From positions 62,001 through 126,000 of the IMG/VR virus record IMGVR_UViG_3300046517_002304: a DNA stretch of 64,000 nucleotides; one strand, 5' to 3'. The position numbers and the translations under genes are program-made. How positions within the stretch are numbered: position 1 is the first letter of the stretch; each line of letters opens with the position of its first letter. The notes under the pieces are model-generated. The model was given only the letters and a program-made list of their open reading frames with translations. It was not told the DNA's origin and ran no database searches. Below, piece by piece: positions 1 through 64,000 of this stretch.

Positions 1-1577
1 TTTAACTTATTTACAGCAAGAAATGCCGCCAGATTTGTTATTCCCACACCTAGAGATCTTCTATTAACGGCAAAATTTTCTGCCGCCTTAACTGGGTATT
101 GCTGATGATCAATAACAGCGTCAAGTAATCGTACGATAATATCGCAAACTGATTCTAGTTCGTCAAAATCTTTTATTTTTAATAAATTAACTGCTGATAG
201 TATGCATACTCCAATTTCTGCATCTGGATCATCTATATGTTTTTGGGGCACTAGAGGCTGGAGAATCTCACAACACAAGTTTGTAACATTGATTTTGTCC
301 TTGAAACTATTGTGTGAATTAGCATGATCAACGTTTAGGGCATAAATTCTCCCAGTTTCCAATCGTTCGCGTACATATGCTTCCATGAACTCTTTTGCCT
401 TGACTTTTTTTCTAAATTGTAAACTTTCGTCTTTTTCGTACTTCTTATACAAATCGTCAAATTCAGGAAGACCAAATGCAGAATAAAGCCCTTTTGCCTC
501 ATGCGGAGAAAATAAGGTAATATAATCATCCGCAATTAATCTTTCATAAAATAATTTACTAAATGAAACGCAGTAGTCTAATTGTCTGACAGAGAATTCA
601 GCAGTTTTAGAATTATTTTTTAGTGTTATCATTTCCATGGATTCGTAGTGCCAGAATGGAAATGTGACGGTTGCGTTTGCTCCTCTAATTCCATTCTGGC
701 TGCATGACTTAACCGTTGCCTCAAAAATTTTAGCGTAAGGTATTACTCCAGTGTGCACTACTTCAGATTTGCGAATGGGAGATCCTATTGGGCGAATTCT
801 CCCAAGATTGATGCCAATCCCCGCTCGTTTACTGGAGTAGTAAGCGACAGACGTTGCCGCACTCATGATTCCTTCCATTGAATCATCAATATCGATTAAG
901 CAGCATGAACTGTACTGCCGAACTAGTGTTCTAACACCAGCCATTATTGGAGTTGGTAAATTAATTTTAAACTTACTGATATAATCATAGCACTTACGGA
1001 CATAATGTAGACGGCAATCTTCTGGATAATTTGCGAATAAAGTCATAGCAATTAATATGTTCGCAAACTGCGGAGTTTCGTGTAATGTTCCGGTAAGTCG
1101 GTCTTGGCACAAATATTTATCGACTAACTGCTGTAGTCCCGCATAAGTGAAATCATAATCCCTATCATGATTTACAAAGCGATTAATTTTATGAATTTCT
1201 GTTTCGGTATACTTTTCTAAAATAAACTTGTCGTAAATTCCCTTATTTACATTTTCTTGAATTTGCTCTAATAATCGGGGAGGTTCTTCGCCGCCCCAAA
1301 CTTCTTTCCTTACCCAGAATAAAAGTAAACGAGCTGCCACATATTGATATGAGGGAGCATCTTCTGATATCAAATTATTCGCTGATCGAATGAGCAAATT
1401 GTGAATTTCTTTAGTCGAAATGCCATCCACTAATTCCAACTTCGCCCCGACCTCAATTTCCGACACAGAAGTATCTGGATAACCATCACACCCCCAACTT
1501 AAAACCTTATGAATTTTCTCAATATCTAACTCTTCCAGCCGCCCATTCCTCTTCCTTACATTAATTTTTCCCGACAT
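1..1577 (-). CDS. nrdA: Ribonucleoside-diphosphate reductase class Ia alpha subunit, 3' end truncated by the window
   Basis: Not in the ORF track. Hand translation from ATG 1577 gives MSGKINVRKRNGRLEELDIEKIHKV (ATP-cone), FKINLPTPIMAGVRT, QYSSCCLID, RAGIGINLGRIR, CSQNGIRGANAT, TNLCVEI, GVCILSAVNL, RRSLGVGITNLA. The frame stays open to base 1. Confidence 0.96.
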   Translation of the reverse strand, partial: MSGKINVRKRNGRLEELDIEKIHKVLSWGCDGYPDTSVSEIEVGAKLELVDGISTKEIHNLLIRSANNLISEDAPSYQYVAARLLLFWVRKEVWGGEEPPRLLEQIQENVNKGIYDKFILEKYTETEIHKINRFVNHDRDYDFTYAGLQQLVDKYLCQDRLTGTLHETPQFANILIAMTLFANYPEDCRLHYVRKCYDYISKFKINLPTPIMAGVRTLVRQYSSCCLIDIDDSMEGIMSAATSVAYYSSKRAGIGINLGRIRPIGSPIRKSEVVHTGVIPYAKIFEATVKSCSQNGIRGANATVTFPFWHYESMEMITLKNNSKTAEFSVRQLDYCVSFSKLFYERLIADDYITLFSPHEAKGLYSAFGLPEFDDLYKKYEKDESLQFRKKVKAKEFMEAYVRERLETGRIYALNVDHANSHNSFKDKINVTNLCCEILQPLVPQKHIDDPDAEIGVCILSAVNLLKIKDFDELESVCDIIVRLLDAVIDHQQYPVKAAENFAVNRRSLGVGITNLAAFLAVNKL

Positions 1578-1681
1578 TTATTCTCAATCCTTCTTATTTT
1601 TAGATAAGGTATGTAAGTATAACATACTCAAATTTTATACTCTTGCCCGACATACATATATCGTGGATTATAGGACAACGC

Positions 1682-2515
1682 ATGAAAACTTTTTTAGAAT
1701 ATTTTCAACTATATGAAGACACATCAAATGATGTGCAGATGGCTTTCGGTGATGCCGAAAGTAAGGTAAAAAGTATATTCGCATACCTACACAAGGTTAT
1801 GATGAATACGTGGGGAAAACAGGCTCCATCGTGGGATGATCAATTAAAAAACAAGGTAATCGGTGAGCTACAAAACGTTATTGACAAGCTTAAAGGAAAA
1901 GTAAATAAAACCGAAGCATGTGATGCCGCAAAAATGGCAGTCAAAGAAAGCATTGTTTTGCTTGAAGGCGGCGCAATTCCAGATTGGATGCAAGGTATGG
2001 TGGGGCAGAATCGCACCGTTACAGTGGACCGTATGTTAAATGCGATGCAGGCCGAAGTAATTAAAATACTGCATAGTTTAAGAGACGAAGTACTAGTTCA
2101 GAAAGTTAGTAATGTTGCCGGTTCAGTTGAGAAAGTTGGCCGCAGAGTTTCTACAAATGCTTCTAAGAATATTCGCAATGTAGGAAAAAGTATTCAAAAT
2201 CAAATTTCGCAAGGCGTTAAAGTTCAGCAGAGCATGAGTGGAGCAGAAAGAAGTACCGCTAAATGGAATCTTGAACTACTTGCTTCCGCTCTACAGTCAA
2301 GGCCGGATATTAAGCTTTATTCTGGTGCATCTGGGACTAGACAGTTAAAGTTTGATCCTGCTGACCCTATACAAATGGCAAGTGTTCTAGACAAGGCTGG
2401 AAAAGAAAGAACATTTAGAATTAAAGTTAACGGAAAATATCATGACTTTGATATTACCCATGAAGGCGAAACAAGTAGGGTAATTGAAATGATTAAAGGT
2501 AACGAAGATGTTTAA
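1682..2515 (+). CDS. Hypothetical helical protein with capsid-targeting-like N-terminus (MKTFLEYFQLYE)
   Basis: ORF-track start is TTG 1643; ATG 1682 gives the N-terminal motif shared with 13 other ORFs. Confidence 0.7.
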   Translation: MKTFLEYFQLYEDTSNDVQMAFGDAESKVKSIFAYLHKVMMNTWGKQAPSWDDQLKNKVIGELQNVIDKLKGKVNKTEACDAAKMAVKESIVLLEGGAIPDWMQGMVGQNRTVTVDRMLNAMQAEVIKILHSLRDEVLVQKVSNVAGSVEKVGRRVSTNASKNIRNVGKSIQNQISQGVKVQQSMSGAERSTAKWNLELLASALQSRPDIKLYSGASGTRQLKFDPADPIQMASVLDKAGKERTFRIKVNGKYHDFDITHEGETSRVIEMIKGNEDV

Positions 2516-2738
2516 GTTATGGTTAACAGAAGATAGCGACATTCGTATATCATGGCTTAGTGGCAACGGCAATACGATTAGAATTGTGTATCCTACTGGC
2601 GTATATGAATACGAAACTGATTATGGTCCAGTGGTTTTAGCTTCTGTTCGTAAGAACAAGTTCAAAACTGGGCAACTGGCCAGCGATCTGAAAAAGATGG
2701 TTGAAAGAGGCCATGCAACAGTTAAGAAAATACAGTAG
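2508..2738 (+). CDS. Small hypothetical protein with capsid-targeting-like N-terminus (MFKLWLTE)
   Basis: 76 aa ORF overlapping the upstream stop; shared N-terminal motif. Confidence 0.65.
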   Translation: MFKLWLTEDSDIRISWLSGNGNTIRIVYPTGVYEYETDYGPVVLASVRKNKFKTGQLASDLKKMVERGHATVKKIQ

Positions 2739-2898
2739 ATTGTTTGATTATTCTGTATTTTATAAACTTATCGTTTTCTATTACACTTACTATTGCTATT
2801 CCGAAGCATTTTCTTAAAATAGGGTTTAAGAGTATTTTTAGTAAAGTCCTGTGAGCTACCGGCTTGCCATCTTCATATATTAGTCCAAGGTTAAGCAT
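2722..2898 (-). CDS. Small hypothetical protein (58 aa, MLNLGLIYEDGKPVAHRTLLKILLNPILRK...)
   Basis: Hand-translated ORF below the track cutoff; fills an otherwise empty gap. Confidence 0.4.
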   Translation of the reverse strand: MLNLGLIYEDGKPVAHRTLLKILLNPILRKCFGIAIVSVIENDKFIKYRIIKQSTVFS

Positions 2899-2907
2899 AT
2901 ATATCGC

Positions 2908-3219
2908 ATGATTCCGTTTAAGTTATTTATAAAAGAGTCTATCTCGGCCCGATTACACGCGGATCAAAAGACATCTGCTAATAAGGAATTAGATCATTTA
3001 TCATCAAAGTTATGGCCTAAAATCCCCTTCCTTATGATAGCCGAAATTTTGGGAAAGTATGAAATATCATTTGATCCTAGAAATATTACTAGGTCATTAG
3101 ATGGAGAAGTTGATTTAGACATACTGTATTCAGGACTTCCAGTTGTTAATTCAAAGTTGGTAATTGTATGGTATCATATGGGGCAAGGTTCATTTAAAAT
3201 TAGATCTTACTTGAAGTGA
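2908..3219 (+). CDS. Putative internal head protein, paralogue of 9174..9491
   Basis: MIPFKLFIKE N-terminus; TATATA-N4-ATG; shares W..IP...I..IL and LY.G.PV.NS.L...WY.M..G with 9174..9491. Confidence 0.7.
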   Translation: MIPFKLFIKESISARLHADQKTSANKELDHLSSKLWPKIPFLMIAEILGKYEISFDPRNITRSLDGEVDLDILYSGLPVVNSKLVIVWYHMGQGSFKIRSYLK

Positions 3220-3234
3220 AAAATAATTTTTGAA

Positions 3235-3396
3235 TTAGCCGTAATAATCTGGATATTGTTTTTTTAGTTCAGCATAGCGATCTGCTTCACGCTTCATCCA
3301 TTCGGGCCATGCTTCTACTTCCTTTTTGACTAAGTCCATTTGTTCTTTAAGCCATCCTGGTTTTAGTCCTTCGTTGTACTTTATTTCACTTCGCAT
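3235..3396 (-). CDS. Small hypothetical protein (53 aa, MRSEIKYNEGLKPGWLKEQM...)
   Basis: Hand-translated; start overlaps the stop of the upstream minus-strand ORF. Confidence 0.55.
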   Translation of the reverse strand: MRSEIKYNEGLKPGWLKEQMDLVKKEVEAWPEWMKREADRYAELKKQYPDYYG

Positions 3397-3637
3397 TCTT
3401 CAAGTCCTCAAAAATTACATCTTCGTAATAAATTCTATGCTCTTGCATGGTAGCATTTTTTAAAGTATGCTTTGCTATAGCCTTACGTTTATTGTCGTAA
3501 TCAATTACCTCTATATTTTTCATTCCCTTCCATAGATTAAGGTCATTGACGGTGACTGGAAGCCAATTTTTATACTTGTCTAGTTCGGGTAAATCAGCAA
3601 CCACAGATTCTACTCCATTTATTTTTATAATCAGCAT
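3386..3637 (-). CDS. Hypothetical protein
   Basis: 83 aa ORF starting 3 nt after the gp46 stop. Confidence 0.55.
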   Translation of the reverse strand: MLIIKINGVESVVADLPELDKYKNWLPVTVNDLNLWKGMKNIEVIDYDNKRKAIAKHTLKNATMQEHRIYYEDVIFEDLKNAK

Positions 3638-3640
3638 ATT

Positions 3641-5599
3641 CTATTCCTCTAATGTACTAAAGCCATCTTTCTTAGCAATAGTTATGGTTTCACAATTTTC
3701 TAATAAATCTAATAAGACTTGGTCGTGAGTGACGACAATTACCTGTCTTTCCGTGGCCAGTTCGCATATTAGCCTATACACTCCCTCAATGCCGTCTTTA
3801 TCAAAGAACGCCCCAACCTCATCTAGCATAACAATACTAGGCGAAGTTCCAGAAGATATTGACATAATATAGCTGAATGCTTGCGATATACTTAGGTCAA
3901 TCCTCTTTTTTTCTCCCCCCGACGTAGCGTTATAAGCAAATGCATCGCCGTCTGGTGGGCACCGTTCAATAACTTCATTTAGGTTATTATCAAATACAAC
4001 TTTTAACTTATCATTAATTAAAAAGTGCAGATAATATGCAATCTTATTATTAAGAGTTGGGATAATATCATCTAGAAGAACCTTTCTAATTCCATCTTCA
4101 CTAAATCCGTCTATCCAGAAATTATAGTAAGTTAACTCTTTGGTCGCGTCATCTATGTTCTGACTAATACCCGCTAGCTTTTTCTGACATTCGCTTAGTT
4201 CATTTCCTATAGTCTTAATAATTGACTTATACGGATTCCCGCCATTTAGCTCATGCTTGATAGAAAAAACTTTATCCTCTAGTGATGATATTTGTTCTTG
4301 GATTAAACGATTTTGATGACTTGTATCAGGCTTTTCTATTGAAATCAATTCTTTGATTCTTTGTTTAATAAGTAAAATTTTACCTTCTGTTGCCTTAACT
4401 TTATTCTTTATTTCTACCTGCATCGCCAATGCTTTTTGAGTATTATTTTTTGCGCCTTGGAACGTTGCTTGGCTTCCAGATAGAGCTATGCCGAGTGAGT
4501 CATTTTCATTTTCTAAGTCTTTTATGCCTTCTTTTTTATGGTTTAGAACCTTTTCGTAATTTTCTTTAGCCACAGTGCCAAAGCATATAGAGCAAGTGGC
4601 CCCTACTTGAAGGTTTTCTAACATATAAGCGTCTTTATTAATCTTTGCAATTTCTTTTCTGTTTCGCTCAATAGATGCTTCAATGGTTTTTACATGATTA
4701 TTGATGTCATTTTCTTTGCCTCTCATAATTTCTAATTTGTCATAAATTGCATTTATAGCAGTTAAACATTTTTCCTTACTGGCTTCGGCATCGGAAAGTA
4801 ATTGGCTATATTCCTTGATTTTTATTTGAGCGTTTTCGTATAACAGAATCTGATTTCCATCATCTGTTTGTAATATCTGCTGCTTCTTATTATCTAATAG
4901 CTTTTCTAATTCACTTAATTCTTGTGTTTTTTTGGTATTCCATATTGATTCTTGGTTAGTAAGTTGAGTTAACTTGTTCTGGTACGACTTTTCATTACCG
5001 AGTAGGTTTTCATAATGAATGCGCTGCTCTTTGATTGATGTGCTTACATTTTTGTATTCTTCCTTACTGATTTCGTAAAATTTATTATACTTGTCCAAAG
5101 CAAGGATGTTTTCTACAATTTTTCTTTTAGTGCTAGGTGGAGCAGAAAGAAAGTCATAGTTATTGTGCTGCCCAAAGCAAGCGATATTAACAAATGCATT
5201 ATAGCTTAATTTTATAATGTTCTCTAAGAGTTCTTGCGTAGCAGGAATACCGCCTAGAGTAAGCTCCTTGTCTTCTTTCCACAGCCTAAGAATATCGGGC
5301 TTTCTAGTTCTTAGAATTTTATAATCATCAAAACACAGTTCAACTTCTAATCCCTTTTTGTTTTTTTTGTTGATTATATCTGAATGAGATAGATTGCGAA
5401 TAGTTTTGCCGTATAAGGCGTAAACGATAGCCTCAAAGATACCGGATTTACACGAACCATTGCTGGTAGGCTCATCTTTGTCTACATCGTAATTTTTACC
5501 CTTTAGCAAGATAATATTACCGTGTTTAGTGAAGTCAACGAAAACAGGCTCTTCTCCGATAGAGAAGAAATTCTTAGCTTTAATAGATTTGATATGCAT
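3641..5599 (-). CDS. gp46: SbcC/Rad50-type recombination endonuclease ATPase subunit (T4 gp46-like)
   Basis: IKSIKAKNFFSIG start, Walker A variant NGSCKS, Q-loop FGQ, coiled coil with CSIC zinc hook, signature SGGEKKR, Walker B MLDE, H-loop VTHD. Confidence 0.95.
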   Translation of the reverse strand: MHIKSIKAKNFFSIGEEPVFVDFTKHGNIILLKGKNYDVDKDEPTSNGSCKSGIFEAIVYALYGKTIRNLSHSDIINKKNKKGLEVELCFDDYKILRTRKPDILRLWKEDKELTLGGIPATQELLENIIKLSYNAFVNIACFGQHNNYDFLSAPPSTKRKIVENILALDKYNKFYEISKEEYKNVSTSIKEQRIHYENLLGNEKSYQNKLTQLTNQESIWNTKKTQELSELEKLLDNKKQQILQTDDGNQILLYENAQIKIKEYSQLLSDAEASKEKCLTAINAIYDKLEIMRGKENDINNHVKTIEASIERNRKEIAKINKDAYMLENLQVGATCSICFGTVAKENYEKVLNHKKEGIKDLENENDSLGIALSGSQATFQGAKNNTQKALAMQVEIKNKVKATEGKILLIKQRIKELISIEKPDTSHQNRLIQEQISSLEDKVFSIKHELNGGNPYKSIIKTIGNELSECQKKLAGISQNIDDATKELTYYNFWIDGFSEDGIRKVLLDDIIPTLNNKIAYYLHFLINDKLKVVFDNNLNEVIERCPPDGDAFAYNATSGGEKKRIDLSISQAFSYIMSISSGTSPSIVMLDEVGAFFDKDGIEGVYRLICELATERQVIVVTHDQVLLDLLENCETITIAKKDGFSTLEE

Positions 5600-5635
5600 A
5601 CACTTATTATATCGCCAAAAAACGATATATAACTT

Positions 5636-5923
5636 ATGGACTTTTACAAGTTTCTTAGTTTAATAGAGGCTCCTGCTCCCATGCCTCCAGCAGGTGGCGC
5701 ACCTGGGCCAATGCCTAATGCTGGACCAATGCCAGCCGCTCCACCAGGTCAGCCACCGCAAGCAGGAGCACCCCCACCAGAGCCACCAGGACCGCCAGGC
5801 ACAGAGCCACCACCAGATGGGCAAGATCAGCCAGTTCCTGATGTAGAAGTGCCTACAATGGACGCCTGGAGCGTTTTAGACAAGTTTGTTAAAAATAGCA
5901 AGGGTAAGAAAGCTAAGCCATGA
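5636..5923 (+). CDS. Pro/Gly/Ala-rich protein with capsid-targeting-like N-terminus and basic tail
   Basis: MDFYKFLSLIE, APAPMPPAGG..., C-terminus KSKGKKAKP; TATATA-N4-ATG. Confidence 0.7.
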   Translation: MDFYKFLSLIEAPAPMPPAGGAPGPMPNAGPMPAAPPGQPPQAGAPPPEPPGPPGTEPPPDGQDQPVPDVEVPTMDAWSVLDKFVKNSKGKKAKP

Positions 5924-6774
5924 ACTTTAAGAGCTGGTTATTGACCGAAATGCCTATAACCAAGTTCCAGTTGGCTGGAGATTGGAGTGATAATGCGCCT
6001 ACTAGAAAATTTAAGAGGGCTGACATAGGAATATTGACAAGTTTAAAAGGCGTAGAAAAAATACATAAGAAATGGTCAAATACCAAAGATAATTTTGAAT
6101 TATATTTTGTTAGGTCTAAAGATGCATCAAAATACGAGCAGATAGGCGAAGTTGATCTGCAATGGGTAAAAGATAATTTGGGATTACACTTAGCTCCATC
6201 AGAAGACGCTATTACAGTTATATTTACCGGAAATGTTGGCGGCACAAATGCTATGCCTATGAGCGCTTGGATTATAGCACATCGTGTTGGCCAGGCTCTT
6301 ATGGGAAGAAAGACGACTCATGAAGTTTTTGCAGAGCATTTTGTAGAAAACGTAAAAAGAGATTTCCGGGATATTTTAGAATGTATTTATAACAGAAAAT
6401 ATGACGTAGAAAATACCCGGGATTATTCTGCTCGGAATAGAATGGAACAAAAAATACAAGATGACATAATTTTACTTGCACAATCCGTGGCAACAATGAG
6501 GTCTGCAAGAGAAAAGAAAATTAATACGTTTTATGAATTTTGCTATGAATTAGTAGCACAATATGTTATAACTGGTCACGTCAAATTTAATCCTTTGCCA
6601 AAGGAAGTTTTTACAGGAAGACTTTGGGGTAAAGAGAGATATAAGGCTAGCTCTGGAATAACCGAACAAGACATGGATGGCTGGAATCAACGTCTTAAAA
6701 CTATGTCAAGGGATTATGAATATTATCTTGATCAGACGTTTGGGAGTATGATTGGCAAAATATTTGTGATGTAA
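5920..6774 (+). CDS. Hypothetical protein with capsid-targeting-like N-terminus; degenerate zincin-like WIIAHRVGQA segment
   Basis: MNFKSWLLTE; 284 aa; ATGA overlap with the upstream gene. Confidence 0.7.
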   Translation: MNFKSWLLTEMPITKFQLAGDWSDNAPTRKFKRADIGILTSLKGVEKIHKKWSNTKDNFELYFVRSKDASKYEQIGEVDLQWVKDNLGLHLAPSEDAITVIFTGNVGGTNAMPMSAWIIAHRVGQALMGRKTTHEVFAEHFVENVKRDFRDILECIYNRKYDVENTRDYSARNRMEQKIQDDIILLAQSVATMRSAREKKINTFYEFCYELVAQYVITGHVKFNPLPKEVFTGRLWGKERYKASSGITEQDMDGWNQRLKTMSRDYEYYLDQTFGSMIGKIFVM

Positions 6775-6777
6775 TTT

Positions 6778-7605
6778 TTAATCTCTGTATCGGTCGGCAA
6801 CTCTACTAATTGGCACTTGGAATTCTACTTGCGATTTATAATAATCTTCGGTATTTTTTTCACCAGTTATCATTTCTAAAAACTCAATCCATTTATCCCC
6901 GTTCCAAGAATAAACTCTACCCCAAGAATACTCTGGTTTTTGTAATTCTTGTATTACCTTTTGATTAAACTTGTACCCTTCTTCGCCGTCAAGAATTCCG
7001 AAACTACTATGTTGCATTAAGTCATGTAGGTAATTTAATATTATGTGCTCTACATTTGGCTGTGATTGTCTTTGAAATCTAGTTGATGTTTTATTTCCTG
7101 ATGGGCTGATGTCGGGAACCTTGCCTCTATTTGCTAGATTAATAAATTTCCTAATGGGAATCTCTGCATGGCTTTCTACTGGATATATTACTCCAGTAAT
7201 ATACTTTGGGGGAATGTCGCGCTTTACCATTGTTTGCAAATGACTTTCTCTATCCCATTTTTCTCTATCGTCTACATCTGGTTCTAGCAAAGATGCAGGA
7301 ACTTCTAAAATAAAAATTATTTCTTTTCCACCGAAATTCATTACTGCTTTGTGAGAGTACATGTCAGCTCGGCCAGATGAAAAAGTAAAAAATATTCCAG
7401 GGCTTGTATTTTTATAATTCATTCTTGTCTTGTCAAATTTTAGGCCACCCTGAACAATTTCCCAGAAAAACTTTGTGCTTGTTCCGTGATAAACAACAAT
7501 TTTTTTGTTGCCTAGTGATTTCTTAAATTCAGGCTTATCAAATGGATCATGAACGATTGATAAATCAATCGGAGATTCGGAAACAAGCCATTTTCTAAAA
7601 TTCAT
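6778..7605 (-). CDS. Putative ADP-ribosyltransferase-fold protein with capsid-targeting-like N-terminus
   Basis: MNFRKWLVSE from ATG 7605; VYHGTS...GGL...PGIFFT...ADMYS...FILEV...DIPPKYI pattern typical of ART/PARP-like folds; TAAATA-N5-ATG. Confidence 0.7.
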   Translation of the reverse strand: MNFRKWLVSESPIDLSIVHDPFDKPEFKKSLGNKKIVVYHGTSTKFFWEIVQGGLKFDKTRMNYKNTSPGIFFTFSSGRADMYSHKAVMNFGGKEIIFILEVPASLLEPDVDDREKWDRESHLQTMVKRDIPPKYITGVIYPVESHAEIPIRKFINLANRGKVPDISPSGNKTSTRFQRQSQPNVEHIILNYLHDLMQHSSFGILDGEEGYKFNQKVIQELQKPEYSWGRVYSWNGDKWIEFLEMITGEKNTEDYYKSQVEFQVPISRVADRYRD

Positions 7606-7647
7606 ATAATTATTTACTGTTCCCGGCACGATAAACTAGTACATAAT

Positions 7648-8697
7648 ATGAAACAAGTTTTAATCTTCAGCGATGCTCATATTTCTTTACACAAAGGTTC
7701 TTTGGACAGAATGCAAGACTGTCTGAACGCGCTGGAGTGGGTGTTCACAACCGCTAAGCAAAAAAATATTGACACAGTTATTTTTGTTGGTGATTTGTTT
7801 CAAGACAGGCAGAAAATACAGGTTATAGCATATCAAAAGACATTTGAGATACTTGAAAAACACAAAGACATTAACCTGTATCTTTTAATCGGCAACCACG
7901 ATATGTGGAACTCTGAGAGTAGAGAAATATCTAGTATTTTTCCATTGCGCGCCTTACCAAAGGTAAAAATTATAGATCAGCCGTGTTGTCTTAATATTAA
8001 GGGCGTTAACGTAGACTTTCTTCCATACACCAAGAATCCCAAAGAATGTGTGGAAAATAACTTTAAAGAAAAGTCAGACGTTTTATTCGGCCATTTGGCG
8101 ATTGACGGAGCATACTTAAATACCTTTTATAATACCGTGTCAGAAGTATCTGTTGAATATGAGGGGGATATGGTTAAGGTAGATGTCGGCGTATTTAATG
8201 GTTGGAAGAAAGTTTTACTTGGTCATTACCACGGCGCACAAAAAGTTAATGAGATAGTAGAATACATCGGCTCCCCACTTCAGTTAAACTTTAATGAAGT
8301 GTTTCAGAAGAAACACATTATTGCGATGGACTTGGACAACCTGTTCTGCGAATATATTGAAAACACCTTCTCCCCGCGACACCTAATCGTTAAAGAAAGC
8401 GAAATTGGAAACTATAAGCTAAAAGGTAATTTTGTTAGAATTGAATCTGATAACCTAAGTTCATCTAAAATAATTGATATTAAAAATAGCCTAAGCGGAG
8501 TTGTGTCAACGCTGGAATTTAAAGAAATCAAGTCCAATAAGCACAATGAATTAAAGACAGATCTGGATAAAGCTAAAAAGATATTGTCTGAAGGTGAGAT
8601 TGTTGAGAAGTATATTTCATTAGTAGAGACTAGTCTTGAGAAAGAAAAGCTAATGTTAATCGGCAGACAAATTATTCAAAAAGGAACAAGTAGTTAG
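7648..8697 (+). CDS. gp47: SbcD/Mre11-type metallophosphoesterase nuclease subunit (T4 gp47-like)
   Basis: Motifs FSDAH, GDLF, GNHD, GHL, GHYH, YIGSP in canonical order. Confidence 0.95.
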   Translation: MKQVLIFSDAHISLHKGSLDRMQDCLNALEWVFTTAKQKNIDTVIFVGDLFQDRQKIQVIAYQKTFEILEKHKDINLYLLIGNHDMWNSESREISSIFPLRALPKVKIIDQPCCLNIKGVNVDFLPYTKNPKECVENNFKEKSDVLFGHLAIDGAYLNTFYNTVSEVSVEYEGDMVKVDVGVFNGWKKVLLGHYHGAQKVNEIVEYIGSPLQLNFNEVFQKKHIIAMDLDNLFCEYIENTFSPRHLIVKESEIGNYKLKGNFVRIESDNLSSSKIIDIKNSLSGVVSTLEFKEIKSNKHNELKTDLDKAKKILSEGEIVEKYISLVETSLEKEKLMLIGRQIIQKGTSS

Positions 8698-9140
8698 CTT
8701 TTTGGTCCAGTTTTCTGTTTTGGCGGATTTAACATCGGTAATTTAGCAGGCTCTTTTTCTAGGTTTCTCATAAATGGAACTACTTCTTTAGCAATTTCAG
8801 ATGCTGAAGTTCCAGTAATAGCCTTTGTTCCATGTACCGCGACAGATTTATTGCCGCGATTATAGAGTCCTTTAGAGATTACGAATTTACCAGTTCCTGC
8901 GTGATAAGATAGGATTCCCGCCCATTCTCCGTCGTCAAAGTGTCTAGTGGCAATTATAATTCTTTGTGGCTTCTCATCAAATACCTGTTTAATGTGAAAT
9001 CCTGCCGACTTCAGCGCCGCAGATACATACCCTAGAGTTAACTTGGCATAGCCTTCTAAAACTTCCGGAAGGGCAGTACGGTAATTAATATTGATACTAT
9101 ACCTATTTGAGTCTTCGTTTAAGAATTCGCTAAATTTCAT
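8694..9140 (-). CDS. Hypothetical protein with capsid-targeting-like N-terminus (MKFSEFLNE)
   Basis: 148 aa ORF; basic Pro-rich tail; TATATA-N2-ATG. Confidence 0.7.
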   Translation of the reverse strand: MKFSEFLNEDSNRYSININYRTALPEVLEGYAKLTLGYVSAALKSAGFHIKQVFDEKPQRIIIATRHFDDGEWAGILSYHAGTGKFVISKGLYNRGNKSVAVHGTKAITGTSASEIAKEVVPFMRNLEKEPAKLPMLNPPKQKTGPKS

Positions 9141-9173
9141 TGTATATAATATGTATAACTATAGGATTAAACA

Positions 9174-9491
9174 ATGCAATTTTCTGACTATATTTCCATT
9201 ACAGAAGCAAAAGAAAACAACATACCATCTGGTGTAAAGAAGATTGTAAATGATCAGCTTCATCAGATTGGTACTAAGTATTGGAAGTCTATTCCTATGA
9301 AAGAGATAGATGCTATATTAAAGCAGCAGGGCATCACGTATCAGGACGATGGTTTCTTTTTAACGGGAAGAGATAGTCGGGACAGCTTTGAGCTTATATA
9401 TAATGGTATGCCCGTATCTAACTCTATGCTAATTTTAACTTGGTATAAAATGCCGTCTGGTAATTGGGAAGTTGTCGCATATCTAAGCTAA
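9174..9491 (+). CDS. Putative internal head protein, paralogue of 2908..3219
   Basis: MQFSDYISITE; aligns end to end with 2908..3219; AGGA upstream. Confidence 0.7.
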   Translation: MQFSDYISITEAKENNIPSGVKKIVNDQLHQIGTKYWKSIPMKEIDAILKQQGITYQDDGFFLTGRDSRDSFELIYNGMPVSNSMLILTWYKMPSGNWEVVAYLS

Positions 9492-9492
9492 C

Positions 9493-9843
9493 ATGGACTT
9501 TAAACACTGGGTAAATGAAGTTAAAACAATTCCTTTAGGAGATTGTTTTAGGTTTGCCACTATGCGGGCAGTTGAAATGATCGGCGATGGCATTATACCG
9601 CCAAAAGATATAGTTGTAGTTCATGCTATAGTACACCCTAGATGGGGCGGAAATCCATATCCTCATGCATGGATAGAATCTAGGGGCAAGTGCTGGGATT
9701 GGCAAATGCGTCAGACTAAAACGTATTCTATACCTGTCGCTGATTTCTATAAGGAATACAATCCTACAGAAATCAAGCGTTACACTGGTAATGAAGCGTT
9801 AAGAACTATGATTAAAACTGGCCATCATGGGCCATGGAATTAA
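9493..9843 (+). CDS. Putative papain/transglutaminase-fold (Cys-His-Asp) protein with capsid-targeting-like N-terminus
   Basis: MDFKHWVNE; GDCF ... HAWIE ... WD spacing consistent with a catalytic triad. Confidence 0.6.
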   Translation: MDFKHWVNEVKTIPLGDCFRFATMRAVEMIGDGIIPPKDIVVVHAIVHPRWGGNPYPHAWIESRGKCWDWQMRQTKTYSIPVADFYKEYNPTEIKRYTGNEALRTMIKTGHHGPWN

Positions 9844-10203
9844 CTATAGAATTGTAACGCCAGAAACAGGTGCTTCTACTAATAGAACATCTTTTCCAGA
9901 CATTTGCTCATTTTGCTTAACTTGGCTCTTAACTTCACCAGTAGATGTAATTGTTGGAGGCTGCTCAAGGATAAGTGATTCCTTACCAGCGTTACTCAAA
10001 TCTTCAATTACCGAAATAGAGCCTCTCATTTGTTCGCGTAGGTAACTGTCCCCACGGAAGCACTGGCCTGGACCAATAATGCTCTTTCCGTCTGCCGAAA
10101 TTTTCGGTAGCATAATGTCTGCCTTAGTTGTGTTCTTCATAAGATACATTCCTGTTCCAATTGTTCTTGCTTTCATAGCCATAGCCTTTTCGTGTTGATT
10201 CAT
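9844..10203 (-). CDS. Late protein, possibly head core/scaffold-associated
   Basis: CTAAATA box and AGGAG upstream; LILE/LLVE motifs resemble prohead-protease sites (inference). Confidence 0.5.
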   Translation of the reverse strand: MNQHEKAMAMKARTIGTGMYLMKNTTKADIMLPKISADGKSIIGPGQCFRGDSYLREQMRGSISVIEDLSNAGKESLILEQPPTITSTGEVKSQVKQNEQMSGKDVLLVEAPVSGVTIL

Positions 10204-10287
10204 ATAGATCTCCTGTATTATTTAGGGTTCTTAACTAAAATAGTGCGAATTTTGGATATTTAATATATCAGGAGATAATATTTTACT

Positions 10288-10740
10288 ATGACAAATGTCA
10301 AGAATAATGAAAGTGCGGCCATAGCATCTCTCACCAATCATTTGGAGAATACACTTGACATAACCAACATGTTTGTTAAGATGCTACAAGAAGAAATGGT
10401 CATTAACGCAAGTTTTCGTGGAAAAGTAGACCAATCGCTCTCTAATTTAGAAGATTCATTAGAAACCATTCAAGAAGTAGTGATTGAAGGGAATGGCCAT
10501 TCGTTGGTGAGTAAAATTGAAAAACTAGAATATATCGTAGAGCAGATAGAAGACAATATTTTATCGATCAAAACTCAATTTTTGGCCGCGTCAGATGACA
10601 AAAGAGCGCATGAAGCCAAGAAAACTGAACGGTTTTGGAATATTGTAGCTACTAATAGTCCTGTGATTTTAACGTGGCTTGGTGTCGGCGGCTGGCTTCT
10701 ATTCCAGTTTTTTGCTAAAAAAGTTGAAGTTCTGCCTTGA
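10288..10740 (+). CDS. Coiled-coil protein with C-terminal transmembrane helix
   Basis: Heptad-rich body; hydrophobic VILTWLGVGGWLLFQFF near the C-terminus; GGAG upstream. Confidence 0.6.
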   Translation: MTNVKNNESAAIASLTNHLENTLDITNMFVKMLQEEMVINASFRGKVDQSLSNLEDSLETIQEVVIEGNGHSLVSKIEKLEYIVEQIEDNILSIKTQFLAASDDKRAHEAKKTERFWNIVATNSPVILTWLGVGGWLLFQFFAKKVEVLP

Positions 10741-10796
10741 TTTGATTTTGTATTTTTGCTAAAATGCGACTCCAAACTAAACACGGAGAACAAAGC

Positions 10797-11444
10797 ATGA
10801 AGTCCAAAGTACTTGTTGTAGGCGGCTCAATGAGCTATTACGAGCCATTTGAAAAATTTGGTAAAGCTGAGTCAAATATCAAGATATTGAATTATCACCC
10901 TGAACAGGTTCAGATGGCGATTTTCACAGGCGGGCAGGACGTAGACCCGCATTTTTACGGAGAAAAGAAATCGTCCCCGACGTATTCATCGCCGCAGAGA
11001 GACAGAGAAGAACTGGCTGCATTTACGAAATTGCGGGAGCTAAACATCCCTATGTTCGGCATTTGTAGAGGCTTACAGTTTTTATGTGCAATGGCTGGCG
11101 GTAAGGTTTGCCAGCATTTGGATGGGCATGGTTTTGGGAAGCATAATGCCTTGACAAATGACGGCAGAAGTATTATAGTAAATACTTTGCACCACCAGAT
11201 GATGCTTCCTGGCGATATTGAGCACATTGTTTTGGCTCATTCAGAACCACGGCTATCTAAATGTTATGTCGGCGGGAACGACGAGTTTATTGAAGTTCCA
11301 TATGAATATGAAGCTGCTTATTTCCCGGCGATTAATGCTGCTGGCGTCCAGTATCATCCAGAAATGATGCAGGATTCAAGTCCAGGATTCGCTTATGCCG
11401 TTGAACTTACAGAAAGACTTCTAGACGAAGATTTTGTTAAGTAA
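10797..11444 (+). CDS. Class I glutamine amidotransferase, peptidase C26 (gamma-glutamyl-GABA hydrolase-like)
   Basis: FTGGQDVDPHFYG, FGICRGLQ (nucleophile Cys), VNTLHHQ, GVQYHPE; GGAG before ATG 10797. Confidence 0.9.
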   Translation: MKSKVLVVGGSMSYYEPFEKFGKAESNIKILNYHPEQVQMAIFTGGQDVDPHFYGEKKSSPTYSSPQRDREELAAFTKLRELNIPMFGICRGLQFLCAMAGGKVCQHLDGHGFGKHNALTNDGRSIIVNTLHHQMMLPGDIEHIVLAHSEPRLSKCYVGGNDEFIEVPYEYEAAYFPAINAAGVQYHPEMMQDSSPGFAYAVELTERLLDEDFVK

Positions 11445-11477
11445 AAATTCGGAAACCCCAAGATAAGGAAAAACACG

Positions 11478-11969
11478 ATGAAACCATTTGGCGTAAACAA
11501 TCCCCCGAAGTGGCACAAGGTCTTCAGTAATTCTAGAGAACGAGCGTTTTTCGTTGGCTCGGACTCTAAGAGTGGCCTTGTAAGAGGTAAGTCGGGCGAA
11601 GGCAAGACTTTGACCTTCCGAAGCATCAAGATGCTTGCCAGTGAGTCTGGGTTGACCACAAAGCAGGTTGAGGAAATTATCCAGAAATATCAACCTTCTG
11701 GTATAGTTGTTAACAATCCCAAAAACCCAGAACAGTGGGGTTACTGGGAAAACGTGGAAGCGATTGAAGTGCCGAAGTCCATCGGCGACACTGATAAAGA
11801 AGACCGCGTTAAGAAGGCCGGTGGCACGACATTGAAGTCATCGGCAAACAAGCATGGTGGAGCTACCCCCGGTGCGGCTGTTCAGGGTGGCCCTGCTGGT
11901 AGCCCAACTGCTGGTGGTGCCGTTGCTCCTGCTCCGGTTGCGGCACCTGTTCCCGCTGCTGTTCCCTAA
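11478..11969 (+). CDS. Hypothetical protein with Ala/Pro/Gly low-complexity tail
   Basis: 163 aa ORF; AAGGA upstream. Confidence 0.65.
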   Translation: MKPFGVNNPPKWHKVFSNSRERAFFVGSDSKSGLVRGKSGEGKTLTFRSIKMLASESGLTTKQVEEIIQKYQPSGIVVNNPKNPEQWGYWENVEAIEVPKSIGDTDKEDRVKKAGGTTLKSSANKHGGATPGAAVQGGPAGSPTAGGAVAPAPVAAPVPAAVP

Positions 11970-11970
11970 T

Positions 11971-12204
11971 TTACTTCTTCTTACTCTTCTTCCTGCCTAG
12001 TTCAACAGCGAGTGATCCCGTTGGAGATCTAGCTGCGGAGTAGAGTGGTGGGTAAATACTGTCGTCTCCATTTGGAGCGGCAGTTTCGGGCGGGTAGCCT
12101 TTAATTCCAGGAAAAGACGAAACGGTTCTAATGGACTTCTCTGTTAGTTCTGGAAGAGCGATATCTTTGTTCTCTGTTTCTGCCCACTGACTGAATGTAA
12201 TCAT
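11971..12204 (-). CDS. Small Pro-rich protein with capsid-targeting-like N-terminus and basic tail
   Basis: MITFSQWAETE ... GRKKSKKK; TATATA-N3-ATG. Confidence 0.65.
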   Translation of the reverse strand: MITFSQWAETENKDIALPELTEKSIRTVSSFPGIKGYPPETAAPNGDDSIYPPLYSAARSPTGSLAVELGRKKSKKK

Positions 12205-12264
12205 CTTTATATAGTTCCTGTAATATGGTGGTTTACAAATTATATATCAATCTGGCAATCAAAA

Positions 12265-12981
12265 ATGCCTACGCAACTTGCCTACCCGCCGAACGATACC
12301 AAGATAGAAATCACCAAGATTAAAGGTGATTTGCTAGATAATAAAACTAGGCTAAAATGCAGATGCAGTTTTTGTGACAAGCATGTTGCCATATGTCATG
12401 AAAAAAAGACGGTTCATGACATAATAACATCAGGACGCGGATTTCACTGCTCTTTTTGCGTCAAGCATAATTTTTATACACGACAAAGCAAGCACATACT
12501 TGGCATGAGTTTTAGGGGCATAATTGCACAGTATTACTATTGTTTATATCGCAGTACGCCTACTAAGATGTACTTAAGTGAATTAAAGGAATATATTGAG
12601 CTGCACGAAAGACTTGGATCTAATAATCCCTTGTTTTTATATGATCCTGAGAGCTATTGCTGGTTTATAGATTTCTCAAAGGTCGGTCGGCATAAGAAAG
12701 AGCTGTCTCTTAAGTACGTTTTAGCCACAACAGCGGAAATATTGGCATCTTTTAATTTGTACAAATACTATCCTGATTTACAGGGATATCCACTATATCA
12801 AAAATTTCATGATGCTATTTTAGAGTTTTACTCTAAGCGTTCTAGGCCAGCAGACAAGCGAATACTTTCTCCTACGCTAATAAAGTGCGGGACTATTTTT
12901 TCTACTGAGGCTAAGGTGACCTTAGAAGATACTAGGGGTTTTTCTGCTCAAAATTTAATTCCTATGGATAAGTTTAAATGA
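12265..12981 (+). CDS. Hypothetical protein with N-terminal zinc-binding motifs
   Basis: CRCSFC ... HCSFC; 238 aa. Confidence 0.6.
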   Translation: MPTQLAYPPNDTKIEITKIKGDLLDNKTRLKCRCSFCDKHVAICHEKKTVHDIITSGRGFHCSFCVKHNFYTRQSKHILGMSFRGIIAQYYYCLYRSTPTKMYLSELKEYIELHERLGSNNPLFLYDPESYCWFIDFSKVGRHKKELSLKYVLATTAEILASFNLYKYYPDLQGYPLYQKFHDAILEFYSKRSRPADKRILSPTLIKCGTIFSTEAKVTLEDTRGFSAQNLIPMDKFK

Positions 12982-13616
12982 TTAAATCCACCGAGGTAAT
13001 TGAATTAATACAGAGTGCCAAGCATCATTCTGAACGTGCTCATAATAGTCTTAAGCATGTTAGGGAACATTATAAGTCGCAGATAGGCTTTAGTATTTTA
13101 AGTACTCATACTTTTTGTCGTGGCCAGATTGCTTTGTCCAGAAGTATTTTGCGAACTCTTATGAAGAAGATAAATGAAAGTATACCTCAAAGTACTCCAA
13201 ATCAAGAGAACGGTGGTACGATTATTTGGCGTAATAAATGCGGCCAAAAACATAGATTAGATGGTCCCGCTGTTACGTTTTTAAATGGCACTAAAGAATG
13301 GTGGGCTAACGACAAGAGGCATAGGACAAATAATCCTGCTGTTATATTTTATAATCAAGATGAAGAATGGTGGGATAATGGGGCGCTACATAGAGTAGGT
13401 GGTCCAGCTATTCTTTATTCTAGCGGTAGAGAGGAGTGGTTTAATGATGGTGTATTACATAGGGTTAATGGCCCAGCATTGATCACAGCAAACGGAGTGA
13501 AAAAATGGTATTTTCATGGATTATTACATCGTACAGATGGTCCTGCTATAGATTGGGGCGACGGGCAAAAAGAATACTGGCTTAATGGGAAGAAAACAAA
13601 GGTCTTTTGTGATTAG
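12978..13616 (+). CDS. LHRxDGPA (MORN-variant-like) repeat protein 1, 5 repeats
   Basis: ~23-aa repeats such as HRLDGPAV..NGTKEWW; ATGA overlap with the upstream gene. Confidence 0.85.
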   Translation: MIKSTEVIELIQSAKHHSERAHNSLKHVREHYKSQIGFSILSTHTFCRGQIALSRSILRTLMKKINESIPQSTPNQENGGTIIWRNKCGQKHRLDGPAVTFLNGTKEWWANDKRHRTNNPAVIFYNQDEEWWDNGALHRVGGPAILYSSGREEWFNDGVLHRVNGPALITANGVKKWYFHGLLHRTDGPAIDWGDGQKEYWLNGKKTKVFCD

Positions 13617-14418
13617 CATTACAAATACGATAACTACCTGCAAAGAACAGGTTTATACTGCACAGAGGCTTGTTAAAAATAATAGTAAATTAACAAGCTC
13701 TTTAACTAAAATACAAAGAGCCAAACAGTGTCATTTTCATATTGCGTTTGCAAGAACATCATTACTTAAATATGTACAGGCTTTAAAAGATAAGACGGAT
13801 AAGTCTAGTAAAAAAGTTGTGCATAATGACCAGAATGGAATTGAGTGGACTCTTAATGATGTTTTGCACAGAGATAATGGACCTGCTGTTGAGAATCCTG
13901 ATGGCCATCAGGAGTGGTGGTTTCATGGCGAGAGACACCGAGATAATGGTCCGGCAATTATAAGGTCCGATGGGAGCTGTGAATGGCTTATAAACAACAA
14001 AAGGCATAGGGGTGATGGATGGCCTGCTGTTACCACTGTAGATGGACATAAAGAATGGTGGATTAATGGCAGATTGCACAGAGTAGAAGGCCCAGCAGTT
14101 ATATTTGCTGACGGTGCGCAGGAATGGTATTATGGTAACAAATTACATAGAGTAGGTGGCCCTGCACGAATTACTTCTAGTAATGAAACACAATGGTTCT
14201 ACCATGGTAGGTTGCACCGAGAAGGTGGCCCTGCGATAGAACGAGAAAATGGCTATAAGGCATGGTATATGGATGGATTTTTTCATAATTTATCTGGTCC
14301 AGCTATAGAGCAGCCAGATGGATATAAAGAATGGTGGGTCAGTGGAAAACAGTTCCAAGAAAATGAATTTAATGTATTAACAAGCAAAGTTATCACAGAG
14401 GCAAAATCATGTCCATAA
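13609..14418 (+). CDS. LHRxDGPA repeat protein 2, 7 repeats
   Basis: Same repeat; probable GTG start at 13609 (track start 13585). Confidence 0.85.
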   Translation: MISITNTITTCKEQVYTAQRLVKNNSKLTSSLTKIQRAKQCHFHIAFARTSLLKYVQALKDKTDKSSKKVVHNDQNGIEWTLNDVLHRDNGPAVENPDGHQEWWFHGERHRDNGPAIIRSDGSCEWLINNKRHRGDGWPAVTTVDGHKEWWINGRLHRVEGPAVIFADGAQEWYYGNKLHRVGGPARITSSNETQWFYHGRLHREGGPAIERENGYKAWYMDGFFHNLSGPAIEQPDGYKEWWVSGKQFQENEFNVLTSKVITEAKSCP

Positions 14419-15848
14419 AAGGTAAGCTAGCCGATGTTCGTGCGATGGTACAAGCTATTAAAGATAATATTATCCTTGCAAAGCACGCAAAATTGTCTAA
14501 GGATGTAGATAGCTATTTCGCCCATAGTAGTAGCCAACTGCTTGTCCAAAGGATAGCAGTTGAAGAGATTAAAAAAGTAATTCAGAAGATGCCGATATGC
14601 TATGCATCTAAGAGCGGTGAAAAAAGATGGTTTTTAAATGGACAACTTCATAGAAAACGTGGTCCTGCTGTTTTATTAGCGAATGGCGAGCAATCATGGT
14701 ACTTACATGGCAGTCTTCACAGGCTAGATGGGCCAGCCTTAATTTATGCCGATGGAGGAAAAGAGTGGTGGTCATTTGGCAGAGAGCACAGGCTAGACGG
14801 TCCCGCTATTGAGCGTAATGGATGCGCTAAAGAGTGGTGGATAAACGGAGAGAAGTTAACCGAGTCAGAGTTTAAGTTAAGAAAAAAGGAACCCAAATAT
14901 TTAGACTGGACTTTGACTCCAACGCATATTTTAAAAATAGATGGAACTAGGGAATGGCGGTTGCATGATGAACTTCATAGGATAAACGGCCCCGCATTTA
15001 TCAGTAAAGCAGGCCACGAAGAATGGTGGCAAAAAGGGTTAAGGCATAGAGAAGACGGCCCTGCTGTTATATTTGTTTGTGGGGATAAACAGTGGTGGGT
15101 CAAAGGTCTTATGCATAGGGTAGATGGTCCAGCGGTTGAAAAGATTGATGGCACTAAAAGTTGGTACCAATATGGAGTGCTTCATAGAGAAGACGGCCCA
15201 GCTATTCAGTCCACTTGGAACAATGTCATTGTAACCAAAAATTGGTATTTAAATGGTAAGTTGTTAACAGAAGATCAGTTTAGAGCAAGAATTAAAACAA
15301 GGCCGAAAAGAAAAAGTAATGGACCGCTAATAGTTAGTGAAGAAAAGCCTACATTGAAAATTTCTGCGTTAGGCAATAAAGAGTGGCGATTGCGCAATGT
15401 GCTTCATCGTGAAGACGGTCCTGCGATAGAGCAGTTAGACGGTACTAAAAGTTGGTGGCGACATGGGAAGCTTCATCGTGAAGATGGGCCTGCATTAGAG
15501 TGCACACAGGGATTTCATGAATGGTATATTAATGGTCAGCAATTATCAGAGGAAGAGTTTAATTTAACTCTTAATCCTTGTAAAAAAGAAGTTCCGCAAG
15601 TGGGATTCTTCAGCAGAATTGCATCTACTGGTGCCACTGAGTATTATTTTAATGGAAGACTACACAGAGAGGGCGGTCGTGCGATAGAGTTTCCTGGCGG
15701 TGCTGGCGTTTGGTGCCTTTATGGTAATTGCGGGAGTAAAGAATGGTATGATAATGAAATAAAGAAAATAAAATCAGAACAACAAAAAGATGAGCAAAAC
15801 AAGAATGAATTAAACGCTATGCTTGAGAAGATCAATCAGGTTTTGTGA
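14409..15848 (+). CDS. LHRxDGPA repeat protein 3, 10 repeats in four blocks
   Basis: Blocks of 3, 4, 2 and 1 repeats; the first three end in a W..NG..L[TS]E..F cap. Confidence 0.85.
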   Translation: MSIKGKLADVRAMVQAIKDNIILAKHAKLSKDVDSYFAHSSSQLLVQRIAVEEIKKVIQKMPICYASKSGEKRWFLNGQLHRKRGPAVLLANGEQSWYLHGSLHRLDGPALIYADGGKEWWSFGREHRLDGPAIERNGCAKEWWINGEKLTESEFKLRKKEPKYLDWTLTPTHILKIDGTREWRLHDELHRINGPAFISKAGHEEWWQKGLRHREDGPAVIFVCGDKQWWVKGLMHRVDGPAVEKIDGTKSWYQYGVLHREDGPAIQSTWNNVIVTKNWYLNGKLLTEDQFRARIKTRPKRKSNGPLIVSEEKPTLKISALGNKEWRLRNVLHREDGPAIEQLDGTKSWWRHGKLHREDGPALECTQGFHEWYINGQQLSEEEFNLTLNPCKKEVPQVGFFSRIASTGATEYYFNGRLHREGGRAIEFPGGAGVWCLYGNCGSKEWYDNEIKKIKSEQQKDEQNKNELNAMLEKINQVL

Positions 15849-17255
15849 TAATTCATTCACTACATCATCCCATACACCTATACTTCGTTGCCTAAACAAT
15901 TTAAAAGAATCGTACCATATAGTGCGATCCTTACCAAGGCTCCATCGCCAGTCTGGATGGAAAGGTAGCAATAGCCAGGTTGGCTTTCCTAGTGCTCCTG
16001 CTACATGAGCTACAGCCGAATCACAAGAAATGATTAAATCCATTTCTTGTATTACCCCTGCGGTTGTGTAAAAATCTTTCATATGATCTTGAACATTCAC
16101 GATGCTTAGATCCGCTACGCCTGCGCTAAGTTCGGCCATTCCTCTTCGTGGCCAGAAGCGAGAGTATAAGTCTTTCTGTAAACTGAAGACTTTTACGTTA
16201 GGGATTTTACATATTTCTTTGAAATATAAACAATTTAAAGAACGATTATGATCATTTTGATGCGCTGGACTACCCGCCCATGTTAAGCCTATTTTAAAAT
16301 TGTTTTTATACTTATTCCAATCTAATACACTTGGCGGTGCGGACAGGTAATTTTGTTTTGTGTCTATGCCGAAATAATGCGGCAAGGATAGCGCTGATAC
16401 GTGATAGTCAAAATCGTATTGTCTGTTTTTTTTGTCTCGCACCTCGTCAACTCCATCACAGGTTTTAAGCAAATCTATTAAATTGCCGGAGCATTCTAAG
16501 ATGGTATGTGCGCCAAGTTCTTTTAACTTAGCTGCGTATCTACAGAATTGAATTAAATCTCCAGACGCTTGCTCTGAATAAATGAGAATTCTTTTGCCAT
16601 TTAGGCTTTCTCCATTCCATTTTGGTCGTCCTGTTATCGGACTAATATGAGTAAAGTATTTCCACTTCCATTCCATTTCAGCAAAACATTTTTTCCATTC
16701 ACCTAATAACCCATAAAGTATTCCTAAGTTAAAGTGCGCTTTTGGAAGGTCGTCAACAGCTATCGCATCGCCGCAGTATTTTATTGCGTTATCTATATCA
16801 TTCAAGCAACTATAGGCATGGCCGATGCTTGTAAGTACGATACTAGTTTGCTTTACTTCTTTAAAATACTTAATAGCCGTAGCATAATCTTGTTTAATTT
16901 CATAGGCCAATCCTAAGTTAACTTTAGGTACATCTGATTTAGGATTGGCTATAATTGCTAATTCAAAACATTTAATAGCGTCGTCAGTGCAGCAAGCATC
17001 CAAGTAGACCATCCCTAAGTTATTGTGAAGGTGAAAATCATCTGGAAACCTTTGTATTAAATCATCAAATATTTTAATTGATTCATCATACCTAGCGGCT
17101 TTGTGTAAGAGCATCGCAGTAAAGTGCAAAGCGATATGGTTTTCTGGCTCTACTTTTAGGACTTCGCCGAATAAATGGTAGGCATCTTCATATTCTTCAG
17201 AATTAAAGAATCCAACCGCTTTATCATTAACTTGCGCCACTAATTCTTGAAGCAT
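15810..17255 (-). CDS. TPR-repeat protein with glycosyltransferase family 9-like C-terminal domain
   Basis: N-terminal TPRs; EQASGDLIQFCRY, GLTWAGSPAH, MDLIISCDSAVAHVAGALGKPTW, PDWRW. ATG 17255 avoids overlap with the divergent gene. Confidence 0.88.
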   Translation of the reverse strand: MLQELVAQVNDKAVGFFNSEEYEDAYHLFGEVLKVEPENHIALHFTAMLLHKAARYDESIKIFDDLIQRFPDDFHLHNNLGMVYLDACCTDDAIKCFELAIIANPKSDVPKVNLGLAYEIKQDYATAIKYFKEVKQTSIVLTSIGHAYSCLNDIDNAIKYCGDAIAVDDLPKAHFNLGILYGLLGEWKKCFAEMEWKWKYFTHISPITGRPKWNGESLNGKRILIYSEQASGDLIQFCRYAAKLKELGAHTILECSGNLIDLLKTCDGVDEVRDKKNRQYDFDYHVSALSLPHYFGIDTKQNYLSAPPSVLDWNKYKNNFKIGLTWAGSPAHQNDHNRSLNCLYFKEICKIPNVKVFSLQKDLYSRFWPRRGMAELSAGVADLSIVNVQDHMKDFYTTAGVIQEMDLIISCDSAVAHVAGALGKPTWLLLPFHPDWRWSLGKDRTIWYDSFKLFRQRSIGVWDDVVNELSQNLIDLLKHSV

Positions 17256-17288
17256 AATTTGTCTTATATCTCGCCGGTATATAATAGT

Positions 17289-17435
17289 ATGTGCGGATGC
17301 AAAGGGGGAAATCCAGTTAGAGTAATAAAATCTCAAGCCGAAGTTGAGCCTAGGATAGTGCGTTCACAGCAAGAAAAGAAAGAAGACAAACCAGGGGAAG
17401 AGCCAAAACCAAAAGTTAGAAAGTTATTTCTGTAG
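17289..17435 (+). CDS. Small MCGC-start protein (48 aa)
   Basis: MCGCKGGNPVRVIKS...; TATATA-N5-ATG. Confidence 0.6.
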   Translation: MCGCKGGNPVRVIKSQAEVEPRIVRSQQEKKEDKPGEEPKPKVRKLFL

Positions 17436-17447
17436 GAGATTAGTGCC

Positions 17448-17651
17448 ATTTGCGGTTGTAATAAAAATAATAAGCCTTTTAATTTAAACAAAAGAGTTGT
17501 CTCCAGTCAGAGCAACCAAAGTTTTGTTTCTCCTCCTCGTCCACCGAATCCACAGGTTAGCGCTCAGTCTGCGGACAATCAGATGACGCCAGATAGAAGA
17601 AGAATTGAAAGGTTACAAAGAGAAGCAATCAGGAGATCATTAGGAAAATGA
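17448..17651 (+). CDS. Second CGC-start small protein (67 aa), probable ATT start
   Basis: Not in the track. AGGAG 9 nt before ATT-TGC-GGT-TGT; reads (M)CGCNKNNK...RRIERLQREAIRRSLGK; TGA overlaps the next ATG (ATGA). Confidence 0.6.
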   Translation: MCGCNKNNKPFNLNKRVVSSQSNQSFVSPPRPPNPQVSAQSADNQMTPDRRRIERLQREAIRRSLGK

Positions 17652-18418
17652 TAAAATACTTTATTTTGTTAGTTGTAATTTTTGCGGGGATTTGGTTTTG
17701 GACTCATTCAGAACAACCAAAAGCCATAGTTCCAGAAATTCCTTTTATAGAACCAGTAGTTGAGCAGGTTGTTGACACTCATATCGAAGATATAATTAAA
17801 GCAACAAATGAAAAAAGTAAACAAGTTAATTCTATAGTTGCCGAAGCTGAAGTTCAGGTTGATGGAATGAATGTCTCAGCAGAATTGTTTTATAAAAAAG
17901 AAAACAACTTTAGAATGTTGTTCTACGGAATAGTAAATTGTAATTTAGACATCGGCTCAAATGCAGATAACTTTTGGTTCTGGAGTAAGCAGTATGATAA
18001 AAATACTCTTTATTGGGCCAAGCACGAAGATTATAATAAGACAAGATTAAAAACTCCGTTCAACCCTATTTGGATTATGGAGTCCCTAGGATATCAAGAA
18101 GTTAGTGGAGATAAATTTAAAGAAGATGAAAAGTATATTAAGGTTTATAAAGACGTAGTAATTAACTTAAATCGTAAAGTTGTTAAAGCAGTTATGATTG
18201 ATAAAGCAAGATTATCCGTAGTTGGAACTTACATTTATGCTACAGATGGCTCTTTGCTTATAAGTAGCGAGTGGATTACACCCAGAAAGCTAGTCATTAA
18301 ATGGACGGAAGAAAATCAGAACATGACTATAGATTTTGGGAAGTGGCAAGAAAACGCTGCTGCCGATAATTTTAAAATGCCGTACAAGAAGAAAAAAGTA
18401 GATATGGGAAAGATGTAG
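17648..18418 (+). CDS. Membrane-anchored/exported protein, possible LolA-like fold
   Basis: Hydrophobic N-terminus; FRMLFYG...LDIGSNADNFWFWSK...PFNPIWIMESLG; beta-rich body. Confidence 0.6.
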   Translation: MIKYFILLVVIFAGIWFWTHSEQPKAIVPEIPFIEPVVEQVVDTHIEDIIKATNEKSKQVNSIVAEAEVQVDGMNVSAELFYKKENNFRMLFYGIVNCNLDIGSNADNFWFWSKQYDKNTLYWAKHEDYNKTRLKTPFNPIWIMESLGYQEVSGDKFKEDEKYIKVYKDVVINLNRKVVKAVMIDKARLSVVGTYIYATDGSLLISSEWITPRKLVIKWTEENQNMTIDFGKWQENAAADNFKMPYKKKKVDMGKM

Positions 18419-18469
18419 TTAAAGTCCCTGTCTTAATCATACGATAAAGTATTATTAAGGAGACATCGT

Positions 18470-18589
18470 ATGAAAACATTTTTAAAATTAGCTGCTGTTA
18501 TGATCATTATTTTTGCCGCCTTATTTGGCCTTTATGCCGCGCTCATGTTTACTATAGCAAGCAACATTGGTTGGCAGCTTCTAAATTAG
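18470..18589 (+). CDS. Small single-pass membrane peptide (39 aa)
   Basis: AAGGAG RBS; MKTFLKLAAVMIIIFAALFGLYAALMFTIASNIGWQLLN. Confidence 0.6.
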   Translation: MKTFLKLAAVMIIIFAALFGLYAALMFTIASNIGWQLLN

Positions 18590-18615
18590 GATGATAATAT
18601 GACACTAGAAGAAGG

Positions 18616-19131
18616 CTAGTCGCCGTCCCAGTCCCGGTCCATTCCCATAGTTTTTCCCTGTACCATTCGTTTCCAGTAATCTTCACTAGATTCATGGTCT
18701 TGGAAGTCTAGCGGATTACTGGTTCCAACTTCATCTTTGACCCTTCTTACCATATCTTGATAATTAGTGAACGTAAATTTTATGTCAGGGTCATTCCGGT
18801 CCTCTTTGGTGTCCATTCCATAGATTGCAGCTTCAAGTTCTTCTAATTGCGTGTATGCGTCCGAGTCCATTTCTGCATATAGATCAACTTGGCATGATCT
18901 TTCATGATAACTGCCCCAAGACGTATCTCTAAGAATGATTTGCTTGCCCTTTAGTAATTCCCATGTTTTAGGATTTTTAACATACCATTCCCATTTAGCT
19001 ACTGTACGCGGGTCTTTGGCAGGAACTTCTGGCATGTCTCCATATCCATGGTGGCCAGAAGTAAATCCTCTAATTTTTAGAAGATGTACATAGAAGGGCG
19101 TAGCTGATTCTAAAAACGTTCGGAAATTCAT
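18616..19131 (-). CDS. Hypothetical protein with capsid-targeting-like N-terminus (MNFRTFLE)
   Basis: 171 aa; ATGA overlap with the upstream gene. Confidence 0.7.
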   Translation of the reverse strand: MNFRTFLESATPFYVHLLKIRGFTSGHHGYGDMPEVPAKDPRTVAKWEWYVKNPKTWELLKGKQIILRDTSWGSYHERSCQVDLYAEMDSDAYTQLEELEAAIYGMDTKEDRNDPDIKFTFTNYQDMVRRVKDEVGTSNPLDFQDHESSEDYWKRMVQGKTMGMDRDWDGD

Positions 19132-19400
19132 GATAATTCTTTATTGCTCTTAATTTTTTCTATAATTTCCTGTAGTAAAGCGATTGTAACCGGGCTAACA
19201 TGCCCATTGCTACCAGCAATACGTAAAGCGTCAGTAAGTTCCTGTAGTGCGTTTTTTGCTTTCTTCCTAAGTTGTATTCCGGTTTGGGAGGACATAAGAT
19301 TGACATTCCAAAAATCTTGGTCGTTACTGGGTTGACGGGGCCTAGGCGGGGGAGGAATCTGAAAATCGGCTTCTTGTAGGTGTTGTTGGAATGTTTTCAT
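19128..19400 (-). CDS. Hypothetical protein with capsid-targeting-like N-terminus (MKTFQQHLQE)
   Basis: Closest match to the T4 IP peptide MKTYQEFIAE; TAAATA-N4-ATG; PPPPRP tract. Confidence 0.72.
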   Translation of the reverse strand: MKTFQQHLQEADFQIPPPPRPRQPSNDQDFWNVNLMSSQTGIQLRKKAKNALQELTDALRIAGSNGHVSPVTIALLQEIIEKIKSNKELS

Positions 19401-19417
19401 AATGTATTTATGGTTTT

Positions 19418-19723
19418 ATGACGATAAAGTACTGTATGAGAAATAAATGGCCTAAACCCAACTCATGGACGGAGTTTTTCTTTGGCTGGTTTGTGCGTCT
19501 TTCCCTTATAGCCGTTATTGGCGGCAGCATATGGGGCCTGAAGATAGCAGCGGATGCGGTATATCCTGAAACTGAAATGAGTAGAATTACCGAGCATATT
19601 GAGCGGTACGGCGGCCATTATGGCCAGTTAATTAGGACAGAAATAGCTTTTAGTAAAACTCGGGGAAGATATGTTATCAAGTATTATGAAATTGGTTATG
19701 AAATTGATGAATTAGAAAGGTAA
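19418..19723 (+). CDS. Hypothetical membrane protein
   Basis: Hydrophobic stretch LSLIAVIGGSIWGL. Confidence 0.55.
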   Translation: MTIKYCMRNKWPKPNSWTEFFFGWFVRLSLIAVIGGSIWGLKIAADAVYPETEMSRITEHIERYGGHYGQLIRTEIAFSKTRGRYVIKYYEIGYEIDELER

Positions 19724-19727
19724 TAAT

Positions 19728-20162
19728 ATGACGCTACCAACAAAAGAACAGTTGGATACGATTAGACAAGATGCAATTCGCAAAGAAGCAGAAGAAAAAC
19801 AACGTAAATTAGACGAGCAGAAACTTGCGGTTGAGTTAGCAAGGCAGGAAATAATTATATCGGCCAGTAAAGATGCTCCCCTTAGAGCAGCGAAGTTGCC
19901 TGATTTAATTATTTCAGCGGCAGCTAAGGGCGATAAAAGTGTAGAATTAATTATAGATCAATCGGATAAAGGATGGACGGAGTATAGTGAGTTGGTCGCC
20001 GAATTAGTTAAAGAAGAGTTTAAATCCGAAACCGAATATAAGTTTGAAAATATTTTGGGAAATTATAGTTACAAAGATTATAAGATTGACGGCGATGGAG
20101 GACAAGGCGATGATTACGTTCGTGTTCGTTATTGGCCATGTTTGAAAGTTAGTTGGGAGTGA
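19728..20162 (+). CDS. Hypothetical protein
   Basis: 144 aa ORF with AAGG upstream; helical N-terminus. Confidence 0.6.
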   Translation: MTLPTKEQLDTIRQDAIRKEAEEKQRKLDEQKLAVELARQEIIISASKDAPLRAAKLPDLIISAAAKGDKSVELIIDQSDKGWTEYSELVAELVKEEFKSETEYKFENILGNYSYKDYKIDGDGGQGDDYVRVRYWPCLKVSWE

Positions 20163-20165
20163 GGG

Positions 20166-21827
20166 ATGATAAGAGAAGATTTATTAAGTAAGCCATATGC
20201 TGAATATAAGGCCAGTAATTATATTCAGTACGAGTGTGATTATTGCGGGAAGGTATTTGAGCGTGATAAGAAGTATAGAGAGCGCTCAGTTGCGTATGTA
20301 AATAAGGATAGTTGCGGAGACAAACCGTGTACGCAGAAGAAAAAAGAAGACGTATCTATGTTTAGATACGGTACTAAAAGCCCAGGCCAATCTCAAGAAG
20401 TTAAAGATAGGATAAAACAATCTAACATAGAAAAATTTGGCTGTGGATCTTATTTTGAAACTGATAAATTTAAAGAAAAAAGGAAAGAAACTCTAATAGA
20501 AAATTTTGGTGTAGATAGTCCGCTTAAATCGCCAGAGATTAGAAAAAAGATTGAAAAAACTTGCCTTGAGAAGTATGGTACAGAAAATTATTTCCAGACT
20601 GATGAATTTAAAAATAAGTCTAAAGAATCAAGCCAAGAAAAATATGGCACGGACTCACCTATGCAGCACCCAGATGTTCTGGCAAAAAGAGACGAAACAT
20701 GTATTGAAAAATACGGGGTGAAAAATTATACTCAAACCGATGAGTATTGGGAAAAAAGAAAAGCCAGTTCATTAGAAAAGTATGGGGTAGAGCATACCCA
20801 CCAACTTCCAGAAGTACAAGAGAAGATGAAGAAAACCTGTCTAGAAAGGTATGGTTTTACTAATTATGCGATGAGCGAAGAATCTAAACAAAGGTACATT
20901 AAAACATGTATGGAAAAGTATGGCGTTCCTAATCCTTTATGTTTAGAAGAAAATCAAGTTTATGGAAAAGCACAAAAGGAAATACAGGATTGGCTCCAAG
21001 CACTGGGATTAGTCTTTAAAAGTGATTACAGTGTCTTAAAGAAGAAGCAAATTGATTTATTTAATGATGATTTAAAATTGGGCATTGAATATTGTGGATT
21101 ATTTTGGCATAATGAAGTTTCCCCTACTCCGAGAGATAGCCGATATCATTATCGTAAATATAAGGCATGTAATGAAAACGGAGTTTCTTTGATTACTATT
21201 TTTGAGGATGAGTGGACTCTTAATAAAAATAAATGCAAAGATATATTAAAAGGAATACTTGGCATTTATGATATTCGCTTGTATGCTAGAAAATGCTCTG
21301 TATCTCTTATTGATAAAAAACAACTAAGAGATTTTTGTGAAGCAAATCACATACAAGGCTCTAACAAAAGGGCGATAGTTTGCTTCGGCTTATTTTATGA
21401 TCAAGAATTAATGGGCGTTATGTCTTTAGGTTATCACCCACGAAATACAATTAAGGATGTTATTGTACTAGACAGAATGTGTTTTAAGAACGGCATTCAA
21501 GTAGTTGGTGGAGCCAGTAAGTTATTTAAACAGTGCGCAACATGGGCTGTTAATAATAGTTATAAATCTATTGTCACATGGAGTGACAATAGATGGAGTG
21601 ATGGTAAGGTGTATGATATTTTGGGATTTGATTTAGATAAGAAGCTTCCTCCCGATTATAGTTATGTAAACTTACACAATGTTAGACCTGGAAGAACAAG
21701 CAAGCAATCGCAGAGAAAGCTTTTAACTGGATGCCCTAAAGATAAAACAGAGCACGAGTTTGCTTTGGAAAATGGCTTTGCCAGGATATGGGATTGTGGT
21801 AAGAAAAGATGGATTTTTAATCTTTAG
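20166..21827 (+). mobile_element. Homing-endonuclease-like protein: EKYG repeats, PD-(D/E)xK-like nuclease and C-terminal GNAT/Mom-like domain
   Basis: Multiple [CS][LI]EKYG-type repeats; IDLF...IEYCGLFWH...YKAC...LITIFEDEW; then NHIQG...LDRMCF...GGASKLF...TWSDNRWSDGKVY..LGF. Confidence 0.7.
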
Positions 21828-22714
21828 CCCACGAATACGCCCATAATATCACCGAAGCGATTCATCAATCTTTCTTCCCATGCTCTTTTCGCCTCTATAC
21901 CTTCTTGAAGCATAGATTGTCCGTTTAACATCATGCCGCCATTAGGGCCTGGTGGGCTTGGAAACTTGGACCAAATTCTTCCTAGCATAATCTGAGCAAA
22001 AGCCAGTGCTCCTTCTTGCATAGAAATTTGTACTTCTCTCCAGTCTTTACATTTTTGAATGTAATGAACTATGACTTGTTGAGTATGGCAAGGAATCGGA
22101 TATATCTTGAGGTGCCCTTGATCTCCTATAAATTCCCAAGAACCTATAGAAGAGCTAACTCTATTATACATTTGTTCGTATTGCTTATATAACACCCATT
22201 CGCTAGTATTACCCCAAACAGGGAACTGTGGTGTAAGAAACCCGAACGTACTATAAGATCCATACATAAATTCTAAAGGTACCGATCCCCCCAAATCTGT
22301 AGATGTATTAGATGGATTGCTTAGTTGTCTAAAAAATACATTTCTAACAAATCCTATGTCCGCTGGAAGCTCATATACTGATTTGCCAGGCATCGTCTGA
22401 AAGACGTAATATTGGAAAAACTCTCTTGGTGCCCATTCTTCTACGATTCTTAGAGACTCATCAACAGCTAAATCTAACTGCTGATCGCTCAACTCAATAC
22501 GAATTACTGGCGCTCCAAGCATTAAGAGCACGTAATCTTTAATTTGCTCCCTTACCTTATCTCGGTTTGGTCTTGCTGTAATATTTGTAGGACAAGGAAC
22601 TGGACTACCTACGCACCCTGGTCCGAACTCCATTTCTATATCACTAGGGCATTTGGCCGTATTACTACTAGATGGCATTGCAATGTAAAATAAGTTATCA
22701 GTACAGTTGGGCAT
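21824..22714 (-). CDS. gp13: Neck protein (T4 gp13-like)
   Basis: IKDYVLLMLGAPVIRIELSDQQLDLAVDESL; EGALAFAQIMLGRIWSKF...GGMMLNGQSMLQEG. Confidence 0.9.
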   Translation of the reverse strand: MPNCTDNLFYIAMPSSSNTAKCPSDIEMEFGPGCVGSPVPCPTNITARPNRDKVREQIKDYVLLMLGAPVIRIELSDQQLDLAVDESLRIVEEWAPREFFQYYVFQTMPGKSVYELPADIGFVRNVFFRQLSNPSNTSTDLGGSVPLEFMYGSYSTFGFLTPQFPVWGNTSEWVLYKQYEQMYNRVSSSIGSWEFIGDQGHLKIYPIPCHTQQVIVHYIQKCKDWREVQISMQEGALAFAQIMLGRIWSKFPSPPGPNGGMMLNGQSMLQEGIEAKRAWEERLMNRFGDIMGVFVG

Positions 22715-22734
22715 GTTACTAATATATATTCAGC

Positions 22735-23040
22735 ATGAACACGCATTACATCAAAACCAAAAATAGTATTGCTCCTACTGATAATTTACATAAACTTACG
22801 TATGATATTCTCCAAACTGAAAGTCTAATGGATTTAGAAGTTGTTTATGTTGAAATGAGCAAATACTGTTGGCATAACAACTTGGTGTGTCCTTCGTATA
22901 TATCGGTTAAAGAATCGCTAGAGCGCCTTGTAGAGAGCGGTGTTACAGAACAGCTAACTCAACAGGATATTAAAGCCATGCTGTTAAACAAGAAAATAGC
23001 TATGTTTGATGACCCTTTAGATGCTTGGGGCGGGGTTTAA
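22735..23040 (+). CDS. Hypothetical protein
   Basis: 101 aa ORF divergent from gp13 across a shared AATATATATT. Confidence 0.5.
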   Translation: MNTHYIKTKNSIAPTDNLHKLTYDILQTESLMDLEVVYVEMSKYCWHNNLVCPSYISVKESLERLVESGVTEQLTQQDIKAMLLNKKIAMFDDPLDAWGGV

Positions 23041-23201
23041 ACTGTATAAACAGGACATGGCCTGCCACATTTAGGGCATTTGACCTTTTTGCCATTACAA
23101 GTTTCGCATCCATCCGCTTTAGTAAAGCTGTCAATATTCTGATGCACTTCTTTAAATCCACAATAATGGCAATGGACGATATAATTTTTATTCTCTTGCA
23201 T
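23037..23201 (-). CDS. Small Cys-rich zinc-ribbon protein (54 aa)
   Basis: Hand-translated: CHYC...CETC...CPKCGRPC; start overlaps the upstream stop. Confidence 0.6.
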   Translation of the reverse strand: MQENKNYIVHCHYCGFKEVHQNIDSFTKADGCETCNGKKVKCPKCGRPCPVYTV

Positions 23202-23637
23202 TGATTAGCTTCTTTAGAACGTATTCTTTACTAACAATTTGGATATCATCTAGGCTAGCTTTATCAAAAATTCTTTGATATGTTTTGCCGTGAAATAGTC
23301 CGTTTAAATTAGCTGCAAAAAAGTGCTTATACTTCATCATATCTGGACTAGGATTAATCATATTTGCGTAAATTACTCTACTGTTGTCTCCAGCTCCGTA
23401 AATATCGCCCTTCCACACAAAAAACATAGCAAATTGTTCGCTATCAACGATACTTCTAATTTGATTAACTCTATCATTGTCATGATATTCGTGTAAGGCG
23501 TCAATTTCATCAGACGTTTTACCAGCAATGCTTAAATTTGTAGGAACAATCATTTTTTTAACCGTAAGATGTCCCGAAGTTTTACTAAGAATTGGCCCTA
23601 GTTTGTCTGCATCACTTCCCATCGCCTTGCCGTCCAT
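23188..23637 (-). CDS. Hypothetical protein; its frame stays open upstream to the A9 tract at 23760..23768
   Basis: 149 aa from ATG 23637; ~40 further in-frame codons upstream lack an ATG. Confidence 0.65.
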   Translation of the reverse strand: MDGKAMGSDADKLGPILSKTSGHLTVKKMIVPTNLSIAGKTSDEIDALHEYHDNDRVNQIRSIVDSEQFAMFFVWKGDIYGAGDNSRVIYANMINPSPDMMKYKHFFAANLNGLFHGKTYQRIFDKASLDDIQIVSKEYVLKKLINARE

Positions 23638-23753
23638 GCCGAAATAAACGTTAATAGGGCCGGTTGTAAAATCTAATGGAGTCTTTTTTGTAGAATTTCT
23701 AGAGCCCGAAATAGAAGTAGTTATACTAGGAGCGTTTGGGAGAACGTCTTCCT

Positions 23754-23924
23754 TTAAACTTTTTTTTTATGTTTTCTAGGGAAAAAGTCTCCCCTAGCGA
23801 CAAACATTGCGGGTCTTGGGAATGTTGCAATCGCGGCCGTAGTAGTTGTCCCGGCAGAAACGCCGGCAGGAGCAGCTCCTGCATCTTCTTTTAACTTTTT
23901 ATCTAACCATTCAGAAAACTTCAT
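23754..23924 (-). CDS. Small protein with capsid-targeting-like N-terminus (56 aa, MKFSEWLDKKLKE...RKHKKKV)
   Basis: Hand-translated; TATATA-N6-ATG; ends just after an A9 run. Confidence 0.65.
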   Translation of the reverse strand: MKFSEWLDKKLKEDAGAAPAGVSAGTTTTAAIATFPRPAMFVARGDFFPRKHKKKV

Positions 23925-23973
23925 ACAAGGTATATATGAAACGGTTGATTCGGATTTTGGATATAGACATAAA

Positions 23974-24005
23974 AAAACAGCCGTGTAAATTTACACGGCT
24001 GTTTT
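23974..24005 (-). terminator. Intrinsic terminator (perfect 32-bp palindrome)
   Basis: AAAACAGCCGTGTAAA/TTTACACGGCTGTTTT just downstream of 24025..25263; U-run on the minus strand. Confidence 0.85.
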
Positions 24006-24024
24006 AATTCTAACAATTTACTTA

Positions 24025-25263
24025 TTATAGGTCCGCACTTACTTCAAGGGCAGCGCTGGTAGCGTTACCGCTGTCAGCAAGATGAGCGCCGTGACCCGTT
24101 GTGAGTCCGGAAGCTACTGTGACGGCAATTAGCGCAGCAGTTTGACTGCCGGCCGAGCCGCTTACTGCTGTTGCAGCAGCCGAAGCTGACGCATCTGTTT
24201 GAACTGTCATATCAGCAACTAAGCCTTGGAACGCAACCGTTCCAGCGGCGATTTTATGCGAATATGGTAGTATAATTCTAGCAACTGTGGTTGAGTTAGC
24301 ATAACCGGCAGCATACACTTGGCTTGCGGCTGTTACACCAAATCGTTCAAAGAATCGCTTGCACATTGATAGTTCGGCGAAGTGAGGGCGAGGATACCAG
24401 TTAACTTCAACCGGTGAATTAAATAGTCCAGCCTGAGTAACCTTCATGGCAAATCCAGTTGCAGCAGTGTCCTGTGTCCAAACGAACACCATTAGGTTAT
24501 TGGCTGTTGCACCGACTTGTCCACCAACGATTAGATCGGTCCATGTATTTACGGCCGTTGGGGTTACTGCGGCAGAAACAGCGGTGACAGTTAGTGTAGT
24601 TCCAGAGAAAAATCCGCCGGAAGTATAGCTAGCTGAAGTCCAAGTATTAACGAAAGCAGAAGTGGCCGCGTCAGCAGTGCCTGTCCACTCAAGGATGGCA
24701 GCGCGAACTGGCTGAAGATTTGTAGCTTGGAAGCGGCACTGAAACGTAACGTAGTTACCGCGCATGTCAACGGTATCTTTGTTCTCAACAATCTGAGCGA
24801 CACCAAATCGCTGATTTGCGCCTGTTCCGATTGCGTTCTGTGTGACTAAGCAGCCGTACTCTGCGGCATCTCCAGTTGTTCGTGCAGCAGCAACACCGGT
24901 TGTCTGCGTAAGAACATACCAACGGTCAGCAATGTAAGTGTCTGTTGGGTTGCCGAATGCAACTGTGGCAGCAGCAGATGACAGCGTAGTGCCAGTAGAG
25001 CTGTTTAGAACGATAGCTGTATTAGATGTTAAGGATGAGACTGTTTTACCAGTGCTCACAGTAGTTCCGGTAACTGTCATGCCAGGACGAACGGTCGCCA
25101 CGACGTTTGTTAGAGTGCTTACTGCGGTGCTTGTAGTACCGGTTGTTACACCAGTTTGCGTGCCGCCTAGTGTAGTTCCGCGCTGCCATACATCAAATCC
25201 GCCGTTATGGAGAATGTTATTTGGTAGCATGCCGCGAGGATTGCTTAGAATTGTATTTGCCAT
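24025..25263 (-). CDS. Virion fibre/decoration protein with carbohydrate-binding-like domain
   Basis: NILHNGGFDVWQRG...ADRW pattern of phage fibre proteins; Thr/Ala/Gly-rich; CTAAATA box plus AGGA leader. Confidence 0.7.
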   Translation of the reverse strand: MANTILSNPRGMLPNNILHNGGFDVWQRGTTLGGTQTGVTTGTTSTAVSTLTNVVATVRPGMTVTGTTVSTGKTVSSLTSNTAIVLNSSTGTTLSSAAATVAFGNPTDTYIADRWYVLTQTTGVAAARTTGDAAEYGCLVTQNAIGTGANQRFGVAQIVENKDTVDMRGNYVTFQCRFQATNLQPVRAAILEWTGTADAATSAFVNTWTSASYTSGGFFSGTTLTVTAVSAAVTPTAVNTWTDLIVGGQVGATANNLMVFVWTQDTAATGFAMKVTQAGLFNSPVEVNWYPRPHFAELSMCKRFFERFGVTAASQVYAAGYANSTTVARIILPYSHKIAAGTVAFQGLVADMTVQTDASASAAATAVSGSAGSQTAALIAVTVASGLTTGHGAHLADSGNATSAALEVSADL

Positions 25264-25321
25264 TCTGTTTATTTCCTATAAAATGTTAGACTTAAATTAT
25301 TTAGTGTGATCAGATCAAATT

Positions 25322-25726
25322 TTATCGTAGTGGCGGTGAATTTCCACCTAATCCGCCTAATCCTCCACTTGACATACCCCCCATACCTCCCATACCACCT
25401 CCGCTATCTGACATTCCTGGTGGAGGCTTTAAGAATAAGTCCATATTACTGCCGGTTATTGTGTAGATTTTTCCAGCATTTGAACTCTTTTCTTCATATG
25501 GGAAATGTCCAAACCCTAAGTCCTTAATTCTTAAAAAGTTTTTACCATAACCAATTATTTTGAATCTAGTAGGAGATTTAATTTCATCTATCTCTCCATT
25601 TGCGCTCTTAAGTTTCATTGGTGGGTTGATTACAATAAATTGTCTTAAAAAGTCAGATGGCGATACTTGTAGCTTTTTTTGAAAAGTGCCAAGCATGCTC
25701 TCATATAAAAACTGTTTAAATCCCAT
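25322..25726 (-). CDS. Protein with capsid-targeting-like N-terminus (MGFKQFLYE) and Gly/Met-rich tail
   Basis: ATG 25726; TATATA-N4-ATG; GGMGGMGG tail. Confidence 0.7.
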   Translation of the reverse strand: MGFKQFLYESMLGTFQKKLQVSPSDFLRQFIVINPPMKLKSANGEIDEIKSPTRFKIIGYGKNFLRIKDLGFGHFPYEEKSSNAGKIYTITGSNMDLFLKPPPGMSDSGGGMGGMGGMSSGGLGGLGGNSPPLR

Positions 25727-25740
25727 ATGATATATATTGT

Positions 25741-26400
25741 ATGACGCTACCCTTTGAGAATGATAGTAAAAGAAAATATACTTGCTTCTGTTGTGGTGTG
25801 GCATTTAACTTTAATGAGTTCGCTGATTATAAAGAACACATTATAAGTGAGCATGAAGAAGGCCGAGAATGGATTAAATGCCCTCTGGCACGGTGCGGAG
25901 CACCGGTAAGAGATATTCGTTCGCACTTTAAAATTTGTCATCCTGCTGATAAAATACCACATGATATGCAAATGAAAGTTATGGTATGGCGCGATTTTGG
26001 CAGCAAGAAGAGAAAGAAAATGCAGTTTGAGGAGGGATATTTAATATCGATCAAGAATCATGGGGCTGCAATGCATTACCGATCATCTTATGAAAAAAAG
26101 ATATATGAATGCCTAGAACAGTTGCCCAGAGTTGTATCTTATCAAGTAGAGCCATTTTATGTCGGCTATTTTTTTGGCTCTAAGAACAGGAAGTATTATC
26201 CAGACATACAAGTAAATTTTGCAGATAATTCCACAGAGATATGGGAGGTTAAGCCTAGTAAGCAAACCAGCTCAAAGCAAAACAGGGCGAAATGGGAAGC
26301 CTGCGAAGCCTATTGCTTGGTGAAGGGATGGAAGTTTGTTGTAAAAACAGAAAAAGGTATCGCAAACCTATTAATTGAAGTTGCGGATAATCAGGCGTAA
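25741..26400 (+). CDS. gp4: Head completion nuclease (T4 gp4/TnsA-like) with two N-terminal C2H2-type fingers
   Basis: YRSSYEKK...YYPDIQV...EVKP...AKWEA; N-terminal CxxC...HxxxxH twice. Confidence 0.8.
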   Translation: MTLPFENDSKRKYTCFCCGVAFNFNEFADYKEHIISEHEEGREWIKCPLARCGAPVRDIRSHFKICHPADKIPHDMQMKVMVWRDFGSKKRKKMQFEEGYLISIKNHGAAMHYRSSYEKKIYECLEQLPRVVSYQVEPFYVGYFFGSKNRKYYPDIQVNFADNSTEIWEVKPSKQTSSKQNRAKWEACEAYCLVKGWKFVVKTEKGIANLLIEVADNQA

Positions 26401-27362
26401 TCCCAAAGCTTTAGATCATCTATGAAGTATGGAGACCTAATGACTAGTTCATCTGTTGTTAAGTTTTCACATTCTATAGCGTCTTTGAATTTTTTAACTT
26501 TGTCGGATAGAACAATGCTAAATTGTTTTTTGCCATGTGATTTAGTAATTTTGCCATCTTTAATTACTTCCTGAAACCATTTTGTAGATTCTTCTGTCTT
26601 TGTTAGAAATAATCCGTTATATTCTGTATCTGGTTCATTAATTAAATATGCATCTTTCATTGCTTTGACGTACTTAACCGAATAGCCAAGTATCTTAGCC
26701 GCTGCGGTTATATTAAATTTTGTTGCTTCTAGGACGGTCAGTATATCCTTGCGACATAGATCAAATTTGCCTATTCCATTTATCAATTTATTAAACGTTT
26801 TAATAAATTTTCCTTTAGTACCGTTATTGACAATAACGTATTCAAATTGACTTCGCTTTAAGTTTGTTTCGCTGTCGTGGTTATAATAGATATCAAAATC
26901 CGGCCGTATTACGAATAAACACATGGCTCCTAGCTCTTTAAGCGTTTCATGTTCATTGACAAATCTAGCATCATCACACGTCCATAAGTCTTTATCATTA
27001 ATTTGTTTGGCAAATTCCTTGACATGAAAATTATTATCGTATTTACGGAGTATTTCGGTGCCTATAATTTGCATGGCATCTCTGATACTATTAAACGTTT
27101 TATCTTCATGATAAAGGGATTTTGTTGCTTTGACCATTTTAGCTAATTTATCTGCCGTTACCTTGTTCCATATTAACGGTTGAGCTAACTTCTGTTCCTT
27201 TTTCACTACATCTGTTAAATCCTTAGGATTTAGCTTATAGAGTTCACTGACTAAGGATTTTAGTTTATCGGCGAAACTAATTTTTTTATAGCCGAGTGGG
27301 ACTAACTGGTCTGCGAGGGTTGTTTTGCCAGCTTTGCATCTGGCAGATATGGAGATAATCAT
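26391..27362 (-). CDS. Deoxynucleoside monophosphate kinase with C-terminal HTH extension
   Basis: AGKTT P-loop, SFADKLK, RDAMQIIGTEILR, DDARFVNE; then VLEATKFNITAAAKILG. Confidence 0.85.
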   Translation of the reverse strand: MIISISARCKAGKTTLADQLVPLGYKKISFADKLKSLVSELYKLNPKDLTDVVKKEQKLAQPLIWNKVTADKLAKMVKATKSLYHEDKTFNSIRDAMQIIGTEILRKYDNNFHVKEFAKQINDKDLWTCDDARFVNEHETLKELGAMCLFVIRPDFDIYYNHDSETNLKRSQFEYVIVNNGTKGKFIKTFNKLINGIGKFDLCRKDILTVLEATKFNITAAAKILGYSVKYVKAMKDAYLINEPDTEYNGLFLTKTEESTKWFQEVIKDGKITKSHGKKQFSIVLSDKVKKFKDAIECENLTTDELVIRSPYFIDDLKLWDYA

Positions 27363-27393
27363 GATAATATAATCGTCATTACTATTATAGCAC

Positions 27394-27588
27394 ATGAAAC
27401 AAATTTGCGGAAATTGCCCTCTGTACAACAAAAAAGAAAAGACCTGCGAGGTGAGTGTAGTGCATAGAGGAGTGGTTTTAGAACTTATGTGCGAAGCGGC
27501 AGATGAATGCTACTGGATTAAAAATGACATTGCAATTAGTCAGATAAAAGTAGATTATGACGGGAATAAGCGAATTATTGCAGATTAG
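27394..27588 (+). CDS. Small Cys-rich hypothetical protein
   Basis: CGNCPLY...C...C...C. Confidence 0.55.
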   Translation: MKQICGNCPLYNKKEKTCEVSVVHRGVVLELMCEAADECYWIKNDIAISQIKVDYDGNKRIIAD

Positions 27589-28328
27589 ACGAAAATCTCT
27601 AGTGGTCCACGCTTGCTTTTTTGAGTAGTATCACCAAAAACCATAGTAAAACTTACATCATAAATGCCGCAATCCATTTCAGTTGTGTCCAATAAGTAAT
27701 ATCCTGTATTTCTATCTTTGAATGTCATAGCTGCGCTGTCAACTACAGTTCTTAAGTCTTCTTCTCTTGGAATACATTTTCCGCATCTTTGTACAATTGT
27801 AATCGTTATATCTGATACGATTGCCAAATTTTCGTAATACTGCTCTAATATGGTGCCTTTTGGGACATTTGGCTTAATTTCTACTGTAACATACTTAACT
27901 GAGCCTTTAGTAATTCTATTAGGCGAAAACCTGAAGTCAAAATCATAGACAAGAGGTTTGTCGGCAACCACCCATAAATTTGGATAAACAGTAAAGTTGT
28001 TTTCTATGGTAGCAGGACAATTACTAGTGTCATCGTAAATAACGCTCCATTGATCAATGTAATCACCGATAACGAATTGTGGTGTGGTGATGGCCAAAGG
28101 GATAGAGTATTTTCCTGTGTCGTCAAGAGATATGGTATTAACGTCTAAAGATGCGAATAGTGTGCGTCCATCCGGATTAATATCCGAAATAGCGGTTGGG
28201 TCTAAGTAGTAAACCTTTACCGCTTCAATTGACTTAAGATTAGTATATTGGTTTGAGTTGAAAACAAAAATTCTTAATTCAACTGTGTCGCCGATTACCA
28301 GATTTTGATTACGCTCTTTTGTAGCCAT
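27585..28328 (-). CDS. Probable virion structural protein (two beta-sandwich-like halves)
   Basis: TAAATA-N4-ATG; beta-rich with GKY/GDY/GYY/GIY motifs. Confidence 0.55.
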   Translation of the reverse strand: MATKERNQNLVIGDTVELRIFVFNSNQYTNLKSIEAVKVYYLDPTAISDINPDGRTLFASLDVNTISLDDTGKYSIPLAITTPQFVIGDYIDQWSVIYDDTSNCPATIENNFTVYPNLWVVADKPLVYDFDFRFSPNRITKGSVKYVTVEIKPNVPKGTILEQYYENLAIVSDITITIVQRCGKCIPREEDLRTVVDSAAMTFKDRNTGYYLLDTTEMDCGIYDVSFTMVFGDTTQKSKRGPLEIFV

Positions 28329-28344
28329 ACCATATTTACTATGG

Positions 28345-28500
28345 TTACTTCTTATTCATGGCTGCGATTTTCTTTTCTTCTTGGTCAATGAATTTCTTGA
28401 TTAGATATTTTCTCTTATAAATCGGCAAAAACATCATTTCGCTCGGCTGTATATGTAAATTAGAGGAGAAGAATAGCATTTCATCAAGAAGCTCATACAT
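28345..28500 (-). CDS. Baseplate hub/tail assembly small subunit (gp51-like, 51 aa)
   Basis: Not in the track. MYELLDEMLFFSSNLHIQPSEMMFLPIYKRKYLIKKFIDQEEKK, immediately after the gp26-like gene and in its -1 frame. Confidence 0.7.
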   Translation of the reverse strand: MYELLDEMLFFSSNLHIQPSEMMFLPIYKRKYLIKKFIDQEEKKIAAMNKK

Positions 28501-28505
28501 CAAGC

Positions 28506-29570
28506 TTATGCTAGCGGAGTCATCTTCTTCCCCTTTGGGAAGAAAAAACTTAAATCCAATGGCAAATCAGATTCAAAATCTGATGTACATAATGGGCATT
28601 GAACTTTAACCTTAGTATTAACTCCAAATGGGGGGGTGAACACTAAATCTCTAATGAAATTAAAATCATTAGCGGGCAGATTTTTGATTAATGTATGAAT
28701 ACTAACCTGATCATTTATACCTTCAATATCTTGGATGTACAATGATAGCTTGAATGTCACTGTATCGGTTCCCGCAGCATTCCCGAATCCTTGCATTTTG
28801 CGGCTTTTATAGCTAGCAATAGATAGTTCATCTGAAATTCTAGGAAAACGATATGTAAATTTATATCCAGTTACTGGCAGAACTTCATTTAAAGACGCGG
28901 CAGTAAAATTATCTGGACACATTGTAAGCTGAACGTCTTGATCAAGGTCAATAGTTGTTGGAAATTTTTCACTACAAACGGCACAGGTCATTTCTGCATC
29001 CCAGTCCACGCCTAAAGAAATACCGCGTAAGAATATCATCAAGTAATAACGATCTTCCTGTAGGAAATTATCTGTGTTATACTTTTCTCTAAGACATCTT
29101 GTGAAAATCTCTGATAAGGCTGATCCTTTTCGTGCGATTCTTGGATTTGCTAGAATGTCTTCTTCGTCACCGGTCATAGAGCGAATGTTTAGAACGCCAT
29201 CGGTCGGACCATCTGTCCCATTATAAAATCGCCCTAGAGACGGCAGTGTAATTTTTTCGTATTTATGTGTATATTTTTGAGCACCAGCCAGTAGTTCTTG
29301 AAGCTTAGTTGTTCCTACCATTCCGGCCATTTGCGGACTGATTCCAGCTTGTGCAGCCTGCTCTACACTTAGTCCAGAAGTTGGCTGTGGCTGGCCTTGA
29401 TTAGCCATGTCCATTAGTTCACGAACCTGAGGGGGAATATTTCCCGACATTTTTGGCATGCCCCCAGCATGACTGTCTACTGATGAAAGTGACTTTTGAA
29501 AATTCTGTATAGCCTCAAAGTTAGGCACGCTACTTGATGGGATTTGTGGTTTAAATGTTTCGATAGGCAT
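28506..29570 (-). CDS. Baseplate hub subunit / tail assembly chaperone (gp26-like)
   Basis: ITLPSLG...IRSMTGDEEDIL...DRYYLMIFLRGIS..CAVC...CPLC...LPLDLSFFFP; long Pro/Gln-rich N-terminus. Confidence 0.8.
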   Translation of the reverse strand: MPIETFKPQIPSSSVPNFEAIQNFQKSLSSVDSHAGGMPKMSGNIPPQVRELMDMANQGQPQPTSGLSVEQAAQAGISPQMAGMVGTTKLQELLAGAQKYTHKYEKITLPSLGRFYNGTDGPTDGVLNIRSMTGDEEDILANPRIARKGSALSEIFTRCLREKYNTDNFLQEDRYYLMIFLRGISLGVDWDAEMTCAVCSEKFPTTIDLDQDVQLTMCPDNFTAASLNEVLPVTGYKFTYRFPRISDELSIASYKSRKMQGFGNAAGTDTVTFKLSLYIQDIEGINDQVSIHTLIKNLPANDFNFIRDLVFTPPFGVNTKVKVQCPLCTSDFESDLPLDLSFFFPKGKKMTPLA

Positions 29571-29602
29571 ATGAGTTTATCTTTCTTAAACTAAATTAGT
29601 TA

Positions 29603-29968
29603 ATGATTATTAATTTGTCAAACATAGAAGAAAAAATCTTACTTAATCATGAATTATTGAAATTGTTGGATGATGACTTTAGTAAAGTAATTAAAACATG
29701 GAAATTAAGCAGGACTTATAATAAGAATTTAGAGAAACAAGAGTCTCTAATTCAGTTTTTAAATCTGCTTAATGACAAGCATAAAAAAATACTATCTAAC
29801 TATTTTAATGATGTGGTGGATGTGGAACGAATAAGTAAAAATTTGACTTATGACGATAAAGTATCTATTGATGATTTGAGCGATTATTTCACAGAAAATA
29901 AGTTCCCGACCCGAGATTTCGCTATGTATAGAAACAAAGAACAAGTTTTTTTAACTTTTTGGAGGTAG
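29603..29968 (+). CDS. Hypothetical protein
   Basis: 121 aa ORF, first of a tightly packed plus-strand run. Confidence 0.55.
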   Translation: MIINLSNIEEKILLNHELLKLLDDDFSKVIKTWKLSRTYNKNLEKQESLIQFLNLLNDKHKKILSNYFNDVVDVERISKNLTYDDKVSIDDLSDYFTENKFPTRDFAMYRNKEQVFLTFWR

Positions 29969-29969
29969 C

Positions 29970-30308
29970 ATGAATCTAGTATTATTTGTCTTAGCCGTAG
30001 TCGGGCTTACCAACATTATTGTGGAAAGTGAATTGTTTAGTGGATTAAAGGCATGGCTTCATGCTAGAGCAGAAAAATCTGTTATTATAGCTAAAATTGA
30101 TTACATGACTAATTGCTATCAGTGCAGCGGGTTTTGGTCTGGTTTTATTATATCCTTGCTATCTTTGGGATTTGATATAGTTCCCCATAATTTGTCTTAC
30201 TGCGGTATGTTTTTTATGTCTGTTATTGCTGGATGGGCCGGATCTTTGTGTGCGGTAGTGGGATTTTATGTTGTTAATAAATTAGAGAAATGGTGGGCAA
30301 AACCCTGA
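29970..30308 (+). CDS. Multi-pass membrane protein with CYQC motif (DUF1360-like)
   Basis: GGAGG RBS; three hydrophobic segments; CYQCSGFW. Confidence 0.65.
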   Translation: MNLVLFVLAVVGLTNIIVESELFSGLKAWLHARAEKSVIIAKIDYMTNCYQCSGFWSGFIISLLSLGFDIVPHNLSYCGMFFMSVIAGWAGSLCAVVGFYVVNKLEKWWAKP

Positions 30309-30679
30309 AATATCTAACTACACAAGATGTAAAACAAGCTCTTAAATCTGATTTTAGATTTAGAGAGCTGTTCCAAGAATATCAAGGCGAGATTAATGAG
30401 TTTATTCACAATCCATCTTGCCCATGTCATGCTCCATTACTAGATAAGATCATGAAGGAAAAAGGCAGACTGGAAAAATACTTTCCTGGTAAAATTATAG
30501 TTGCATATAATAATGTTCAGCCAAAAGTAGAAGAATTATGGAATGTAATTAATTGTAGCGTTTCAGAACTAGACGAAAAACTAAGGCGCTTACCACCGGG
30601 TCGCAAACAACTCACAATGGCAAGATATGAAGACCAAATAACGGTTGTGGTGAATATGTTAATTTCTATGCCGGTTTAA
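30290..30679 (+). CDS. Hypothetical protein
   Basis: 129 aa; NPSCPC motif. Confidence 0.55.
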   Translation: MVGKTLKYLTTQDVKQALKSDFRFRELFQEYQGEINEFIHNPSCPCHAPLLDKIMKEKGRLEKYFPGKIIVAYNNVQPKVEELWNVINCSVSELDEKLRRLPPGRKQLTMARYEDQITVVVNMLISMPV

Positions 30680-30693
30680 GCCGATTAATATGT

Positions 30694-31572
30694 ATGAGTG
30701 AAATTCTACACATAGATGCACTAAAAGGATTCAAGAATTTGGCCGATGAATCCTTTGATATTGTTTTAACAGATCCTCCGTACAATATTGGGAAAGACTT
30801 TGGCAACAACAAGGATGATTTGAGCTTTGAAGATTACTTGGTATGGAGTAAAAAATGGCTAGATGAATCCGTGCGGTGTCTCAAGCAATCTGGCACCATG
30901 TACATTTATGGCTTTGATGAAATCCTTGCTCATATTTCTGTTATGCTGCCGGTTAGCAATGTCCGTTGGCTAACATGGTTTTACACCAATAAGACAGTCC
31001 CCCGCTGCAAATGGTTTAATAGAAGCCATGAAAGCATTATATGTTTTTGGAAGGACAAGGACCAACGTGTTTTTAATTTAGATAATGTACGCGAGCCATA
31101 TACAGATATATTTCTTAAAAACGCTGCTGGTAAAGTTAGAAAAAACACTAAGGGGAGATTTGGTACATCAGAAGGAACTATTTACACGGCCAATGAAAAA
31201 GGCGCAATGCCGCGTGATGTTCTAAGAATTGATGACGTGATTGAATGCGGTGCGTTAGCAGGAGGAAAGGGCAAAAGCGAAAGATGGTTTTACTCTAAGA
31301 GCAAACAAGAGGCTTTTCCAGGTACAGAAATGAAGCATTTTACTTCCGATGATATAATTCAACATCCAACTCAAAAACCATATGATTTAACAGAACGATT
31401 ATTAAAGGCCGCTATGCCTAAAGACGGGAACGTTTTAATTCCGTTCTTTGGAAGCGGGTCTGAAGGTGCGGTTTGTGATGATTTAAAATTAAACTATACC
31501 GCTTTTGAAATGAATGGCGATTACGTGGCTATGGCCAAGTCATTTTTGAGTAAAAGAACTAAGAAACATTAA
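30694..31572 (+). CDS. DNA N6-adenine/N4-cytosine methyltransferase (beta class)
   Basis: DPPY before HPTQKP and PFFGSGS. Confidence 0.92.
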   Translation: MSEILHIDALKGFKNLADESFDIVLTDPPYNIGKDFGNNKDDLSFEDYLVWSKKWLDESVRCLKQSGTMYIYGFDEILAHISVMLPVSNVRWLTWFYTNKTVPRCKWFNRSHESIICFWKDKDQRVFNLDNVREPYTDIFLKNAAGKVRKNTKGRFGTSEGTIYTANEKGAMPRDVLRIDDVIECGALAGGKGKSERWFYSKSKQEAFPGTEMKHFTSDDIIQHPTQKPYDLTERLLKAAMPKDGNVLIPFFGSGSEGAVCDDLKLNYTAFEMNGDYVAMAKSFLSKRTKKH

Positions 31573-31598
31573 TCTAATCACGCTAACCTAAATATAGT

Positions 31599-32237
31599 AT
31601 GAGTACCGGAATGGGCCTTGGCCCTGTATTAAATCGAAATGATATAGAATTAAAGCGACAATTTCGCTGGATGCTTGAAGTTGGACAAGGTGGCAATGAC
31701 TCGGGCGGAATTGGCGGCATTGTAGGCAACGCAGTGAATGTTCTTCCTCCACTGGCATCTGAAAGACCATCTTTAAGTTTTAAAGAAATTGAGATTGAGC
31801 ATACTTCTGAAACTATCTTCATGCCTACTAAGGCTCAGTGGAAGCCATTAAAAGTTAAGGTATATGATGTAGCTACCAATCTAAAGAACAATATGGTCTT
31901 TGATTGGGTCGTTAGATTTTATAATGCTCAAAAAGCATCCTACAACTTTGTTTCTGCTCAGTTTGCGCAAAATTTTAAGAAGACAGTTAATCTTAGCCTA
32001 TACAGTGGACAAGGGTGTTGCCTTGAAAGTTGGCAGTTAGATGGCGCATGGCCTCGTGAAATTAACTTTGGCGAGTTAAATATGGAAAGCTCAGCAATTG
32101 TTACGATTGACATGGAGCTAAGATTTGATAGAGCATACGTCACAACGTTTAATGAAAATGGACAATATGTATCTGCTGGTAAGGGGTGCCTAGATTATAG
32201 AACCGGCGCTAATTGCCAGAATGGGTTTACTCAGTAG
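31599..32237 (+). CDS. Second tail-tube-like protein (gp19 family)
   Basis: KRQFRWML, RPSLSF, GAWPREINFGELNMESS..VTIDMELRFDRA; CTAAATA-N4-ATG. Confidence 0.85.
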   Translation: MSTGMGLGPVLNRNDIELKRQFRWMLEVGQGGNDSGGIGGIVGNAVNVLPPLASERPSLSFKEIEIEHTSETIFMPTKAQWKPLKVKVYDVATNLKNNMVFDWVVRFYNAQKASYNFVSAQFAQNFKKTVNLSLYSGQGCCLESWQLDGAWPREINFGELNMESSAIVTIDMELRFDRAYVTTFNENGQYVSAGKGCLDYRTGANCQNGFTQ

Positions 32238-33172
32238 TTATAAGTTTTCTTATTAACTAAATCTAATTCACATGCAGCGACCATCGCGGCTGGATATTCT
32301 TTATATTTTGATGTTTCTATAGGATATTCGTCTCTAATATCTCTTTTTGATCCATATGTTATCGCATTAACATAACATTCTTTTGCTTTTTCAAACCGAA
32401 AGAGCTTAAAGTAAAATATATCTCCTAAGTGGCACCAGTATTCGGCCATGTCTTGTTTTAAAGATAAACATGCCTGAATTTCTTCGGCTGACTTTTTGGG
32501 GCTATCCATATCATAAAAAACTTGCGCTCTACAATACCGAATTACTGCTAGAGAAAGCGGCTTGCCCTTCTCAAAAAATAAATACTTATCCGACATAGCG
32601 ATAAAATCGTTATATTTTTTATCCGATAGTGAAAGCATCGCAGAATAATAATAAGCGGAAGGCAGCAATGGTTTTTCACGACACCATTCATTTGCTATAT
32701 CTTTATATTCATAGTAATCACTTTCCCCGCCAGCAACCACACAATCAATAGTGTTCTTAACCGGAACATCTAGATGTTCAAATATAGGGTTTATAAATTT
32801 ATAATCTTTTTTCTTGTTCCATAATCTAACTGACTTGCTAAATGTTTTTTGATAAGCTATAAAAAAACTAGCATAATCATTTTCTAATTTTATATTTTCT
32901 ATTCCTGATTTTACATACTCATAAGGCTCAATATACATTTGCCAATCAGTCATAGTGCATTGTGATACCAAGTAGTTTCTAGCATCGCTGCGAGTAGGAA
33001 AATGTAAATCTATAACAGCAATATTATTATTTTTGCATATTTCCGTAGTGGCATCTTCGCTGCGTAAATCTCCGACCAACACTTCAATATCATCCATATT
33101 TACGGACTTTATTGCTCTTTCTATGGTTTTTTCATTATTATGCGTTAGTATTTGACAGGTAATTTTTTTCAT
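32231..33172 (-). CDS. Glycosyltransferase family 2-like protein with C-terminal TPRs
   Basis: ILTHNNEKTIERAI...DLRSEDAT...RSDARN; TPR-like AEYWCHLGD. Confidence 0.75.
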   Translation of the reverse strand: MKKITCQILTHNNEKTIERAIKSVNMDDIEVLVGDLRSEDATTEICKNNNIAVIDLHFPTRSDARNYLVSQCTMTDWQMYIEPYEYVKSGIENIKLENDYASFFIAYQKTFSKSVRLWNKKKDYKFINPIFEHLDVPVKNTIDCVVAGGESDYYEYKDIANEWCREKPLLPSAYYYSAMLSLSDKKYNDFIAMSDKYLFFEKGKPLSLAVIRYCRAQVFYDMDSPKKSAEEIQACLSLKQDMAEYWCHLGDIFYFKLFRFEKAKECYVNAITYGSKRDIRDEYPIETSKYKEYPAAMVAACELDLVNKKTYNY

Positions 33173-33289
33173 TATTTGCAGTATTTTAATAAATATCTAA
33201 CTCTATGCTCCATAACCGTACTATACTAGTTGGTAATTGTAAGAATTGAGCGAAAGAATTGACGGTTTCTCTAATTAAGGAATAATAAC

Positions 33290-33760
33290 TTGGCAGTAGA
33301 GTACTTAAAGAATTCTGAATTTGAAGCAATTATAAAAAGATTTCGTGCAGCAACAAGAACTAGGAAAAAAAAGAAGAAAGAATTTGAAGAGGCAAAAGCC
33401 AATCTTGCTAAAGCTTTTTTTCTTTTAAGTGAAAGATTATTTAAAGGATTTAAATTTCAATTAATTGATGTTGACGATGCCTTGCAAGAAGGGGTGATGA
33501 TAGGATTTGAAAAATTACATCATTTTGACAGCAGCAAAGGTAAAGCGTTTAGTTTTTTTACACAGATTATATTAAACCATTTTAAACAATTGTTCAGAGG
33601 CGCCAAGGGATACAATGAACTAAAGTTAAAGTATCAAGAACATTTGAAATCTAAAGATAAAAATATAATAAGTAGAAATGTTAAAGGCAAGCAGAAGTAT
33701 TATTACAAAGGCGACGGACTGTACAACCCACAAGACCATAATCCTAACGAAGAAGGATAA
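33290..33760 (+). CDS. gp55: Late-transcription sigma factor (T4 gp55-like)
   Basis: YLKNSEF...DDALQEGVMIGFEKLHHFDSSKGKAFSFFTQIILNHFKQ; AAGGA before a TTG start. Confidence 0.85.
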   Translation: MAVEYLKNSEFEAIIKRFRAATRTRKKKKKEFEEAKANLAKAFFLLSERLFKGFKFQLIDVDDALQEGVMIGFEKLHHFDSSKGKAFSFFTQIILNHFKQLFRGAKGYNELKLKYQEHLKSKDKNIISRNVKGKQKYYYKGDGLYNPQDHNPNEEG

Positions 33761-33762
33761 GA

Positions 33763-34029
33763 ATGCCAAGAATAGATAAGAATTTGAACCAGATTGAAGT
33801 TCAGGAGTTAATTCAGAAGTTGATTGATAATGGTATGAAAGATTTTATAGACATGATGCTTCTTCAAGAGCATGCTGTCTATACCCGTAAGGGAAGAATC
33901 AATAAAAGCTCTTGCGTAAGAGAGATGTCTAAGCATTCTAAAAAGCCGTTTAGGTCCAAGGACTTGGAAGATATTTTTATGAAGTGTCAGGAAATCCTAT
34001 TTAAAGACGTTATTGACACTTCAGAGTGA
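33763..34029 (+). CDS. Hypothetical protein downstream of gp55
   Basis: 88 aa ORF 2 nt after the gp55 stop. Confidence 0.6.
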   Translation: MPRIDKNLNQIEVQELIQKLIDNGMKDFIDMMLLQEHAVYTRKGRINKSSCVREMSKHSKKPFRSKDLEDIFMKCQEILFKDVIDTSE

Positions 34030-35065
34030 TGGGGCCGGTAATCTTGTTGATTTCTATTTTTACTTTGGGAATTTGAATATTGTTCTTATTTAGATAATCT
34101 ATGAAGGCATCGTAATCATAATGATCTTGTTTAAGTAGGTTATCTTTTGCGCTTAATGGCTGAATATTGTCAAGGGCATTGACTATTTTGGGATCAAATA
34201 TACCGATATCTAAAAATGCTACAACCGGAAAAATATGGTCAACGTGCCATTTATCGTTTTTGACGTTTGGCCAGTTGGGATGATTGGTTATATGATCCAC
34301 GAAATCTTGTCTAGTGTATCCTAAAATTTCAGCGGTTTTTCTACTGTCGCTATTCTTCATTTTATTAAAGAAGTGGCGAAATAGCTTGCGGTAACGGTTG
34401 ATTATGGTTCTTTTGAGTTTTACGGATTCTCTATCCGGGTTCCAAGTCCAGTGATTTTCTCCTTTAGTTTTTTCACCGGCTCTTTTTAAACCACATTTTC
34501 TACAACGATAGCCTCGTTTAAAATCATTTAGTCTTATTTCGGCTTTATTGCCACAAGAACATAGGTATGGCATTTTAGTCTGGGAATTTTTATATTCCGT
34601 AGCTAATAGAGTGCAGCCGTTGTCTAAGAAAAATTGTTGGGCGTGCTCCAGAGTACATCTTTGTTTGCCGGATCCTTTTTCAGTCCCGCATTTTTTACAC
34701 CTATGACCTTGTTGGAAATGTCCAAGTGTTATGGATGATTGGTTTCCGCAGGAGCAGATATAAGGCATGCTTTTTGTAGTATTAACATATTCGGTAGCGA
34801 GTAGTTTTCCGCCACCATCAGAAAATACTTTTTGTGCTTCTTCTAAAGTTCTTCTATTTGATGTCTCTCTTTTCTTTTGAGCACATTCTGAGCAACGCTG
34901 GCCTCTTAAGAAATTCCTCAATGTGATCTCAGATTCTTCGCCACATGTACATATGTACCACATATTCGTAGAGCTGTTTACATAGAAGTCAGCTAGTAAA
35001 GTACATCCTGCATCGCTGAATATTGATTGTACTTGTTCTAAATTGTATGTATTTCGTCTACCCAT
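34010..35065 (-). mobile_element. HNH homing endonuclease with three zinc-ribbon repeats
   Basis: 3x F...G..LLA..Y.N....M.Y.C.CG...RC..C; C-terminal WHVDHIFPV...NIQPLSAKDNLLK. Confidence 0.85.
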
Positions 35066-35094
35066 GTAGGTACTAATCGGCAATATACAAATAA

Positions 35095-35132
35095 AAAAAG
35101 AGTAATAAATATAAAAATTTATTACTCTTTTT
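35095..35132 (-). terminator. 16-bp-stem AT-rich hairpin downstream of the tail tube gene
   Basis: AAAAAGAGTAATAAAT-ATAAAA-ATTTATTACTCTTTTT. Confidence 0.7.
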
Positions 35133-35163
35133 CACAAAATTTGCTAAAGTTTTTGTTGCCGCA

Positions 35164-35730
35164 TCATGAACATGGGCTACAGGTTCCAACTGGAATAAAA
35201 CCTGGGCAATGAGATATGAATACGACGTTGCTGTATCTCATCGTCATTTCAATGTCTACGGTGTCGGATGATGCATAATCTACGTCACCAAAGTTGATGG
35301 ATTCTGGCCACATATTACCTAATCTCCACTCCTGTAAAATTTGTCCGCACCCATCGTAAAGATAAATTATTGCGGTGCCTTGATAGTCAGATGCTCGGCT
35401 TCCCATCGTTCTGCTAGCGTTCGTGAAATTATAGATCGACGCAAGCCACGAAAACATGGGGAACATATCGCTTACAGCCGCGTCAATGTAAGTTACGCTA
35501 ATTGGTTCCCAGCTCGCCTTACCTGAAATCCATGTCTTTTCATTTAGGTAATTAAGCTCCGTGGGTTCGATAGAAATATTGGGTAAGCCAGCAAGTCTAA
35601 CAAATGACGGGGGAACAACTGCGCCACCTGGTGCAATGACCGACATTTCAAATCTAAACTTCCTCGCAATGATTACGTCTGGTGAACCAAGTCTACCGAT
35701 GCCCATACCGGGCACGCCTAGTGCTGCCAT
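35164..35730 (-). CDS. gp19: Major tail tube protein (gp19-like)
   Basis: RKFRFEM, GLPNISIEPTEL, WEPISVTYID, NMWPESINFGDVDYASSD..IEMTMRY; directly after the sheath gene with AGGAG. Confidence 0.92.
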   Translation of the reverse strand: MAALGVPGMGIGRLGSPDVIIARKFRFEMSVIAPGGAVVPPSFVRLAGLPNISIEPTELNYLNEKTWISGKASWEPISVTYIDAAVSDMFPMFSWLASIYNFTNASRTMGSRASDYQGTAIIYLYDGCGQILQEWRLGNMWPESINFGDVDYASSDTVDIEMTMRYSNVVFISHCPGFIPVGTCSPCS

Positions 35731-35762
35731 ATTTTACTCTCCTAATTTAAAAATTTTTAAAA

Positions 35763-38072
35763 CTAAAAACTACCTGTTCTATTTACTGTGATGGTTGTGA
35801 AAATAAACTCTGCCGTTGGGGTTGGCTGAATTCCAATATTTGCACGTAACTCATGTCGGTCAATTACGTCAGGTGTGTTAAGCGTACTATCGCACTGCAC
35901 GAAGAATTTGCTAATTCCTGACTGTAGCTGAATGTTTGTAAGAATTCCGGTTGCAATTATTGTAAATCTGGTCTCAAGTTTCGCGTCATGCTGTTCAAAC
36001 AGTAGAACGCCCGCTTGCGCTTGTATTTGCTTCTTTGCGAAGAACAACATTCTGGTCGCGTTAATGCGGTTCAAGGCTGTTGGAAGTCGCTGTAGCGTCT
36101 TGTTTCCCCAGATAGCGAAGCCAACACCATTTCTGTTGATGATTGGATTAACCGCGTTCTGATTGCCATACATTGCGTTTCGTTCCGTTAGTGATGGGAA
36201 TGAGAACACGTCTTCAATGGAATCAACTCGGCCTCTAGTTTCACCAGCAGCCGCGTCCCAAGGACCATTGCCGACGTTGTCCGAAAACGCAAAAGTGCCA
36301 AGTGCTGGACCTGATGGGGGAACCCATACGTCAACGCCATTACTTAAGTCTGCGTATTTGCACCAAGGATAAAACAATGCAGCAGACTTGCTGTCAAATC
36401 TGTCACCATTTAATGGGTGAGCGCCGTTTTGCCATTGGACGATTTCTGTTGGTGATAGACCGAATGGAGGATCAACAAAGGCCATGCAGTCATCTCTGCC
36501 CTCTGCAACAGCAATAAGAGCGGTCGCGATTGATGTTGATGTGTGGCCAGGAACTGCTAGAAGATCAACGTTAACCTGATCTGCATCAGAGAATAACTGT
36601 AGTCCTGTTCCGGCTCCCGCGTCCCCGATCAGTAGAAGGTCTTGATTTTCTGGATCAGCAGGAATACCGTCTGTGCCGCCTGATAGATCATATGTGCCTG
36701 GTAGTGGAAGCGCGGCGACAGCCGTATTGTCCGTGACCGTAACATAATTACTAACCTGAGGAAGGTATGTGCCGATATAGAAATCACTTGTTGAATCTTT
36801 TGTTAGATTGCCGTAAGATTCAACTTGATTTCCGTTAGTATAAACTGTAAACGAGAAAGTTCCGTCACCGTTAGCGTTGTTCGCAATGGTAACGGATGTT
36901 AGGTTGCCCTCAATACCTGGCGAGTCAGCCTGTAGCGTGAAAGTTACATCACCGCTGGAGTTTGAGCTACCAGTGACGATACCATCAGTATAAGTGTTGT
37001 TATCTGTGGATGTTCCGCTTGGGCTGGTTCCATAAGCAGTTGTGTTAGAAAAACCAAAAATTGTATCGGTTGTGCTAGCAGATTTGACGAGAATAGCAGC
37101 ATCTCTACCAGAATGATTAGTAGTTAGCTTTAAGCTGTTGCTTACGGCACTTGCTGTAAAGCCGCCTGGGATATCTCCGTTGGTTATTGCGTCATTAATA
37201 AGCGTAACTATATCAGTAAGAGCGTTGTCCATTCCTTCAATGGAAGAGAAATCAATTACTTGAACAATGCCGTCAATAGCAGTGCTGTCTGTTCCGTCAA
37301 CTACAACCAGTAGATTAAGACCCGTTAATCCTGTAAAATCATAATCCCCATCAGTTGTGTAAACATTGTTTGGGTATTTTGTTGCGGTACCAGTAAGTGA
37401 CGCTGCTGTCATTAGGGTTCCCAGTCCGGTAACCGATGCTGGACCATACATTGAATTCTTAATAGAAACTAACTCTAGTGATGCTCCTATCCCATAAGAG
37501 AAAGTCGTTTGAACTGAAATTTTATTTGAGCCATTGACATAAAATTCAATTCCGTCTTGTGGAACTAGTTGTGAATTAAGGCTAAGCATTAGCTCACTTA
37601 CATTATAAGTTCCGGCTAGAGCAACTATGGTTTTAGAAGCCAGAATACCGTTTAAGCGCCATCTGAAAAATGAATCTACTGCGAAAACGTATGAACCAGC
37701 AGTGTTAGACTGAATTTGGACTTGGCCACCGGCCGCGTCAACGCTTACGCCAGCTAGTTGTGCTGATTCACCCGATACTGAGTTGTTATCTGCAACTCTG
37801 ACTAATATTACCGAGCTTGCGTTTTGCAAAACTATCTCGGCAGCATAAATCATGTGTGGGTCGCCAGACGCTGGGTAAGGATGACCAAACTTTGTGTATA
37901 AGTCAGCCCGCGAAGTCACAACTGTAGGCCGATTAATCGGACCCTTGGATGCGAAGCCTACCAACCCAATGTTATGAGGATTAGTGGTTGGCGGGAGTAA
38001 AGAATTATCAACTTCCCGCACGATAACTTGCGGACTGATTGTGTTGCTATCTGGAAATCCTGTTTGAGCCAT
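35763..38072 (-). CDS. gp18: Contractile tail sheath protein (gp18-like)
   Basis: ISPQVIVREVD, GFASKGP, C-terminal VPPSG, AAGETRG, NAVNPI, WGNKTL, RINATRM. Confidence 0.95.
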   Translation of the reverse strand: MAQTGFPDSNTISPQVIVREVDNSLLPPTTNPHNIGLVGFASKGPINRPTVVTSRADLYTKFGHPYPASGDPHMIYAAEIVLQNASSVILVRVADNNSVSGESAQLAGVSVDAAGGQVQIQSNTAGSYVFAVDSFFRWRLNGILASKTIVALAGTYNVSELMLSLNSQLVPQDGIEFYVNGSNKISVQTTFSYGIGASLELVSIKNSMYGPASVTGLGTLMTAASLTGTATKYPNNVYTTDGDYDFTGLTGLNLLVVVDGTDSTAIDGIVQVIDFSSIEGMDNALTDIVTLINDAITNGDIPGGFTASAVSNSLKLTTNHSGRDAAILVKSASTTDTIFGFSNTTAYGTSPSGTSTDNNTYTDGIVTGSSNSSGDVTFTLQADSPGIEGNLTSVTIANNANGDGTFSFTVYTNGNQVESYGNLTKDSTSDFYIGTYLPQVSNYVTVTDNTAVAALPLPGTYDLSGGTDGIPADPENQDLLLIGDAGAGTGLQLFSDADQVNVDLLAVPGHTSTSIATALIAVAEGRDDCMAFVDPPFGLSPTEIVQWQNGAHPLNGDRFDSKSAALFYPWCKYADLSNGVDVWVPPSGPALGTFAFSDNVGNGPWDAAAGETRGRVDSIEDVFSFPSLTERNAMYGNQNAVNPIINRNGVGFAIWGNKTLQRLPTALNRINATRMLFFAKKQIQAQAGVLLFEQHDAKLETRFTIIATGILTNIQLQSGISKFFVQCDSTLNTPDVIDRHELRANIGIQPTPTAEFIFTTITVNRTGSF

Positions 38073-38192
38073 GTGTATATTATCTCCAACTCAATAAATG
38101 TGCTATAGAGTATGTAGTTTTGAGCTATTTAATTTGTTGAAGATTAACTTGATGTGGGATAAAGGTATTTAGAGGATTTGTGCTATGAAATT

Positions 38193-38426
38193 CTAAACAT
38201 GCCTGATCTTAATTAATTTTTTGGCCTCAAGCTGCTTGATGTGATCCGTCATTTTTTCGTCTGGAATAGTAATAACGTTTAATCCACCACCTATGCCGGG
38301 GATGTTAAGTGATTTAAAGGCCCTAGTAGTATTAACACACGCCTGTTGCTTTTTATTATAACTTCCTTGAGTAGATTTAACTAAAATTTGAATTGGCCCT
38401 TTGGTTTTATTGGTGATTTCTAGCAA
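38193..38426 (-). CDS. Small hypothetical protein between gp15 and gp18
   Basis: 77 aa; overlaps the gp15 stop. Confidence 0.6.
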   Translation of the reverse strand: MLEITNKTKGPIQILVKSTQGSYNKKQQACVNTTRAFKSLNIPGIGGGLNVITIPDEKMTDHIKQLEAKKLIKIRHV

Positions 38427-39367
38427 TTTTTTAGCTCCTCTACTGATTTAATGTCTGTTGAAATTACTGCCTTAATGTCGTTTGGATCTACGGCATCTAC
38501 CATGTCTACTACCGTTTTAAGAACTGCCTTCTTGCGAATAATAGGTTGCGGTAGGTATGTTTCTGCCATAAGTGAAAACTGGTATTTAATTGTACGAAAC
38601 TCTGTATCTCCCACGTCTACGTTTAAGTTATTACTTATACTAGTCATGGTAACCGGGATTTCCCAATGTACGCCAGACACCTTAATATAAGTCATTTTAG
38701 GAATTATTAGTTTAATTTGTGTTAAAATTTGCATCATATCAGCGATATACGTGGTCCAAGCAGTTAATGTATACCCGATGTTAAGAGGAATACCTCTAGA
38801 AAAACTTAAAACTGTGTCTCGCTCAAACTGCTCATTAACAGTAGACCCTGGTTTGCCGTCTGGCCTAGGAAATGACCTAGTAACTTCTTCATAAGTATAT
38901 CTTTTTTCATCAAAGGTATACTCTGATGCATAAATTGACATGATAGGCAAAGGTATTCTATCGGCAATTAGAGAATTATCTTTTCTTACACTTGCTTGCA
39001 GAATTGCCGCCACTGCCTTTTCTTGCGTTCCCCAAATTATCGGCACCGTATGATCTTTGCCTTCTACATCTAAAACTATAATACTGGAGAATAAATCCTT
39101 CATTGCCATATCTGTACCGCGTAATGATTGAGGATAGCGATTAATCACACCACGGTCAGGGTCACTTGTATCGTTGATAATTTTACCAGACTGCATTGGC
39201 GAGCAATTTGCTCTTTTGCCTAATGAATCATCTTCAGTTGAATCTAAGAATGGAACGTTATTTAGATTTGGTCTGTTTAAAGGATCAGCAGGACTACATT
39301 TATTACGAAGCGGATCAGTTATAAATGATGGGATATCTGAAGGAAATTGACAAGGATTATCAGGCAT
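38420..39367 (-). CDS. gp15: Tail terminator / sheath stabiliser (gp15-like)
   Basis: VPIIWGTQEK, IPLPIMSI, PLNIGYTLTAWT...QILTQI, IKYQFSLMAETYL; TAAATA-N4-ATG. Confidence 0.8.
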   Translation of the reverse strand: MPDNPCQFPSDIPSFITDPLRNKCSPADPLNRPNLNNVPFLDSTEDDSLGKRANCSPMQSGKIINDTSDPDRGVINRYPQSLRGTDMAMKDLFSSIIVLDVEGKDHTVPIIWGTQEKAVAAILQASVRKDNSLIADRIPLPIMSIYASEYTFDEKRYTYEEVTRSFPRPDGKPGSTVNEQFERDTVLSFSRGIPLNIGYTLTAWTTYIADMMQILTQIKLIIPKMTYIKVSGVHWEIPVTMTSISNNLNVDVGDTEFRTIKYQFSLMAETYLPQPIIRKKAVLKTVVDMVDAVDPNDIKAVISTDIKSVEELKNC

Positions 39368-39403
39368 AATGTATTTACTGCTATTTGACGATAATATAGT
39401 GCT

Positions 39404-40153
39404 ATGATACTCAATACTTCGTGCGAAAAAGCATTTCCTATTTTTAAAGATAAAGCAGTGCAGTGCGTGATTACATCACCGCCATATTGCACAGGTAAAA
39501 AATATGAGGTCAAACAAACTTTAGATGAGTACCTTTCTTTTTATCCTCCGATAATAAAGCAGCTTAAAAGGATATTACATGAAACTGGAAGTATATTTTG
39601 GCAAGTCGGGAACTTTGTAGAAAATGGCGAGATATTCCCTTTAGATATTTATTTTTATAATATGTTTAAAGCAGAAGGTTTTCAGCTAAGAAATAGAATC
39701 ATCTGGCATTTTGGACACGGATTGCACTGCAAACATAGGTTTAGTGGTAGATACGAAACCATTTTGTTTTTTACTAAGTCAGATAATTACATTTTTAATT
39801 TGGACTCAGTAAGGATTCCGTCTAAGTATCCTAATAAAAAGCACTATAAGGGAGAAAAAAAGGGTCAACTATCAGGAAATCCCCTTGGTAAAAATCCATC
39901 TGATGTCTGGAGTATTTGTAACGTGAAGCATAATCATCCAGAAAAGACAATTCATCCCTGTAGCTTCCCAATGGAATTATGCCGTAGGTGTATTTTAGTC
40001 AGCACAAACCCAGGCGACATTGTTTTAGATCCATTTTGTGGCACCGGAGCAGCATGTATGGCCGCTAAAGGTCTTTATAGGGAATATTATGGTATTGATA
40101 CTTGTGAAGAATATTGCACAGTAGCAAAAGAAAGATTGGGCGAAACATGTTAG
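39404..40153 (+). CDS. DNA methyltransferase, probably N4-cytosine (beta class)
   Basis: TSPPY, HPCSFP, DPFCGTG. Confidence 0.92.
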   Translation: MILNTSCEKAFPIFKDKAVQCVITSPPYCTGKKYEVKQTLDEYLSFYPPIIKQLKRILHETGSIFWQVGNFVENGEIFPLDIYFYNMFKAEGFQLRNRIIWHFGHGLHCKHRFSGRYETILFFTKSDNYIFNLDSVRIPSKYPNKKHYKGEKKGQLSGNPLGKNPSDVWSICNVKHNHPEKTIHPCSFPMELCRRCILVSTNPGDIVLDPFCGTGAACMAAKGLYREYYGIDTCEEYCTVAKERLGETC

Positions 40154-40353
40154 TAAGAATTGGAAATGAAAGAGTTTCTTTGATCAACGATATTAAATTA
40201 CACGTTAATCAAGTTAGATTAGCGCGCATGGTAGACGCCGCGGTATCCGCAAGAAAACCACTTTATATCGACAATGTTGAACTAAGTGAATATGAACTTA
40301 AAATTATGCAGTGTGAATGGAAGGAAATAAATGAAACCACAAAAATTAATTAA
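40147..40353 (+). CDS. Hypothetical protein
   Basis: ATG 40147 overlaps the MTase stop. Confidence 0.5.
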   Translation: MLVRIGNERVSLINDIKLHVNQVRLARMVDAAVSARKPLYIDNVELSEYELKIMQCEWKEINETTKIN

Positions 40354-40471
40354 GGCAACATCTTCAAAAAAGAAGGACTACGTATTTGTTTCGCCACCTT
40401 TAGCCGAGGAAAAGGAAAAAGTTAAAGTTCCTCTAGTGTTATTGCCAGTTAAAGAAAAGGAAGAAAAATAA
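40331..40471 (+). CDS. Small Lys/Glu/Pro-rich protein (46 aa)
   Basis: Hand-translated MKPQKLIKATSSKKKDYVFVSPPLAEEKEK...; AAGGA upstream. Confidence 0.45.
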   Translation: MKPQKLIKATSSKKKDYVFVSPPLAEEKEKVKVPLVLLPVKEKEEK

Positions 40472-40483
40472 GCTACCTTAGAG

Positions 40484-40843
40484 TTATTGTTTGCTTTTGT
40501 TTTCTAGATGCTGACGATACCGCTCCTTTAACTCTGTATAGCTCTCATTTTTCTGCTTTCTTCTTACCTGACACAACTGGCAAAGCGCGATATGCGCTAT
40601 AAATGAATAAGCAAAGAATGGCGTAGCTTTTCCTCTTAGAGATTTAGATTCATAATACTCTATTTTTTCCATGCATACATTAATAATTTTTTCATAATCA
40701 TCTCGGCCAATGATCATTCTCTTATATTCCACCATGGATTCTGCTATTTCTTTTATGGCTTTTCTAAGGTTAGTATCATCATCTTTGTTGAAGTATGCTT
40801 TTATGTAATTTTTAAGCTGCCGCTCGGTTGGTGATCTTTTCAT
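40484..40843 (-). CDS. Degenerate gp55-like sigma factor paralogue
   Basis: ATPFFAYSFI...SYTELKERYRQHLENKSK aligns with KAFSFFTQII...GYNELKLKYQEHLKSKDK of 33290..33760. Confidence 0.6.
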   Translation of the reverse strand: MKRSPTERQLKNYIKAYFNKDDDTNLRKAIKEIAESMVEYKRMIIGRDDYEKIINVCMEKIEYYESKSLRGKATPFFAYSFIAHIALCQLCQVRRKQKNESYTELKERYRQHLENKSKQ

Positions 40844-40845
40844 AT

Positions 40846-41886
40846 TTATTTCCTGATATAAAGGTTTTGGGTTGTCTCAAGACATTGTTTTCTATTCACT
40901 ATTCTGCTAATGCCGCTACGATCCATCCCGGTAATTTTTGCTATTTTTCTTGCCGAATTGCCTTCATTCCATAAATTGATTACCTGTATAATATTATCTT
41001 TTGTAAATTTTCTTTTTGTTTTTAACTTACTATTAGGGTTATTGTTCTTACTACGAACAATCCGATGAATCGTTGTTCTACTAATAGAAAACTTTTGAGC
41101 CAGATCCTTGCATAGCATAGATTTTTTATTATATGCGTCAACAATAAAAGCAATTTGCTCTTGTTTTAAAGTAATGGGATCGTACTTATCTTTATTTATG
41201 ACCCCAGCATTTTCTATGCTTAGCTTACGGCTGAAACATTGAATTTTGCAGATAAATGGATGGATTCCAGAAATAAATGCCAAGTAATCTTTTTGTGATA
41301 TGTTGAGTGTTGGGTGGCCTAATTTATCTATGTGTATCGTAAAAGTTAAATTTAAGGATGATTTCAATTTTTCCGATAGAAATTTTACCTCGGAAACCTG
41401 AAAGCCATTGGTTGATATTCTAATCGCTTTTTTCCTTGGATTATTCGTTCCATCATCCATATACCAGTAAGATAAAACTTCCCAGTTCATCGGAATATCA
41501 GCGGGTACTATTTTTATTCTGCGACCCTGTTTATTATAAGCGTAATTTCCATCTGAATTTCGTAAGTACCATTTTTTCTCTAATTTAGTAAATTCTTCGT
41601 GGCATTTAGTTCTAAATCGCACAGAATAGAATGATTTGCTATAGTCTTTTCCTATTATTCCTAATCCAGGTTTATTTAAAACGCCCGGTACAGTTTCGTA
41701 GGACAGTTTACCATTAAAATCAGAAAAAGCAAGCTGTGCGTTCAAAACATATTCTTCGTGTTGTATACATTGTTTAAAGCTAAAATGAGAGTTCCATTTT
41801 GAATTTAGGACTTTTTCTAACATTCCATCGCCTAACATATGTCCAGTAATTCTATTAAGCTGCGATTCGGTTAATTTACTGTCCAT
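40846..41886 (-). mobile_element. LAGLIDADG homing endonuclease with two C-terminal HTH domains
   Basis: ITGHMLGDG and LSYWYMDDG motifs; CKDLAQKFSISRTTI and SARKIAKITGMDRSGI. Confidence 0.88.
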
Positions 41887-41917
41887 ATATATTTATCGGT
41901 TAAATATAGACAAATAC

Positions 41918-41932
41918 TTACTAAATAGTTTA
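41918..41932 (+). promoter_or_regulatory. Late-promoter-like element TTACTAAATAGTTTA (copy 1)
   Basis: Exact 15-nt match to 50929..50943; followed by AGGAA and ATG 41954. Confidence 0.6.
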
Positions 41933-41953
41933 TATTCTTATTAGGAAATTACG

Positions 41954-42352
41954 ATGACGTTAGTGAGTCCTTTCCAAGGCCAAATTGCTCTTATGCAAAC
42001 TGCTTTGAATTATCAAGCAGGCAGCAACCTTACCTGCCATTTGTTTACTAACAATCATACTGTTGCAGATGCAGATACACTGGCGTCTTATACGGAAAGC
42101 AGTGCAGCCGGATACAGCCAAATTACGTTGACAGGCACGTCCTGGACAATTTCGAATATCAGCGGGACCGTTACGGCGACTTATCCAGCCGTTACATTTA
42201 GTTATAGCGCAGGGGAAACCGCTTACGGATATTACATCCTTCAAGACGTCATTCCTGTAATATCAGAGAACTTCTCTAGTAGCTTTGTAATACCGTCGGG
42301 CGGCGGAGCCATAGTTGTTGGTCCACGTATAACTTCAGCAGACCACTGCTAA
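41954..42352 (+). CDS. Small virion structural protein (tail fibre-associated type)
   Basis: HLFTNN..V...DTLASYTE...GY..ITL...SW; late box plus AGGAA. Confidence 0.7.
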   Translation: MTLVSPFQGQIALMQTALNYQAGSNLTCHLFTNNHTVADADTLASYTESSAAGYSQITLTGTSWTISNISGTVTATYPAVTFSYSAGETAYGYYILQDVIPVISENFSSSFVIPSGGGAIVVGPRITSADHC

Positions 42353-42355
42353 TTT

Positions 42356-42457
42356 TTAATTATTAAAAAAGCAAAAATATATTAGCATAATTACTTGGAC
42401 TGCCCAAAATCCTACTGCTATCGATGTCATGATTATATCAGACCGGTCAAGCTTCAT
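42356..42457 (-). CDS. Putative 33-aa membrane peptide
   Basis: Hand-translated MKLDRSDIIMTSIAVGFWAVQVIMLIYFCFFNN. Confidence 0.35.
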   Translation of the reverse strand: MKLDRSDIIMTSIAVGFWAVQVIMLIYFCFFNN

Positions 42458-42488
42458 ATTAACTATATCGTCATTTCGTAAGAATATC

Positions 42489-45400
42489 TTAAACTTGTTT
42501 GCCGCATTCTATATTGGGAAGCGGGTCTGTAAAAGAACACCTGCCGGCCCGACGTTCGGCATCAACAACTTGTTCCTCTAGATATGCGGTTGCAATGGCT
42601 AGCGCATTAGATGGTGTGCATAGATCGTACTCATTCCAATTTCTGTTAAACGTATCGACATACATAATTAACCCTGCATCGTTGACGATTCTTACTTTTT
42701 TAATTGCCACTTTGTCTAGAACTCCAACTCTGGCCTGCCGGCAATCGTAAACAACAGAGCCAACCATGTATTTGGCGAAGTATCCATAGAAAACATCTAT
42801 GTCAGCACACCCACCGAAAATTAATCCACCAGTTCCATTAACTAATCTAAGAACGATTAGAATACACTCGCATGTCATATCGCAAAAAGCATTACGGACA
42901 ATTTGTCCAGATGAATGAATATTAGATGCACAAATTATGCTACATTGGTCTAATTCGCCTTCTTTACCTGATGCAGATAAGCCACAAGTACATGTAACAT
43001 GACAAGTTGCCATATGTTGAACATTAAAAGATATTGCAACAGCGGACGAGCAAGGCAAAACAAGAGCAATCTTATGGTCAACGTGACCTGTCGCATTGAA
43101 TGAACAAACATTCGTAAATGTTGCGGTTTCAACCAAGGGAAGAAATTGTTGTAAAGTGATTTGGCCCGATGGAACGAACGATCCTAACCCTAAGCCAAAC
43201 AATACGCTGTTAGTTGTAGTGTCATAAATTCCCTGAGTCTCAATTATTTCACCATATGTAAATGTGCTGTTGTAGCTGTAATAAAAGGATTCAGTTGACC
43301 ATGTTGTACCTCCGTCATTTGAATAGCTAAATGCCGGCTGTTGTGCACCAAATCTCCCAAAAAACATCAGTCGGCCAGTAGGCGTAATAATTAATGATGC
43401 TTCGCTTGGTAACGGAACATGAGTATTATTAAAGATTTGAATGGGCGACGACCATGTTGCTCCATTGTCAGTTGACACGGTTGTCCAGTAGCCCTTGTCT
43501 GCCGTAGTTAACGAATCGCCTCTAAGAACGCCGAAGATATTTCCATTAGCCTTCTGAACGAAAGCCATGAATCCAAATCTTTTGCCACTAGCAGAAGTAA
43601 CAATATGTTCATTCCCCCAGGTGGCTCCGTTATCCGAGCTGGTAACGACAGTAATTGCATCGTTAAGAGCTGTTAGGCCGATCAATAGATTGCCGTTTTG
43701 CAGCCTTAATGCCGGACCACATGGTGCGGCATCAGCAAATACACCACTAGTTATAGTAGCTAGAGCTGACCATGTTATAGAAAGATCATTATTGACAATG
43801 CCCTTAACGATCTTTGCGGTGTTATTGGAACCAGAATTTAACTGATCCACATATGAAACAAGAATGGTGCCATCAGTTAAGACCGCCACTCTGCCGTAGT
43901 CAAAGCTACGGCCGGTTGTAGGCGTTAAAATTGTGGTGGCTGCTGACCACGTTAGACCATTGTCTGACGACGTTCTAAATACTAGATTTGCACTAATTCC
44001 AGTGCCGTCACCGATATGATAGGTGCAAAGTAATCGCCCATCTAATAGTCGGCCCAGGCCAGCGCCATAATTATTCGCTCCGTCATTAACAGCATCTGAT
44101 GTATATCCGAATCTAATTTCTGGCCTGATACTAAAGATATCATTAAGATAATTTTGTATATAGACGTTTAAGTTGCGAACATCAGCCCCAGTCATACCCC
44201 TTCCAATGGATATCGCCGATACAGTAGATGTTGTTACGGAACTAGCCGAAGCCCCGGAACCCACTGTGCGGAATACTTCTGATGGCATTGATGCTGCGCC
44301 AGTGCTATGTAGAAGTGGTATGCCCGCATAATAGCCATAAACACTATTGCTAGCTACTCTAGTTGCTCCGAAAAGTCCTGTTTTTGTTACTAATCCAGTT
44401 GGCTCTAATGATGATGTTGAACTATCGCCAGCATTACAAGCCCATTGATACCTCGGCCCAGGAGTGTATACTTGGATATAATTTTTATCATCTAATGATG
44501 TGCCTAGAAGAAGCCCGTTATCACCACCGGGGGCCGTGGCACGCCATGCAAAAACTGACGCGCTGTTTAAGGCAAAATTTGGCGTGCCTACGGTTGGATT
44601 AAATGTTGTATTAATATATGAGCTATTTGTACCACTGCCAACGTATCCTGAATTAGTAGTGAACGTCAAACTTCCTACAACGCTTGAATTGAAAGAACTT
44701 TGTATTAGGTTTGTCAAAGCAGTTGCCGTATCTGCGGCGGCGTAGATATTTAAAATATCTATTTTAGACCAAACACCATCGGCATATAGTCCATCTATAA
44801 GTGTACTATATGCTGCTGCACGATTGGTATCTGGATAAGTGGCAAGACGATTAAGAAATTGTAAAGATTGCGGGGATGGTAAAGTAGCACTAATGCTAAG
44901 AGGAATAAATTGTTGGAACACAATTTGAGCCGCATTAAAATCGCCAACGGCTATAGCATACATCAGGGTCTGCGTAGATGCGTCGTAAAATCCTTGAGAA
45001 TATACGTAAGACCCAGTGAAAAATTGCCCTATTGTATAAATGGTGATTGGAGTGGACCATGTAATTCCACCGTCGTGAGAATAGACATACCCGACTGATG
45101 TATTTGGCGTATTTGAAACACTCGCAAAACGACTTACAAAAAACAAGTCGCCATTTGGCTCTCTTAATAATGCCGGCCTAGCTGGCTCTGGGGCGATAGT
45201 ATTATTGAAAATTTGAACTGGTATTGCCCAGGTGGCTCCATTATCTTTAGATGATGTCCTCCAGTATCCCTTACGAGATGGAGTACCTCCGTTATCATTG
45301 CGAATAATTCCGTAAATTATACCATTTGAAAATTGTATAAAATTTGATTCACTCCAGTCATCACCAGTTCCGTTCGATGTAATCTGAACATCGCCACCCC

Positions 45401-46664
45401 ATGTTAGTCCATCGTCAGCGCTGAAGGCTACATATGTTCCAGTAGACCCGGTAAACACATAGTAGGGGCACATCAGAGTTCCATTTGCTAGTTGCAAAAT
45501 TACTGATGTTGTATCTTTGTTAGTCCCTGAGCTAATAGCAATTCTAGATCCCCAGGTAATGGATAGATCGCCGTGAACCGTGCCTCGTATGACGTATGGA
45601 GTAGCCGTAGCTCCACTATTTGGCTGATCATTAAATGTCAGCAAAACTGTTTTAGCCGTACTAACCATGACTTCTATATCAATTAATGTTCTGCCGGATG
45701 CCGGTGTCATGATCGTTATTGGCCCAGACCATGTTACTCCGTTATCTGACGAAGTACGATATGCGACATATGCGTCCAGCCCGCCAGATCCGCCAGTTGA
45801 ATAAGCCATGAACAATCTGTTATCAGGAGCGGCTAAGCGGCACATACCAGGGGATTCATTGTTAGCTCCGTCATTAATAATGTCAGAACTAAATCCACGC
45901 TGAGGTATCGTACCGCAACCGATAATATCTGCCATATAATTGTTAACAGCAGAATACAGATTTCTCCAATCTGCACCAGTTAAGCTACTACCGCAACCAG
46001 CAACAGATACCTGACTGCTAGTACCGGCACCATTATCCGATAGAATTTTTACGGTTTGACCGGAAGTAAAACCAGTATTTGTTCCCGTAAACTGATTTGA
46101 GGCTACTCCATTTAAGTAAGCGTGACCATGCGTTGAGTCCTCAAGGTTTACTCCAAATAAACCTATATTAGACGCCATGTTAAATGTGCCGGTATTATCG
46201 GCGACATTCGCTATTCCATAATTAAATCTATGACTTGAGGTTGGGGTGCCAATGTAGGTGTTGCTTGGGGGGATGCCTATTAATCCACCGTTATCGCTAA
46301 CCGGGATTGTATTTTTCCAAACAAATAATGATGCACTACTTGTTTTGAAATTAGGCGAGCCAACTGTAGGATCAAAATTAGAATTAATGTAATCAACTGG
46401 AGTTGTCGCTGAGTTTGTGCCAGTATAACCAGCATCGGTAGCAAATGTAGGTGACCCTACTTTAGTTGCTCCGTAAGAGTTTTGAACTAAATTCGTTAAT
46501 GCGGTAGCTTCGTCTGCGGCAGAAAATACATAAAGAGCATCTAATTTTTGCCATACACCAGCATAGTACAAAGCGTCTATTAACTTTGCGTAAGCAGTTG
46601 AGCGCGGCAAATTTGGCTGTGTTGCCAGTCGGACAAGAAATTGATTAACTTGAGGCGATGTCAT
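42489..46664 (-). CDS. Large virion protein: two tandem modules each ending in a BNR/Asp-box (sialidase-like) propeller, then 20-aa Cys repeats and a C-terminal domain
   Basis: Eight Asp boxes (SSDNGVTW, ADDGLTW, KDNGATW, HDGGITW, SSDNGLTW, SSDNGATW, TDNGATW, NDGGTTW); duplicated FL.RLAT.P...AY..LID.LY..GVW.K.D. Confidence 0.85.
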   Translation of the reverse strand: MTSPQVNQFLVRLATQPNLPRSTAYAKLIDALYYAGVWQKLDALYVFSAADEATALTNLVQNSYGATKVGSPTFATDAGYTGTNSATTPVDYINSNFDPTVGSPNFKTSSASLFVWKNTIPVSDNGGLIGIPPSNTYIGTPTSSHRFNYGIANVADNTGTFNMASNIGLFGVNLEDSTHGHAYLNGVASNQFTGTNTGFTSGQTVKILSDNGAGTSSQVSVAGCGSSLTGADWRNLYSAVNNYMADIIGCGTIPQRGFSSDIINDGANNESPGMCRLAAPDNRLFMAYSTGGSGGLDAYVAYRTSSDNGVTWSGPITIMTPASGRTLIDIEVMVSTAKTVLLTFNDQPNSGATATPYVIRGTVHGDLSITWGSRIAISSGTNKDTTSVILQLANGTLMCPYYVFTGSTGTYVAFSADDGLTWGGDVQITSNGTGDDWSESNFIQFSNGIIYGIIRNDNGGTPSRKGYWRTSSKDNGATWAIPVQIFNNTIAPEPARPALLREPNGDLFFVSRFASVSNTPNTSVGYVYSHDGGITWSTPITIYTIGQFFTGSYVYSQGFYDASTQTLMYAIAVGDFNAAQIVFQQFIPLSISATLPSPQSLQFLNRLATYPDTNRAAAYSTLIDGLYADGVWSKIDILNIYAAADTATALTNLIQSSFNSSVVGSLTFTTNSGYVGSGTNSSYINTTFNPTVGTPNFALNSASVFAWRATAPGGDNGLLLGTSLDDKNYIQVYTPGPRYQWACNAGDSSTSSLEPTGLVTKTGLFGATRVASNSVYGYYAGIPLLHSTGAASMPSEVFRTVGSGASASSVTTSTVSAISIGRGMTGADVRNLNVYIQNYLNDIFSIRPEIRFGYTSDAVNDGANNYGAGLGRLLDGRLLCTYHIGDGTGISANLVFRTSSDNGLTWSAATTILTPTTGRSFDYGRVAVLTDGTILVSYVDQLNSGSNNTAKIVKGIVNNDLSITWSALATITSGVFADAAPCGPALRLQNGNLLIGLTALNDAITVVTSSDNGATWGNEHIVTSASGKRFGFMAFVQKANGNIFGVLRGDSLTTADKGYWTTVSTDNGATWSSPIQIFNNTHVPLPSEASLIITPTGRLMFFGRFGAQQPAFSYSNDGGTTWSTESFYYSYNSTFTYGEIIETQGIYDTTTNSVLFGLGLGSFVPSGQITLQQFLPLVETATFTNVCSFNATGHVDHKIALVLPCSSAVAISFNVQHMATCHVTCTCGLSASGKEGELDQCSIICASNIHSSGQIVRNAFCDMTCECILIVLRLVNGTGGLIFGGCADIDVFYGYFAKYMVGSVVYDCRQARVGVLDKVAIKKVRIVNDAGLIMYVDTFNRNWNEYDLCTPSNALAIATAYLEEQVVDAERRAGRCSFTDPLPNIECGKQV

Positions 46665-46670
46665 GTTTTA

Positions 46671-47762
46671 TTATTTAAACTTTTTATATACCTCTTTATA
46701 AATTACCGTAGACTGCGGATCAGGCTCTACAGTAGTATTTAGTATGCGATTCAATCTATCTAAAGGAACTTTAATTGTTGGAATTCTACTTATTTCGTTT
46801 GAAGTGACAGTAATTTTTTTATCTAAGATATAATGTATATTATCGCCAAGATATTCGGTAATTAAATGCTTTACTGGTCCAGTTCCCTTGATATAAACTG
46901 TTTCTCCGATGTGGAACCGTACGTAAACCAAATGATGGGCTATATTTTCATGAAGACGCAAAACACAGAAGCAGCTAATATTAAGCGATGCTCTGTACAC
47001 TATTTTTGCGGAAACTTCTATGAACGAAGATTCTGATAAATGGCAAGTACTTTTACTTATGTTTCTACCGGAAGAACTAAAATTAGACAAGCATATAATA
47101 TGATTAGTGCCTATGTGTGACACTTTTGAAGATGTTGTGATATTAGAATTACATAATACCCTACATGTATCATTATTTGCATTTTTTCCTAATGCCACAA
47201 TGTTGGAATTACAATTTATACTATTTGCCGCAACATGAGCCACGCCTGAAGATGTCGCGATATTAGAATTACACAACAATCTACATGTATCATTATTTGT
47301 ATTTTTACCCGATGCATTGATATTAGAGATACAAACTATATGGTCAGTGCCTATGTGTGATACTCTTGAAGATGACGCGATAATTGAGGAACAAGGTATA
47401 TTGGATGTTAAGCCGCGCAATATTCTGCTATTTCCGCTAATATTAGAAGTACATATAGCATTAGTTGAATCTAGATGAGCTACTTTTGCATTAGCGATTA
47501 TTGTAGAGTCACACCGTACATTAAGGCTAACTATGTAAACAACTTTTGTAGATAGAGTTATGTTAGAGCTGCAAACTATGTGGCAAGTTGCATTATGCAC
47601 AACGGCACAAGATGATGTAACATTAGAAGCGCTTATTTCATTTGTGGTCGTAATGCACGTTAGTTTAGCACTAGCATTAATATTAGATGAACAGACTAAG
47701 TTGGTGTTTCCAGCTTGAAGTAAGCCATTCTTAAAGAAAAATTGATAACGGTAACCTAACAT
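46671..47762 (-). CDS. Protein of ~20-aa Cys/Ser/Asn repeats with a small C-terminal beta domain
   Basis: C.SNI repeat with 20-aa period (DTCRLLCNSNIATSSGVAHV / DTCRVLCNSNITTSSKVSHI). Confidence 0.75.
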   Translation of the reverse strand: MLGYRYQFFFKNGLLQAGNTNLVCSSNINASAKLTCITTTNEISASNVTSSCAVVHNATCHIVCSSNITLSTKVVYIVSLNVRCDSTIIANAKVAHLDSTNAICTSNISGNSRILRGLTSNIPCSSIIASSSRVSHIGTDHIVCISNINASGKNTNNDTCRLLCNSNIATSSGVAHVAANSINCNSNIVALGKNANNDTCRVLCNSNITTSSKVSHIGTNHIICLSNFSSSGRNISKSTCHLSESSFIEVSAKIVYRASLNISCFCVLRLHENIAHHLVYVRFHIGETVYIKGTGPVKHLITEYLGDNIHYILDKKITVTSNEISRIPTIKVPLDRLNRILNTTVEPDPQSTVIYKEVYKKFK

Positions 47763-50700
47763 TATTCTGTACCTACAATCAATCCTCTATCTCCAGCCAC
47801 AGGGGCAGTAGGTAGAGAAATATTAGTTGCAAAGGCTCCTCCTCCTGTATAGGAATTTAGTTTAATAGAAATGCCTTTTAGCGATCCTGTTGTAAATGCG
47901 AGTACTGATTTATTCCAGAACCCAGATGTTTCAGTTCTATTTGTGTTAACGGTATTTGTTGTGCTGCCAGCCGTGACAATAAATTCTGTAAATGCTCCGT
48001 CATCTCCTTGTGCGTTTCCGAATTGAAATTCTTTCACAACCCAAGATGGACTAGCGTTACTGTTATTAATTTGCGTTAAATATACTGTTCCTGGTGTTAG
48101 TGCAGTTGGATTTGTTAAGGCATAAGTCCATAAGCCGGTTGCTAGCGTTCCCCCAGCCGCCATTTGTTGTGACATAGTTGCCGATGGAGATACTAGTGAA
48201 TTAACCGTAAATTGATTTCTGGTAAAATCATACGCTCTAATTCCCCCGTCATTTTGTAGTTCGTATAGGTAAATGCTAGTTGGGCCTGCCGTTACGATGT
48301 TTCCGCTACTGTCAGTAAGCATTTGCCTGAATACAATCTGATTGGCTGTTTGCCTAACATCAACTCCCTTAAGATTGGTATTCGTAGGATTCGGGGTAAT
48401 TCCAAATTGAGCATAATTACTTAATCTTTTATTTTCTTCATTCAACGTCTTCTGGTAGCCAGACAATGAATCTAGGTAAACCTGCTGAATCTCTTGTGCA
48501 GATAAAGCCCTATTCCAGATTCTTACGTCATCTACGCTTGCCTGTATAACATTGCCACCAGTTTCAAATCCGATATTAAATGCTGAGTAGACAGGTACAA
48601 CAGTTGTTTGATCTGTAACTGGTGTTGCCGCAGACTTGCCGTTGTAATAAAGTAACAGTTTATTGGTTGCTCTATCTCTTACAAATACCACTTGCTGCCA
48701 TTGTCCTGTTATTATATTAGGTGCCGCAGATTGAACTGACGGATTTTGTGTGCCGTCATATAGTGACGCTCTCCATTTATTGTTATTAAGCGATGATATG
48801 GTGGCCCAGTAATCACTTAATGCAGCCACATTTGACGCAATTAGAATCATATTGTTAGCTATAGCAATAGGATTCACCCAGACAGACATAGTGAAGGAGT
48901 TTGATAGGCCAGTATTTATCGTACTAGTGATATAGCCAGCAGCACTACCCAGCCTCATTCTTCCAAAGCCACCTTGTCTAGTGTTAGATCTGAACCCATC
49001 ATCTATCCTAGACATATTAGTAAATGTGCCATGCTTATTATTGCCTGATATGTCAAACCAATTAATGCTACCTGCTCTACTTGGTGTGCAAAGGTACCAT
49101 GCTAGTAAGCCTTTATTAAGGGGGTTTCTTTGATTAATTAATTGTGTCTGACGTAGATTGTTTCTAATAGAAGTTTGGCTTGTGTTAGGTCCGTTTGTAT
49201 ATTTAACAATTTCCGATATAGCGACACCGAAATTAAGAGGATCTGTTATTCGTCGGTTTAATGTTTTTTGGTAGCCAGATAGGGCGTCTAAGTACACCTG
49301 CTGAATTTCTTGAGCAACGAGGGGGCGATTCCAGATTCTTACGTCATCAATGTAGCCGTTGAAGAAATTGCCTCCAGTAGGGTTCACTCCATTGCCGCCT
49401 TCTCCTATGAAAAAGTTATCCGCCTCTCCAGTAATCACTCCTGGCTGTACATTAAGTGGCGTTGATGCGAGTACCCCATCAATGAATAAGCTAAGTTTGG
49501 CTCCATCCATAACAGTAACGGCGTTGTGCCATTTATTATCATTAACGGTATTTTGACTAGTTACATCGGTATAGTTTGAGCCTGCTGTAGAAAAAATTTC
49601 AGCAGTTAACTTTTGAGATGTGCCTTTCCCGCCGACGACACCAATAATCAAGCGAAATTTATCAACAGTTGCTCCATTAGAATCTGTAATAAACATATTA
49701 TTTCCATTTGTTTTAAACCATACAGAAATTGTATAAATTCCTATGTTAAAACTTTGAGAAAATGGCACCGTTACATAACTGGTAAAGTTAGAATTAAATA
49801 ACATAGATCCAAAGCCACCTTGTCGTATGTTAGGTCTGAATCCTGCATTGACTAAACCTGCTCCGGCTGATACTAGTGTTCCATGATTTTTTCCGGCGAT
49901 GTCTTGCCATAGGGGTCCAGACATTCTGCTCGGCACACAAAGCCACCAGCTCACTAGCCCCTTATTAAGAGTACTTCGTGGATTTACTAATTGTGTTTGC
50001 TTTAAGTTATTTTTTATGGTCGGTTGGCTGGTGTTTGGGCCGTTAGGGTAATTGACAATGTTAACTGATCCATTCCAGATTCGCTTTGTTGTGCGATTGA
50101 TTAAGTTTGGATAGCCCTGCTGGCTGTTTTGATACATTTGATTAATTTCATTAGCATTTAATGCACGATTATAAACACGAACATCGTCAACGTATCCAGG
50201 AAACCAGGCGTTACTTGCCCCATAGATACCTATGTTAAATGGCGTTCCCACTGCTGGCGATGGACTACCAGTAGTACTGGATTTAACTGGCGTCTTTCCG
50301 TCTACGGAAATAAAGGTATTGCCACCGTCAAATCCAGCGGCAATAAAATGCCATCCGTTATTTAATCCAGAACTACCCCATGTGATGTTAGCCGGCGTAA
50401 GCCCATAGCAAAAGAATTGCGGTGCCAGGCTTTGACTGCCGAAGTAAATCATATAGCCATTTGTACCAGCTACTACTTTGCTGAATGGCACTAAGTTTGC
50501 TCCAGTTCCAGTAAGGTTACACCAGCAACTAATTGTGAATGGTCCAGCTAAATCTAGGTTTGGCTTTGCCCCCACCGAAACGCTTCCAGCGATACCATCC
50601 AGTAACATTGAGCCGAATCCGCCCTTACGGCTACTACCACGAAATCCATTTGTGGCTTGTGGCATTGTAGTAAGGGTTCCGTGATTACTTCCTATTAAGT

Positions 50701-50848
50701 CATACCATTTCACGCTCCCCGACCTGCTAGGCAACACTAACCACCAGCTAATTAATCCATTGGCAAGAGAATGCTTGCGATTGACTGGGTTTGGGAAGTC
50801 AATATTATTATTAGATATGGAGAATAACTGTGAGCTAATTAGGGGCAT
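47762..50848 (-). CDS. LamG/concanavalin A-like virion protein A (3 LamG domains plus conserved C-terminal module)
   Basis: 3x WH/WQ-type strand...DG...DDVR[VI][YW]NR.L; shared C-terminal EFQFGNAQGDDGAF; TAAATA-N4-ATG. Confidence 0.88.
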   Translation of the reverse strand: MPLISSQLFSISNNNIDFPNPVNRKHSLANGLISWWLVLPSRSGSVKWYDLIGSNHGTLTTMPQATNGFRGSSRKGGFGSMLLDGIAGSVSVGAKPNLDLAGPFTISCWCNLTGTGANLVPFSKVVAGTNGYMIYFGSQSLAPQFFCYGLTPANITWGSSGLNNGWHFIAAGFDGGNTFISVDGKTPVKSSTTGSPSPAVGTPFNIGIYGASNAWFPGYVDDVRVYNRALNANEINQMYQNSQQGYPNLINRTTKRIWNGSVNIVNYPNGPNTSQPTIKNNLKQTQLVNPRSTLNKGLVSWWLCVPSRMSGPLWQDIAGKNHGTLVSAGAGLVNAGFRPNIRQGGFGSMLFNSNFTSYVTVPFSQSFNIGIYTISVWFKTNGNNMFITDSNGATVDKFRLIIGVVGGKGTSQKLTAEIFSTAGSNYTDVTSQNTVNDNKWHNAVTVMDGAKLSLFIDGVLASTPLNVQPGVITGEADNFFIGEGGNGVNPTGGNFFNGYIDDVRIWNRPLVAQEIQQVYLDALSGYQKTLNRRITDPLNFGVAISEIVKYTNGPNTSQTSIRNNLRQTQLINQRNPLNKGLLAWYLCTPSRAGSINWFDISGNNKHGTFTNMSRIDDGFRSNTRQGGFGRMRLGSAAGYITSTINTGLSNSFTMSVWVNPIAIANNMILIASNVAALSDYWATISSLNNNKWRASLYDGTQNPSVQSAAPNIITGQWQQVVFVRDRATNKLLLYYNGKSAATPVTDQTTVVPVYSAFNIGFETGGNVIQASVDDVRIWNRALSAQEIQQVYLDSLSGYQKTLNEENKRLSNYAQFGITPNPTNTNLKGVDVRQTANQIVFRQMLTDSSGNIVTAGPTSIYLYELQNDGGIRAYDFTRNQFTVNSLVSPSATMSQQMAAGGTLATGLWTYALTNPTALTPGTVYLTQINNSNASPSWVVKEFQFGNAQGDDGAFTEFIVTAGSTTNTVNTNRTETSGFWNKSVLAFTTGSLKGISIKLNSYTGGGAFATNISLPTAPVAGDRGLIVGTE
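50055..50098. repeat. 44-nt identical segment shared with 58813..58856
   Basis: ACAATGTTAACTGATCCATTCCAGATTCGCTTTGTTGTGCGATT present in both LamG genes A and D. Confidence 0.9.
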
Positions 50849-50928
50849 ACTTTATTTAATGTTTATATCAATAATTGCCGAACATATATATTTTTGTATT
50901 TATCGTTGTTTCAAATTTACCTTTATAG

Positions 50929-50943
50929 TTACTAAATAGTTTA
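50929..50943 (+). promoter_or_regulatory. Late-promoter-like element TTACTAAATAGTTTA (copy 2)
   Basis: Exact match to 41918..41932; followed by AGGAA and ATG 50972. Confidence 0.6.
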
Positions 50944-50971
50944 GAACATAGTCTTATAGGAATGATATTTA

Positions 50972-51364
50972 ATGGCTACTAATAGTACACCACAGATTGC
51001 TTATATTTCAACAATTCAAGCTTTAACCGGCATTGCTGGTTCAAGCGCAATTACAGCCACATTGGTCAACGCGACTGCTGCCTGGGAAATTAGAGTACCG
51101 TTTCAGGGAGTTCAGGCATCAAACGTTTCTGCTGGACCAGAACTATGGGTCTACGAAGCGGTTGCGGGCGCGTCAGGTGCGGCACCTTTGTGGACGACTT
51201 TGCCACTTGTGTTCCCGATTCCCTTCCGAAGCTCAGGGAACGACACTCAAATTATTCGTTTGGACACTGGCTTATACCTCTTCGCCTTGTGTAGTGGTGG
51301 CCCAAACACCAGCAGTTGCGGTTGCTTGACTGCCCAAGTCATTACCGGCGTGCTTAACCAGTAA
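50972..51364 (+). CDS. Small beta-rich probable virion protein
   Basis: 130 aa; own late box, RBS and terminator. Confidence 0.7.
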   Translation: MATNSTPQIAYISTIQALTGIAGSSAITATLVNATAAWEIRVPFQGVQASNVSAGPELWVYEAVAGASGAAPLWTTLPLVFPIPFRSSGNDTQIIRLDTGLYLFALCSGGPNTSSCGCLTAQVITGVLNQ

Positions 51365-51385
51365 GTTATTTATTATAAATTCATC

Positions 51386-51412
51386 AAAAAGCCCACAAAT
51401 TGTGGGCTTTTT
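51386..51412. terminator. Bidirectional intrinsic terminator
   Basis: AAAAAGCCCACAAATTGTGGGCTTTTT. Confidence 0.88.
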
Positions 51413-51520
51413 GCATTTATGCATACTTTTCAATATTTTACTCATGTTATTCTGCTGTTTGCCGATAAGTACTGTTACAATATGTAAAAGCAATTAGTAT
51501 TTTAAAACAGAAAGAAAATC

Positions 51521-52891
51521 ATGCCATTTAAAGACCCAGATAAACGTAAAGAATACAACCGATTATACGAACTTAAGAATAAAGAAAAGCAAAACGAATA
51601 CAGAAAAAATTGGGGAGCCGCTAAAAGAAGGGCAGAAGGGAAACAGCAAAATGGCCTAAAGTCTTTAGCCGACTTTCCAGAAGTTGTGGCTAAATATTGG
51701 CATCCATTTAAGAATGGCACAAATAAACCAGAAGACTTTACGTCAGGCACTAGAACTAAAGTATGGTGTCAATGTAAAGAAGGGAAGTGGCCAGATGGCA
51801 CTCCTGCCGACGATCACGTATTTGACATGGAAGTACAAAAACTAACATCTGGATACGGTTGTCCATATTGCTGTGGTAAACGAGTTTGTAAATCTAACTC
51901 TTTTGGGGAATGTTGTCCAGAAGCAGCAGTATTTTTTGATGTTAATAAGAATGAAGGTAAAACACCATTTGATTTTACATATGGTTCAGGTCAAAAAATA
52001 CATTGTAAGTGTAATGCTGGAACTTGGCCAGACGGATCATATGCAGATGATCATGAATGGATAAGTACTCCATGCGATTTAAGAGCCGGATATTGGTGTC
52101 CTTGTTGTACGGGTAATAAAATAGTTTTGTCAAATTGTTTGGCAACTACGCATCCCGAAGTATCAAAAATGTTACATCCTACACTTAATGGAAATACGTC
52201 TGCTAAAGACATAACAAATGGTTCAGATAAGTTAATATGGTGGAAATGTCCTGATAAAGACCATGCTTGGGAAGCCACAATTAATTCTGTAGTACAAGGA
52301 CATGGTTGCGGGATATGTGGTGGTAAAAAAGTAGATAATACAAATTCGCTCGCAGCACTATATCCAGACGTAGCTAAAGAATGGCATCCTATTTTAAATG
52401 GAGACAGTAAACCAGAACATTTTACTTATGCTAGTGGCAAAAAGGCTTGGTGGGCATGTCCAAAAGACAAATGTGGATATGAATGGAGTGCTCAAATAGA
52501 CAGGAGAACAAGGAGAGGAGACGGTTGTCCTAAGTGCAATCAGTCGCATGGTGAAAAGGCCGTTGCCAAGCACTTAGATTTTCTAAAAATTAAATATGAA
52601 GTGGGATATAGAATTAAAGAATGTAAACTTATTAAATGCCTTCCATTTGATTTTTATTTACCTGATTTCAATATCTTAATTGAATACCATGGAAGACAAC
52701 ATTATGAACCATCGGCCTTCGGATCTAAACAAGAAAATGCGGCGGAATTAATGTTTGAAGCGGGCCAAAAAAGAGACGAAGCTAAAGAAAAATACTGTCG
52801 GGATAACAAAATTCCACTACTGATAATCCCATTTTGGGAATTTAATATTATCCCTAATGTAATCGATAACTTCCTAAAATCCAAAAATTAA
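51521..52891 (+). mobile_element. Zinc-ribbon-repeat PD-(D/E)xK nuclease (homing-endonuclease-like)
   Basis: 4x PE....[WF]...NG...P.....G...[WH]..C...GCP.C; C-terminal LPFDFYL...IEYHGRQHY...YCRDNKIPLLIIPFW. Confidence 0.8.
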
Positions 52892-55090
52892 TCCAGTATC
52901 GTTTCTAGACGGAGCAACTGGCAAAGCCGAACTTACCGTAAATGTGCCATTGCTAAAGGCAGAAACATGAGCAGACAACCCTTTACACGCTCCCGAAGTA
53001 AACCCTATAACCGATCCTACCCAGAAAGATGTAGCATCAGTTCTGTTGGTCGTTATTGACGTTGTGCTACTCCCTAGCCCCACTACAAACTCTGTAAATG
53101 CACCATCATCACCTTGTGCATTTCCAAACTGAAATTCTCTAGTCTGTGGAATACCCCCAGTAACGGAATTAGATACTTGGCTGATATAGATTGATCCAAC
53201 CGTAAATGCCGAAAGCTGATTGATAGCATAGGTCCAAATTCCAGTAGCCGTCGTTGCATTATTAATGGTCTGATGCTTCATATTATCTGTGGATTTAACA
53301 GGGGTTCCGACAATAAAGGCATTTGTACTAAAATCATAATTTCTTAAAGATCCATCGCTTTGTAGCTCAAATATAGAAATTGTAGTTGTGCCTGAAGAAG
53401 CTGGATTCCCACTGTCTATAAAAAAGTTACGGAATATAATTGCTTTGCTTGTTTGTCTAACGTCAATCCCCTTAACTCCAGAGTTAGATGAAATATAAAA
53501 GGGAAAATTTCTTTTTTCCACAACACGGTTTAATGTCTTCTGATAGCCAAGCAAAGAATCAAGATAAATCTGCTTAATTTCTTGTGCAGTTAATGGACGA
53601 TTCCATATTCTTGCGTCATCTACTAAGCCATTAAAAAAGTTAGATGCAGTGCCGCTAGCATTCGCGCCAATGCGTATCGGTAGACCTGCTGCTGTCGGAT
53701 CTACCGATTGCGGAGTTGATGCTATTTGGTTCCCATTTACATAGAGGTATAGATTGAGTCCATCCCATACCATACCGATATGCGCCCATTTACCTACTGC
53801 CCATCCATCGGGAAACTGTGTGTGGTTAGCCGATCCGGTATTATTCAATTCTACTTGCCACCGTGAAGCATTAGAAATAATGCCGAAACAATTTATGTCA
53901 TTCCAGATATTTCCCTTAGCAAATACTACGCCTCCTGTTGTCGATAGTGGTTTAGCCCATATTGATAAAGATCCAACGTGCGTAAGGTTAAGCGATGCTT
54001 TATCTGCTATTTCAACGTATGTCGCACTGCCGTCTAGTTGAATATACCCAAATCCGCCCTGTCTCATATTGGATTTAAATCCAGTTGTAGCTTGCGCCAC
54101 TCCAGAGAGCGTTCCGTGGTTCTGGTTAAGTAGGTCAAGCCACTTTGGCCCACCTATTTTGTTGGGTAAACATAACCACCATGCTATTAGTCCTTTGTTT
54201 AGCGGATTACGTTGATTTATTAACTGTGTTTGGCGTAAATTATTTATAATGCTTGGCTGGCTAGTGTTAGGGCCGTTAGGATAGTTAACAATGTTGTTGT
54301 TTCCGATATTGATTTTCTTAGTTGTGCGATTAATTAGATTAGGATAACCCTGTATTGAATTCTGATAGACTTGACTTATTTCCCTCGCCATCAACGCACG
54401 GTTATAGATGCGACAATCGTCTAATTGTCCACCGAAATTCCTGAGGTTTGAATTTCTGCCGAATGCTCCAGCCGTTTGTAGCGTTACATTTTTTCCAGCA
54501 TAACTAAATATGCCACTGTCGCTTTTGCCATTCAGGTAATAGATTACATTTAATCCAGCGTCCATTGTTACAGCAACGTGGTACCAGATACCTACCGTTA
54601 TTGCCGTTCTGCTAATGCCAACTGGATTGTAATCGCCTGATCGGCCCAGTGAAATAAAAGCTGAATTGCTGCCACCGCCGCCGTTATTCCCAAACTCCAT
54701 TCCCGCGTCACCGATACTATCTGCCGCGCAAAACCACGATTGTATTGTTGCCTCAGGAACTACCGAACGCTTAACCCAACAGCATAGCGTATAGATAGAC
54801 AATGCTGGAAATGTAACATTTATTGCGTCATCTACGCCGTCAAACTGAACGGCACCGAATGCACCGCGGCGAGTAGAGCCGCGAAAGCCACTTGCCCCAG
54901 TTGCCATGCTGGTGAGGGTGCCGTGATTAGCTCCTACTATGTCATACCATTTCACGCTGCCCGCCTTACTTGGTAGACAAAGGTACCAGGCCACTAGGCC
55001 AGACATAAGGGGATTCTTGCTGTTAATTAAGCTAGTTTGATTTATATTGTTGCTGGATACAACGAATGGTTTAGAATTTTTTAACAGCAT
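52874..55090 (-). CDS. LamG virion protein B (2 LamG domains plus conserved C-terminal module)
   Basis: Paralogue of 47762..50848; TAAATA-N4-ATG. Confidence 0.88.
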   Translation of the reverse strand: MLLKNSKPFVVSSNNINQTSLINSKNPLMSGLVAWYLCLPSKAGSVKWYDIVGANHGTLTSMATGASGFRGSTRRGAFGAVQFDGVDDAINVTFPALSIYTLCCWVKRSVVPEATIQSWFCAADSIGDAGMEFGNNGGGGSNSAFISLGRSGDYNPVGISRTAITVGIWYHVAVTMDAGLNVIYYLNGKSDSGIFSYAGKNVTLQTAGAFGRNSNLRNFGGQLDDCRIYNRALMAREISQVYQNSIQGYPNLINRTTKKINIGNNNIVNYPNGPNTSQPSIINNLRQTQLINQRNPLNKGLIAWWLCLPNKIGGPKWLDLLNQNHGTLSGVAQATTGFKSNMRQGGFGYIQLDGSATYVEIADKASLNLTHVGSLSIWAKPLSTTGGVVFAKGNIWNDINCFGIISNASRWQVELNNTGSANHTQFPDGWAVGKWAHIGMVWDGLNLYLYVNGNQIASTPQSVDPTAAGLPIRIGANASGTASNFFNGLVDDARIWNRPLTAQEIKQIYLDSLLGYQKTLNRVVEKRNFPFYISSNSGVKGIDVRQTSKAIIFRNFFIDSGNPASSGTTTISIFELQSDGSLRNYDFSTNAFIVGTPVKSTDNMKHQTINNATTATGIWTYAINQLSAFTVGSIYISQVSNSVTGGIPQTREFQFGNAQGDDGAFTEFVVGLGSSTTSITTNRTDATSFWVGSVIGFTSGACKGLSAHVSAFSNGTFTVSSALPVAPSRNDTGLIFGF
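54903..54962. repeat. 60-nt near-identical segment (1 mismatch) shared with 59461..59520
   Basis: GCCATGCTGGTGAGGGTGCCGTGATTAG[C/T]TCCTACTATGTCATACCATTTCACGCTGCCC in LamG genes B and D. Confidence 0.9.
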
Positions 55091-55097
55091 ATAGTAT

Positions 55098-57335
55098 TTA
55101 CTGCACGCTTATGATAATCCCTCTATCCCCTACATTTGGTGTACTTGGCAAACTAGCCGATAATGTAAATGATCCCCCTGAATATGAAGATACTTTTGCA
55201 CTTTTACCTTTAAGGCTTCCTGTAGTAAATGCTATTTCAGCACTATTCCAGTAGCCTGATGCTTCGGTGCGATTAGTGTTTAATACCGTCAAGCTATTGT
55301 TTGGTTTGGCGACAAACTCTTGAAAGAATCCATCGTCACCCGGTTGGTTTCCGAATTGAAATTCTTGTGCCTGCCACATTGGGGACGCATTAGAATTGTT
55401 AAACTCAGCTATGTACATGGCTCCATTTGTAAACGCTTGTGTATTAAATAAAGCATAGGTCCACATGCCAGTATTGCCTTGTTGCTTTGCCGTTATCGAT
55501 GGACTACTTAATGTTCCGTAAGAAAAAGTGTTGGTAGACCAATCATATTGTTTTAAATCGCCATCAGATTGAATTTCAAAAAGATAAATTTGTGTTGATC
55601 CTGTTGTGACGGCCGCACCACTATTGTTTAGCATACATGATCTTAAAACAAGTTCAGTATTAGTTTGAACAATATCAATGCCTTTGAATCCTGAATTTTT
55701 GTTCGCAGGAAAATAGCCAAACCTAGATGTATGGTTTAGTAAACCTGGATAGCCTTGTAATGAATTAAGGTACATTGCCTGAATTTCGCTTATATTTAGC
55801 TTACGATTATAAAAGCGAACGTCATTAATATTGCCTTTAAAGAAATAGTTTGCATTACCTGAACTTTGTGCTGCCCCGATCATGGTTGGTGTTGTAAAAC
55901 TATTAATATTTGCGAATGTTCCAGCAGTCACATTTGAATCGTCTACACGAGCGCCATTTAAATATACTTGAATCGCTGCTGTTGTAGTTCCTCCGTTGTA
56001 GGATGCCGCAACATGATGCCATTTGTTTGTCGGTAGAGTGCCGCTGTAGTAACGTCCTATAAATGCTCCATTAGCATCGTCGTAGCAGATCAATGCCAGT
56101 TGTGAACCATTATTTGCATTGAAGTTAAAAATATACTCTTTTGCCACGCCAACGCTATCTTTATATTTTGCAAGAATGGTAGGTGCTCCGCCAGTAGTAT
56201 TAAAAGAGCTGGCATTGACCCATGCCGATACTGTGAATGCTCCACTGGGATGTAGAACATTTCCAGCATTAGCATTGAACGCAGTGTTGTCAAATAGTAA
56301 TGAACCAAATCCACCTTGATGTGTAGTAGGTCTAAATCCATTAGCGGTAGAATTAACTCTCACTAATGCAGCATGATTCTGTCCTACTATATCTAAGAAT
56401 GCGCTGCTGCCCAGTTTACTCGGTAAGGCTAGCCACCAAGCCGATAAGCCATTTGCCAAAGCATGTTTTCGGTTTACTAATTGTGTATGCCTTAGATTAT
56501 TCTTGATTGTTGGTTGACTAGTGCTAGGGCCATTCGGTGATTGGACAACGGCAAGAGGCCCAATGTTCATTTTGCGAATCGTACGATTGATCAATCCGGG
56601 GTATCCCTGTTGGCTGTTGTGATACATTTGAGCAATTTCTATTGCGCTTAATCCGCGATTATAAACTCGTACATCATCCATATTGCCATTAAAATGATTA
56701 GTGGCACTCCCTCCCTGGAAATAACCAAGCTGATAGTCTAATCCACTAGAGTAGGTTCGTGTAATAGTAACAGAGGTATCTTGTTTTCCGTTTACATACA
56801 AAGTCATGGTTGTAGATAAATATGTAACGGCGACATGATACCATTGATTTAAAACGAAAACTGTATTTGATATTATATCATCAGCGACGTTTACTTTGCC
56901 GAAATGTAGTTTTGAGTCAGATCCGGCAACGTAAAATTCATAACCATTAGCAGGCCCGGAAATAATATTATTGTTTCTAGCGACTATTACTGTTTGATAA
57001 ATCCATGCAGATATAGTTAATGGTGCTCCAGTAATATTAAGAATGGCAGGACTACCAAGATCTGCTGCCGTAGTTACACCGTCAAATAGTAGTGAGCCAA
57101 AACCGCCAGGGCGACTACTACCACGGAATCCGTTAGAAGATGGAAACACACCAGTAAGCGCTCCATTATTTCTATATCCAGAAATATCATGCCACTTAGC
57201 ACTTCCCATTCTGTGTGGCAAACATAACCACCATCCCACAAGACCCTTTGCTAGAGGATGCTTGCGATTAACTGGATCGGATTGATTGACGTTGTTTTGA
57301 GCAACGGCAAAAGGATTAGATATCGTTATCGGCAT
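55098..57335 (-). CDS. LamG virion protein C (2 LamG domains plus conserved C-terminal module)
   Basis: Paralogue; TACATA-N4-ATG. Confidence 0.88.
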   Translation of the reverse strand: MPITISNPFAVAQNNVNQSDPVNRKHPLAKGLVGWWLCLPHRMGSAKWHDISGYRNNGALTGVFPSSNGFRGSSRPGGFGSLLFDGVTTAADLGSPAILNITGAPLTISAWIYQTVIVARNNNIISGPANGYEFYVAGSDSKLHFGKVNVADDIISNTVFVLNQWYHVAVTYLSTTMTLYVNGKQDTSVTITRTYSSGLDYQLGYFQGGSATNHFNGNMDDVRVYNRGLSAIEIAQMYHNSQQGYPGLINRTIRKMNIGPLAVVQSPNGPSTSQPTIKNNLRHTQLVNRKHALANGLSAWWLALPSKLGSSAFLDIVGQNHAALVRVNSTANGFRPTTHQGGFGSLLFDNTAFNANAGNVLHPSGAFTVSAWVNASSFNTTGGAPTILAKYKDSVGVAKEYIFNFNANNGSQLALICYDDANGAFIGRYYSGTLPTNKWHHVAASYNGGTTTAAIQVYLNGARVDDSNVTAGTFANINSFTTPTMIGAAQSSGNANYFFKGNINDVRFYNRKLNISEIQAMYLNSLQGYPGLLNHTSRFGYFPANKNSGFKGIDIVQTNTELVLRSCMLNNSGAAVTTGSTQIYLFEIQSDGDLKQYDWSTNTFSYGTLSSPSITAKQQGNTGMWTYALFNTQAFTNGAMYIAEFNNSNASPMWQAQEFQFGNQPGDDGFFQEFVAKPNNSLTVLNTNRTEASGYWNSAEIAFTTGSLKGKSAKVSSYSGGSFTLSASLPSTPNVGDRGIIISVQ

Positions 57336-57347
57336 ATTATATGTATT

Positions 57348-59648
57348 TTATTGACTACCTATTATGACGCCGCTATCGCCGATAGATGGAGTGCTTGGAA
57401 GACTTGTTTTTAAAGTAAACGACCCGCTTGTGTAAGATAGTACTCTTGCCGATATGCCTCTTAAAGATCCGGTAGAAAATGCTATTAAAGAGTTGTTCCA
57501 AAAACTTGTCGCTTCTGATCGGTTTGTCTTAATAGTTAAATTGGTTGAGCCTGGAGTAATAATAAATTTTACGAATGCTCCGTCATCGCCCTGAGCATCG
57601 CCGTATTGGAATTCTTTTGCTTGTACAGCAGGAAAGGCGTTTGTATTTGTGATCTGCGAAATATAAACAGACCCTACATTAAATCCTTGTAGCTGAGCCA
57701 AAGAATATGTCCAGATACCCGTGTTAAATGTTCTATTATTAGTGGTCCTATGAACCATATTAGCTTGTGATTTAACTACTGATCCAGTGGTAAATGCATT
57801 ATTATTAAAGTCAAAAGTTTTGATAGATCCATCTGATTGAACCTCATAAATAGACATCAAGGTATTGCCTGATGTGACCTGATTGCCATTTAGATCCACT
57901 AAGAGTGTTCGTATTACTAATTGTTTAGATGTTTGCTTGACATCTATGCCCTTGATACCTAGGTTAATCGGGGGTGAAATAAATCCTGAATTTGCGTATG
58001 TATTTAATCTTGTGCTGATTTTGCCTAACGTCTTCTGATAGCCAGATAAGCTGTCTAGATAAACCTGCTGAATCTCTTTAGGTACCAGATCCCTCCCGTA
58101 AATTCTAACGTCGTCAATTCTTCCGCTGAATGTACTAGCTTCATTGAAAGCAAACGCACCGATTCTGATATTTCCCGATGTTGTGTCTATTGCTCCCATT
58201 GATGCATTAGAGTTACTCGCGTTGAATACACCATTGATATATAACTCGCCGCTAGTCCCCCGCTTGATTAATGCAACGTGATACCAAGTATTCGGATTAA
58301 TGATCGTTTGAGACTGAGGTACAGTTGAGTTGCCAGAACCGTCTCGCAGCACAGCAGATAATTTATTAAAACCCCCGCCGCTCTGGCCTAAGCCAAGATC
58401 TAATCGTGCGGTTCCACCAGCGCTCGCCATTGCAAATATACATTGTCCTGCACCTATAGCACTTGAATTAAACCAAGCCATTGCGGTGATATTGCCGTTT
58501 GTATTATTAGCTGGCGATAGCTTCGCCATATTTCCGCCGATTAAAACATCGTGCAATACTGTTGCGTCAAATTGCACAGAGCCAAAGCCGCCTTGTCTAG
58601 TGTTAGGTTTGAATACTAAAGCAGGATCTCCGAATTTGCCATGAAACGTATTGAGTAAGTCAAACCATTTGCCTGCGCCCATTCTGCCGGGCACACATAA
58701 CCACCAGGCGAGCAATCCATTATTCAGACTGCTACGCCGATTGACTAACTGATTCTGCTTTAGGTTATTCCTGATTATTGGCTGGCTGGTGTTAGGACCA
58801 TTCGGATAATTCACAATGTTAACTGATCCATTCCAGATTCGCTTTGTTGTGCGATTAATTAAATTAGGATAGCCTTGTTGGCTATTTTGATACAGTTGAT
58901 TTATTTCATTAGCAGACAGTGCGCGATTGTAAAACCGCACATCGTCAACATTGCCGGCTAAGAAGGAATCTGCGATAACTCCACCTCTTTGCCTTGCTCC
59001 AATTGTTACATTGTCCCGATTAATAGGACCGCTTAACCATAGCCCATCATTAGAGTTTGTGACTGCTGTCGCTATTTCTTGCTTGCCGTCTACAAATAAT
59101 AAATACGCAGAACCGTTAGACATAACTGCAACGTGGTGCCATTTGCCATCGCCTATATTTGTTCCGCCTCTTACTCGCCTGTATCCATTTAGCGTGCTTT
59201 CCGCCTCAACTGTTATATTAGTGGTACTGACACCCGTAACAGCAAGCATGTAGAGATAGTTTGCGTTTCCCCCCTCATCTGCCGTTCCGCAGATATATCC
59301 TGATGCCGTGGAAGTATTGATCCATGCCGTTATTGTGCCGGTAAGCGTAGTTCCGCCAAAGTTAGCGATTGATTCGTATACGTAACCAGCCGTTCCATCC
59401 AGTAACATTGAGCCAAATCCACCCTTACGACTACTGCCACGAAATCCATTAGTGGCCTGAGCCATGCTGGTGAGGGTGCCGTGATTAGTTCCTACTATGT
59501 CATACCATTTCACGCTGCCCATTCTGGTAGGCAGGCAGAGCCACCAGGCGAGCAACCCATTTGCAAGATTATGCTTACGATTGACTGGATTAGGGTAATC
59601 AATATTATTAGCAGATATAGAAAACAACTGTGAGCTAATTAATGGCAT
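57348..59648 (-). CDS. LamG virion protein D (2 LamG domains plus conserved C-terminal module)
   Basis: Paralogue; N-terminus MPLISSQLFSIS identical to protein A; TACATA-N4-ATG. Confidence 0.88.
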   Translation of the reverse strand: MPLISSQLFSISANNIDYPNPVNRKHNLANGLLAWWLCLPTRMGSVKWYDIVGTNHGTLTSMAQATNGFRGSSRKGGFGSMLLDGTAGYVYESIANFGGTTLTGTITAWINTSTASGYICGTADEGGNANYLYMLAVTGVSTTNITVEAESTLNGYRRVRGGTNIGDGKWHHVAVMSNGSAYLLFVDGKQEIATAVTNSNDGLWLSGPINRDNVTIGARQRGGVIADSFLAGNVDDVRFYNRALSANEINQLYQNSQQGYPNLINRTTKRIWNGSVNIVNYPNGPNTSQPIIRNNLKQNQLVNRRSSLNNGLLAWWLCVPGRMGAGKWFDLLNTFHGKFGDPALVFKPNTRQGGFGSVQFDATVLHDVLIGGNMAKLSPANNTNGNITAMAWFNSSAIGAGQCIFAMASAGGTARLDLGLGQSGGGFNKLSAVLRDGSGNSTVPQSQTIINPNTWYHVALIKRGTSGELYINGVFNASNSNASMGAIDTTSGNIRIGAFAFNEASTFSGRIDDVRIYGRDLVPKEIQQVYLDSLSGYQKTLGKISTRLNTYANSGFISPPINLGIKGIDVKQTSKQLVIRTLLVDLNGNQVTSGNTLMSIYEVQSDGSIKTFDFNNNAFTTGSVVKSQANMVHRTTNNRTFNTGIWTYSLAQLQGFNVGSVYISQITNTNAFPAVQAKEFQYGDAQGDDGAFVKFIITPGSTNLTIKTNRSEATSFWNNSLIAFSTGSLRGISARVLSYTSGSFTLKTSLPSTPSIGDSGVIIGSQ

Positions 59649-59658
59649 ACAGTATGTA

Positions 59659-61086
59659 TTATAGGTTACCGCCAGTTAGTATGCCGCGATTTATAGATGG
59701 ATTAGAATGTTGAAATACGCCCATATCTGGAAAACCAGTTTGAGTTAGACCAGGCATAGATCCCGGTATACCATGTCCACGAATTGCGGTCCCTTGATTA
59801 ACTATATTGTTTAGCGTAAAGTCGCCTGTAGACGCACTAGTAAATGGTGTCCCTGCTGTAATTACAATGTCAAGAGTATTAGTGTATGGTGAAACTCCAT
59901 TTATTGTATTGGTTGTTGTATCGTCAACGTTATTTCTATTAGCGGTTGTATTGCTATAATAAGCATTGCCGTCCCAGCCCCTGTCTGCCGAAGTGCCTGC
60001 TCCGATTGAGAAATTAAGACCATAACGACCGTTGTTTGCAAGAATATTGTTTTTTATAATTGTTCCGATTCCGGTATCAGTAGAGCCATAATTAATTCCG
60101 TCTTGTCCGCTTCCGTAAACCGTATTTCCTATAATTAAAGTATTGTCGGTGTCGGCAATCTGTATTCCATCTGTAGGTGATCCAGTATTATTTGTAACAA
60201 GATTACCTATTACTCGCCCGCGGGCTGACGCCACTCGTATACCCGCGCAAACGTTGTCGTGTACATAGCAGTTCATACAAGTATTCGCTGTTCCACCGAG
60301 AAGAATGGCTCTACCACCTCCTGAAGTTCCTCCTGTCACCTCGCAATCGCTACAACTAGCATCAGAACTAGTCATATTAATTCCAGTATTAATAAAATTA
60401 GAAACTTTGCAATTTCTTGCTCGGCAGTAAGCATTTAAAGTTATTCCGACAGAAGTCGCAAGAGATGAGCAGTTAACATTAAAATTATCAAACCATACAC
60501 CGGTACCTGTTGCATTTAATCCTGTTAATCCTGAGCTTGTGGATAAAACAATTGACACTATGCCCTTGTCGTTACGAGCAGAAGTATATCCTATTACTTT
60601 TGCTGCTGGCGCGGCGTTTGTCGGTGTAGTAGATGTAGCAAAAGTAAAACTGGCAGTGGTGGTGATTGCTCCCTCTGCCTTGACAAATATTTTATTAGAA
60701 GCGACATAGTTTGTGGCTGCTTGAGTTATTGTACGAAGTGCACCGCCGATTCTGAGTGTAACTCCGGTTCCTGTAGTTAGTCCTGTTGACCTGTCTACAG
60801 TAATAGATGTGGCCGAATTTCGTACGGTTATTTGATACCACGCGGCAACAACGTTTCCGGTGCCTCCGGTAACATACATTATGTTTCCGACTACATCTGT
60901 GCCGAAATTAGCTGTGCCACTAGTAATAGTAGTAGTTCCTGCCGTAACTCCATCCACTACATTGTATTGTGGGTTTGTTTGCTGGCTCCAATCAGTTCCG
61001 GTAGCTCCAGCAACGAAACCCCCGCCATTTATGTCGCTTCCTGTAACAGGGCGTACTTCCCATGCTGTATTTGCGCTAACTGCCAT
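59659..61086 (-). CDS. Right-handed parallel beta-helix (pectate-lyase-fold) virion protein
   Basis: Repeating xxNxVxxN...GI pattern (GNLVTNNTG..DGI, GNTVYGSGQDGI, NNILANNGRYG); C-terminal PDMGVFQH; TATATA-N4-ATG. Confidence 0.8.
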   Translation of the reverse strand: MAVSANTAWEVRPVTGSDINGGGFVAGATGTDWSQQTNPQYNVVDGVTAGTTTITSGTANFGTDVVGNIMYVTGGTGNVVAAWYQITVRNSATSITVDRSTGLTTGTGVTLRIGGALRTITQAATNYVASNKIFVKAEGAITTTASFTFATSTTPTNAAPAAKVIGYTSARNDKGIVSIVLSTSSGLTGLNATGTGVWFDNFNVNCSSLATSVGITLNAYCRARNCKVSNFINTGINMTSSDASCSDCEVTGGTSGGGRAILLGGTANTCMNCYVHDNVCAGIRVASARGRVIGNLVTNNTGSPTDGIQIADTDNTLIIGNTVYGSGQDGINYGSTDTGIGTIIKNNILANNGRYGLNFSIGAGTSADRGWDGNAYYSNTTANRNNVDDTTTNTINGVSPYTNTLDIVITAGTPFTSASTGDFTLNNIVNQGTAIRGHGIPGSMPGLTQTGFPDMGVFQHSNPSINRGILTGGNL

Positions 61087-61102
61087 ACTTTATATATGAA
61101 TC

Positions 61103-61867
61103 TTAAAAATTCATATATAACACCTCAGTTTTTTTCTTAGCCTTAGTATTATGAGCGCCAGTTCTGCATGTGCCGACACATTCCCGCTCTACTCTTCTCC
61201 ATTTAGAAAAATATTTATCCGCTTCTGGGTATTCTGATAAAATAACATTAGATGTTGCATCCATTAAAACAGCGACCATTTGCTGATAATTTACGCCAAA
61301 TTTGTACTCTTTTTCATGGCCCAAATACGGAGGGTCTACGTAAATTAATGTTTTTTCTTGCTGGTAAACTCTAAGTATAGTTTTTATTGCATCTTCTTGT
61401 AATATCTCACAAGATCTTAATCTAGCAGCGGCAGGAAGCACCCTTAGAAACCAATCCGCCCAAACCTCTTGTTTAGGCTTATGTGGGCAAGGAGATTTGT
61501 CTACAGCCCACGTAGACGTGTTACCATTGCCACAGTAAAACTGAACGCTTTTGGCCATGAATAATCTAGCATCTTCTAAGGTCTCCGGATCAACAAAGTC
61601 TCTCCAATTAGTATTACAGTATGGTGTAGCCCATAACATTGCAGCTAACTTTTCTGGCTCTTCTCTTATTTTTTTAAACACATTAATAATTTGACCGTCC
61701 ATATCATTTATAATTTCTATAAATGACCTTGGTTTCTCAAATAATACTGAACAAGATCCTACGAATGGCTCACAGTACGTTCTGTGTTCTGGAAAATGAC
61801 TCACAATCCATTTTGCTAGAGTGGATTTTCCACCATATTGCTTAACTGCGATTTTAATTTTTGGCAT
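61103..61867 (-). CDS. dam: DNA adenine methyltransferase (Dam/D12 family)
   Basis: YGGKS, YCEPFVGS, INDMD, YVDPPY. Confidence 0.92.
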   Translation of the reverse strand: MPKIKIAVKQYGGKSTLAKWIVSHFPEHRTYCEPFVGSCSVLFEKPRSFIEIINDMDGQIINVFKKIREEPEKLAAMLWATPYCNTNWRDFVDPETLEDARLFMAKSVQFYCGNGNTSTWAVDKSPCPHKPKQEVWADWFLRVLPAAARLRSCEILQEDAIKTILRVYQQEKTLIYVDPPYLGHEKEYKFGVNYQQMVAVLMDATSNVILSEYPEADKYFSKWRRVERECVGTCRTGAHNTKAKKKTEVLYMNF

Positions 61868-61868
61868 T

Positions 61869-62564
61869 TTATCCTAATGAAAGTCCACAAACTTCTGTTT
61901 TTTCGCTTAGCTTTATCGCCGATTGATCGTAGTCTTTCAGAGATAGTTTTTTAATAGCCAGATGGTGCGTTTCAATCCTAGGATCAAAGTAAGCTTTTAC
62001 GCCGACCTGTTTGCAACGCCTAAAGAAAGAATGGTCCTCTGATAATGGATGAAGAATTGAAAAAGGCTCTTCATCTAGTTCTTTCTTGATTTTATCAAAC
62101 ACGCATCGCCTAACCATTAAGGCACCCGCTCCAGCAGATCCGATTTCCATAATTTCTGCATCGCCATCCCAGCCACCTACGGGTTGATAAAGATGATTTG
62201 TTGGATCTTCTAAGTACAATAATGGAGAATGTGGTGGACTTTTATAAGTATAAACGCCAACGATTACGTCAACTTTATGTGAGTCCATACGATGCAATAA
62301 TCTAGCACAAAGATCTGGATCAAACGCATGATCGCAGTCAGTGAAGAACAACCAATCTCCTTTAAAGTTTTTTGCTATTTCATTTCGCGCGGCGCAATGA
62401 TAGCTCATTCTGGTTCTCATATAATTGACATACTCGCCTTGCCTGCAAAGCATTTCTTGATTATATTGAATTAGATTTCCCCATGAATAGCAGAAATCCT
62501 CTAGAACAGCGGGTACGCCGCCCATATAAGCACAAGTTCCCAGACATTTATTTTTAAATAGCAT
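61869..62564 (-). CDS. Glycosyltransferase family 2-like protein
   Basis: ARNEIA, FTDCDH (DxD), GAGALMVRR.VF, SEDHSFF. Confidence 0.85.
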   Translation of the reverse strand: MLFKNKCLGTCAYMGGVPAVLEDFCYSWGNLIQYNQEMLCRQGEYVNYMRTRMSYHCAARNEIAKNFKGDWLFFTDCDHAFDPDLCARLLHRMDSHKVDVIVGVYTYKSPPHSPLLYLEDPTNHLYQPVGGWDGDAEIMEIGSAGAGALMVRRCVFDKIKKELDEEPFSILHPLSEDHSFFRRCKQVGVKAYFDPRIETHHLAIKKLSLKDYDQSAIKLSEKTEVCGLSLG

Positions 62565-62607
62565 TAATTAATTATCCTTAAATTAAAAGTAATTTCTTAC
62601 TAGTGGT

Positions 62608-64000
62608 TTAGCGTATTTTTTTAAATTTTTCTTTTAGGTCTTCGTTAGAAACAGCGATTTCTCCGATCCAAGCTTCATATTCATCTACAAACTTTTCCCA
62701 ATCAAAGTATTTTCTTGCCCAAGGCATTGACTTCTGTCTGATTGCTTCTTGCATTTGCGGATTATTTGCTAAATTCACAATAGCATGAGCATATCTTAAA
62801 CGAACTAACATATCTGACATAGGATCGCCCTCAATAATTATGCCGTTAGCAATGTTAGCTTCTAAAGCCCATAAATTATTTGTAACCGGGATTGCTCCTA
62901 AAGCTTGTACTTCCATGCACGAAATACACGATGTCTCCGTAAAGGTTGAACTATAGCACCAAATTCCACTCTTCGCTATTTCGCCCCAAAGGGTTGGCTG
63001 ATTAGTTCTTCCGTGAAAGTAAACGCCGCCTTGCTTTGACAAGTCAACAATTGTTTTCTTCATTGTTTCTTGAACACAAGATGGCTTACCAAATTTAAAT
63101 TCAAGTAAATCTGTGTCTAAAAACTCATCCATCGCTACGGTTTCTGTAGAAATTGCTTTTTTAGTTTTTTTCTGTTCGCCACCTATAACTTTGTTCCAGT
63201 TATCAAAACCATAATAAATATGAAGGCTTAGTTTTGGTTCGTATTCTTTCGCTCTGTTAAAAATATGAAGTAGTGCTTCCAACCCTCTGTCTGGTGAACT
63301 CATCCATATAATCCTATATGGATCTCTATTAGGCATATTGTCCACGGGAAAACTTTCATCTATAGCATCTGTCTTAATTCCATTAGAACTTAGAAAAACT
63401 CTATCAGCCATAAATGGGAAAGATGTTTTTAAATAATCCATGTGAACCGGACACAGTGCAAGAACTTTGCTTAGCTTATTAGTTCGCTCTGGCCGATAAG
63501 CGCCACCTGCTCCATCCCAATAAACAACGTCCTGTGCCACCATCCACAAAGTTTGGTTTCTTTGTTCTTTTAAATCTTTATCTGTGCTATAGGAAAGAAT
63601 GGCATCAAATCCCGCTTCTTTAACAGCGTTTAAAATTGCTGGCTGGTCGTCATAAATGATAGCGCATCCTAGCTCTTTCATTTTTTCTACTTTTCTAGTA
63701 GCAGCTTCATCCCAGCTTTTCCCGAACAAAACAACGTTAATGCTCGTATAAGGAACATTTGCTTCTTTTAACATCTTTTCATATTGTTCATTTGGCGGGA
63801 CTTCTTTTTCGCCAGCGGCGGCAATAATGTGAACTCCCTTTCCAGCGGCATAGGCATTTCTTGCCATTTGCCTAAGCTCTTCATTACATTCTAATGAACC
63901 GCCCCAGTCAAATGCTATATGGCTATGATTCGGGACTTCAATCGGCAAATTAAATTTATCCGCAGCACCAGGTGATCTGAATATAATCCACAGCCCCGGC
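62608..64000 (-). CDS. Glycosyltransferase family 4-like protein with inserted HAD-like domain; 5' end truncated by the window
   Basis: Frame is open past 64000 (PGLWIIFRSPG...); SSPDRGLE, FHGRTNQ, FTETSCISCMEVQALGAIPV. Confidence 0.88.
   Translation of the reverse strand, partial: PGLWIIFRSPGAADKFNLPIEVPNHSHIAFDWGGSLECNEELRQMARNAYAAGKGVHIIAAAGEKEVPPNEQYEKMLKEANVPYTSINVVLFGKSWDEAATRKVEKMKELGCAIIYDDQPAILNAVKEAGFDAILSYSTDKDLKEQRNQTLWMVAQDVVYWDGAGGAYRPERTNKLSKVLALCPVHMDYLKTSFPFMADRVFLSSNGIKTDAIDESFPVDNMPNRDPYRIIWMSSPDRGLEALLHIFNRAKEYEPKLSLHIYYGFDNWNKVIGGEQKKTKKAISTETVAMDEFLDTDLLEFKFGKPSCVQETMKKTIVDLSKQGGVYFHGRTNQPTLWGEIAKSGIWCYSSTFTETSCISCMEVQALGAIPVTNNLWALEANIANGIIIEGDPMSDMLVRLRYAHAIVNLANNPQMQEAIRQKSMPWARKYFDWEKFVDEYEAWIGEIAVSNEDLKEKFKKIR

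Follow-up and report, generated by a model that had tools for sequence, protein, structure and literature searches.

The window analysed here, 64,000 nucleotides in length, is part of a 511,233-bp soil/rhizosphere phage contig that carries T4-type neck, sheath and baseplate genes and has no close relative in GenBank. Fourteen small ORFs within 24 kb of it begin with a common short N-terminal peptide, here called the tag, and have bodies that are otherwise unrelated. The tag is 8 to 13 residues long and has the consensus M-x(0-2)-aromatic-x-x-aromatic-aliphatic-x(0-2)-E. On the forward strand it heads ORF 1 (1682..2515; 277 aa; MKTFLEYFQLYE; pI of the mature part 9.2), ORF 2 (2508..2738; 76 aa; MFKLWLTE; pI 9.6), ORF 3 (2908..3219; 103 aa; MIPFKLFIKE), ORF 4 (5636..5923; 95 aa; MDFYKFLSLIE), which is Pro/Ala/Gly-rich and acidic, ORF 5 (5920..6774; 284 aa; MNFKSWLLTE, the next residue being Met), for which only a weak nucleotidyltransferase lead was obtained, ORF 8 (9174..9491; 105 aa; MQFSDYISITE), a paralogue of ORF 3, and ORF 9 (9493..9843; 116 aa; MDFKHWVNE). 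On the reverse strand it heads ORF 6 (6778..7605; 275 aa; MNFRKWLVSE), ORF 7 (8694..9140; 148 aa; MKFSEFLNE; pI 9.7), ORF 10 (11971..12204; 77 aa; MITFSQWAE(TE)), which has the poorest [LIV]-x-E ending, the acidic ORF 11 (18616..19131; 171 aa; MNFRTFLE), ORF 12 (19128..19400; 90 aa; MKTFQQHLQE), nearest in form to the T4 peptide MKTYQEFIAE, ORF 13 (23754..23924; 56 aa; MKFSEWLDKKLKE; pI 11.1), the least certain of the set as a gene, and ORF 14 (25322..25726; 134 aa from the ATG at 25726; MGFKQFLYE), which has a Gly/Met-rich tail. The mature parts have a pI of at least 8.8 in 10 of the 14. The mature proteins often belong to no known family, and several of the tagged proteins are tiny and of low complexity. 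At least two further tagged genes of the same phage lie outside the window. Other genes in the window encode a DUF7487 and Mom-family protein (20166..21827, forward strand) and, on the reverse strand, a T4 gp13-type head-tail adaptor (21824..22714; phrog_211, E 5e-15), a T4-type tail sheath (gp18; 35763-38072) and a gp15 sheath stabiliser (38420-39367), the last two within 35763..39367; T4-type baseplate genes are in the window too.

All fourteen starts and N-terminal peptides are as a previous sequence-only reading of this DNA had given them, and its observation that the bodies are unrelated apart from one paralogue pair was borne out, ORFs 3 and 8 (2908/9174; 29% identity, E 7e-14) being the sole similar pair. 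The motif used in that reading, M-x(0-2)-F-x-x-[FWYH]-x(1-6)-E, matches 19 of 2,500 ATGs in the six frames of the window, and 14 of the 19 head listed ORFs (56-284 aa). The supposition that it is enriched over background is correct: among ORFs of 45 aa or more, counted from the first ATG, 13 in the window carry it, against a mean of 0.51 (maximum 3) in 100 Markov-1 random windows, and in control loci of other T4-like phages it is found on 4 of 1,137 genes (0.35%), giving a binomial P of about 1e-18 for the excess in the window. The tag is specific to N-termini, with nine N-terminal occurrences of its core ([FY]xx[FWY][LIVMF]x(0-2)xE) and a single internal one among 19,747 residues. Coincidence, or a diverged family that has retained nothing but its N-terminus, has in its favour the 2908/9174 pair. 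Such an origin is effectively refuted by that P value, obtained against real phage genes, and by the bodies, which are unlike one another in fold and composition and range in length from 56 to 284 aa; the tag is also present on hundreds of unrelated ORFs in other contigs.

Three of the starts (1682, 7605 and 25726) are internal to longer mechanical ORFs. Gene callers chose the ATG at 1682 for ORF 1 and a GTG eight codons upstream for ORF 6, unlike the orthologues of ORF 6, which begin at the tag. At 25726 a TATATA box is located 4 nt upstream of the ATG, inside the longer mechanical ORF, and the same box lies 4 nt upstream of ORFs 3 and 4. The suggestion that many tagged ORFs have a late-promoter box of their own needs correction: the box is TATATA and not the TATAAATA of T4, it lies within 40 nt of 8 of the 14 tagged starts compared with 12 of 60 untagged ones (Fisher p = 0.016), and tagged genes share it with the tail-fibre genes and the gp13-like adaptor gene, which it also precedes. 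In many tagged genes there is no Shine-Dalgarno sequence and the TATATA box is just 2-8 nt before the ATG, and the first codons are A/T-rich; these features would suit conservation at the level of the nucleic acid, either as a 5' coding element for leaderless or Shine-Dalgarno-less initiation or as a recombination cassette, with no function for the peptide. We regard this as very improbable. At the conserved F, L and E positions the choice among synonymous codons follows the ratios of the whole genome, TTT:TTC being 11:3 in the tags and 631:237 genome-wide and GAA:GAG 11:3 and 729:244, so selection operates at the level of the peptide. The Trp, aromatic and Glu identities are kept across phages of 25-57% GC, and untagged genes with the same box at the same spacing do not have the motif.

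The T4 proteins IPI, IPII, IPIII and Alt have a capsid-targeting sequence (CTS) that is removed by the prohead protease gp21 (Mullaney and Black 1996; reviewed in PMC9026906 and PMC3012670); mutagenesis of the IPIII CTS has assigned targeting to residues 4 and 7 and processing to residues 8 and 10, and gp21 cleaves after L/I-X-E (PMC9026906). In the T4 genome (NC_000866) ipII and ipIII begin with MKTYQEFIAE, ipI with MKTFKEF.. and alt with MELITELFDE. The tags agree with the IPII/IPIII CTS at aromatic residues 4 and 7, aliphatic residue 8 and Glu 10. All fourteen have F or Y and then F, W, Y or H three residues on; ten end in [LI]-x-E and two in V-x-E, the exceptions being MNFRTFLE and MITFSQWAE. 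The [LIV]-x-E ending of 12 of the 14 thus fits the gp21 rule, L/I-X-E, at the sequence level; the fit is inexact for tags that run aromatic-aliphatic-E with no spacer, as in MNFRTFLE in the window and MKTFQQYIE in relatives. Among 144 distinct tagged ORFs the residue that follows the tag Glu is enriched for S, N, G and A and depleted for L, I, F, P, T and K, a preference for small residues that is expected of a cleavage site. Met is also enriched at this position (9% against a background of 2.2%, P = 2e-5), which suggests that the tag has been grafted onto existing starts.

The tag is widespread. A degenerate DNA scan of IMG/VR produced at least 129 matches, and 78 of the 129 listed head ORFs of at least 50 aa; on one other contig 13 consecutive ORFs are tagged. 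Beside one clade of gp21-type (Peptidase_S77) prohead proteases the enrichment is 20-25 fold: near proteases of the L046 and L038 types 74 of 1,066 and 85 of 924 genes have the tag, and in the vicinity of other T4-like gp21 genes 4 of 1,137 do. Ten contigs have both the tag and an S77 protease, three of them being 459, 343 and 323 kb in length, and at two loci (L031 and L110) a small tagged ORF is found between the gp21 and gp22 homologues. Most of the T4-like head neighbourhoods examined, including that of Pelagibacter phage HTVC008M, are without the tag, so the link to gp21 is specific to one clade and is not general. We found no cultivated phage with the tag and no virion proteome for one. 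The statistical and positional tie between the tag and T4-type head modules with Peptidase_S77 holds up in these related phages.

The contig that contains our window is not among the S77 protease matches listed, and genes for gp21, the portal and the major capsid protein were not found in about 100 kb of its 511 kb (contig positions about 55-156 kb). At 44 related loci a homologue of the DUF7487/Mom-like gene (41-50% identity) is found no more than 10 kb from the S77 protease gp21, and the TerL of L004, a relative of the window, is 52-55% identical to those of L038 and L344; these two similarities link the window to the S77-protease clade. The gp13-type adaptor is 47% identical to the Phage_T4_gp13 gene of L004. 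Tags are conserved in orthologues too: ORF 7 has orthologues in L004 and L005 (43-45% identical), that of L004 starting with MDQLDKAFEDWLE, the L004 counterpart of the ORF 12 tag is MKTFQQFMTE, and every orthologue of ORF 6 (about 45% identity) keeps the tag, including two that had been gene-called from the Met after the tag Glu. ORF 5 has a homologue in L025 that is 28% identical.

These data bear on the possibility that the tag is a docking or sorting motif with no connection to the capsid. It could be a degron through which a host or phage protease sets the timing of early proteins, a peptide gripped by a chaperone or host factor, or a sorting address to another compartment built by huge phages. 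In favour of this, the tag is a short amphipathic helix that stands apart from the fold, tagged genes are scattered among the non-structural genes of the window, and there is no evident reason why some tagged enzymes, for example a tRNA nucleotidyltransferase-like protein, should be packaged. We consider it quite unlikely nonetheless, given the agreement with T4 CTS positions that were mapped by experiment, the small residues after the Glu, the enrichment beside a single S77 clade and the presence of tags inside head operons.

The folds of the tagged proteins are also informative. ORF 6 matches the Pfam PARP family (PARP-like H-Y-E type) with an E of 1.8e-4, which is below the curated cut-off, and PF00644 is found on five of its six homologues. 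Its AlphaFold model (pLDDT 79) presents the tag as a detached helix of low confidence. Foldseek matches the model to Tpt1/KptA, DarT, Scabin and ART toxins such as pertussis S1 (E 3e-4 to 1e-2), the TM-scores being low (about 0.25 query-normalised and 0.35-0.57 target-normalised), and alignment with the orthologues reveals invariant YHGTST and G..F.F motifs that correspond to the H-G-[ST] / G-x-[YF]-F NAD-binding core. We predict that ORF 6 is a member of the ADP-ribosyltransferase superfamily. ORF 9 has a transglutaminase-like cysteine-peptidase fold (YunG / Peptidase_C93-like; TM 0.6-0.8 in an Atlas structure search), and the tagged proteins of relatives include an ArdC-N anti-restriction domain and a PolyA_pol head domain. 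The statement that the motif is absent from enzyme genes needs a caveat because two tagged proteins carry enzyme folds. A six-frame ATG scan found no real gene headed by the motif at 26-64 kb of the window. That the tag is carried by effector-like proteins holds up as a prediction.

Targeting to the prohead core would not of itself mean injection: most of the cargo could be assembly or core parts like T4 gp67, gp68 and gp22 that are degraded and expelled, leaving no large injected set. Such parts are called to mind by the small, disordered, low-complexity members (ORFs 4, 13 and 14), by the tagged ORFs of L031 and L110, which occupy exactly the position of a prohead-core gene, and by ORF 1, which weakly matches a head-protease PHROG in its C-terminal part (phrog_3017, E 3e-4). 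On the other side, profile comparison of ORF 1 with gp22 scaffolds gave no similarity, most of the mature parts are basic, as T4 internal proteins are, and the set includes folded, enzyme-like members both here and in relatives. As an account of most of the set it is unlikely, while some of the small disordered proteins may indeed be prohead-core components that are degraded and not injected.

The best reading, to which we assign a probability of about 0.65, is that the tag is a capsid-targeting propeptide of the T4 type borne by a large set of cargo proteins, through a mechanism that is not itself new. The two aromatic residues of the tag would dock the freshly synthesised protein onto the prohead's scaffolding core, the tag would then be cut off after its Glu by a prohead protease of the gp21 type (Peptidase_S77), and the mature protein would stay in the head with the DNA and enter the next host cell with it. 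The cargo would comprise the unrelated products of at least 14 genes within 24 kb and at least two proteins encoded outside the window, among them those with the predicted ADP-ribosyltransferase and transglutaminase-like folds. The sequence-only reading had proposed a portable capsid-targeting tag, and this survives in its portability (unrelated bodies, and retention by orthologues), in the agreement with the T4 CTS and in the link to S77 head modules in relatives; the uniqueness that it implied was overstated. Being widespread in an uncultivated T4-like clade, the tag may allow injected proteins to be predicted from sequence alone.

Short peptides that load cargo into a shell are known elsewhere. 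In encapsulins a short terminal peptide suffices to load unrelated cargo into a shell with the HK97 fold; the peptide is C-terminal and uncleaved, and the shell is a cellular nanocompartment with neither DNA nor injection. Loading is similar to that proposed for the tag, and the sequences have no known similarity. Among giant phages, phiKZ, 201phi2-1 and SPN3US have head, inner-body and ejection proteins that are processed from propeptides, with 8-19 processed species; the propeptides are cut after Glu by a gp21-related protease and are thought to be CTS-like (PMC5694885, PMC9026906), but most are 80-160 residues or longer and the cleavage motif is S/A/G-X-E or A-X-E (PMC5694885). Our phage resembles these in being large and in the many proteins proposed as head cargo. 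We rejected membership of the long-propeptide class since the tags are short (8-13 aa), uniform and T4-like and end in [LIV]-x-E instead of S/A/G-X-E; the soil phage also has T4-type tail genes, a module that phiKZ, 201phi2-1 and SPN3US do not possess.

The closest parallel is T4 itself, and the T-even internal proteins are likewise a diverse set with the CTS alone in common (PMC9026906, PMC3012670). In both systems an N-terminal peptide some 10 residues long, with equivalent aromatics, aliphatic residue and terminal Glu, precedes otherwise unrelated and mostly basic proteins, in a genome with a T4-type neck, tail and baseplate. The predicted ADP-ribosyltransferase fold of ORF 6 recalls T4 Alt in function, although Alt belongs to the R-S-E class of ADP-ribosyltransferases and is different from the PARP-like ORF 6. 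Unlike T4, the carrier of the tag is a 511-kb soil phage, and the tag consensus is Trp-rich (F-K/R-x-W-L-x-x-E) and often one residue longer. The scale differs also: T4 has four such genes and the soil phage has at least 14-16.

A shared N-terminal peptide of 8-13 residues, the tag (M-x(0-2)-aromatic-x-x-aromatic-aliphatic-x(0-2)-E), heads 14 ORFs in the window. Re-reading of the sequence returned the coordinates and N-terminal peptides of all 14 as the sequence-only reading had given them. The regular expression used in that reading matches at 19 of the 2,500 ATG triplets in the six frames of the window; 14 of these matches head the listed ORFs, which are 56-284 aa long, and those between 26 and 64 kb head no real gene in the six-frame ATG scan. 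Of the ORFs of 45 aa or more taken from their first ATG, 13 begin with the motif, against a mean of 0.51 and a maximum of 3 in 100 random Markov-1 windows. We regard as a more realistic control the genes called in the same way in other T4-like phages, at about 75 head-protease loci, where 4 of 1,137 (0.35%) have the motif (binomial P ~1e-18); the proposed enrichment over background holds in both comparisons. A stricter core, [FY]xx[FWY][LIVMF]x(0-2)xE, is found nine times in the first five residues of the window's proteins and once among their remaining 19,747 residues. The bodies behind the tag are, as claimed, unrelated except for one paralogue pair, ORF 3 and ORF 8 (starting at 2908 and 9174; 29% identity), which is all that an all-against-all BLASTP recovers. 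Set beside these figures, chance or paralogy is scarcely credible as the origin of the peptide. The starts at 1682, 7605 and 25726 each fall within a longer mechanical ORF; independent gene calls and orthologues back starts at or near the tag. Two more tagged ORFs lie on the same contig beyond the window, beginning MWQTNSFKMFVESE (278 aa) and MNFTDFIQE (516 aa).

Codon usage indicates that the tag is a peptide signal and not a nucleotide element, since the synonymous codons at its conserved Phe (TTT:TTC 11:3) and Glu (GAA:GAG 11:3) match the genome-wide ratios of 631:237 and 729:244; the aliphatic position is encoded by TTA, CTT, CTA, ATA, ATT and GTA. Conservation as an mRNA or other nucleic-acid element is therefore very improbable. 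The peptide is also found in relatives. The ADP-ribosyltransferase (ART)-like protein of ORF 6 (6778-7605, minus strand) has six homologues of about 45% identity, of which three begin MKFKEW, MTLSFKNW and MDSFKQW; two of the other three, seemingly untagged, have an in-frame tag, MEFRKWLE, followed by Met in their upstream DNA, so the tag was missed there because the gene caller picked the Met behind it. In the related locus L004, the orthologue of ORF 7 has the N-terminus MDQLDKAFEDWLE, and further tagged ORFs begin MRFAEFLDVIE, MKTFQQFMTE and MEHLNFRKWLTE.

The residue next to the tag Glu is not random: among 144 distinct tagged ORFs, Ser, Asn, Gly and Ala are enriched at this position and Leu, Ile, Phe, Pro, Thr and Lys are depleted, a bias of the kind that would be expected of a cleavage site. 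Met also stands there in 9% of cases against a background of 2.2% (P = 2e-5, an optimistic value given that some of the 144 ORFs are orthologues of each other), which suggests that tags have been grafted before existing start codons, or that alternative untagged isoforms are made. Examples are found at 5920 in the window, at 5951 in L004, at 5585 in L005 and in L009, L018, L116 and others, and gene callers at times start at this Met and hide the tag. Such genes may each yield dual isoforms, one packaged and the other cytoplasmic.

The tag is widespread in uncultivated phages and keeps company with a particular head protease. IMG/VR was scanned for M-[KN]-F-[KR]-x-W-[LF]-x(1,2)-E by means of a degenerate DNA pattern, and among the matches listed, on contigs of 20-459 kb, 78 of 129 head ORFs of at least 50 aa, nearly all at true ORF starts. 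The longest array is in L116 (IMGVR_UViG_3300009161_000023, a 198-kb contig), where 13 consecutive same-strand ORFs (259-13038; 155-746 aa) carry tags that include MNFKNWLLNE, MKTFKQFLKE and MKTFIEYINE; no Pfam family was found for any of three of these proteins tested, and the only GenBank match to an L116 tagged protein is a 51%-identical homologue in LR756511, an unannotated 595-kb metagenomic phage. Searches with T4 head proteins (tblastn) located gp20-gp21-(gp22)-gp23 clusters in four tag loci, and in two of these loci, L031 and L110, the homologues of gp21 and gp22 flank a small tagged ORF. In a 444-kb JGI contig with Portal_T4, Peptidase_S77 and Gp23, small tagged ORFs adjoin the portal. 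(The T4-type portal gene of this contig, 3300045518 Ga0492778_0000002, at L287 4876-7386, contains an intein, with Pfam Intein_splicing and Portal_T4 domains.) Near most T4-like proteases the tag is rare (4 of 1,137 genes), and none was found in the head region of Pelagibacter phage HTVC008M; in protease-query loci it is frequent (74 of 1,066 and 85 of 924 genes) near one clade of gp21-type Peptidase_S77 enzymes, the L046/L038-type, all of which have Pfam PF03420. Tag pattern and L046/L038-type protease occur together in at least 10 contigs, including those of 459, 343 and 323 kb, where they are separated by more than 100 kb in the first two and by about 60 kb in the third. With a distribution of this kind, a docking motif for something other than the capsid is an improbable account of the tag. 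We favour, with a probability of roughly 0.65, a T4-type capsid-targeting propeptide, for which packaging, cleavage and injection are all predicted.

An exact 42-mer match assigns the window to a 511,233-bp contig, IMGVR_UViG_3300046517_002304 (JGI 3300046517 Ga0495630_0000004), of which it covers about 62-126 kb; the phage was found in at least six soil and rhizosphere runs and has no near match among GenBank phages. Its T4-type morphogenetic genes encode a gp13-type adaptor, a gp15 sheath stabiliser, a tail sheath and a T4 baseplate hub, and it also has RNR, SbcCD, methyltransferases and a large LamG/BNR tail-fibre gene set. No gp21, portal or capsid gene was found in the roughly 100 kb inspected of the 511 kb, and the contig is absent among the matches listed from S77-alignment locus scans and a protein-database search; downstream of the window to about 156 kb there are only fibre, methyltransferase and nucleotide-metabolism genes, and the 6 kb upstream hold RNR and methyltransferase genes. 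Two lines of homology tie this phage to the L046/L038-protease clade. The 553-aa DUF7487+Mom protein (20166-21827) has homologues of 41-50% identity that lie, in 44 loci, no more than 10 kb from the protease, and L004, related to the window by four genes of 42-47% identity, has a terminase whose N-terminal half is 52-55% identical to those of L038 and the 459-kb phage. The DUF7487 repeats and C-terminal Mom-family domain of the 20166-21827 protein suggest DNA modification.

Other genes of the window deserve mention in their own right. Three consecutive genes at 12978-15848 (212, 277 and 479 aa) encode repeats of W-x-x-G-x-[LR]-H-R-x-[DN]-G-P-A, for which Pfam gives only DUF6745, in the last gene; L146, which comes from a 519-kb phage, has a repeat of similar form. 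Within the large tail-fibre arsenal (window 42489-59648 and L353 2246-9988) are a BNR/sialidase-like protein of 1,391 aa and four Laminin_G_3 paralogues (738-1,028 aa) with N- and C-termini in common, and a 2,580-aa protein lies a short way past the window. Tail-tube-like paralogues lie on opposite strands at 31599-32237 and 35164-35730, and both also occur in the relatives L072 and L091. Probable mobile endonuclease genes at 34010-35083, 40846-41886 and 51521-52891, one for a LAGLIDADG_2 protein that also has HTH domains and two for proteins with many treble-clef zinc fingers of the DUF4379 type, have homologues scattered over the head regions of related phages.

A late-promoter box had been assigned to many tagged ORFs. 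TATATA does precede many of their starts, but it is neither private to them nor the T4 late consensus. Only 20 TATATA hexamers occur in the 64 kb, seven of which precede a tagged start by no more than 12 nt; further copies stand immediately in front of the genes for the gp13-like adaptor and for tail fibres. We dropped the idea of a private late promoter for tagged genes, since structural genes and others have the box as well, and the pattern is compatible with, and not specific for, co-expression with virion genes. The boxes (for example at 2898, 5626, 9143, 12208, 22723, 23931, 25731, 46685 and 61091) stand 2-8 nt before the ATG of many tagged and structural genes that lack a Shine-Dalgarno sequence, and a palindromic box is often common to two divergent genes. 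Instead, GGAG is found at the sheath and tube genes and at some others. Such proximity to the ATG may point to leaderless or near-leaderless transcripts.

What the tag carries is diverse. Homologues of ORF 6 have PF00644 on record, and its AlphaFold model (pLDDT 79), in which the tag forms a short helix of low confidence apart from the domain, matches Tpt1/KptA, DarT, Scabin and ART toxins in Foldseek, with low TM-scores (about 0.25 when normalised by query); together these give ORF 6 a predicted ADP-ribosyltransferase fold. ORF 9 (9493-9843, plus strand) has a transglutaminase-like cysteine-peptidase fold, and ORFs 5 and 7 have weak function leads only. ORF 1 was considered as a gp22-type scaffold and rejected (profile comparison probability 0.2%). 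Tagged proteins of other contigs include one with an ArdC N-terminal anti-restriction domain, above the Pfam cut-off, and one with a PolyA_pol (tRNA nucleotidyltransferase) head domain. Most tagged proteins have no family match, and Pfam and PHROGs gave almost nothing but the ART hint for the 14 of the window; absence of a known family is typical of internal proteins too. Some tagged proteins may be core fillers and not effectors, and small tagged ORFs do sit among head genes; that most are prohead-core components, with no large injected set, is rather unlikely when the enzyme-like domains are set beside them.

Proteins injected with the DNA act ahead of all phage gene expression; those of T4 include the anti-restriction protein IPI* and the host-RNA-polymerase modifier Alt, and such proteins are usually found solely by virion proteomics of cultivated phages. 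If the tag is a capsid address, injected proteins are marked in the metagenomic sequence of a large uncultivated clade that includes genomes of more than 300 kb, and the tagged ORFs become candidates for anti-defence and takeover effectors, the majority of no known family; in the mining of injected proteins the tag would have practical value. The natural tag variants would be available for T4-style protein-packaging applications. More tentatively, a broad uncultivated T4-like clade of soil and freshwater might build very large injected proteomes with one N-terminal address tag. These would span genomes from below 100 to above 500 kb, with dozens of effectors each and arrays of up to 13 genes, and would contain ADP-ribosyltransferases, ArdC-like anti-restriction proteins and RNA-repair enzymes; the tag would then reveal, from sequence alone, the weapons that phages not yet in culture use in the first minute.

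In T4 (NC_000866), ipII and ipIII begin MKTYQEFIAE, ipI begins MKTFKEF and alt MELITELFDE. The first ten residues of IPIII suffice for packaging, targeting depends on residues 4 and 7 of its capsid-targeting sequence (CTS) and processing on residues 8 and 10, and the prohead protease gp21 cleaves after L/I-X-E (PMC9026906). The tags of the window resemble this CTS in having aromatics at both equivalent positions, followed by an aliphatic residue and then, after one or two residues, by Glu, with exact T4 spacing in MKTFQQHLQE and MKFSEFLNE. Ten of the 14 end in [LI]-x-E, two in V-x-E and two deviate; some lack the spacer of L/I-X-E, unlike the T4 gp21 rule. The mature parts are mostly basic (pI of at least 8.8 in 10 of 14), like the T4 internal proteins. 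Several gp21 homologues (alignment A2; L110 4776-5396, L031 4532-5179, L128 22211-22864) themselves begin MK(A)LITE, where residues 3-6 form an L-I-x-E site with a parallel in the LIE-9 site described for T4 gp21, and capsid proteins of the L046 clade begin MNAN.QFLNE-A, which resembles the tag end. The internal proteins of T-even phages are diverse and have only the CTS in common (PMC9026906, PMC3012670), so the use of a CTS on diverse proteins is already established there. Our literature search, which cannot exclude one, found no account of the tag in uncultivated or huge phages; judged against the literature found, the scale of its use, its presence in a soil phage of such size and the breadth of the uncultivated clade that carries it appear to be new. 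If the tag is a capsid address, it would also suggest an older origin and a broader use of the T4 CTS mechanism than could be told from the T-even phages.

What the first reader, a model, noticed from the sequence alone, without database searches (positions are those of the whole stretch)
2898..61096. TA[A/T/C]ATA box exactly 4 nt before ATG in 13 genes: probable leaderless late mRNAs
Seen: hexamer-N4-ATG at starts 2908, 5636, 25741 and 31599 (+) and 19400, 25726, 28328, 39367, 50848, 55090, 57335, 59648 and 61086 (-); variants with N2-N7 at 7605, 9140, 12204, 17289, 23924, 41886 and 46664. These genes show no obvious Shine-Dalgarno. Known: gp55-dependent T4 late promoters are a single TATAAATA element with the start site a few nt downstream. 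Inference: transcription starts at or next to the AUG, so most late genes here would be single-gene leaderless transcripts.
Basis: partly seen in the sequence, partly recalled or inferred. Interest (0 to 1): 0.7.

Follow-up and report, generated by a model that had tools for sequence, protein, structure and literature searches.

The report
Late promoter fused to start codons
In this 511-kb uncultivated soil phage a T4-like late-promoter box (TAAATA or TATATA) sits exactly 4 bases before the ATG of about 45 genes that lack a ribosome-binding site, so these late messages probably begin at their own start codon; no RNA data were available to prove it.

Summary
All 13 listed sites are present and all lie at ORF starts. 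The window has 16 matches against 4.7 expected from shuffles. Across the 511,233-bp phage genome, 45 of 847 ORF starts carry TA[A/T/C]ATA-N4-ATG, against 0.1% of other ATGs. Only TAAATA and TATATA are enriched; TACATA is weak. The motif extends to R at -2 and Y at -1 (44/45) before the A of ATG, which fits a pyrimidine/purine start site. Only ATG is enriched at that position, not GTG or TTG, and SD-like sequences occur no more often than at random positions.

Box genes include T4-like late genes (gp19 tube, gp15, LamG virion proteins), and a gp55-like sigma factor lies in the window. Uncultivated relatives (105-595 kb records) show the same box at N4 and N5. T4, SP-15 and a Flavobacterium phage do not.

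Best reading: a gp55-type late promoter abutting the start codon, giving leaderless late mRNAs. Box genes are a minority of late-region genes (about 10-14%), and the capsid and sheath genes are SD-led. Nothing supports single-gene transcripts. No transcript 5' ends could be mapped, because no RNA run was listed. Leaderless late mRNAs are already known in Thermus phages, so this is a new variant of a known kind.

The parts
2898..2910 (+). TATATA-N4-ATG at the start of a 103-aa ORF
5626..5638 (+). TATATA-N4-ATG at the start of a 95-aa ORF, divergent from the SbcC-like gene
19398..19410 (-). TAAATA-N4-ATG at the start of a 90-aa ORF; the divergent ATG at 19418 is 17 bp away
25724..25743 (.). Palindromic bidirectional unit CAT-N4-TATATA-N4-ATG. 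One hexamer (25731-25736) serves the ORFs starting at 25726(-) and 25741(+, TnsA-like/head-closure-like, 219 aa). A second copy of this architecture is at genome 43189.
28326..28338 (-). TAAATA-N4-ATG at the start of a 247-aa ORF. The counterpart ORF (246 aa) in relative L010 also has TAAATA-N4-ATG.
31589..31601 (+). TAAATA-N4-ATG at the start of the gp19-like tail tube gene (212 aa)
39365..39377 (-). TAAATA-N4-ATG at the start of the gp15-like tail sheath stabiliser gene (315 aa)
50846..50858 (-). TAAATA-N4-ATG at the start of a 1028-aa Laminin_G_3 virion protein gene
55088..55100 (-). TAAATA-N4-ATG at the start of a 738-aa Laminin_G_3 paralogue; the box abuts the upstream gene's end
57333..57345 (-). 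TACATA-N4-ATG at the start of a 745-aa Laminin_G_3 paralogue (weakly supported C variant)
59646..59658 (-). TACATA-N4-ATG at the start of a 766-aa Laminin_G_3 paralogue; the box directly follows the upstream stop codon
61084..61096 (-). TATATA-N4-ATG at the start of a 475-aa beta-helix protein gene
7603..7616 (-). TAAATA-N5-ATG variant (275-aa ORF). N5 puts the A of ATG at the canonical T4 +1 position.
46662..46677 (-). TAAATA-N7-ATG variant before the 1391-aa BNR/sialidase-like gene; would give a leader of 2-3 nt
10201..10224 (-). Compact leadered form of the same box: TAAATA-N4-AGGAG-N7-ATG before the 119-aa ORF at 9844-10203
33290..33760 (+). gp55-like late sigma factor (156 aa, TTG start behind an AAGGA SD); the candidate reader of the box

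Best explanation
TA[A/T]ATA is the -10-like core of this phage's late promoter. It is read by host RNA polymerase carrying the phage's gp55-like sigma factor (window 33290-33760). In about 45 genes, 13 of them in the window, the box lies 4 nt before the start codon (4 or 5 nt in relatives). Transcription would then begin at the A of ATG, in a conserved R-Y|A context, and give a leaderless mRNA with a 5'-terminal AUG and no Shine-Dalgarno sequence.

The same box also occurs in a compact leadered form (box-N4/5-GGAG-N7-9-ATG). Two palindromic TATATA boxes would fire in both directions, with only 14 bp between divergent start codons.

Shown: the motif, its spacing, its specificity, its gene class, the sigma gene and its conservation in relatives. 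Inferred: that the box is a promoter, that gp55-like sigma reads it, and that the 5' end is the A of AUG.
For: 1. Spacing peak. N4 has 45 ORF starts against 3, 8, 10 and 5 at N3, N5, N6 and N7, and against 0.1% of other ATGs. The annotation-free count is 44 and 17 against about 10 and 5. The window has 16 matches against 4.67 in shuffles.
2. All six box positions are specific: only TAAATA and TATATA are enriched at N4. A final A rather than T distinguishes the box from a sigma-70 TATAAT.
3. The flanks fit a start site. Position -1 is T in 35 and C in 9 of 45 genes, -2 is G in 21 and A in 16, and +1 is A.
4. Only ATG is enriched at N4 (61 against 16.1 expected). GTG (4 against 6.4) and TTG (10 against 15.1) are not. 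A need for a 5'-terminal AUG would give this result.
5. SD-like sequences are at the random level in box genes (13%, against 51% in other genes).
6. The start codons are firm. Only 3 of 45 have any upstream in-frame GTG or TTG, and 22 have an in-frame stop 6 nt upstream.
7. There is little or no room for a leader. Ten of 26 divergent neighbours lie within 17 bp, and two sites are CAT-N4-TATATA-N4-ATG palindromes.
8. The gene class fits late expression: gp19 tube, gp15, head-closure-like and LamG virion proteins. Box genes lie in genome blocks 0-175, 200-250 and 475-500 kb, with only one each at 250-275, 400-425 and 450-475 kb. They are all but absent from the 250-425 kb block of small same-strand genes, which carries a different motif.
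9. A gp55-like sigma is present (phrog_234 E 1e-10; Sigma70_r2 above the cut-off). No RNAP beta subunit or T7-type RNAP was detected.
10. The T4 late promoter is a single TATAAATA at -13 to -6 with no -35 element, and Aeh1 uses CTAAATA (PMC1524935, PMC2988020).
11. The arrangement is conserved in relatives. In 58 non-redundant loci (974 ORFs) the box occurs at N4 in 17, N5 in 10 and N7 in 9, against a baseline of 1-4, and -1 is a pyrimidine in 24 of 27. Six large records, including LR756511.1 (595 kb), show joint N4 and N5 peaks, also in 50-55% GC genomes.
12. About 8 genes have box-N4/5-GGAG-N7-9-ATG. The box is therefore not tied to ATG itself, and the start must lie within about 5 nt of it.
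Against: - No transcript 5' end was mapped; no RNA run was listed.
- By T4 numbering the start is the 6th base after the box, which in N4 sites is the T of ATG. Leaderless use needs a start one base earlier.
- The upstream TA of the T4 octamer is not conserved here. Only an A before the box, in 24 of 45 genes, remains.
- No gp45-type clamp was found with phrog_223, and gp33 was not tested.
- The most abundant late proteins (capsid, sheath) are SD-led with no nearby box. The box therefore cannot be the only late promoter form, or those genes depend on read-through.
- Nearly all intergenic copies of the extended motif lie within 5 nt of a start codon. An RNA-level signal tied to translation would give the same pattern.
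- The host is unknown, so its capacity to translate leaderless mRNA is unknown.
Confidence: 0.65

Rival explanations
1. The conserved UA[A/U]AUA-NN-R-Y-AUG is an RNA-level signal. It would be a binding site for a phage translational regulator (as T4 RegA binds AU-rich sites overlapping AUG) or an SD-independent ribosome-loading element, on mRNAs that start further upstream.
For: The motif is tied to start codons: 37 of 94 extended-motif copies are followed by TG, and the intergenic remainder lies 1-19 nt from a start codon. Box genes lack SD, so some other initiation aid is needed if they sit inside longer transcripts. Tandem box genes are separated by only 7-12 bp with no terminators. The phage encodes its own IF3.
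Against: No other conserved promoter-like element lies upstream of box genes. Ten divergent pairs leave 17 bp or less between genes. The motif matches the T4-type late promoter core, and a gp55-like sigma is present. The palindromic TATATA units serve both strands, which is natural for DNA recognition. The same box precedes GGAG by 4-5 nt in about 8 genes. Pyrimidine at -1 and purine at +1 is a transcription-start signature rather than a known translation signal.
Confidence: 0.12
2. The box marks an endoribonuclease cleavage site. Long late transcripts would be cut just before each AUG, producing leaderless or near-leaderless mRNAs by processing rather than by initiation.
For: Closely packed co-directional box genes without terminators would suit polycistronic precursors. 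The spacing to AUG is fixed.
Against: No nuclease candidate was identified. Twenty-six of 45 box genes have a divergent upstream neighbour and so still need a promoter at or near the box. The similarity to gp55-type promoters and the presence of the sigma gene would be coincidence.
Confidence: 0.05
3. The box is a late promoter but starts at the T4-like 6th or 7th base (the T or G of ATG) or later. These transcripts would then not contain the adjacent AUG, and the box-ATG link would reflect an initiator preference such as TATG.
For: T4 numbering (-13 to -6) predicts +1 at the 6th base after the box (PMC1524935). T-A-T-G offers two pyrimidine/purine steps.
Against: The ATGs are the first possible start codons of long ORFs with good coding potential, and only 3 of 45 have an alternative upstream start. 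ATG, not merely A or G, is enriched. In relatives the box shifts between N4 and N5 while ATG stays adjacent.
Confidence: 0.06
4. A chance or compositional effect of AT-rich upstream regions.
For: Upstream regions are AT-rich, and the TACATA variant alone is not enriched.
Against: 0 of 100 shuffles reached the observed count. The excess at ORF starts is about 60-fold. Control hexamers of the same composition show no peak. The pattern is replicated in independent relatives.
Confidence: 0.01

Closest known systems
Bacteriophage T4 late transcription (gp55 sigma, TATAAATA promoters)
   Same: Both have a single short AT-rich -10-like element with no -35 element. Both have a small sigma homologous to region 2 only. 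In both, the box lies in front of tail and head genes. The core TAAATA is identical to T4 positions -11 to -6 and to the Aeh1 CTAAATA (PMC1524935, PMC2988020, PMC7892883).
   Different: T4 late mRNAs have SD-containing leaders; T4 has no TAAATA-N4-ATG among its 58 TAAATA-N0-12-ATG matches. The upstream TA of the octamer is not conserved here. N4 needs a start one base closer to the box. A TATATA variant is accepted. No gp45-type clamp was found by phrog_223.
Leaderless middle/late mRNAs of Thermus phages phiYS40 and Lalka27a
   Same: A phage temporal class whose transcripts begin at the initiator codon, with a class-specific -10 element right next to it (PMC3594737; bioRxiv 10.64898/2026.04.20.719267). 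phiYS40 is linked to altered IF2/IF3 levels, and this phage encodes an IF3.
   Different: Those cases are mapped experimentally, in a host where leaderless mRNAs are common, and use different promoter motifs (for example TAGGGT). Here the evidence is sequence only, the promoter is gp55-type, the phage is a 0.5-Mb soil phage of unknown host, and only a minority of late genes are involved.
Leaderless genes of bacteria and archaea recognised by a -10/TATA-like signal at a fixed short distance from the start codon (Deinococcus, Actinobacteria; own knowledge)
   Same: The same logic applies: a promoter element at a fixed distance of a few bases, no SD, and a strong preference for AUG.
   Different: In those organisms the housekeeping sigma is used with TANNNT about 6-7 nt upstream. 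Here a phage-specific box lies 4-5 nt upstream and is restricted to one temporal gene class.

Membership tests
T4-type (gp55-dependent) late promoter | The phage encodes a gp55-family sigma (region-2-only sigma) | tested here: met
   phrog_234 'late sigma transcription factor' E 2.9e-11 and 1e-10. Sigma70_r2 scores 24.6-25 bits, just over the 24-bit cut-off. The protein is 156 aa and 22% identical to T4 gp55 in alignment A1.
T4-type (gp55-dependent) late promoter | A single conserved TATAAATA-like element with no conserved -35 element | tested here: met
   The position matrix of 45 sites shows information only at the box, at -2/-1 and weakly at about -28. The core is TA[A/T]ATA. The upstream 'TA' of the T4 octamer is reduced to an A in 24 of 45 sites.
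T4-type (gp55-dependent) late promoter | The box lies at -13 to -6, so the start is the 6th base after it | not testable with these tools
   No RNA runs were listed. N4 implies a start at the 5th base; N5, which is equally common in relatives, matches T4.
T4-type (gp55-dependent) late promoter | Activation by the sliding clamp gp45 and co-activator gp33 | tested here: inconclusive
   phrog_223 (gp45) gave no match in the genome. Other clamp families and gp33 were not searched.
T4-type (gp55-dependent) late promoter | Lies in front of late (virion) genes | tested here: met
   gp19-like, gp15-like, head-closure-like and LamG virion protein genes carry it. It is nearly absent from the 250-425 kb block of small same-strand genes.
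Leaderless mRNA | The transcript 5' end coincides with the A of the start codon | not testable with these tools
   No RNA-seq run holding this sequence was listed.
Leaderless mRNA | No Shine-Dalgarno sequence before the start codon | tested here: met
   SD-like matches of 4 nt or more: 13% of box genes, 51% of other genes, 19% of random positions.
Leaderless mRNA | AUG strongly preferred as start codon | tested here: met
   At N4 after the box: ATG 61 against 16.1 expected, GTG 4 against 6.4, TTG 10 against 15.1.
Leaderless mRNA | Promoter element at a fixed short distance from the start codon | tested here: met
   Sharp N4 peak. N4 plus N5 in relatives.

The most novel reading that the evidence does not exclude
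A whole clade of uncultivated 0.1-0.6-Mb phages has fused its gp55-type late promoter to start codons, including bidirectional palindromic units. A defined subset of late proteins would then be made from leaderless mRNAs. The phage-encoded IF3 found in this genome and in some relatives would retune ribosome selectivity between SD-led and leaderless messages during infection. That would be a combined transcriptional and translational late switch, not described for T4-like systems.
Probability: 0.15. Interest if true: 0.75.

Novelty: new variant of a known kind. Interest (0 to 1): 0.55.

Why it matters
If the start sites are confirmed, this would be a gp55-type late system that makes leaderless mRNAs, found in a widespread clade of uncultivated huge soil phages. 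I found no report of that in the paper library I searched.

It would explain how these phages pack divergent and tandem late genes with 14 bp or less between them. It would give a simple sequence rule for calling start codons and late genes in metagenomic phage genomes, namely the box at N4/N5 with Y at -1. It would also link phage-encoded initiation factors to a testable function.

As it stands it is a strong sequence-level regularity with a plausible mechanism that has precedent elsewhere.

Tried and rejected
- **RNA evidence.** Two searches for sequencing runs found only DNA soil and rhizosphere metagenomes, and none was listed as RNA.
- **Near-identical DNA in GenBank phages.** No match. 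The only GenBank hit to the sigma is the unannotated uncultured phage LR756511.1, so no cultured relative with transcript maps exists in that collection.
No RNAP beta (PF00562) and no T7-type RNAP (PF00940) matched. The PF00940 control matched nothing anywhere, and very divergent phiKZ-type subunits could escape PF00562, so absence is not proven.
- **A host sigma-70 -10 reading.** Rejected, because TATAAT, TAAAAT and TAAATT show no N4 peak and a final A is required. Sigma-70-like promoter matches are at chance level.
- **An upstream second element (TTATC / TCATA).** These are enriched 5-6-mers at -45 to -11 but not positionally fixed. They were left as unexplained AT-rich context around -28.
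- **Host inference** from the second sigma factor through NCBIfam and the protein atlas: inconclusive.
- **A link between IF3 and the box.** IF3 is present in only 2 of 6 relatives and absent from the complete 533-kb G005, so it is not a clade-wide partner.
- **Functions of box genes outside the window.** Mostly unknown; the hits were a protease-like, a thioredoxin-domain, a methyltransferase and an HNH endonuclease gene.

Full report
**Context.** The window is bases 62001-126000 of a single 511,233-bp contig. IMG/VR classes this contig as a complete virus record with direct terminal repeats. It has 39% G+C and reads with the standard code. It is a myovirus with T4-like virion genes:
- tail sheath at 35763-38072(-);
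- gp19-like tube at 31599-32237(+);
- gp15-like sheath stabiliser at 38420-39367(-);
- a TnsA-like/head-closure-like gene at 25741-26400(+);
- an SbcC/gp46-like gene at 3641-5599(-);
- a run of Laminin_G_3 virion proteins at 47762-59648(-).

No near-identical DNA is in GenBank phages. The DNA occurs in soil and rhizosphere metagenomes.

**Checking the observation.**
- All 13 hexamer-N4-ATG sites are in the sequence as listed.
- The pattern TAHATANNNNATG occurs 16 times in the window, against 4.67 +/- 2.14 in dinucleotide-preserving shuffles; none of 100 shuffles reached 16. Thirteen of the 16 are ORF starts.
- I called ORFs over the whole genome with a neutral rule: first ATG of the frame, filtered on codon usage. 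This gave 847 ORFs covering 91% of the genome.
- The box then lies at spacer 4 in 45 ORFs. Spacers 3, 5, 6 and 7 have 3, 8, 10 and 5 ORFs, larger spacers about 2 each, and 0.1% of all other ATGs carry it.
- Without any annotation, TAAATA is followed by ATG at spacer 4 in 44 cases (5-18 elsewhere) and TATATA in 17 (2-7 elsewhere). Control hexamers show no peak.
- A single-substitution scan shows that every other one-base variant of TAAATA is at background.
- At ORF starts, TAAATA-N4 (31 against 0.49 expected) and TATATA-N4 (11 against 0.20) are the two commonest hexamers at that position, ahead of every Shine-Dalgarno hexamer.

**Anatomy of the motif.** In the 45 aligned sites the motif extends beyond the hexamer:
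- an A precedes the box in 24 of 45;
- position -2 is G or A in 37 of 45;
- position -1 is T in 35 and C in 9;
- the A of ATG follows.

Pyrimidine at -1 and purine at +1 is the usual context of a bacterial transcription start (own knowledge). Nothing else is conserved upstream except a weak A/T preference near -28, and no -35-like element is seen.

At spacer 4 only ATG is enriched (61 against 16.1). GTG (4 against 6.4) and TTG (10 against 15.1) are not. SD-like matches occur in 13% of box genes, 51% of the other genes and 19% of random positions. The bulk of genes show the expected purine-rich signal at -11 to -7.

The start codons are secure. Only 3 of 45 have any upstream in-frame GTG or TTG. 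In 22, the box's own TA plus the next base makes an in-frame stop 6 nt upstream.

**Gene arrangement.**
- Twenty-six box genes have a divergent upstream neighbour, 10 of them within 17 bp. Nineteen have a co-directional neighbour, with a median gap of 16 bp.
- Two sites are perfect palindromic units, CAT-N4-TATATA-N4-ATG (window 25724-25743 and genome 43189). In each, one hexamer serves two divergent ORFs whose start codons are 14 bp apart.
- The tandem genes from 61086 to 52874 each carry their own box, starting 1-6 bp after the previous stop codon.
- Terminator-like hairpins are at chance level (15 against 14.4 expected; 14 against 14.3). Nothing supports single-gene transcripts. Nested transcripts that read through are more likely.

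**Who reads the box.**
- A 156-aa protein at 33290-33760(+) matches the PHROG 'late sigma transcription factor' family of T4 gp55 (E 1e-10 to 3e-11). It also matches Sigma70_r2 just above the cut-off.
- It has a TTG start behind an AAGGA SD, so it is not itself a box gene.
- T4 late promoters are a single TATAAATA at -13 to -6 with no -35 element, and phage Aeh1 uses CTAAATA from -12 (PMC1524935, PMC2988020). gp55 recognises this element through its sigma region-2 homology domain (PMC7892883).
- The box here is the same TAAATA core.
- No RNAP beta subunit or T7-type RNAP was detected (see the caveats under Tried and rejected).
- A second, full-length sigma of FliA/WhiG type lies at genome 457362-458009.

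**Temporal class.** Box genes occupy genome blocks 0-175, 200-250 and 475-500 kb, with one box gene each in 250-275, 400-425 and 450-475 kb. The block at 250-425 kb is made of small ORFs, almost all on one strand. It has almost no box genes and carries a different motif, TTAGTTATCCATA. That motif has 185 copies, and in 45 of them the AGTTATCC core ends exactly 10 nt before an ATG. The two classes are close to mutually exclusive, as expected for different temporal promoter classes.

**The box is not tied to ATG alone.**
- In the late regions, 51 of 428 ORFs have the box 8-74 nt upstream, against 13 of 419 in the other block.
- About eight of these have the compact form box-N4/5-(A)GGAG-N7-9-ATG, for example window 10201-10224(-).
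- In those genes the transcript must start within about 5 nt of the box in order to contain the SD. That agrees with a start at the 5th or 6th base after the box.
- On the other side, the major capsid gene (genome 161684-163135) and the sheath gene are SD-led with no nearby box. Box-N4 genes are about 10% of late-region ORFs, and about 14% if N4-N7 are counted. 'Most late genes' is therefore not right.

**Relatives.**
- The sigma has 242 relatives in IMG/VR, on contigs of up to 533 kb. It also occurs on a 634-kb ENA contig and on the 595-kb uncultured phage LR756511.1. None is cultured.
- In 58 non-redundant loci (756 kb, 974 ORFs; sigma 35-57% identical; 29-62% G+C), TA[A/T]ATA lies at N4 in 17 ORF starts, N5 in 10 and N7 in 9, against 1-4 at other spacers. 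Position -1 is a pyrimidine in 24 of 27.
- Whole-record scans of five large IMG/VR records and of LR756511.1 show joint N4 and N5 peaks. N4 counts are 8, 9, 7, 3, 7 and 14; N5 counts are 3, 11, 8, 3, 7 and 14 (counted by hand from the listed matches).
- Counterpart genes keep the box while the flanks diverge. An example is window 28328(-) and L010 3778(-).
- T4 has no N4 case among its 58 matches. Bacillus phage SP-15 has one, and Flavobacterium phage immuto has five among the matches listed.
- The arrangement is therefore a trait of this uncultivated clade. N5 puts the A of ATG at the canonical T4 +1 position, and N4 puts it one base closer.

**Interpretation.** The best reading is a gp55-type late promoter abutting the start codon, which gives leaderless late mRNAs. 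I put this at about 0.65. The main gap is that no transcript 5' end could be examined, because no RNA run was listed.

The rivals are:
- an RNA-level translation signal or operator (about 0.12);
- a processing site (about 0.05);
- a promoter that starts at the T or G of ATG, so that the ATG is coincidental (about 0.06);
- chance (about 0.01).

The palindromic bidirectional units, the 17-bp-or-shorter divergent gaps, the ATG-only enrichment, the Y/R context, the sigma gene and the leadered GGAG form all argue for the promoter reading. Two points are the best arguments against it: intergenic copies of the extended motif almost always sit next to start codons, and the spacing is one base off from T4.

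**Comparison with what is known.** Leaderless middle and late mRNAs are documented for Thermus phage phiYS40, together with changes in IF2 and IF3 (PMC3594737). They are also documented for Lalka27a (bioRxiv 10.64898/2026.04.20.719267). A promoter box a few bases from the start codon is the standard genomic signature of leaderless genes in several bacterial phyla (own knowledge). T4 itself uses SD-containing leaders. A search of the paper library found no report linking leaderless mRNAs with huge-phage or gp55-type late promoters. I therefore rate this a new variant of a known kind.

**Incidental.** The phage encodes a full-length IF3, with IF3_N at 69 bits and IF3_C at 60 bits. IF3 is also present in 2 of 6 large relatives. 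IF3 is known to discriminate against leaderless mRNAs in E. coli (own knowledge), so this is worth testing, but the link is not clade-wide.

Noticed in passing
genome 250,000-425,000 (outside the window; e.g. G000:C1:339224, 349345, 365058, 370086, minus strand): A second motif at a fixed position, TTAGTTATCCATA. The core AGTTATCC has 185 copies, 162 on the minus strand. It ends exactly 10 nt before an ATG in 45 cases and 13 nt before in 14, often followed by an AGGA-like SD. It is confined to the block of small same-strand ORFs that almost entirely lacks the TAAATA box. It is probably an early or middle promoter class, perhaps read by the second sigma factor.
   Followed up: partly
genome about 470,338-470,982 (L113:1438-2082, minus strand): A full-length translation initiation factor IF3 homologue (IF3_N 69 bits, IF3_C 60 bits; 214 aa; apparent GTG start). 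It is also present in 2 of 6 large relatives (G004, LR756511.1) and absent from the complete 533-kb G005. It is relevant because IF3 affects leaderless translation.
   Followed up: partly
genome 457,362-458,009 (L003:1090-1737, minus strand): A second phage sigma factor, of sigma-70 family FliA/WhiG/SigF type with regions 2 and 4 (215 aa). Its promoter class is unknown.
   Followed up: partly
window 25724-25743 and genome 43189-43208: Two perfect palindromic units, CAT-N4-TATATA-N4-ATG. A single hexamer lies 4 nt from divergent start codons on both strands, with 14 bp between the ATGs.
   Followed up: yes
window 47762-59648 (-) and 42489-46664 (-): Four large Laminin_G_3 (concanavalin-like) virion protein paralogues, three of them in tandem (52874-59648) and one at 47762-50848. 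Each has its own box. Next to them is a 1391-aa BNR/sialidase-like protein. These are probably receptor-binding or tail-fibre-like proteins.
   Followed up: partly
window 20166-21827 (+), 40846-41886 (-); genome 151314-151937 (-): Homing-endonuclease-like genes lie among the late genes. They are a DUF7487/Mom-like gene, a LAGLIDADG+HTH gene (box at N3) and an HNH gene (box at N4). The mobile endonuclease genes seem to have adopted the late box.
   Followed up: no
genome 153450-153632 (-) (L115): A short Gp23 (major capsid)-like fragment with two in-frame stops. It lies about 8 kb from the intact capsid gene (161684-163135) and near the HNH gene. It may be a remnant of a duplication or of an endonuclease-mediated event.
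   Followed up: no
window 23974-24005 (-): The only strong intrinsic-terminator-like hairpin in the scanned parts of the window: 14 pairs followed by a T run, downstream of the 412-aa gene at 24025-25263.
   Followed up: no
whole genome: Only 4 tRNA genes (2 Met, Arg-TCT, Leu-TAA) in a 511-kb phage, all in the 268-358 kb block.
   Followed up: no

Follow-up and report, generated by a model that had tools for sequence, protein, structure and literature searches.

A predicted head-packaged ADP-ribosyltransferase with a putative Arr-like aspartate site in a 511-kb T4-like soil phage

Results

An intact gene in a cluster of tagged genes

The window analysed here, the whole 64,000-nt stretch of DNA to which all positions refer, belongs to the genome of a 511-kb T4-like soil phage. 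An intact open reading frame (ORF) for a protein with an ADP-ribosyltransferase (ART) fold lies in its gp46/gp47 recombination-nuclease region, outside the head module, together with other ORFs that begin with a similar short N-terminal tag. The locus contains the following genes and features:

3641..5599, minus strand: gp46/SbcC-like ATPase (flanking context only)
5636-5923, plus strand: tagged ORF, 95 aa, Pro-rich, beginning MDFYKFLSLIE, between the gp46- and gp47-like genes
5920-6774, plus strand: tagged ORF, 284 aa, beginning MNFKSWLLTE, between the gp46- and gp47-like genes
6778..7605, minus strand: whole ORF of the ART protein (P0001), 275 aa plus stop, intact, with the ATG at 7605 and the stop at 6778-6780
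7611..7616, minus strand: TAAATA box, T4-late-promoter-like, 5 nt upstream of the ART-gene ATG
7648..8697, plus strand: gp47/SbcD (Mre11)-like nuclease, pointing away from the ART gene (flanking context only)
8694-9140, minus strand: tagged ORF beyond the gp47-like gene
9174-9491, plus strand: tagged ORF beyond the gp47-like gene
9493-9843, plus strand: tagged ORF beyond the gp47-like gene

Six tagged genes are thus clustered: the ART gene, the two ORFs in 5636..6774, and the three in 8694..9843. For the 284-aa neighbour (5920-6774), Pfam and PHROG gave no match and the one lead, “nucleotidyltransferase”, is sub-threshold; the protein shows no homology to the neighbour of the ART orthologue in L001.

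No Shine-Dalgarno sequence is present ahead of the ART-gene ATG, and the TAAATA box implies a putative leaderless or near-leaderless late mRNA. A longer reading frame from a GTG at 7629 is unlikely because the box sits between that codon and the ATG, and would fall inside the extension. Across the genome, the position of TAAATA relative to the ATG peaks at -10, in 31 genes that include those for the tail sheath stabilizer and virion structural proteins. TAAATA or TATATA occurs approximately 10 nt before the ATG in 18 of 28 tagged genes versus 49 of 834 untagged genes (odds ratio 29, p 8e-15), while a Shine-Dalgarno sequence precedes 3/28 and 235/834, respectively; most tagged genes appear to be leaderless.

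The protein has an ART fold

The AlphaFold (AF2) model of the protein is confident (pLDDT 92.7, pTM 0.90) and contains an ART fold at residues ~25-160. Structural comparison with 48,161 chains using VIA-align returned KptA (Z 9.2), TreX (Z 8.6), PltA (Z 8.0), and Arr (Z 7.7, 20% identity), followed by LT, Scabin, pertussis toxin, DarT, PARP13/16, and diphtheria toxin. Z-scores of 7-9 fall in the range where a structural match may reflect a shared arrangement, and here all top matches come from one superfamily. Foldseek searches of PDB, BFVD, AFDB, and Atlas also returned ARTs, the top matches in these four libraries all being ARTs with a best probability of 1.00, and the model shows the split beta-sheet of the ART fold. 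Among viral proteins, the closest structures (Foldseek E 4.8e-8 to 1e-3) are uncharacterised ART-fold proteins of giant phages, including Gp53, Gp251, and Gp336 of Bacillus phage G and R9TEX3 of Vibrio phage nt-1; no sequence match to these was detectable by tblastn. A preliminary description of this DNA had proposed an ART-like protein from a series of motifs, and these are all present in order (YHGT at aa 39-42, GL at 54-55, PGIFFT at 69-74, A..Y at 80-83, ILEV at 99-102, and IPPKYI at 131-136). The structural test it had set in advance, that the predicted structure might prove not to be an ART fold, did not refute the proposal: the model is confident and every top structural neighbour is an ART.

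Among Pfam families, the closest by sequence is PARP (PF00644), which matches the protein with an E-value of 1.8e-4 and 21.5 bits, below the gathering threshold of 26.7, and spans model positions 38-106 of 199 only (the N-terminal half). Of 35 family members, 25 are matched by the same model, at best with E 1.1e-7, and some just pass the threshold (e.g., P0012, 27.8 bits). ART-PolyVal (PF18760) matches the protein at E 0.016 (16.4 bits versus a cut-off of 31.2) and 7 of 35 members, and PF01885 (Tpt1/KptA) matches one of 35 at E 0.23. No Pfam model reaches its cut-off on the ART protein, and a genome-wide search with the Arr-ms model (PF12120) found nothing at E <= 10. Sequence matches in the PDB are PARP16, PARP10, and PARP15; a phmmer search of the PDB with residues 92-146 gave only a chance match to phage GP37. 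By protein language model, the neighbours that bear a name are Arr-ms, Tox-ART-HYD1, and a viral cluster with PARP in 16% of its members; their atlas scores are below 0.9, where such neighbours are leads only. The resemblance to ARTs is beyond chance, because of the PARP E-values and a structural search with only ARTs at the top.

An ART domain followed by an orphan helical domain

The protein is made up of the following parts, all encoded on the minus strand:

7576..7605, minus strand: aa 1-10, MNFRKWLVSE, capsid-targeting-sequence-like propeptide, with predicted cleavage after Glu10 (V-S-E)
7126..7575, minus strand: aa 11-160, ADP-ribosyltransferase-fold domain, from the AlphaFold model and structural matches
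7057..7125, minus strand: aa 161-183, basic linker (pI 11), from the alignment of close relatives
6781..7056, minus strand: aa 184-275, acidic helical domain (pI 5.0), family-specific, from the model and alignment

In the model, the strands of the ART domain lie at aa 35-43, 71-74, 95-103, 124-127, 136-140, and 148-150, and its helices at aa 44-53, 77-91, and 151-159. Linker residues G161, K162, P164, I166, P168, R176, and F177 are invariant among the aligned close relatives, as are W234 and W239 of the C-terminal domain. The latter domain (aa 184-275) has no Pfam, atlas, or convincing structural relative; its helical structural matches were dismissed as weak (Z~5), and matches of aa 230-270 to FG-GAP repeat proteins (P0036 and others) as spurious W/G-rich repeat similarity. 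It is presumed to choose the target. The predicted mature protein is 30.9 kDa and about neutral (pI 7.1).

A family recovered from metagenomes

Searches with tblastn found no real homologue of the protein in 50,697 phage records (E up to 10), in PLSDB plasmids (E up to 1), or in pattern-seeded GTDB species genomes. Across all of these, nothing came near except a PARP-domain protein from a Vibrio phage (E 0.2) and a stretch of a Rhizobium plasmid that aligned over 80 aa (E 8e-3). A related-locus search with a seven-sequence alignment recovered four viral loci. The sequencing runs found for this uncultured phage are all of DNA, from soil and rhizosphere, and a look for RNA runs or proteomes turned up none. 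By these searches the family appears to be an undescribed, metagenome-only family of phage ARTs. Fusions with peptidase, SprT, ART-PolyVal, LPD1, PBECR5, and Nudix modules occur among the relatives, an architecture like that of polyvalent injected effectors. With ART-PolyVal the soil-phage ART itself shares weak similarity, relatives in tandem with such modules, and a predicted DNA-coupled delivery. Unlike ART-PolyVal domains, which are embedded in giant multidomain proteins or fused to MuF, it is a stand-alone protein with a putative short tag, and the similarity is sub-threshold.

A conserved site lacking the canonical glutamate

Alignment of 77 family domains delineates the putative active site:

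7474..7491, minus strand: aa 39-44, YHGTST, putative NAD+-binding motif on strand 1, with His40 in 67/77 family domains
7390..7392, minus strand: Phe72, strand 2, with Tyr in 35/77 and Phe in 33/77 domains, aligning with Arr-ms Tyr49
7357..7359, minus strand: Tyr83, helix 2, second conserved aromatic, in 60/77 domains
7267..7278, minus strand: aa 110-113, DVDD, the D-x-D-D loop after strand 3, with D110 aligning with Arr Asp84 (DPN)
7234..7236, minus strand: Gln124, start of strand 4, conserved jointly with His40 and DxDD

Residues Y39, H40, G41, T42, S43, G54, G70, Y83, D110, D112, D113, Q124, and I136 are conserved across the 77 domains, giving a family signature of YHGT[ST], an aromatic at position 72, Y83, D110-x-D-D, and Q124, in which the loop takes the form D-[P/V/I/L]-D-D. 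The [H/R]-G-[ST] motif and strand-2 aromatic of ARTs are both found (Y39-H40-G41-T42 and F72, plus Y83). As for the canonical catalytic Glu, no Glu is conserved on strands 4 or 5 in the 77 domains. Two other residues were rejected as catalytic: Y135, taken from a HMMER alignment of “DIPPKY” with PARP16, occupies a position that is highly variable across the family, and E101, in the middle of strand 3, occurs in only 39/77 domains and is kept in the His-less subgroup. D110, D112, or Q124 is the candidate third catalytic residue.

The absent Glu, and a Phe in place of Tyr at position 72, raise the question of a catalytically dead ART fold, kept as a structural component inside the head or for binding NAD+ or ADP-ribose. 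A related subgroup without the active site (P0027, P0030, P0034, P0037, P0039, P0041, and P0042) does persist, so ART-fold proteins of the family can be kept without catalysis. DxDD is kept in 61 of the 67 His40-bearing domains, however, and neither DxDD nor Q124 occurs in any of the ten His-less domains; this joint loss of His40, DxDD, and Gln124 in the degenerate subgroup reads as a pattern of selection on the active site. The present protein and 60 other domains keep H40, G41, T42, Y83, DxDD, and mostly Q124, exactly the residues that the degenerate subgroup has jointly lost, and Tyr and Phe are about equally frequent at position 72. A dead enzyme is accordingly a very unlikely description of this protein.

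Likeness to Arr, KptA, and PARPs

Profile alignment (hhalign) against 78 genuine Arr sequences gave a P-value of 6.4e-5 over 118 columns, versus 0.21 for the reversed control. Its probability was 64% for local and 24% for global alignment, which suggests a remote link to Arr. The alignment pairs H40 with H19, F72 with Tyr49, and D110 with Asp84 of Arr, which are critical by mutagenesis (PMC6092378). The Arr combination of HGT, a strand-2 Tyr, and a catalytic Asp in D-P-N is therefore matched by alignment, with F/Y at position 72. Like Arr (PF12120), the soil-phage ART has a minimal ART fold with HGT, a strand-2 aromatic, and an I-x-G-V strand followed by a helix, and in both an Asp loop after a V/I-E-P strand (D-P-N in Arr, D-x-D-D here) appears to replace the catalytic Glu. 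Unlike Arr, it has a PARP-like strand 2 (G-x-[YF]-F), a capsid tag, and a phage home, and adds a 115-aa linker and helical domain. The Arr substrate is an antibiotic hydroxyl, of which there is no indication for the soil-phage ART.

The best structural match is the NAD+ lobe of Tpt1/KptA (Z 9.2, rmsd 2.6 Å, 87 residues; Foldseek E 4.6e-4), and YHGT and a C-terminal IPP-x-Y-I strand are common to both. This match is limited to the NAD+ lobe (KptA residues 87-180) and does not extend to the two-lobe arrangement: the soil-phage ART has only ~25 residues ahead of the fold, and lacks the N-terminal RNA-binding lobe. The Tpt1/KptA family is defined by an Arg-His-Arg-Arg tetrad carried in part by that lobe, which therefore has no place in the soil-phage ART. 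PARP16, PARP10, and PARP15 (PF00644) are closest by sequence and share the absence of the catalytic Glu, but the match is sub-threshold, the H-Y-E triad lacks its third-position Glu here, and the second half of the soil-phage domain follows the Arr pattern.

These comparisons bear on the substrate. The protein may be injected yet act on a non-protein substrate, either a small-molecule hydroxyl or phosphate, as Arr does, or a nucleic-acid end, as Tpt1/KptA does; examples would be an antibiotic-like compound, a nucleotide immune signal, or the capping of DNA or RNA ends. The KptA NAD+ lobe as best structural match, the highest identity among top matches for Arr, and an Arr profile alignment that extends from end to end of the domain and takes in both the DPN-type Asp and the I-x-G-V strand are consistent with such a substrate, as are the Arr-ms and Tox-ART-HYD1 language-model leads and the location between gp46- and gp47-like DNA-end-processing genes. 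In addition, Glu-less ARTs often use non-protein acceptors or substrate-assisted catalysis (PMC8883491). Set against these points are the missing KptA RNA-binding lobe with a PF01885 match in one of 35 members, the PARP-like strand 2, the protein-modifying character of the nearest families by sequence (PARP16, PARP10, and PARP15), and isoelectric points of the mature protein and C-terminal domain that are atypical of nucleic-acid binders. Together we regard a non-protein substrate as a possibility to be held tentatively. Somewhat less probable is the form in which an Arr/KptA-like injected ART acts within seconds, as one of ~30 head-delivered effectors, on a small-molecule or nucleotide immune signal or on a nucleic-acid end, be it of host DNA or RNA or of the phage DNA itself, whose termini would thereby be capped and protected.

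A probable capsid-targeting tag resembling that of T4

The experimentally defined T4 capsid targeting sequence (CTS) is MKTYQEFIAE, in which residues 4 and 7 are needed for targeting and 8 and 10 for processing. F3, W6, L7/V8, and E10 of MNFRKWLVSE correspond to Y4, F7, I8, and E10 of T4, and the soil-phage tag contains two aromatics three residues apart, an aliphatic residue, and a Glu two residues later. Its aromatics at positions 3 and 6 have the spacing of the T4 CTS in a register shifted by one residue; the tag is one residue shorter than that of T4, and several orthologues have W-L-E instead of [LIV]-x-E. Another ORF of the same genome begins with MKTFQEWLKE. The pattern M-x(1,2)-F-x-x-[FWY]-[LIVM]-x(0,3)-E heads 28 of 862 crude ORFs compared with 3 of 3025 internal Met positions, and the tag is kept in orthologues that are ~45% identical overall, so the targeting-like tag noted in the preliminary description is real. 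A secretion signal was rejected, the tag being too short, acidic, and without a hydrophobic core.

The genome also encodes a gp21-type prohead protease (Peptidase_S77, E 1.4e-25; at 164016-164702 in genome coordinates), which adjoins a coiled-coil gp22-like scaffold gene and gp23, and its gp23 carries an L-N-E site. The likeness to the T4 CTS, these head genes, a Glu held in fixed register, a late-like box in common with virion genes, and the polyvalent relatives all favour the earlier reading of the tag as a targeting signal. Because its first ten residues closely resemble the T4 head-loading tag, the ART protein is probably injected with the phage DNA and would modify a host molecule at the start of infection.

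The N-terminal motif might instead serve leaderless translation, localisation, or turnover of an unpackaged ART that acts inside the cell late in infection. Most tagged genes are seemingly leaderless and without a Shine-Dalgarno sequence, which could place special constraint on the start of their coding region; the ART gene lies outside the head module; and ModA and ModB of T4 are unpackaged ARTs (PMC9503650). We consider this unlikely. The same upstream box precedes 49 untagged genes, and the tag is therefore not needed for that expression mode. It is conserved as amino acids despite synonymous changes (CGT/AGG/AGA, CTT/TTA) and reproduces the functionally mapped residues of the T4 CTS. Moreover, the Glu stands four residues ahead of the conserved Asp14 whether a member's N-terminal extension is short or long (90-530 aa), and a gp21-type protease is present in the genome.

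Discussion

In silico, the evidence supports a head-packaged, injected ART. We place the probability at roughly 55% that the protein combines a CTS-like propeptide, an active H-Y-[EDQ] mono-ART, and an orphan helical domain, and is packaged and injected to act on a host macromolecule. Late transcription from the T4-late-like TAAATA box would yield a leaderless mRNA, the tag would take the protein into the prohead scaffolding core, and the gp21-type protease would cleave after Glu10. The 30.9-kDa mature enzyme would then remain with the DNA in the head and be injected together with it. In the new host, it would use host NAD+ to mono-ADP-ribosylate a host macromolecule before phage gene expression, for takeover or counter-defence. 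His40 with Gly41/Thr42, Phe72, and Tyr83 would hold the NAD+, and an Asp of the D110-x-D-D loop, aided by Gln124, may stand in for the catalytic Glu of other ARTs, the part that Asp84 plays in Arr. As to the target, we weigh a protein at a little under one half, a nucleic acid at about a quarter, and a small molecule or plain NADase activity at around one in seven, with similar weight on an inactive protein.

To our knowledge, T4 Alt is the one experimental case of a head-packaged ART. MuF fusions, polyvalent proteins, and gene neighbourhoods have led to predictions that such enzymes are widespread. The preliminary description had suggested a possible functional analogue of Alt, which holds for the strategy and fails for the clade. 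Both are phage ARTs of T4-type myoviruses with an N-terminal propeptide of the kind that gp21 protease removes after Glu, and the head carriage and injection with DNA known for Alt are what we infer for the soil-phage enzyme. Alt, which is far larger than the 275-aa soil-phage ART, belongs to the R-S-E (Alt/VIP2) clade and modifies Arg, whereas the soil-phage ART has His40 for Arg, G-I-F-F-T for S-T-S, and D-x-D-D for E-x-E. Its H-G-T, aromatic, and D-x-D-D place it in the H-Y-[EDQ] clade; it lacks the catalytic Glu, has an Asp like that of Arr, and shows no sequence similarity to Alt, and its tag resembles those of the T4 internal proteins IPI-III rather than the Alt propeptide. Head-packaged ARTs have been predicted for myoviruses and jumbo phages in published surveys, which also note that ARTs are expanded in jumbo myoviruses (PMC9503650); the giant-phage structural matches reflect this expansion.

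The head-packaged ART strategy is thus already known, and the soil-phage ART represents a different clade from Alt. What is new is a phage-only ART family, apparently undescribed, whose putative active site has an Asp like that of Arr and whose orphan domain may recognise the target. It provides a small, intact, and easily expressed candidate with which to find a new ADP-ribosylation target in takeover or counter-defence, and if that target is not a protein, injected-effector biology would reach beyond protein modification. Judged from N-termini, a short CTS of the T4 type appears to address ~30 different proteins in this very distant 511-kb soil relative, among them at least two ARTs, and N-termini could therefore reveal directly what such phages inject.

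Gene and genome setting

The source record (G000) is a complete IMG/VR virus of 511,233 bp with direct terminal repeats and a GC content of 39%; the window spans its bases 62001-126000. This phage is a T4-type myovirus; its head module encodes the gp23 capsid protein, a gp22-like scaffold and the gp21 protease in T4 order, and genes for ribonucleotide reductase, tail sheath and a T4 baseplate protein are also present. Soil and rhizosphere metagenomes, at least six of them, contain near-identical DNA; no RNA sequencing run with a match was found. The gene for the ADP-ribosyltransferase (ART)-like protein, P0001, lies between gp46- and gp47-like genes in the window:

6778-7605, minus strand: ART gene, intact ORF encoding P0001 (275 aa), ATG at 7605
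7611-7616, minus strand: TAAATA box, 5 nt before the ART-gene ATG
3641-5599, minus strand: gp46/SbcC-like gene
7648-8697, plus strand: gp47/SbcD-like gene

A GTG at 7629 would lengthen the frame, but is an unlikely start because the TAAATA box sits between the two codons.

Fold and family of P0001

The AlphaFold2 model of P0001, which rests on a 35-sequence alignment, reached a pLDDT of 92.7 and a pTM of 0.90. An all-against-all structural search with this model placed only ADP-ribosyltransferases at the top: KptA (its NAD+ lobe, Z 9.2), TreX (an Rhs toxin, Z 8.6), PltA (Z 8.0), and Arr (Z 7.7), the last with the highest identity among the top matches (20%). LT, Scabin, CARDS, pertussis toxin, DarT, PARP13, diphtheria toxin, and PARP16 matched at lower scores. 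Foldseek searches of PDB, BFVD, AFDB clusters, and ESM Atlas agreed in returning ART matches, and the best viral structural matches were uncharacterised giant-phage proteins (Bacillus phage G Gp53 and seven others, Vibrio phage nt-1). The preliminary description had proposed an ART fold from sequence strings that are all found in P0001 in the order quoted; since the top structural matches are all ARTs, the predicted structure bears this out, and P0001 almost certainly has this fold.

At the sequence level, P0001 falls below the family thresholds of PARP (Pfam E 1.8e-4; 21.5 bits where 26.7 are required), ART-PolyVal (Pfam E 0.016), and Arr-ms, lacks the RNA-binding lobe of KptA, and has no useful match in PHROGs. 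Only six relatives, at ~45% identity, were recovered from a 5.8-billion-protein collection. Searching 1.84 billion cluster representatives exhaustively with HMMER yielded 81 proteins at E ≤ 1e-3. No homologue was found among 50,697 deposited phage genomes, PLSDB plasmids, or a pattern-seeded scan of GTDB species genomes, so the family appears to be metagenome-only and uncharacterised. Distant relatives carry the ART domain in multidomain proteins with Peptidase_Mx, SprT-like, a second ART (ART-PolyVal), GNAT, LPD1, PBECR5, and Nudix domains, the same layout as the “polyvalent” effectors predicted to be co-delivered with DNA.

Active site and C-terminal domain

When 77 domains from the wider family are compared, the conserved residues are Y39, H40, G41, T42, S43, G54, G70, Y83, A84, G92, G93, P103, D110, D112, D113, Q124, and I136; at strand-2 position 72, 35 of them have Tyr and 33 have Phe, and no Glu is conserved at the position that is catalytic in H-Y-E enzymes. 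A profile-profile alignment was made against Arr, represented by 78 genuine genes from bacterial genomes (three checked, PF12120 E 1e-41 to 1e-49). It covers 118 columns (P 6.4e-5, probability 64%; reversed control P 0.21) and pairs H40 with the His of the Arr HGT, F72 with Arr-ms Tyr49, D110 with Asp84 of the Arr D-P-N motif, and I-T-G-V-I with I-V-G-V-V of Arr. His19, Tyr49, and Asp84 of Arr-ms are critical by mutagenesis (PMC6092378).

D110, D112, and D113 occur together in 61 of 67 domains bearing His40, and 47 of those 61 also have Q124, whereas none of the ten domains lacking His40 keeps the DxDD loop or Q124. Because they are kept or lost together, these residues can be regarded as one functional unit, and P0001 carries all of them. 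These comparisons make it very probable that P0001 is an active H-Y-[EDQ] ART using an Arr-like Asp; taken by itself, we rate catalytic activity as likely.

In one subgroup (P0027, P0030, P0034, P0037, P0039, P0041, P0042, P0048, P0072, and P0085), joint loss of His40, DxDD, and Gln124 has left the residues that define the fold, the C-terminal domain, and an [LI]-I-E end of the propeptide in place; its members are probably catalytically dead, still-packaged paralogues.

In P0001, a basic linker (aa 161-183), in which several positions do not vary among the aligned close relatives, leads into an acidic helical domain (aa 184-275, pI 5.0), in which two Trp are invariant among the same relatives. 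No relative of this helical domain was detectable, and we take it to be a target-recognition or docking module.

A capsid-targeting-like tag

The T4 capsid targeting sequence (CTS) is MKTYQEFIAE (PMC8442874), in which residues 4 and 7 are the main basis of targeting and residues 8 and 10 of processing (PMC9026906). The T4 gp21 protease cleaves after Glu and strips the N-terminal propeptides of gp23, gp24, Alt, and internal proteins (PMC5694885). P0001 begins MNFRKWLVSE; its aromatics, at 3 and 6, are spaced as in the T4 CTS, residues 7 and 8 are aliphatic, and residue 10 is Glu. Of 862 crude G000 ORFs, 28 begin with the pattern M-x(1,2)-F-x-x-[FWY]-[LIVM]-x(0,3)-E, but it follows an internal Met in only 3 of 3025 cases; one ORF begins MKTFQEWLKE, near-identical to the T4 sequence. 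Orthologues in three further contigs (L001, L002, and L008) all begin MEFRKWLE, with synonymous codon differences and a start overlooked by gene callers. The targeting-like tag noted in the preliminary description is thus CTS-like, enriched at G000 N-termini, and retained in orthologues.

Family members share a Glu, with [LIVMW]-x in front of it, that precedes the conserved Asp14 by exactly four residues whether the member has a short tag or an N-terminal extension of 90-530 aa, as expected of a shared maturation cleavage. An L-N-E site lies in the N-terminal region of the phage capsid protein, and T4 gp23 is cleaved at a similar site in the same region. Enrichment, protein-level conservation, the cleavage register, the capsid-protein site, and late expression together support a CTS-like role for the tag.

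About 28-31 G000 ORFs carry such a tag (M-x-F-x-x-[FWY]-[LIV]-..-E), most without known function; from their sequences they look like a large head-delivered cargo set. Six tagged genes are grouped around the gp46/gp47-like genes. Tagged ORFs and related loci are as follows:

Window, further tagged ORFs: 2908, 5636, 5920, 8694 (minus), 9174, 9493, 18616 (minus), 23754 (minus), 25322 (minus)
G000, tagged-ORF clusters: 41-53, 64-72, 80-86, 143-165, and 231-250 kb, 309 kb, 490 kb
Window 5636-5923, plus: tagged 95-aa protein, largely Pro/Ala/Gly repeats (APAPMPPAGGAPGPMP...), 4-nt overlap with the start of the next tagged gene
Window 5920-6774, plus: tagged 284-aa protein, convergent with the ART gene (stops 3 nt apart); no Pfam or PHROG match, sub-threshold protein-language-model lead to nucleotidyltransferases (0.89)
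G000 246244-247593, plus (locus L006): second tagged family member, 449 aa, HMM E 5.4e-8, motifs FFYHGTST...PDED...Q...VPPSAI
G000 248423-249622, plus, and 250274-250726, minus: tagged ORFs with LYHAT or NLYHGS that might be ART-like; matches not significant
G000 236098-236982, minus: tagged 294-aa ORF (MRFREWLIQTE) with a HELTH (HExxH) zinc-metallopeptidase-like motif, which may be another packaged enzyme
G000 153450-153632, minus: short gp23-like fragment interrupted by two stop codons
G000 153771-156607, plus: two tandem tagged paralogues of ~470 aa (MRFRAYLESFGSFNYRVP, MRFSQFIESFGSFNYRVP), adjoining that fragment

In related T4-like contigs, an N6/N4 DNA methyltransferase follows the ART orthologue (L001 6823-7437; L002 7700-8332), and in L002 a TnpB/Cas12f-like (IS605 OrfB) gene is inserted between the two (6463-7638). 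In L009, a 154-kb contig of a different phage, the family member has a 150-aa N-terminal extension with a V-D-E end before the domain, and is encoded 2 kb upstream of a fused SbcD-SbcC gene. This member and a neighbouring gene (5512-6846; 2769-4220) begin MRSLVEQIVQEILE and MKIREIVKEILNE, possibly a different targeting tag.

Late-promoter-like box and predicted leaderless expression

Among tagged genes, 18 of 28 have TAAATA or TATATA ~10 nt before the ATG; among untagged genes the figure is only 49 of 834 (odds ratio 29, Fisher p 8e-15). Shine-Dalgarno sequences are rare in tagged genes. The positions of TAAATA show a sharp peak at -10, made up of 31 genes that include those for the tail sheath stabilizer and virion structural proteins. 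Genome-wide, TAAATA (or ATAAATA) is fixed at -10/-11 in these 31, TATATA at -10 to -12 in ~20 more, and box-bearing genes mostly lack a Shine-Dalgarno sequence. Examples in the window are:

7611-7616, minus: box of the ART gene
Boxes upstream of 38420-39367, 42489-46664, 47762-50848, and 52874-55090, all minus

The T4 late promoter consensus is TATAAATA. Resemblance to it implies late, leaderless expression alongside virion genes, and suggests that the boxes are T4-late-like promoters giving leaderless mRNAs for virion and cargo genes. That 49 untagged genes share this box shows the tag to be more than a by-product of leaderless translation.

Two other window genes were noted. A LAGLIDADG-type homing endonuclease with an HTH domain (40846-41886, minus) lies inside the tail/virion block behind a late-like TAAATA box, and a 553-aa protein (20166-21827, plus) with DUF7487 (E 8e-44) and a Mom-like domain (E 2.6e-6) may have a DNA-modification function.

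Proposed mechanism and relation to known systems

In the proposed pathway, late transcription from the TAAATA box would yield a leaderless mRNA, and the tag would dock P0001 onto the gp22-type scaffolding core. The gp21-type protease would then cleave after Glu10 to leave a 265-aa, 30.9-kDa enzyme inside the head, which would enter the next host with the DNA and mono-ADP-ribosylate a target using host NAD+. We put the whole chain, from late expression to an injected active ART, at somewhat better than even (about 0.55); packaging and injection of P0001 are by themselves likely. The target is most likely a protein, and a nucleic-acid end or a small molecule would be a serious alternative because of the KptA and Arr affinities.

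The suggested analogy to T4 Alt appears to hold for strategy but not for family, as P0001 belongs with H-Y-[EDQ] enzymes and Alt with R-S-E. The description that fits P0001 best is a new phage-specific family of H-Y-[EDQ] ARTs, bearing a tag of the T4 internal-protein type. A published survey (PMC9503650) concluded that virion packaging of ARTs is frequent in myoviruses, that >40% of jumbo phages have ARTs, and that phage G has at least ten; its evidence came from MuF fusions, polyvalent proteins, and gene neighbourhood, and is not known to include a CTS-type tag. As a candidate for uncovering a new ADP-ribosylation target P0001 is tractable, and its tag would allow the injected cargo of a half-megabase phage, ~30 proteins, to be read out directly.
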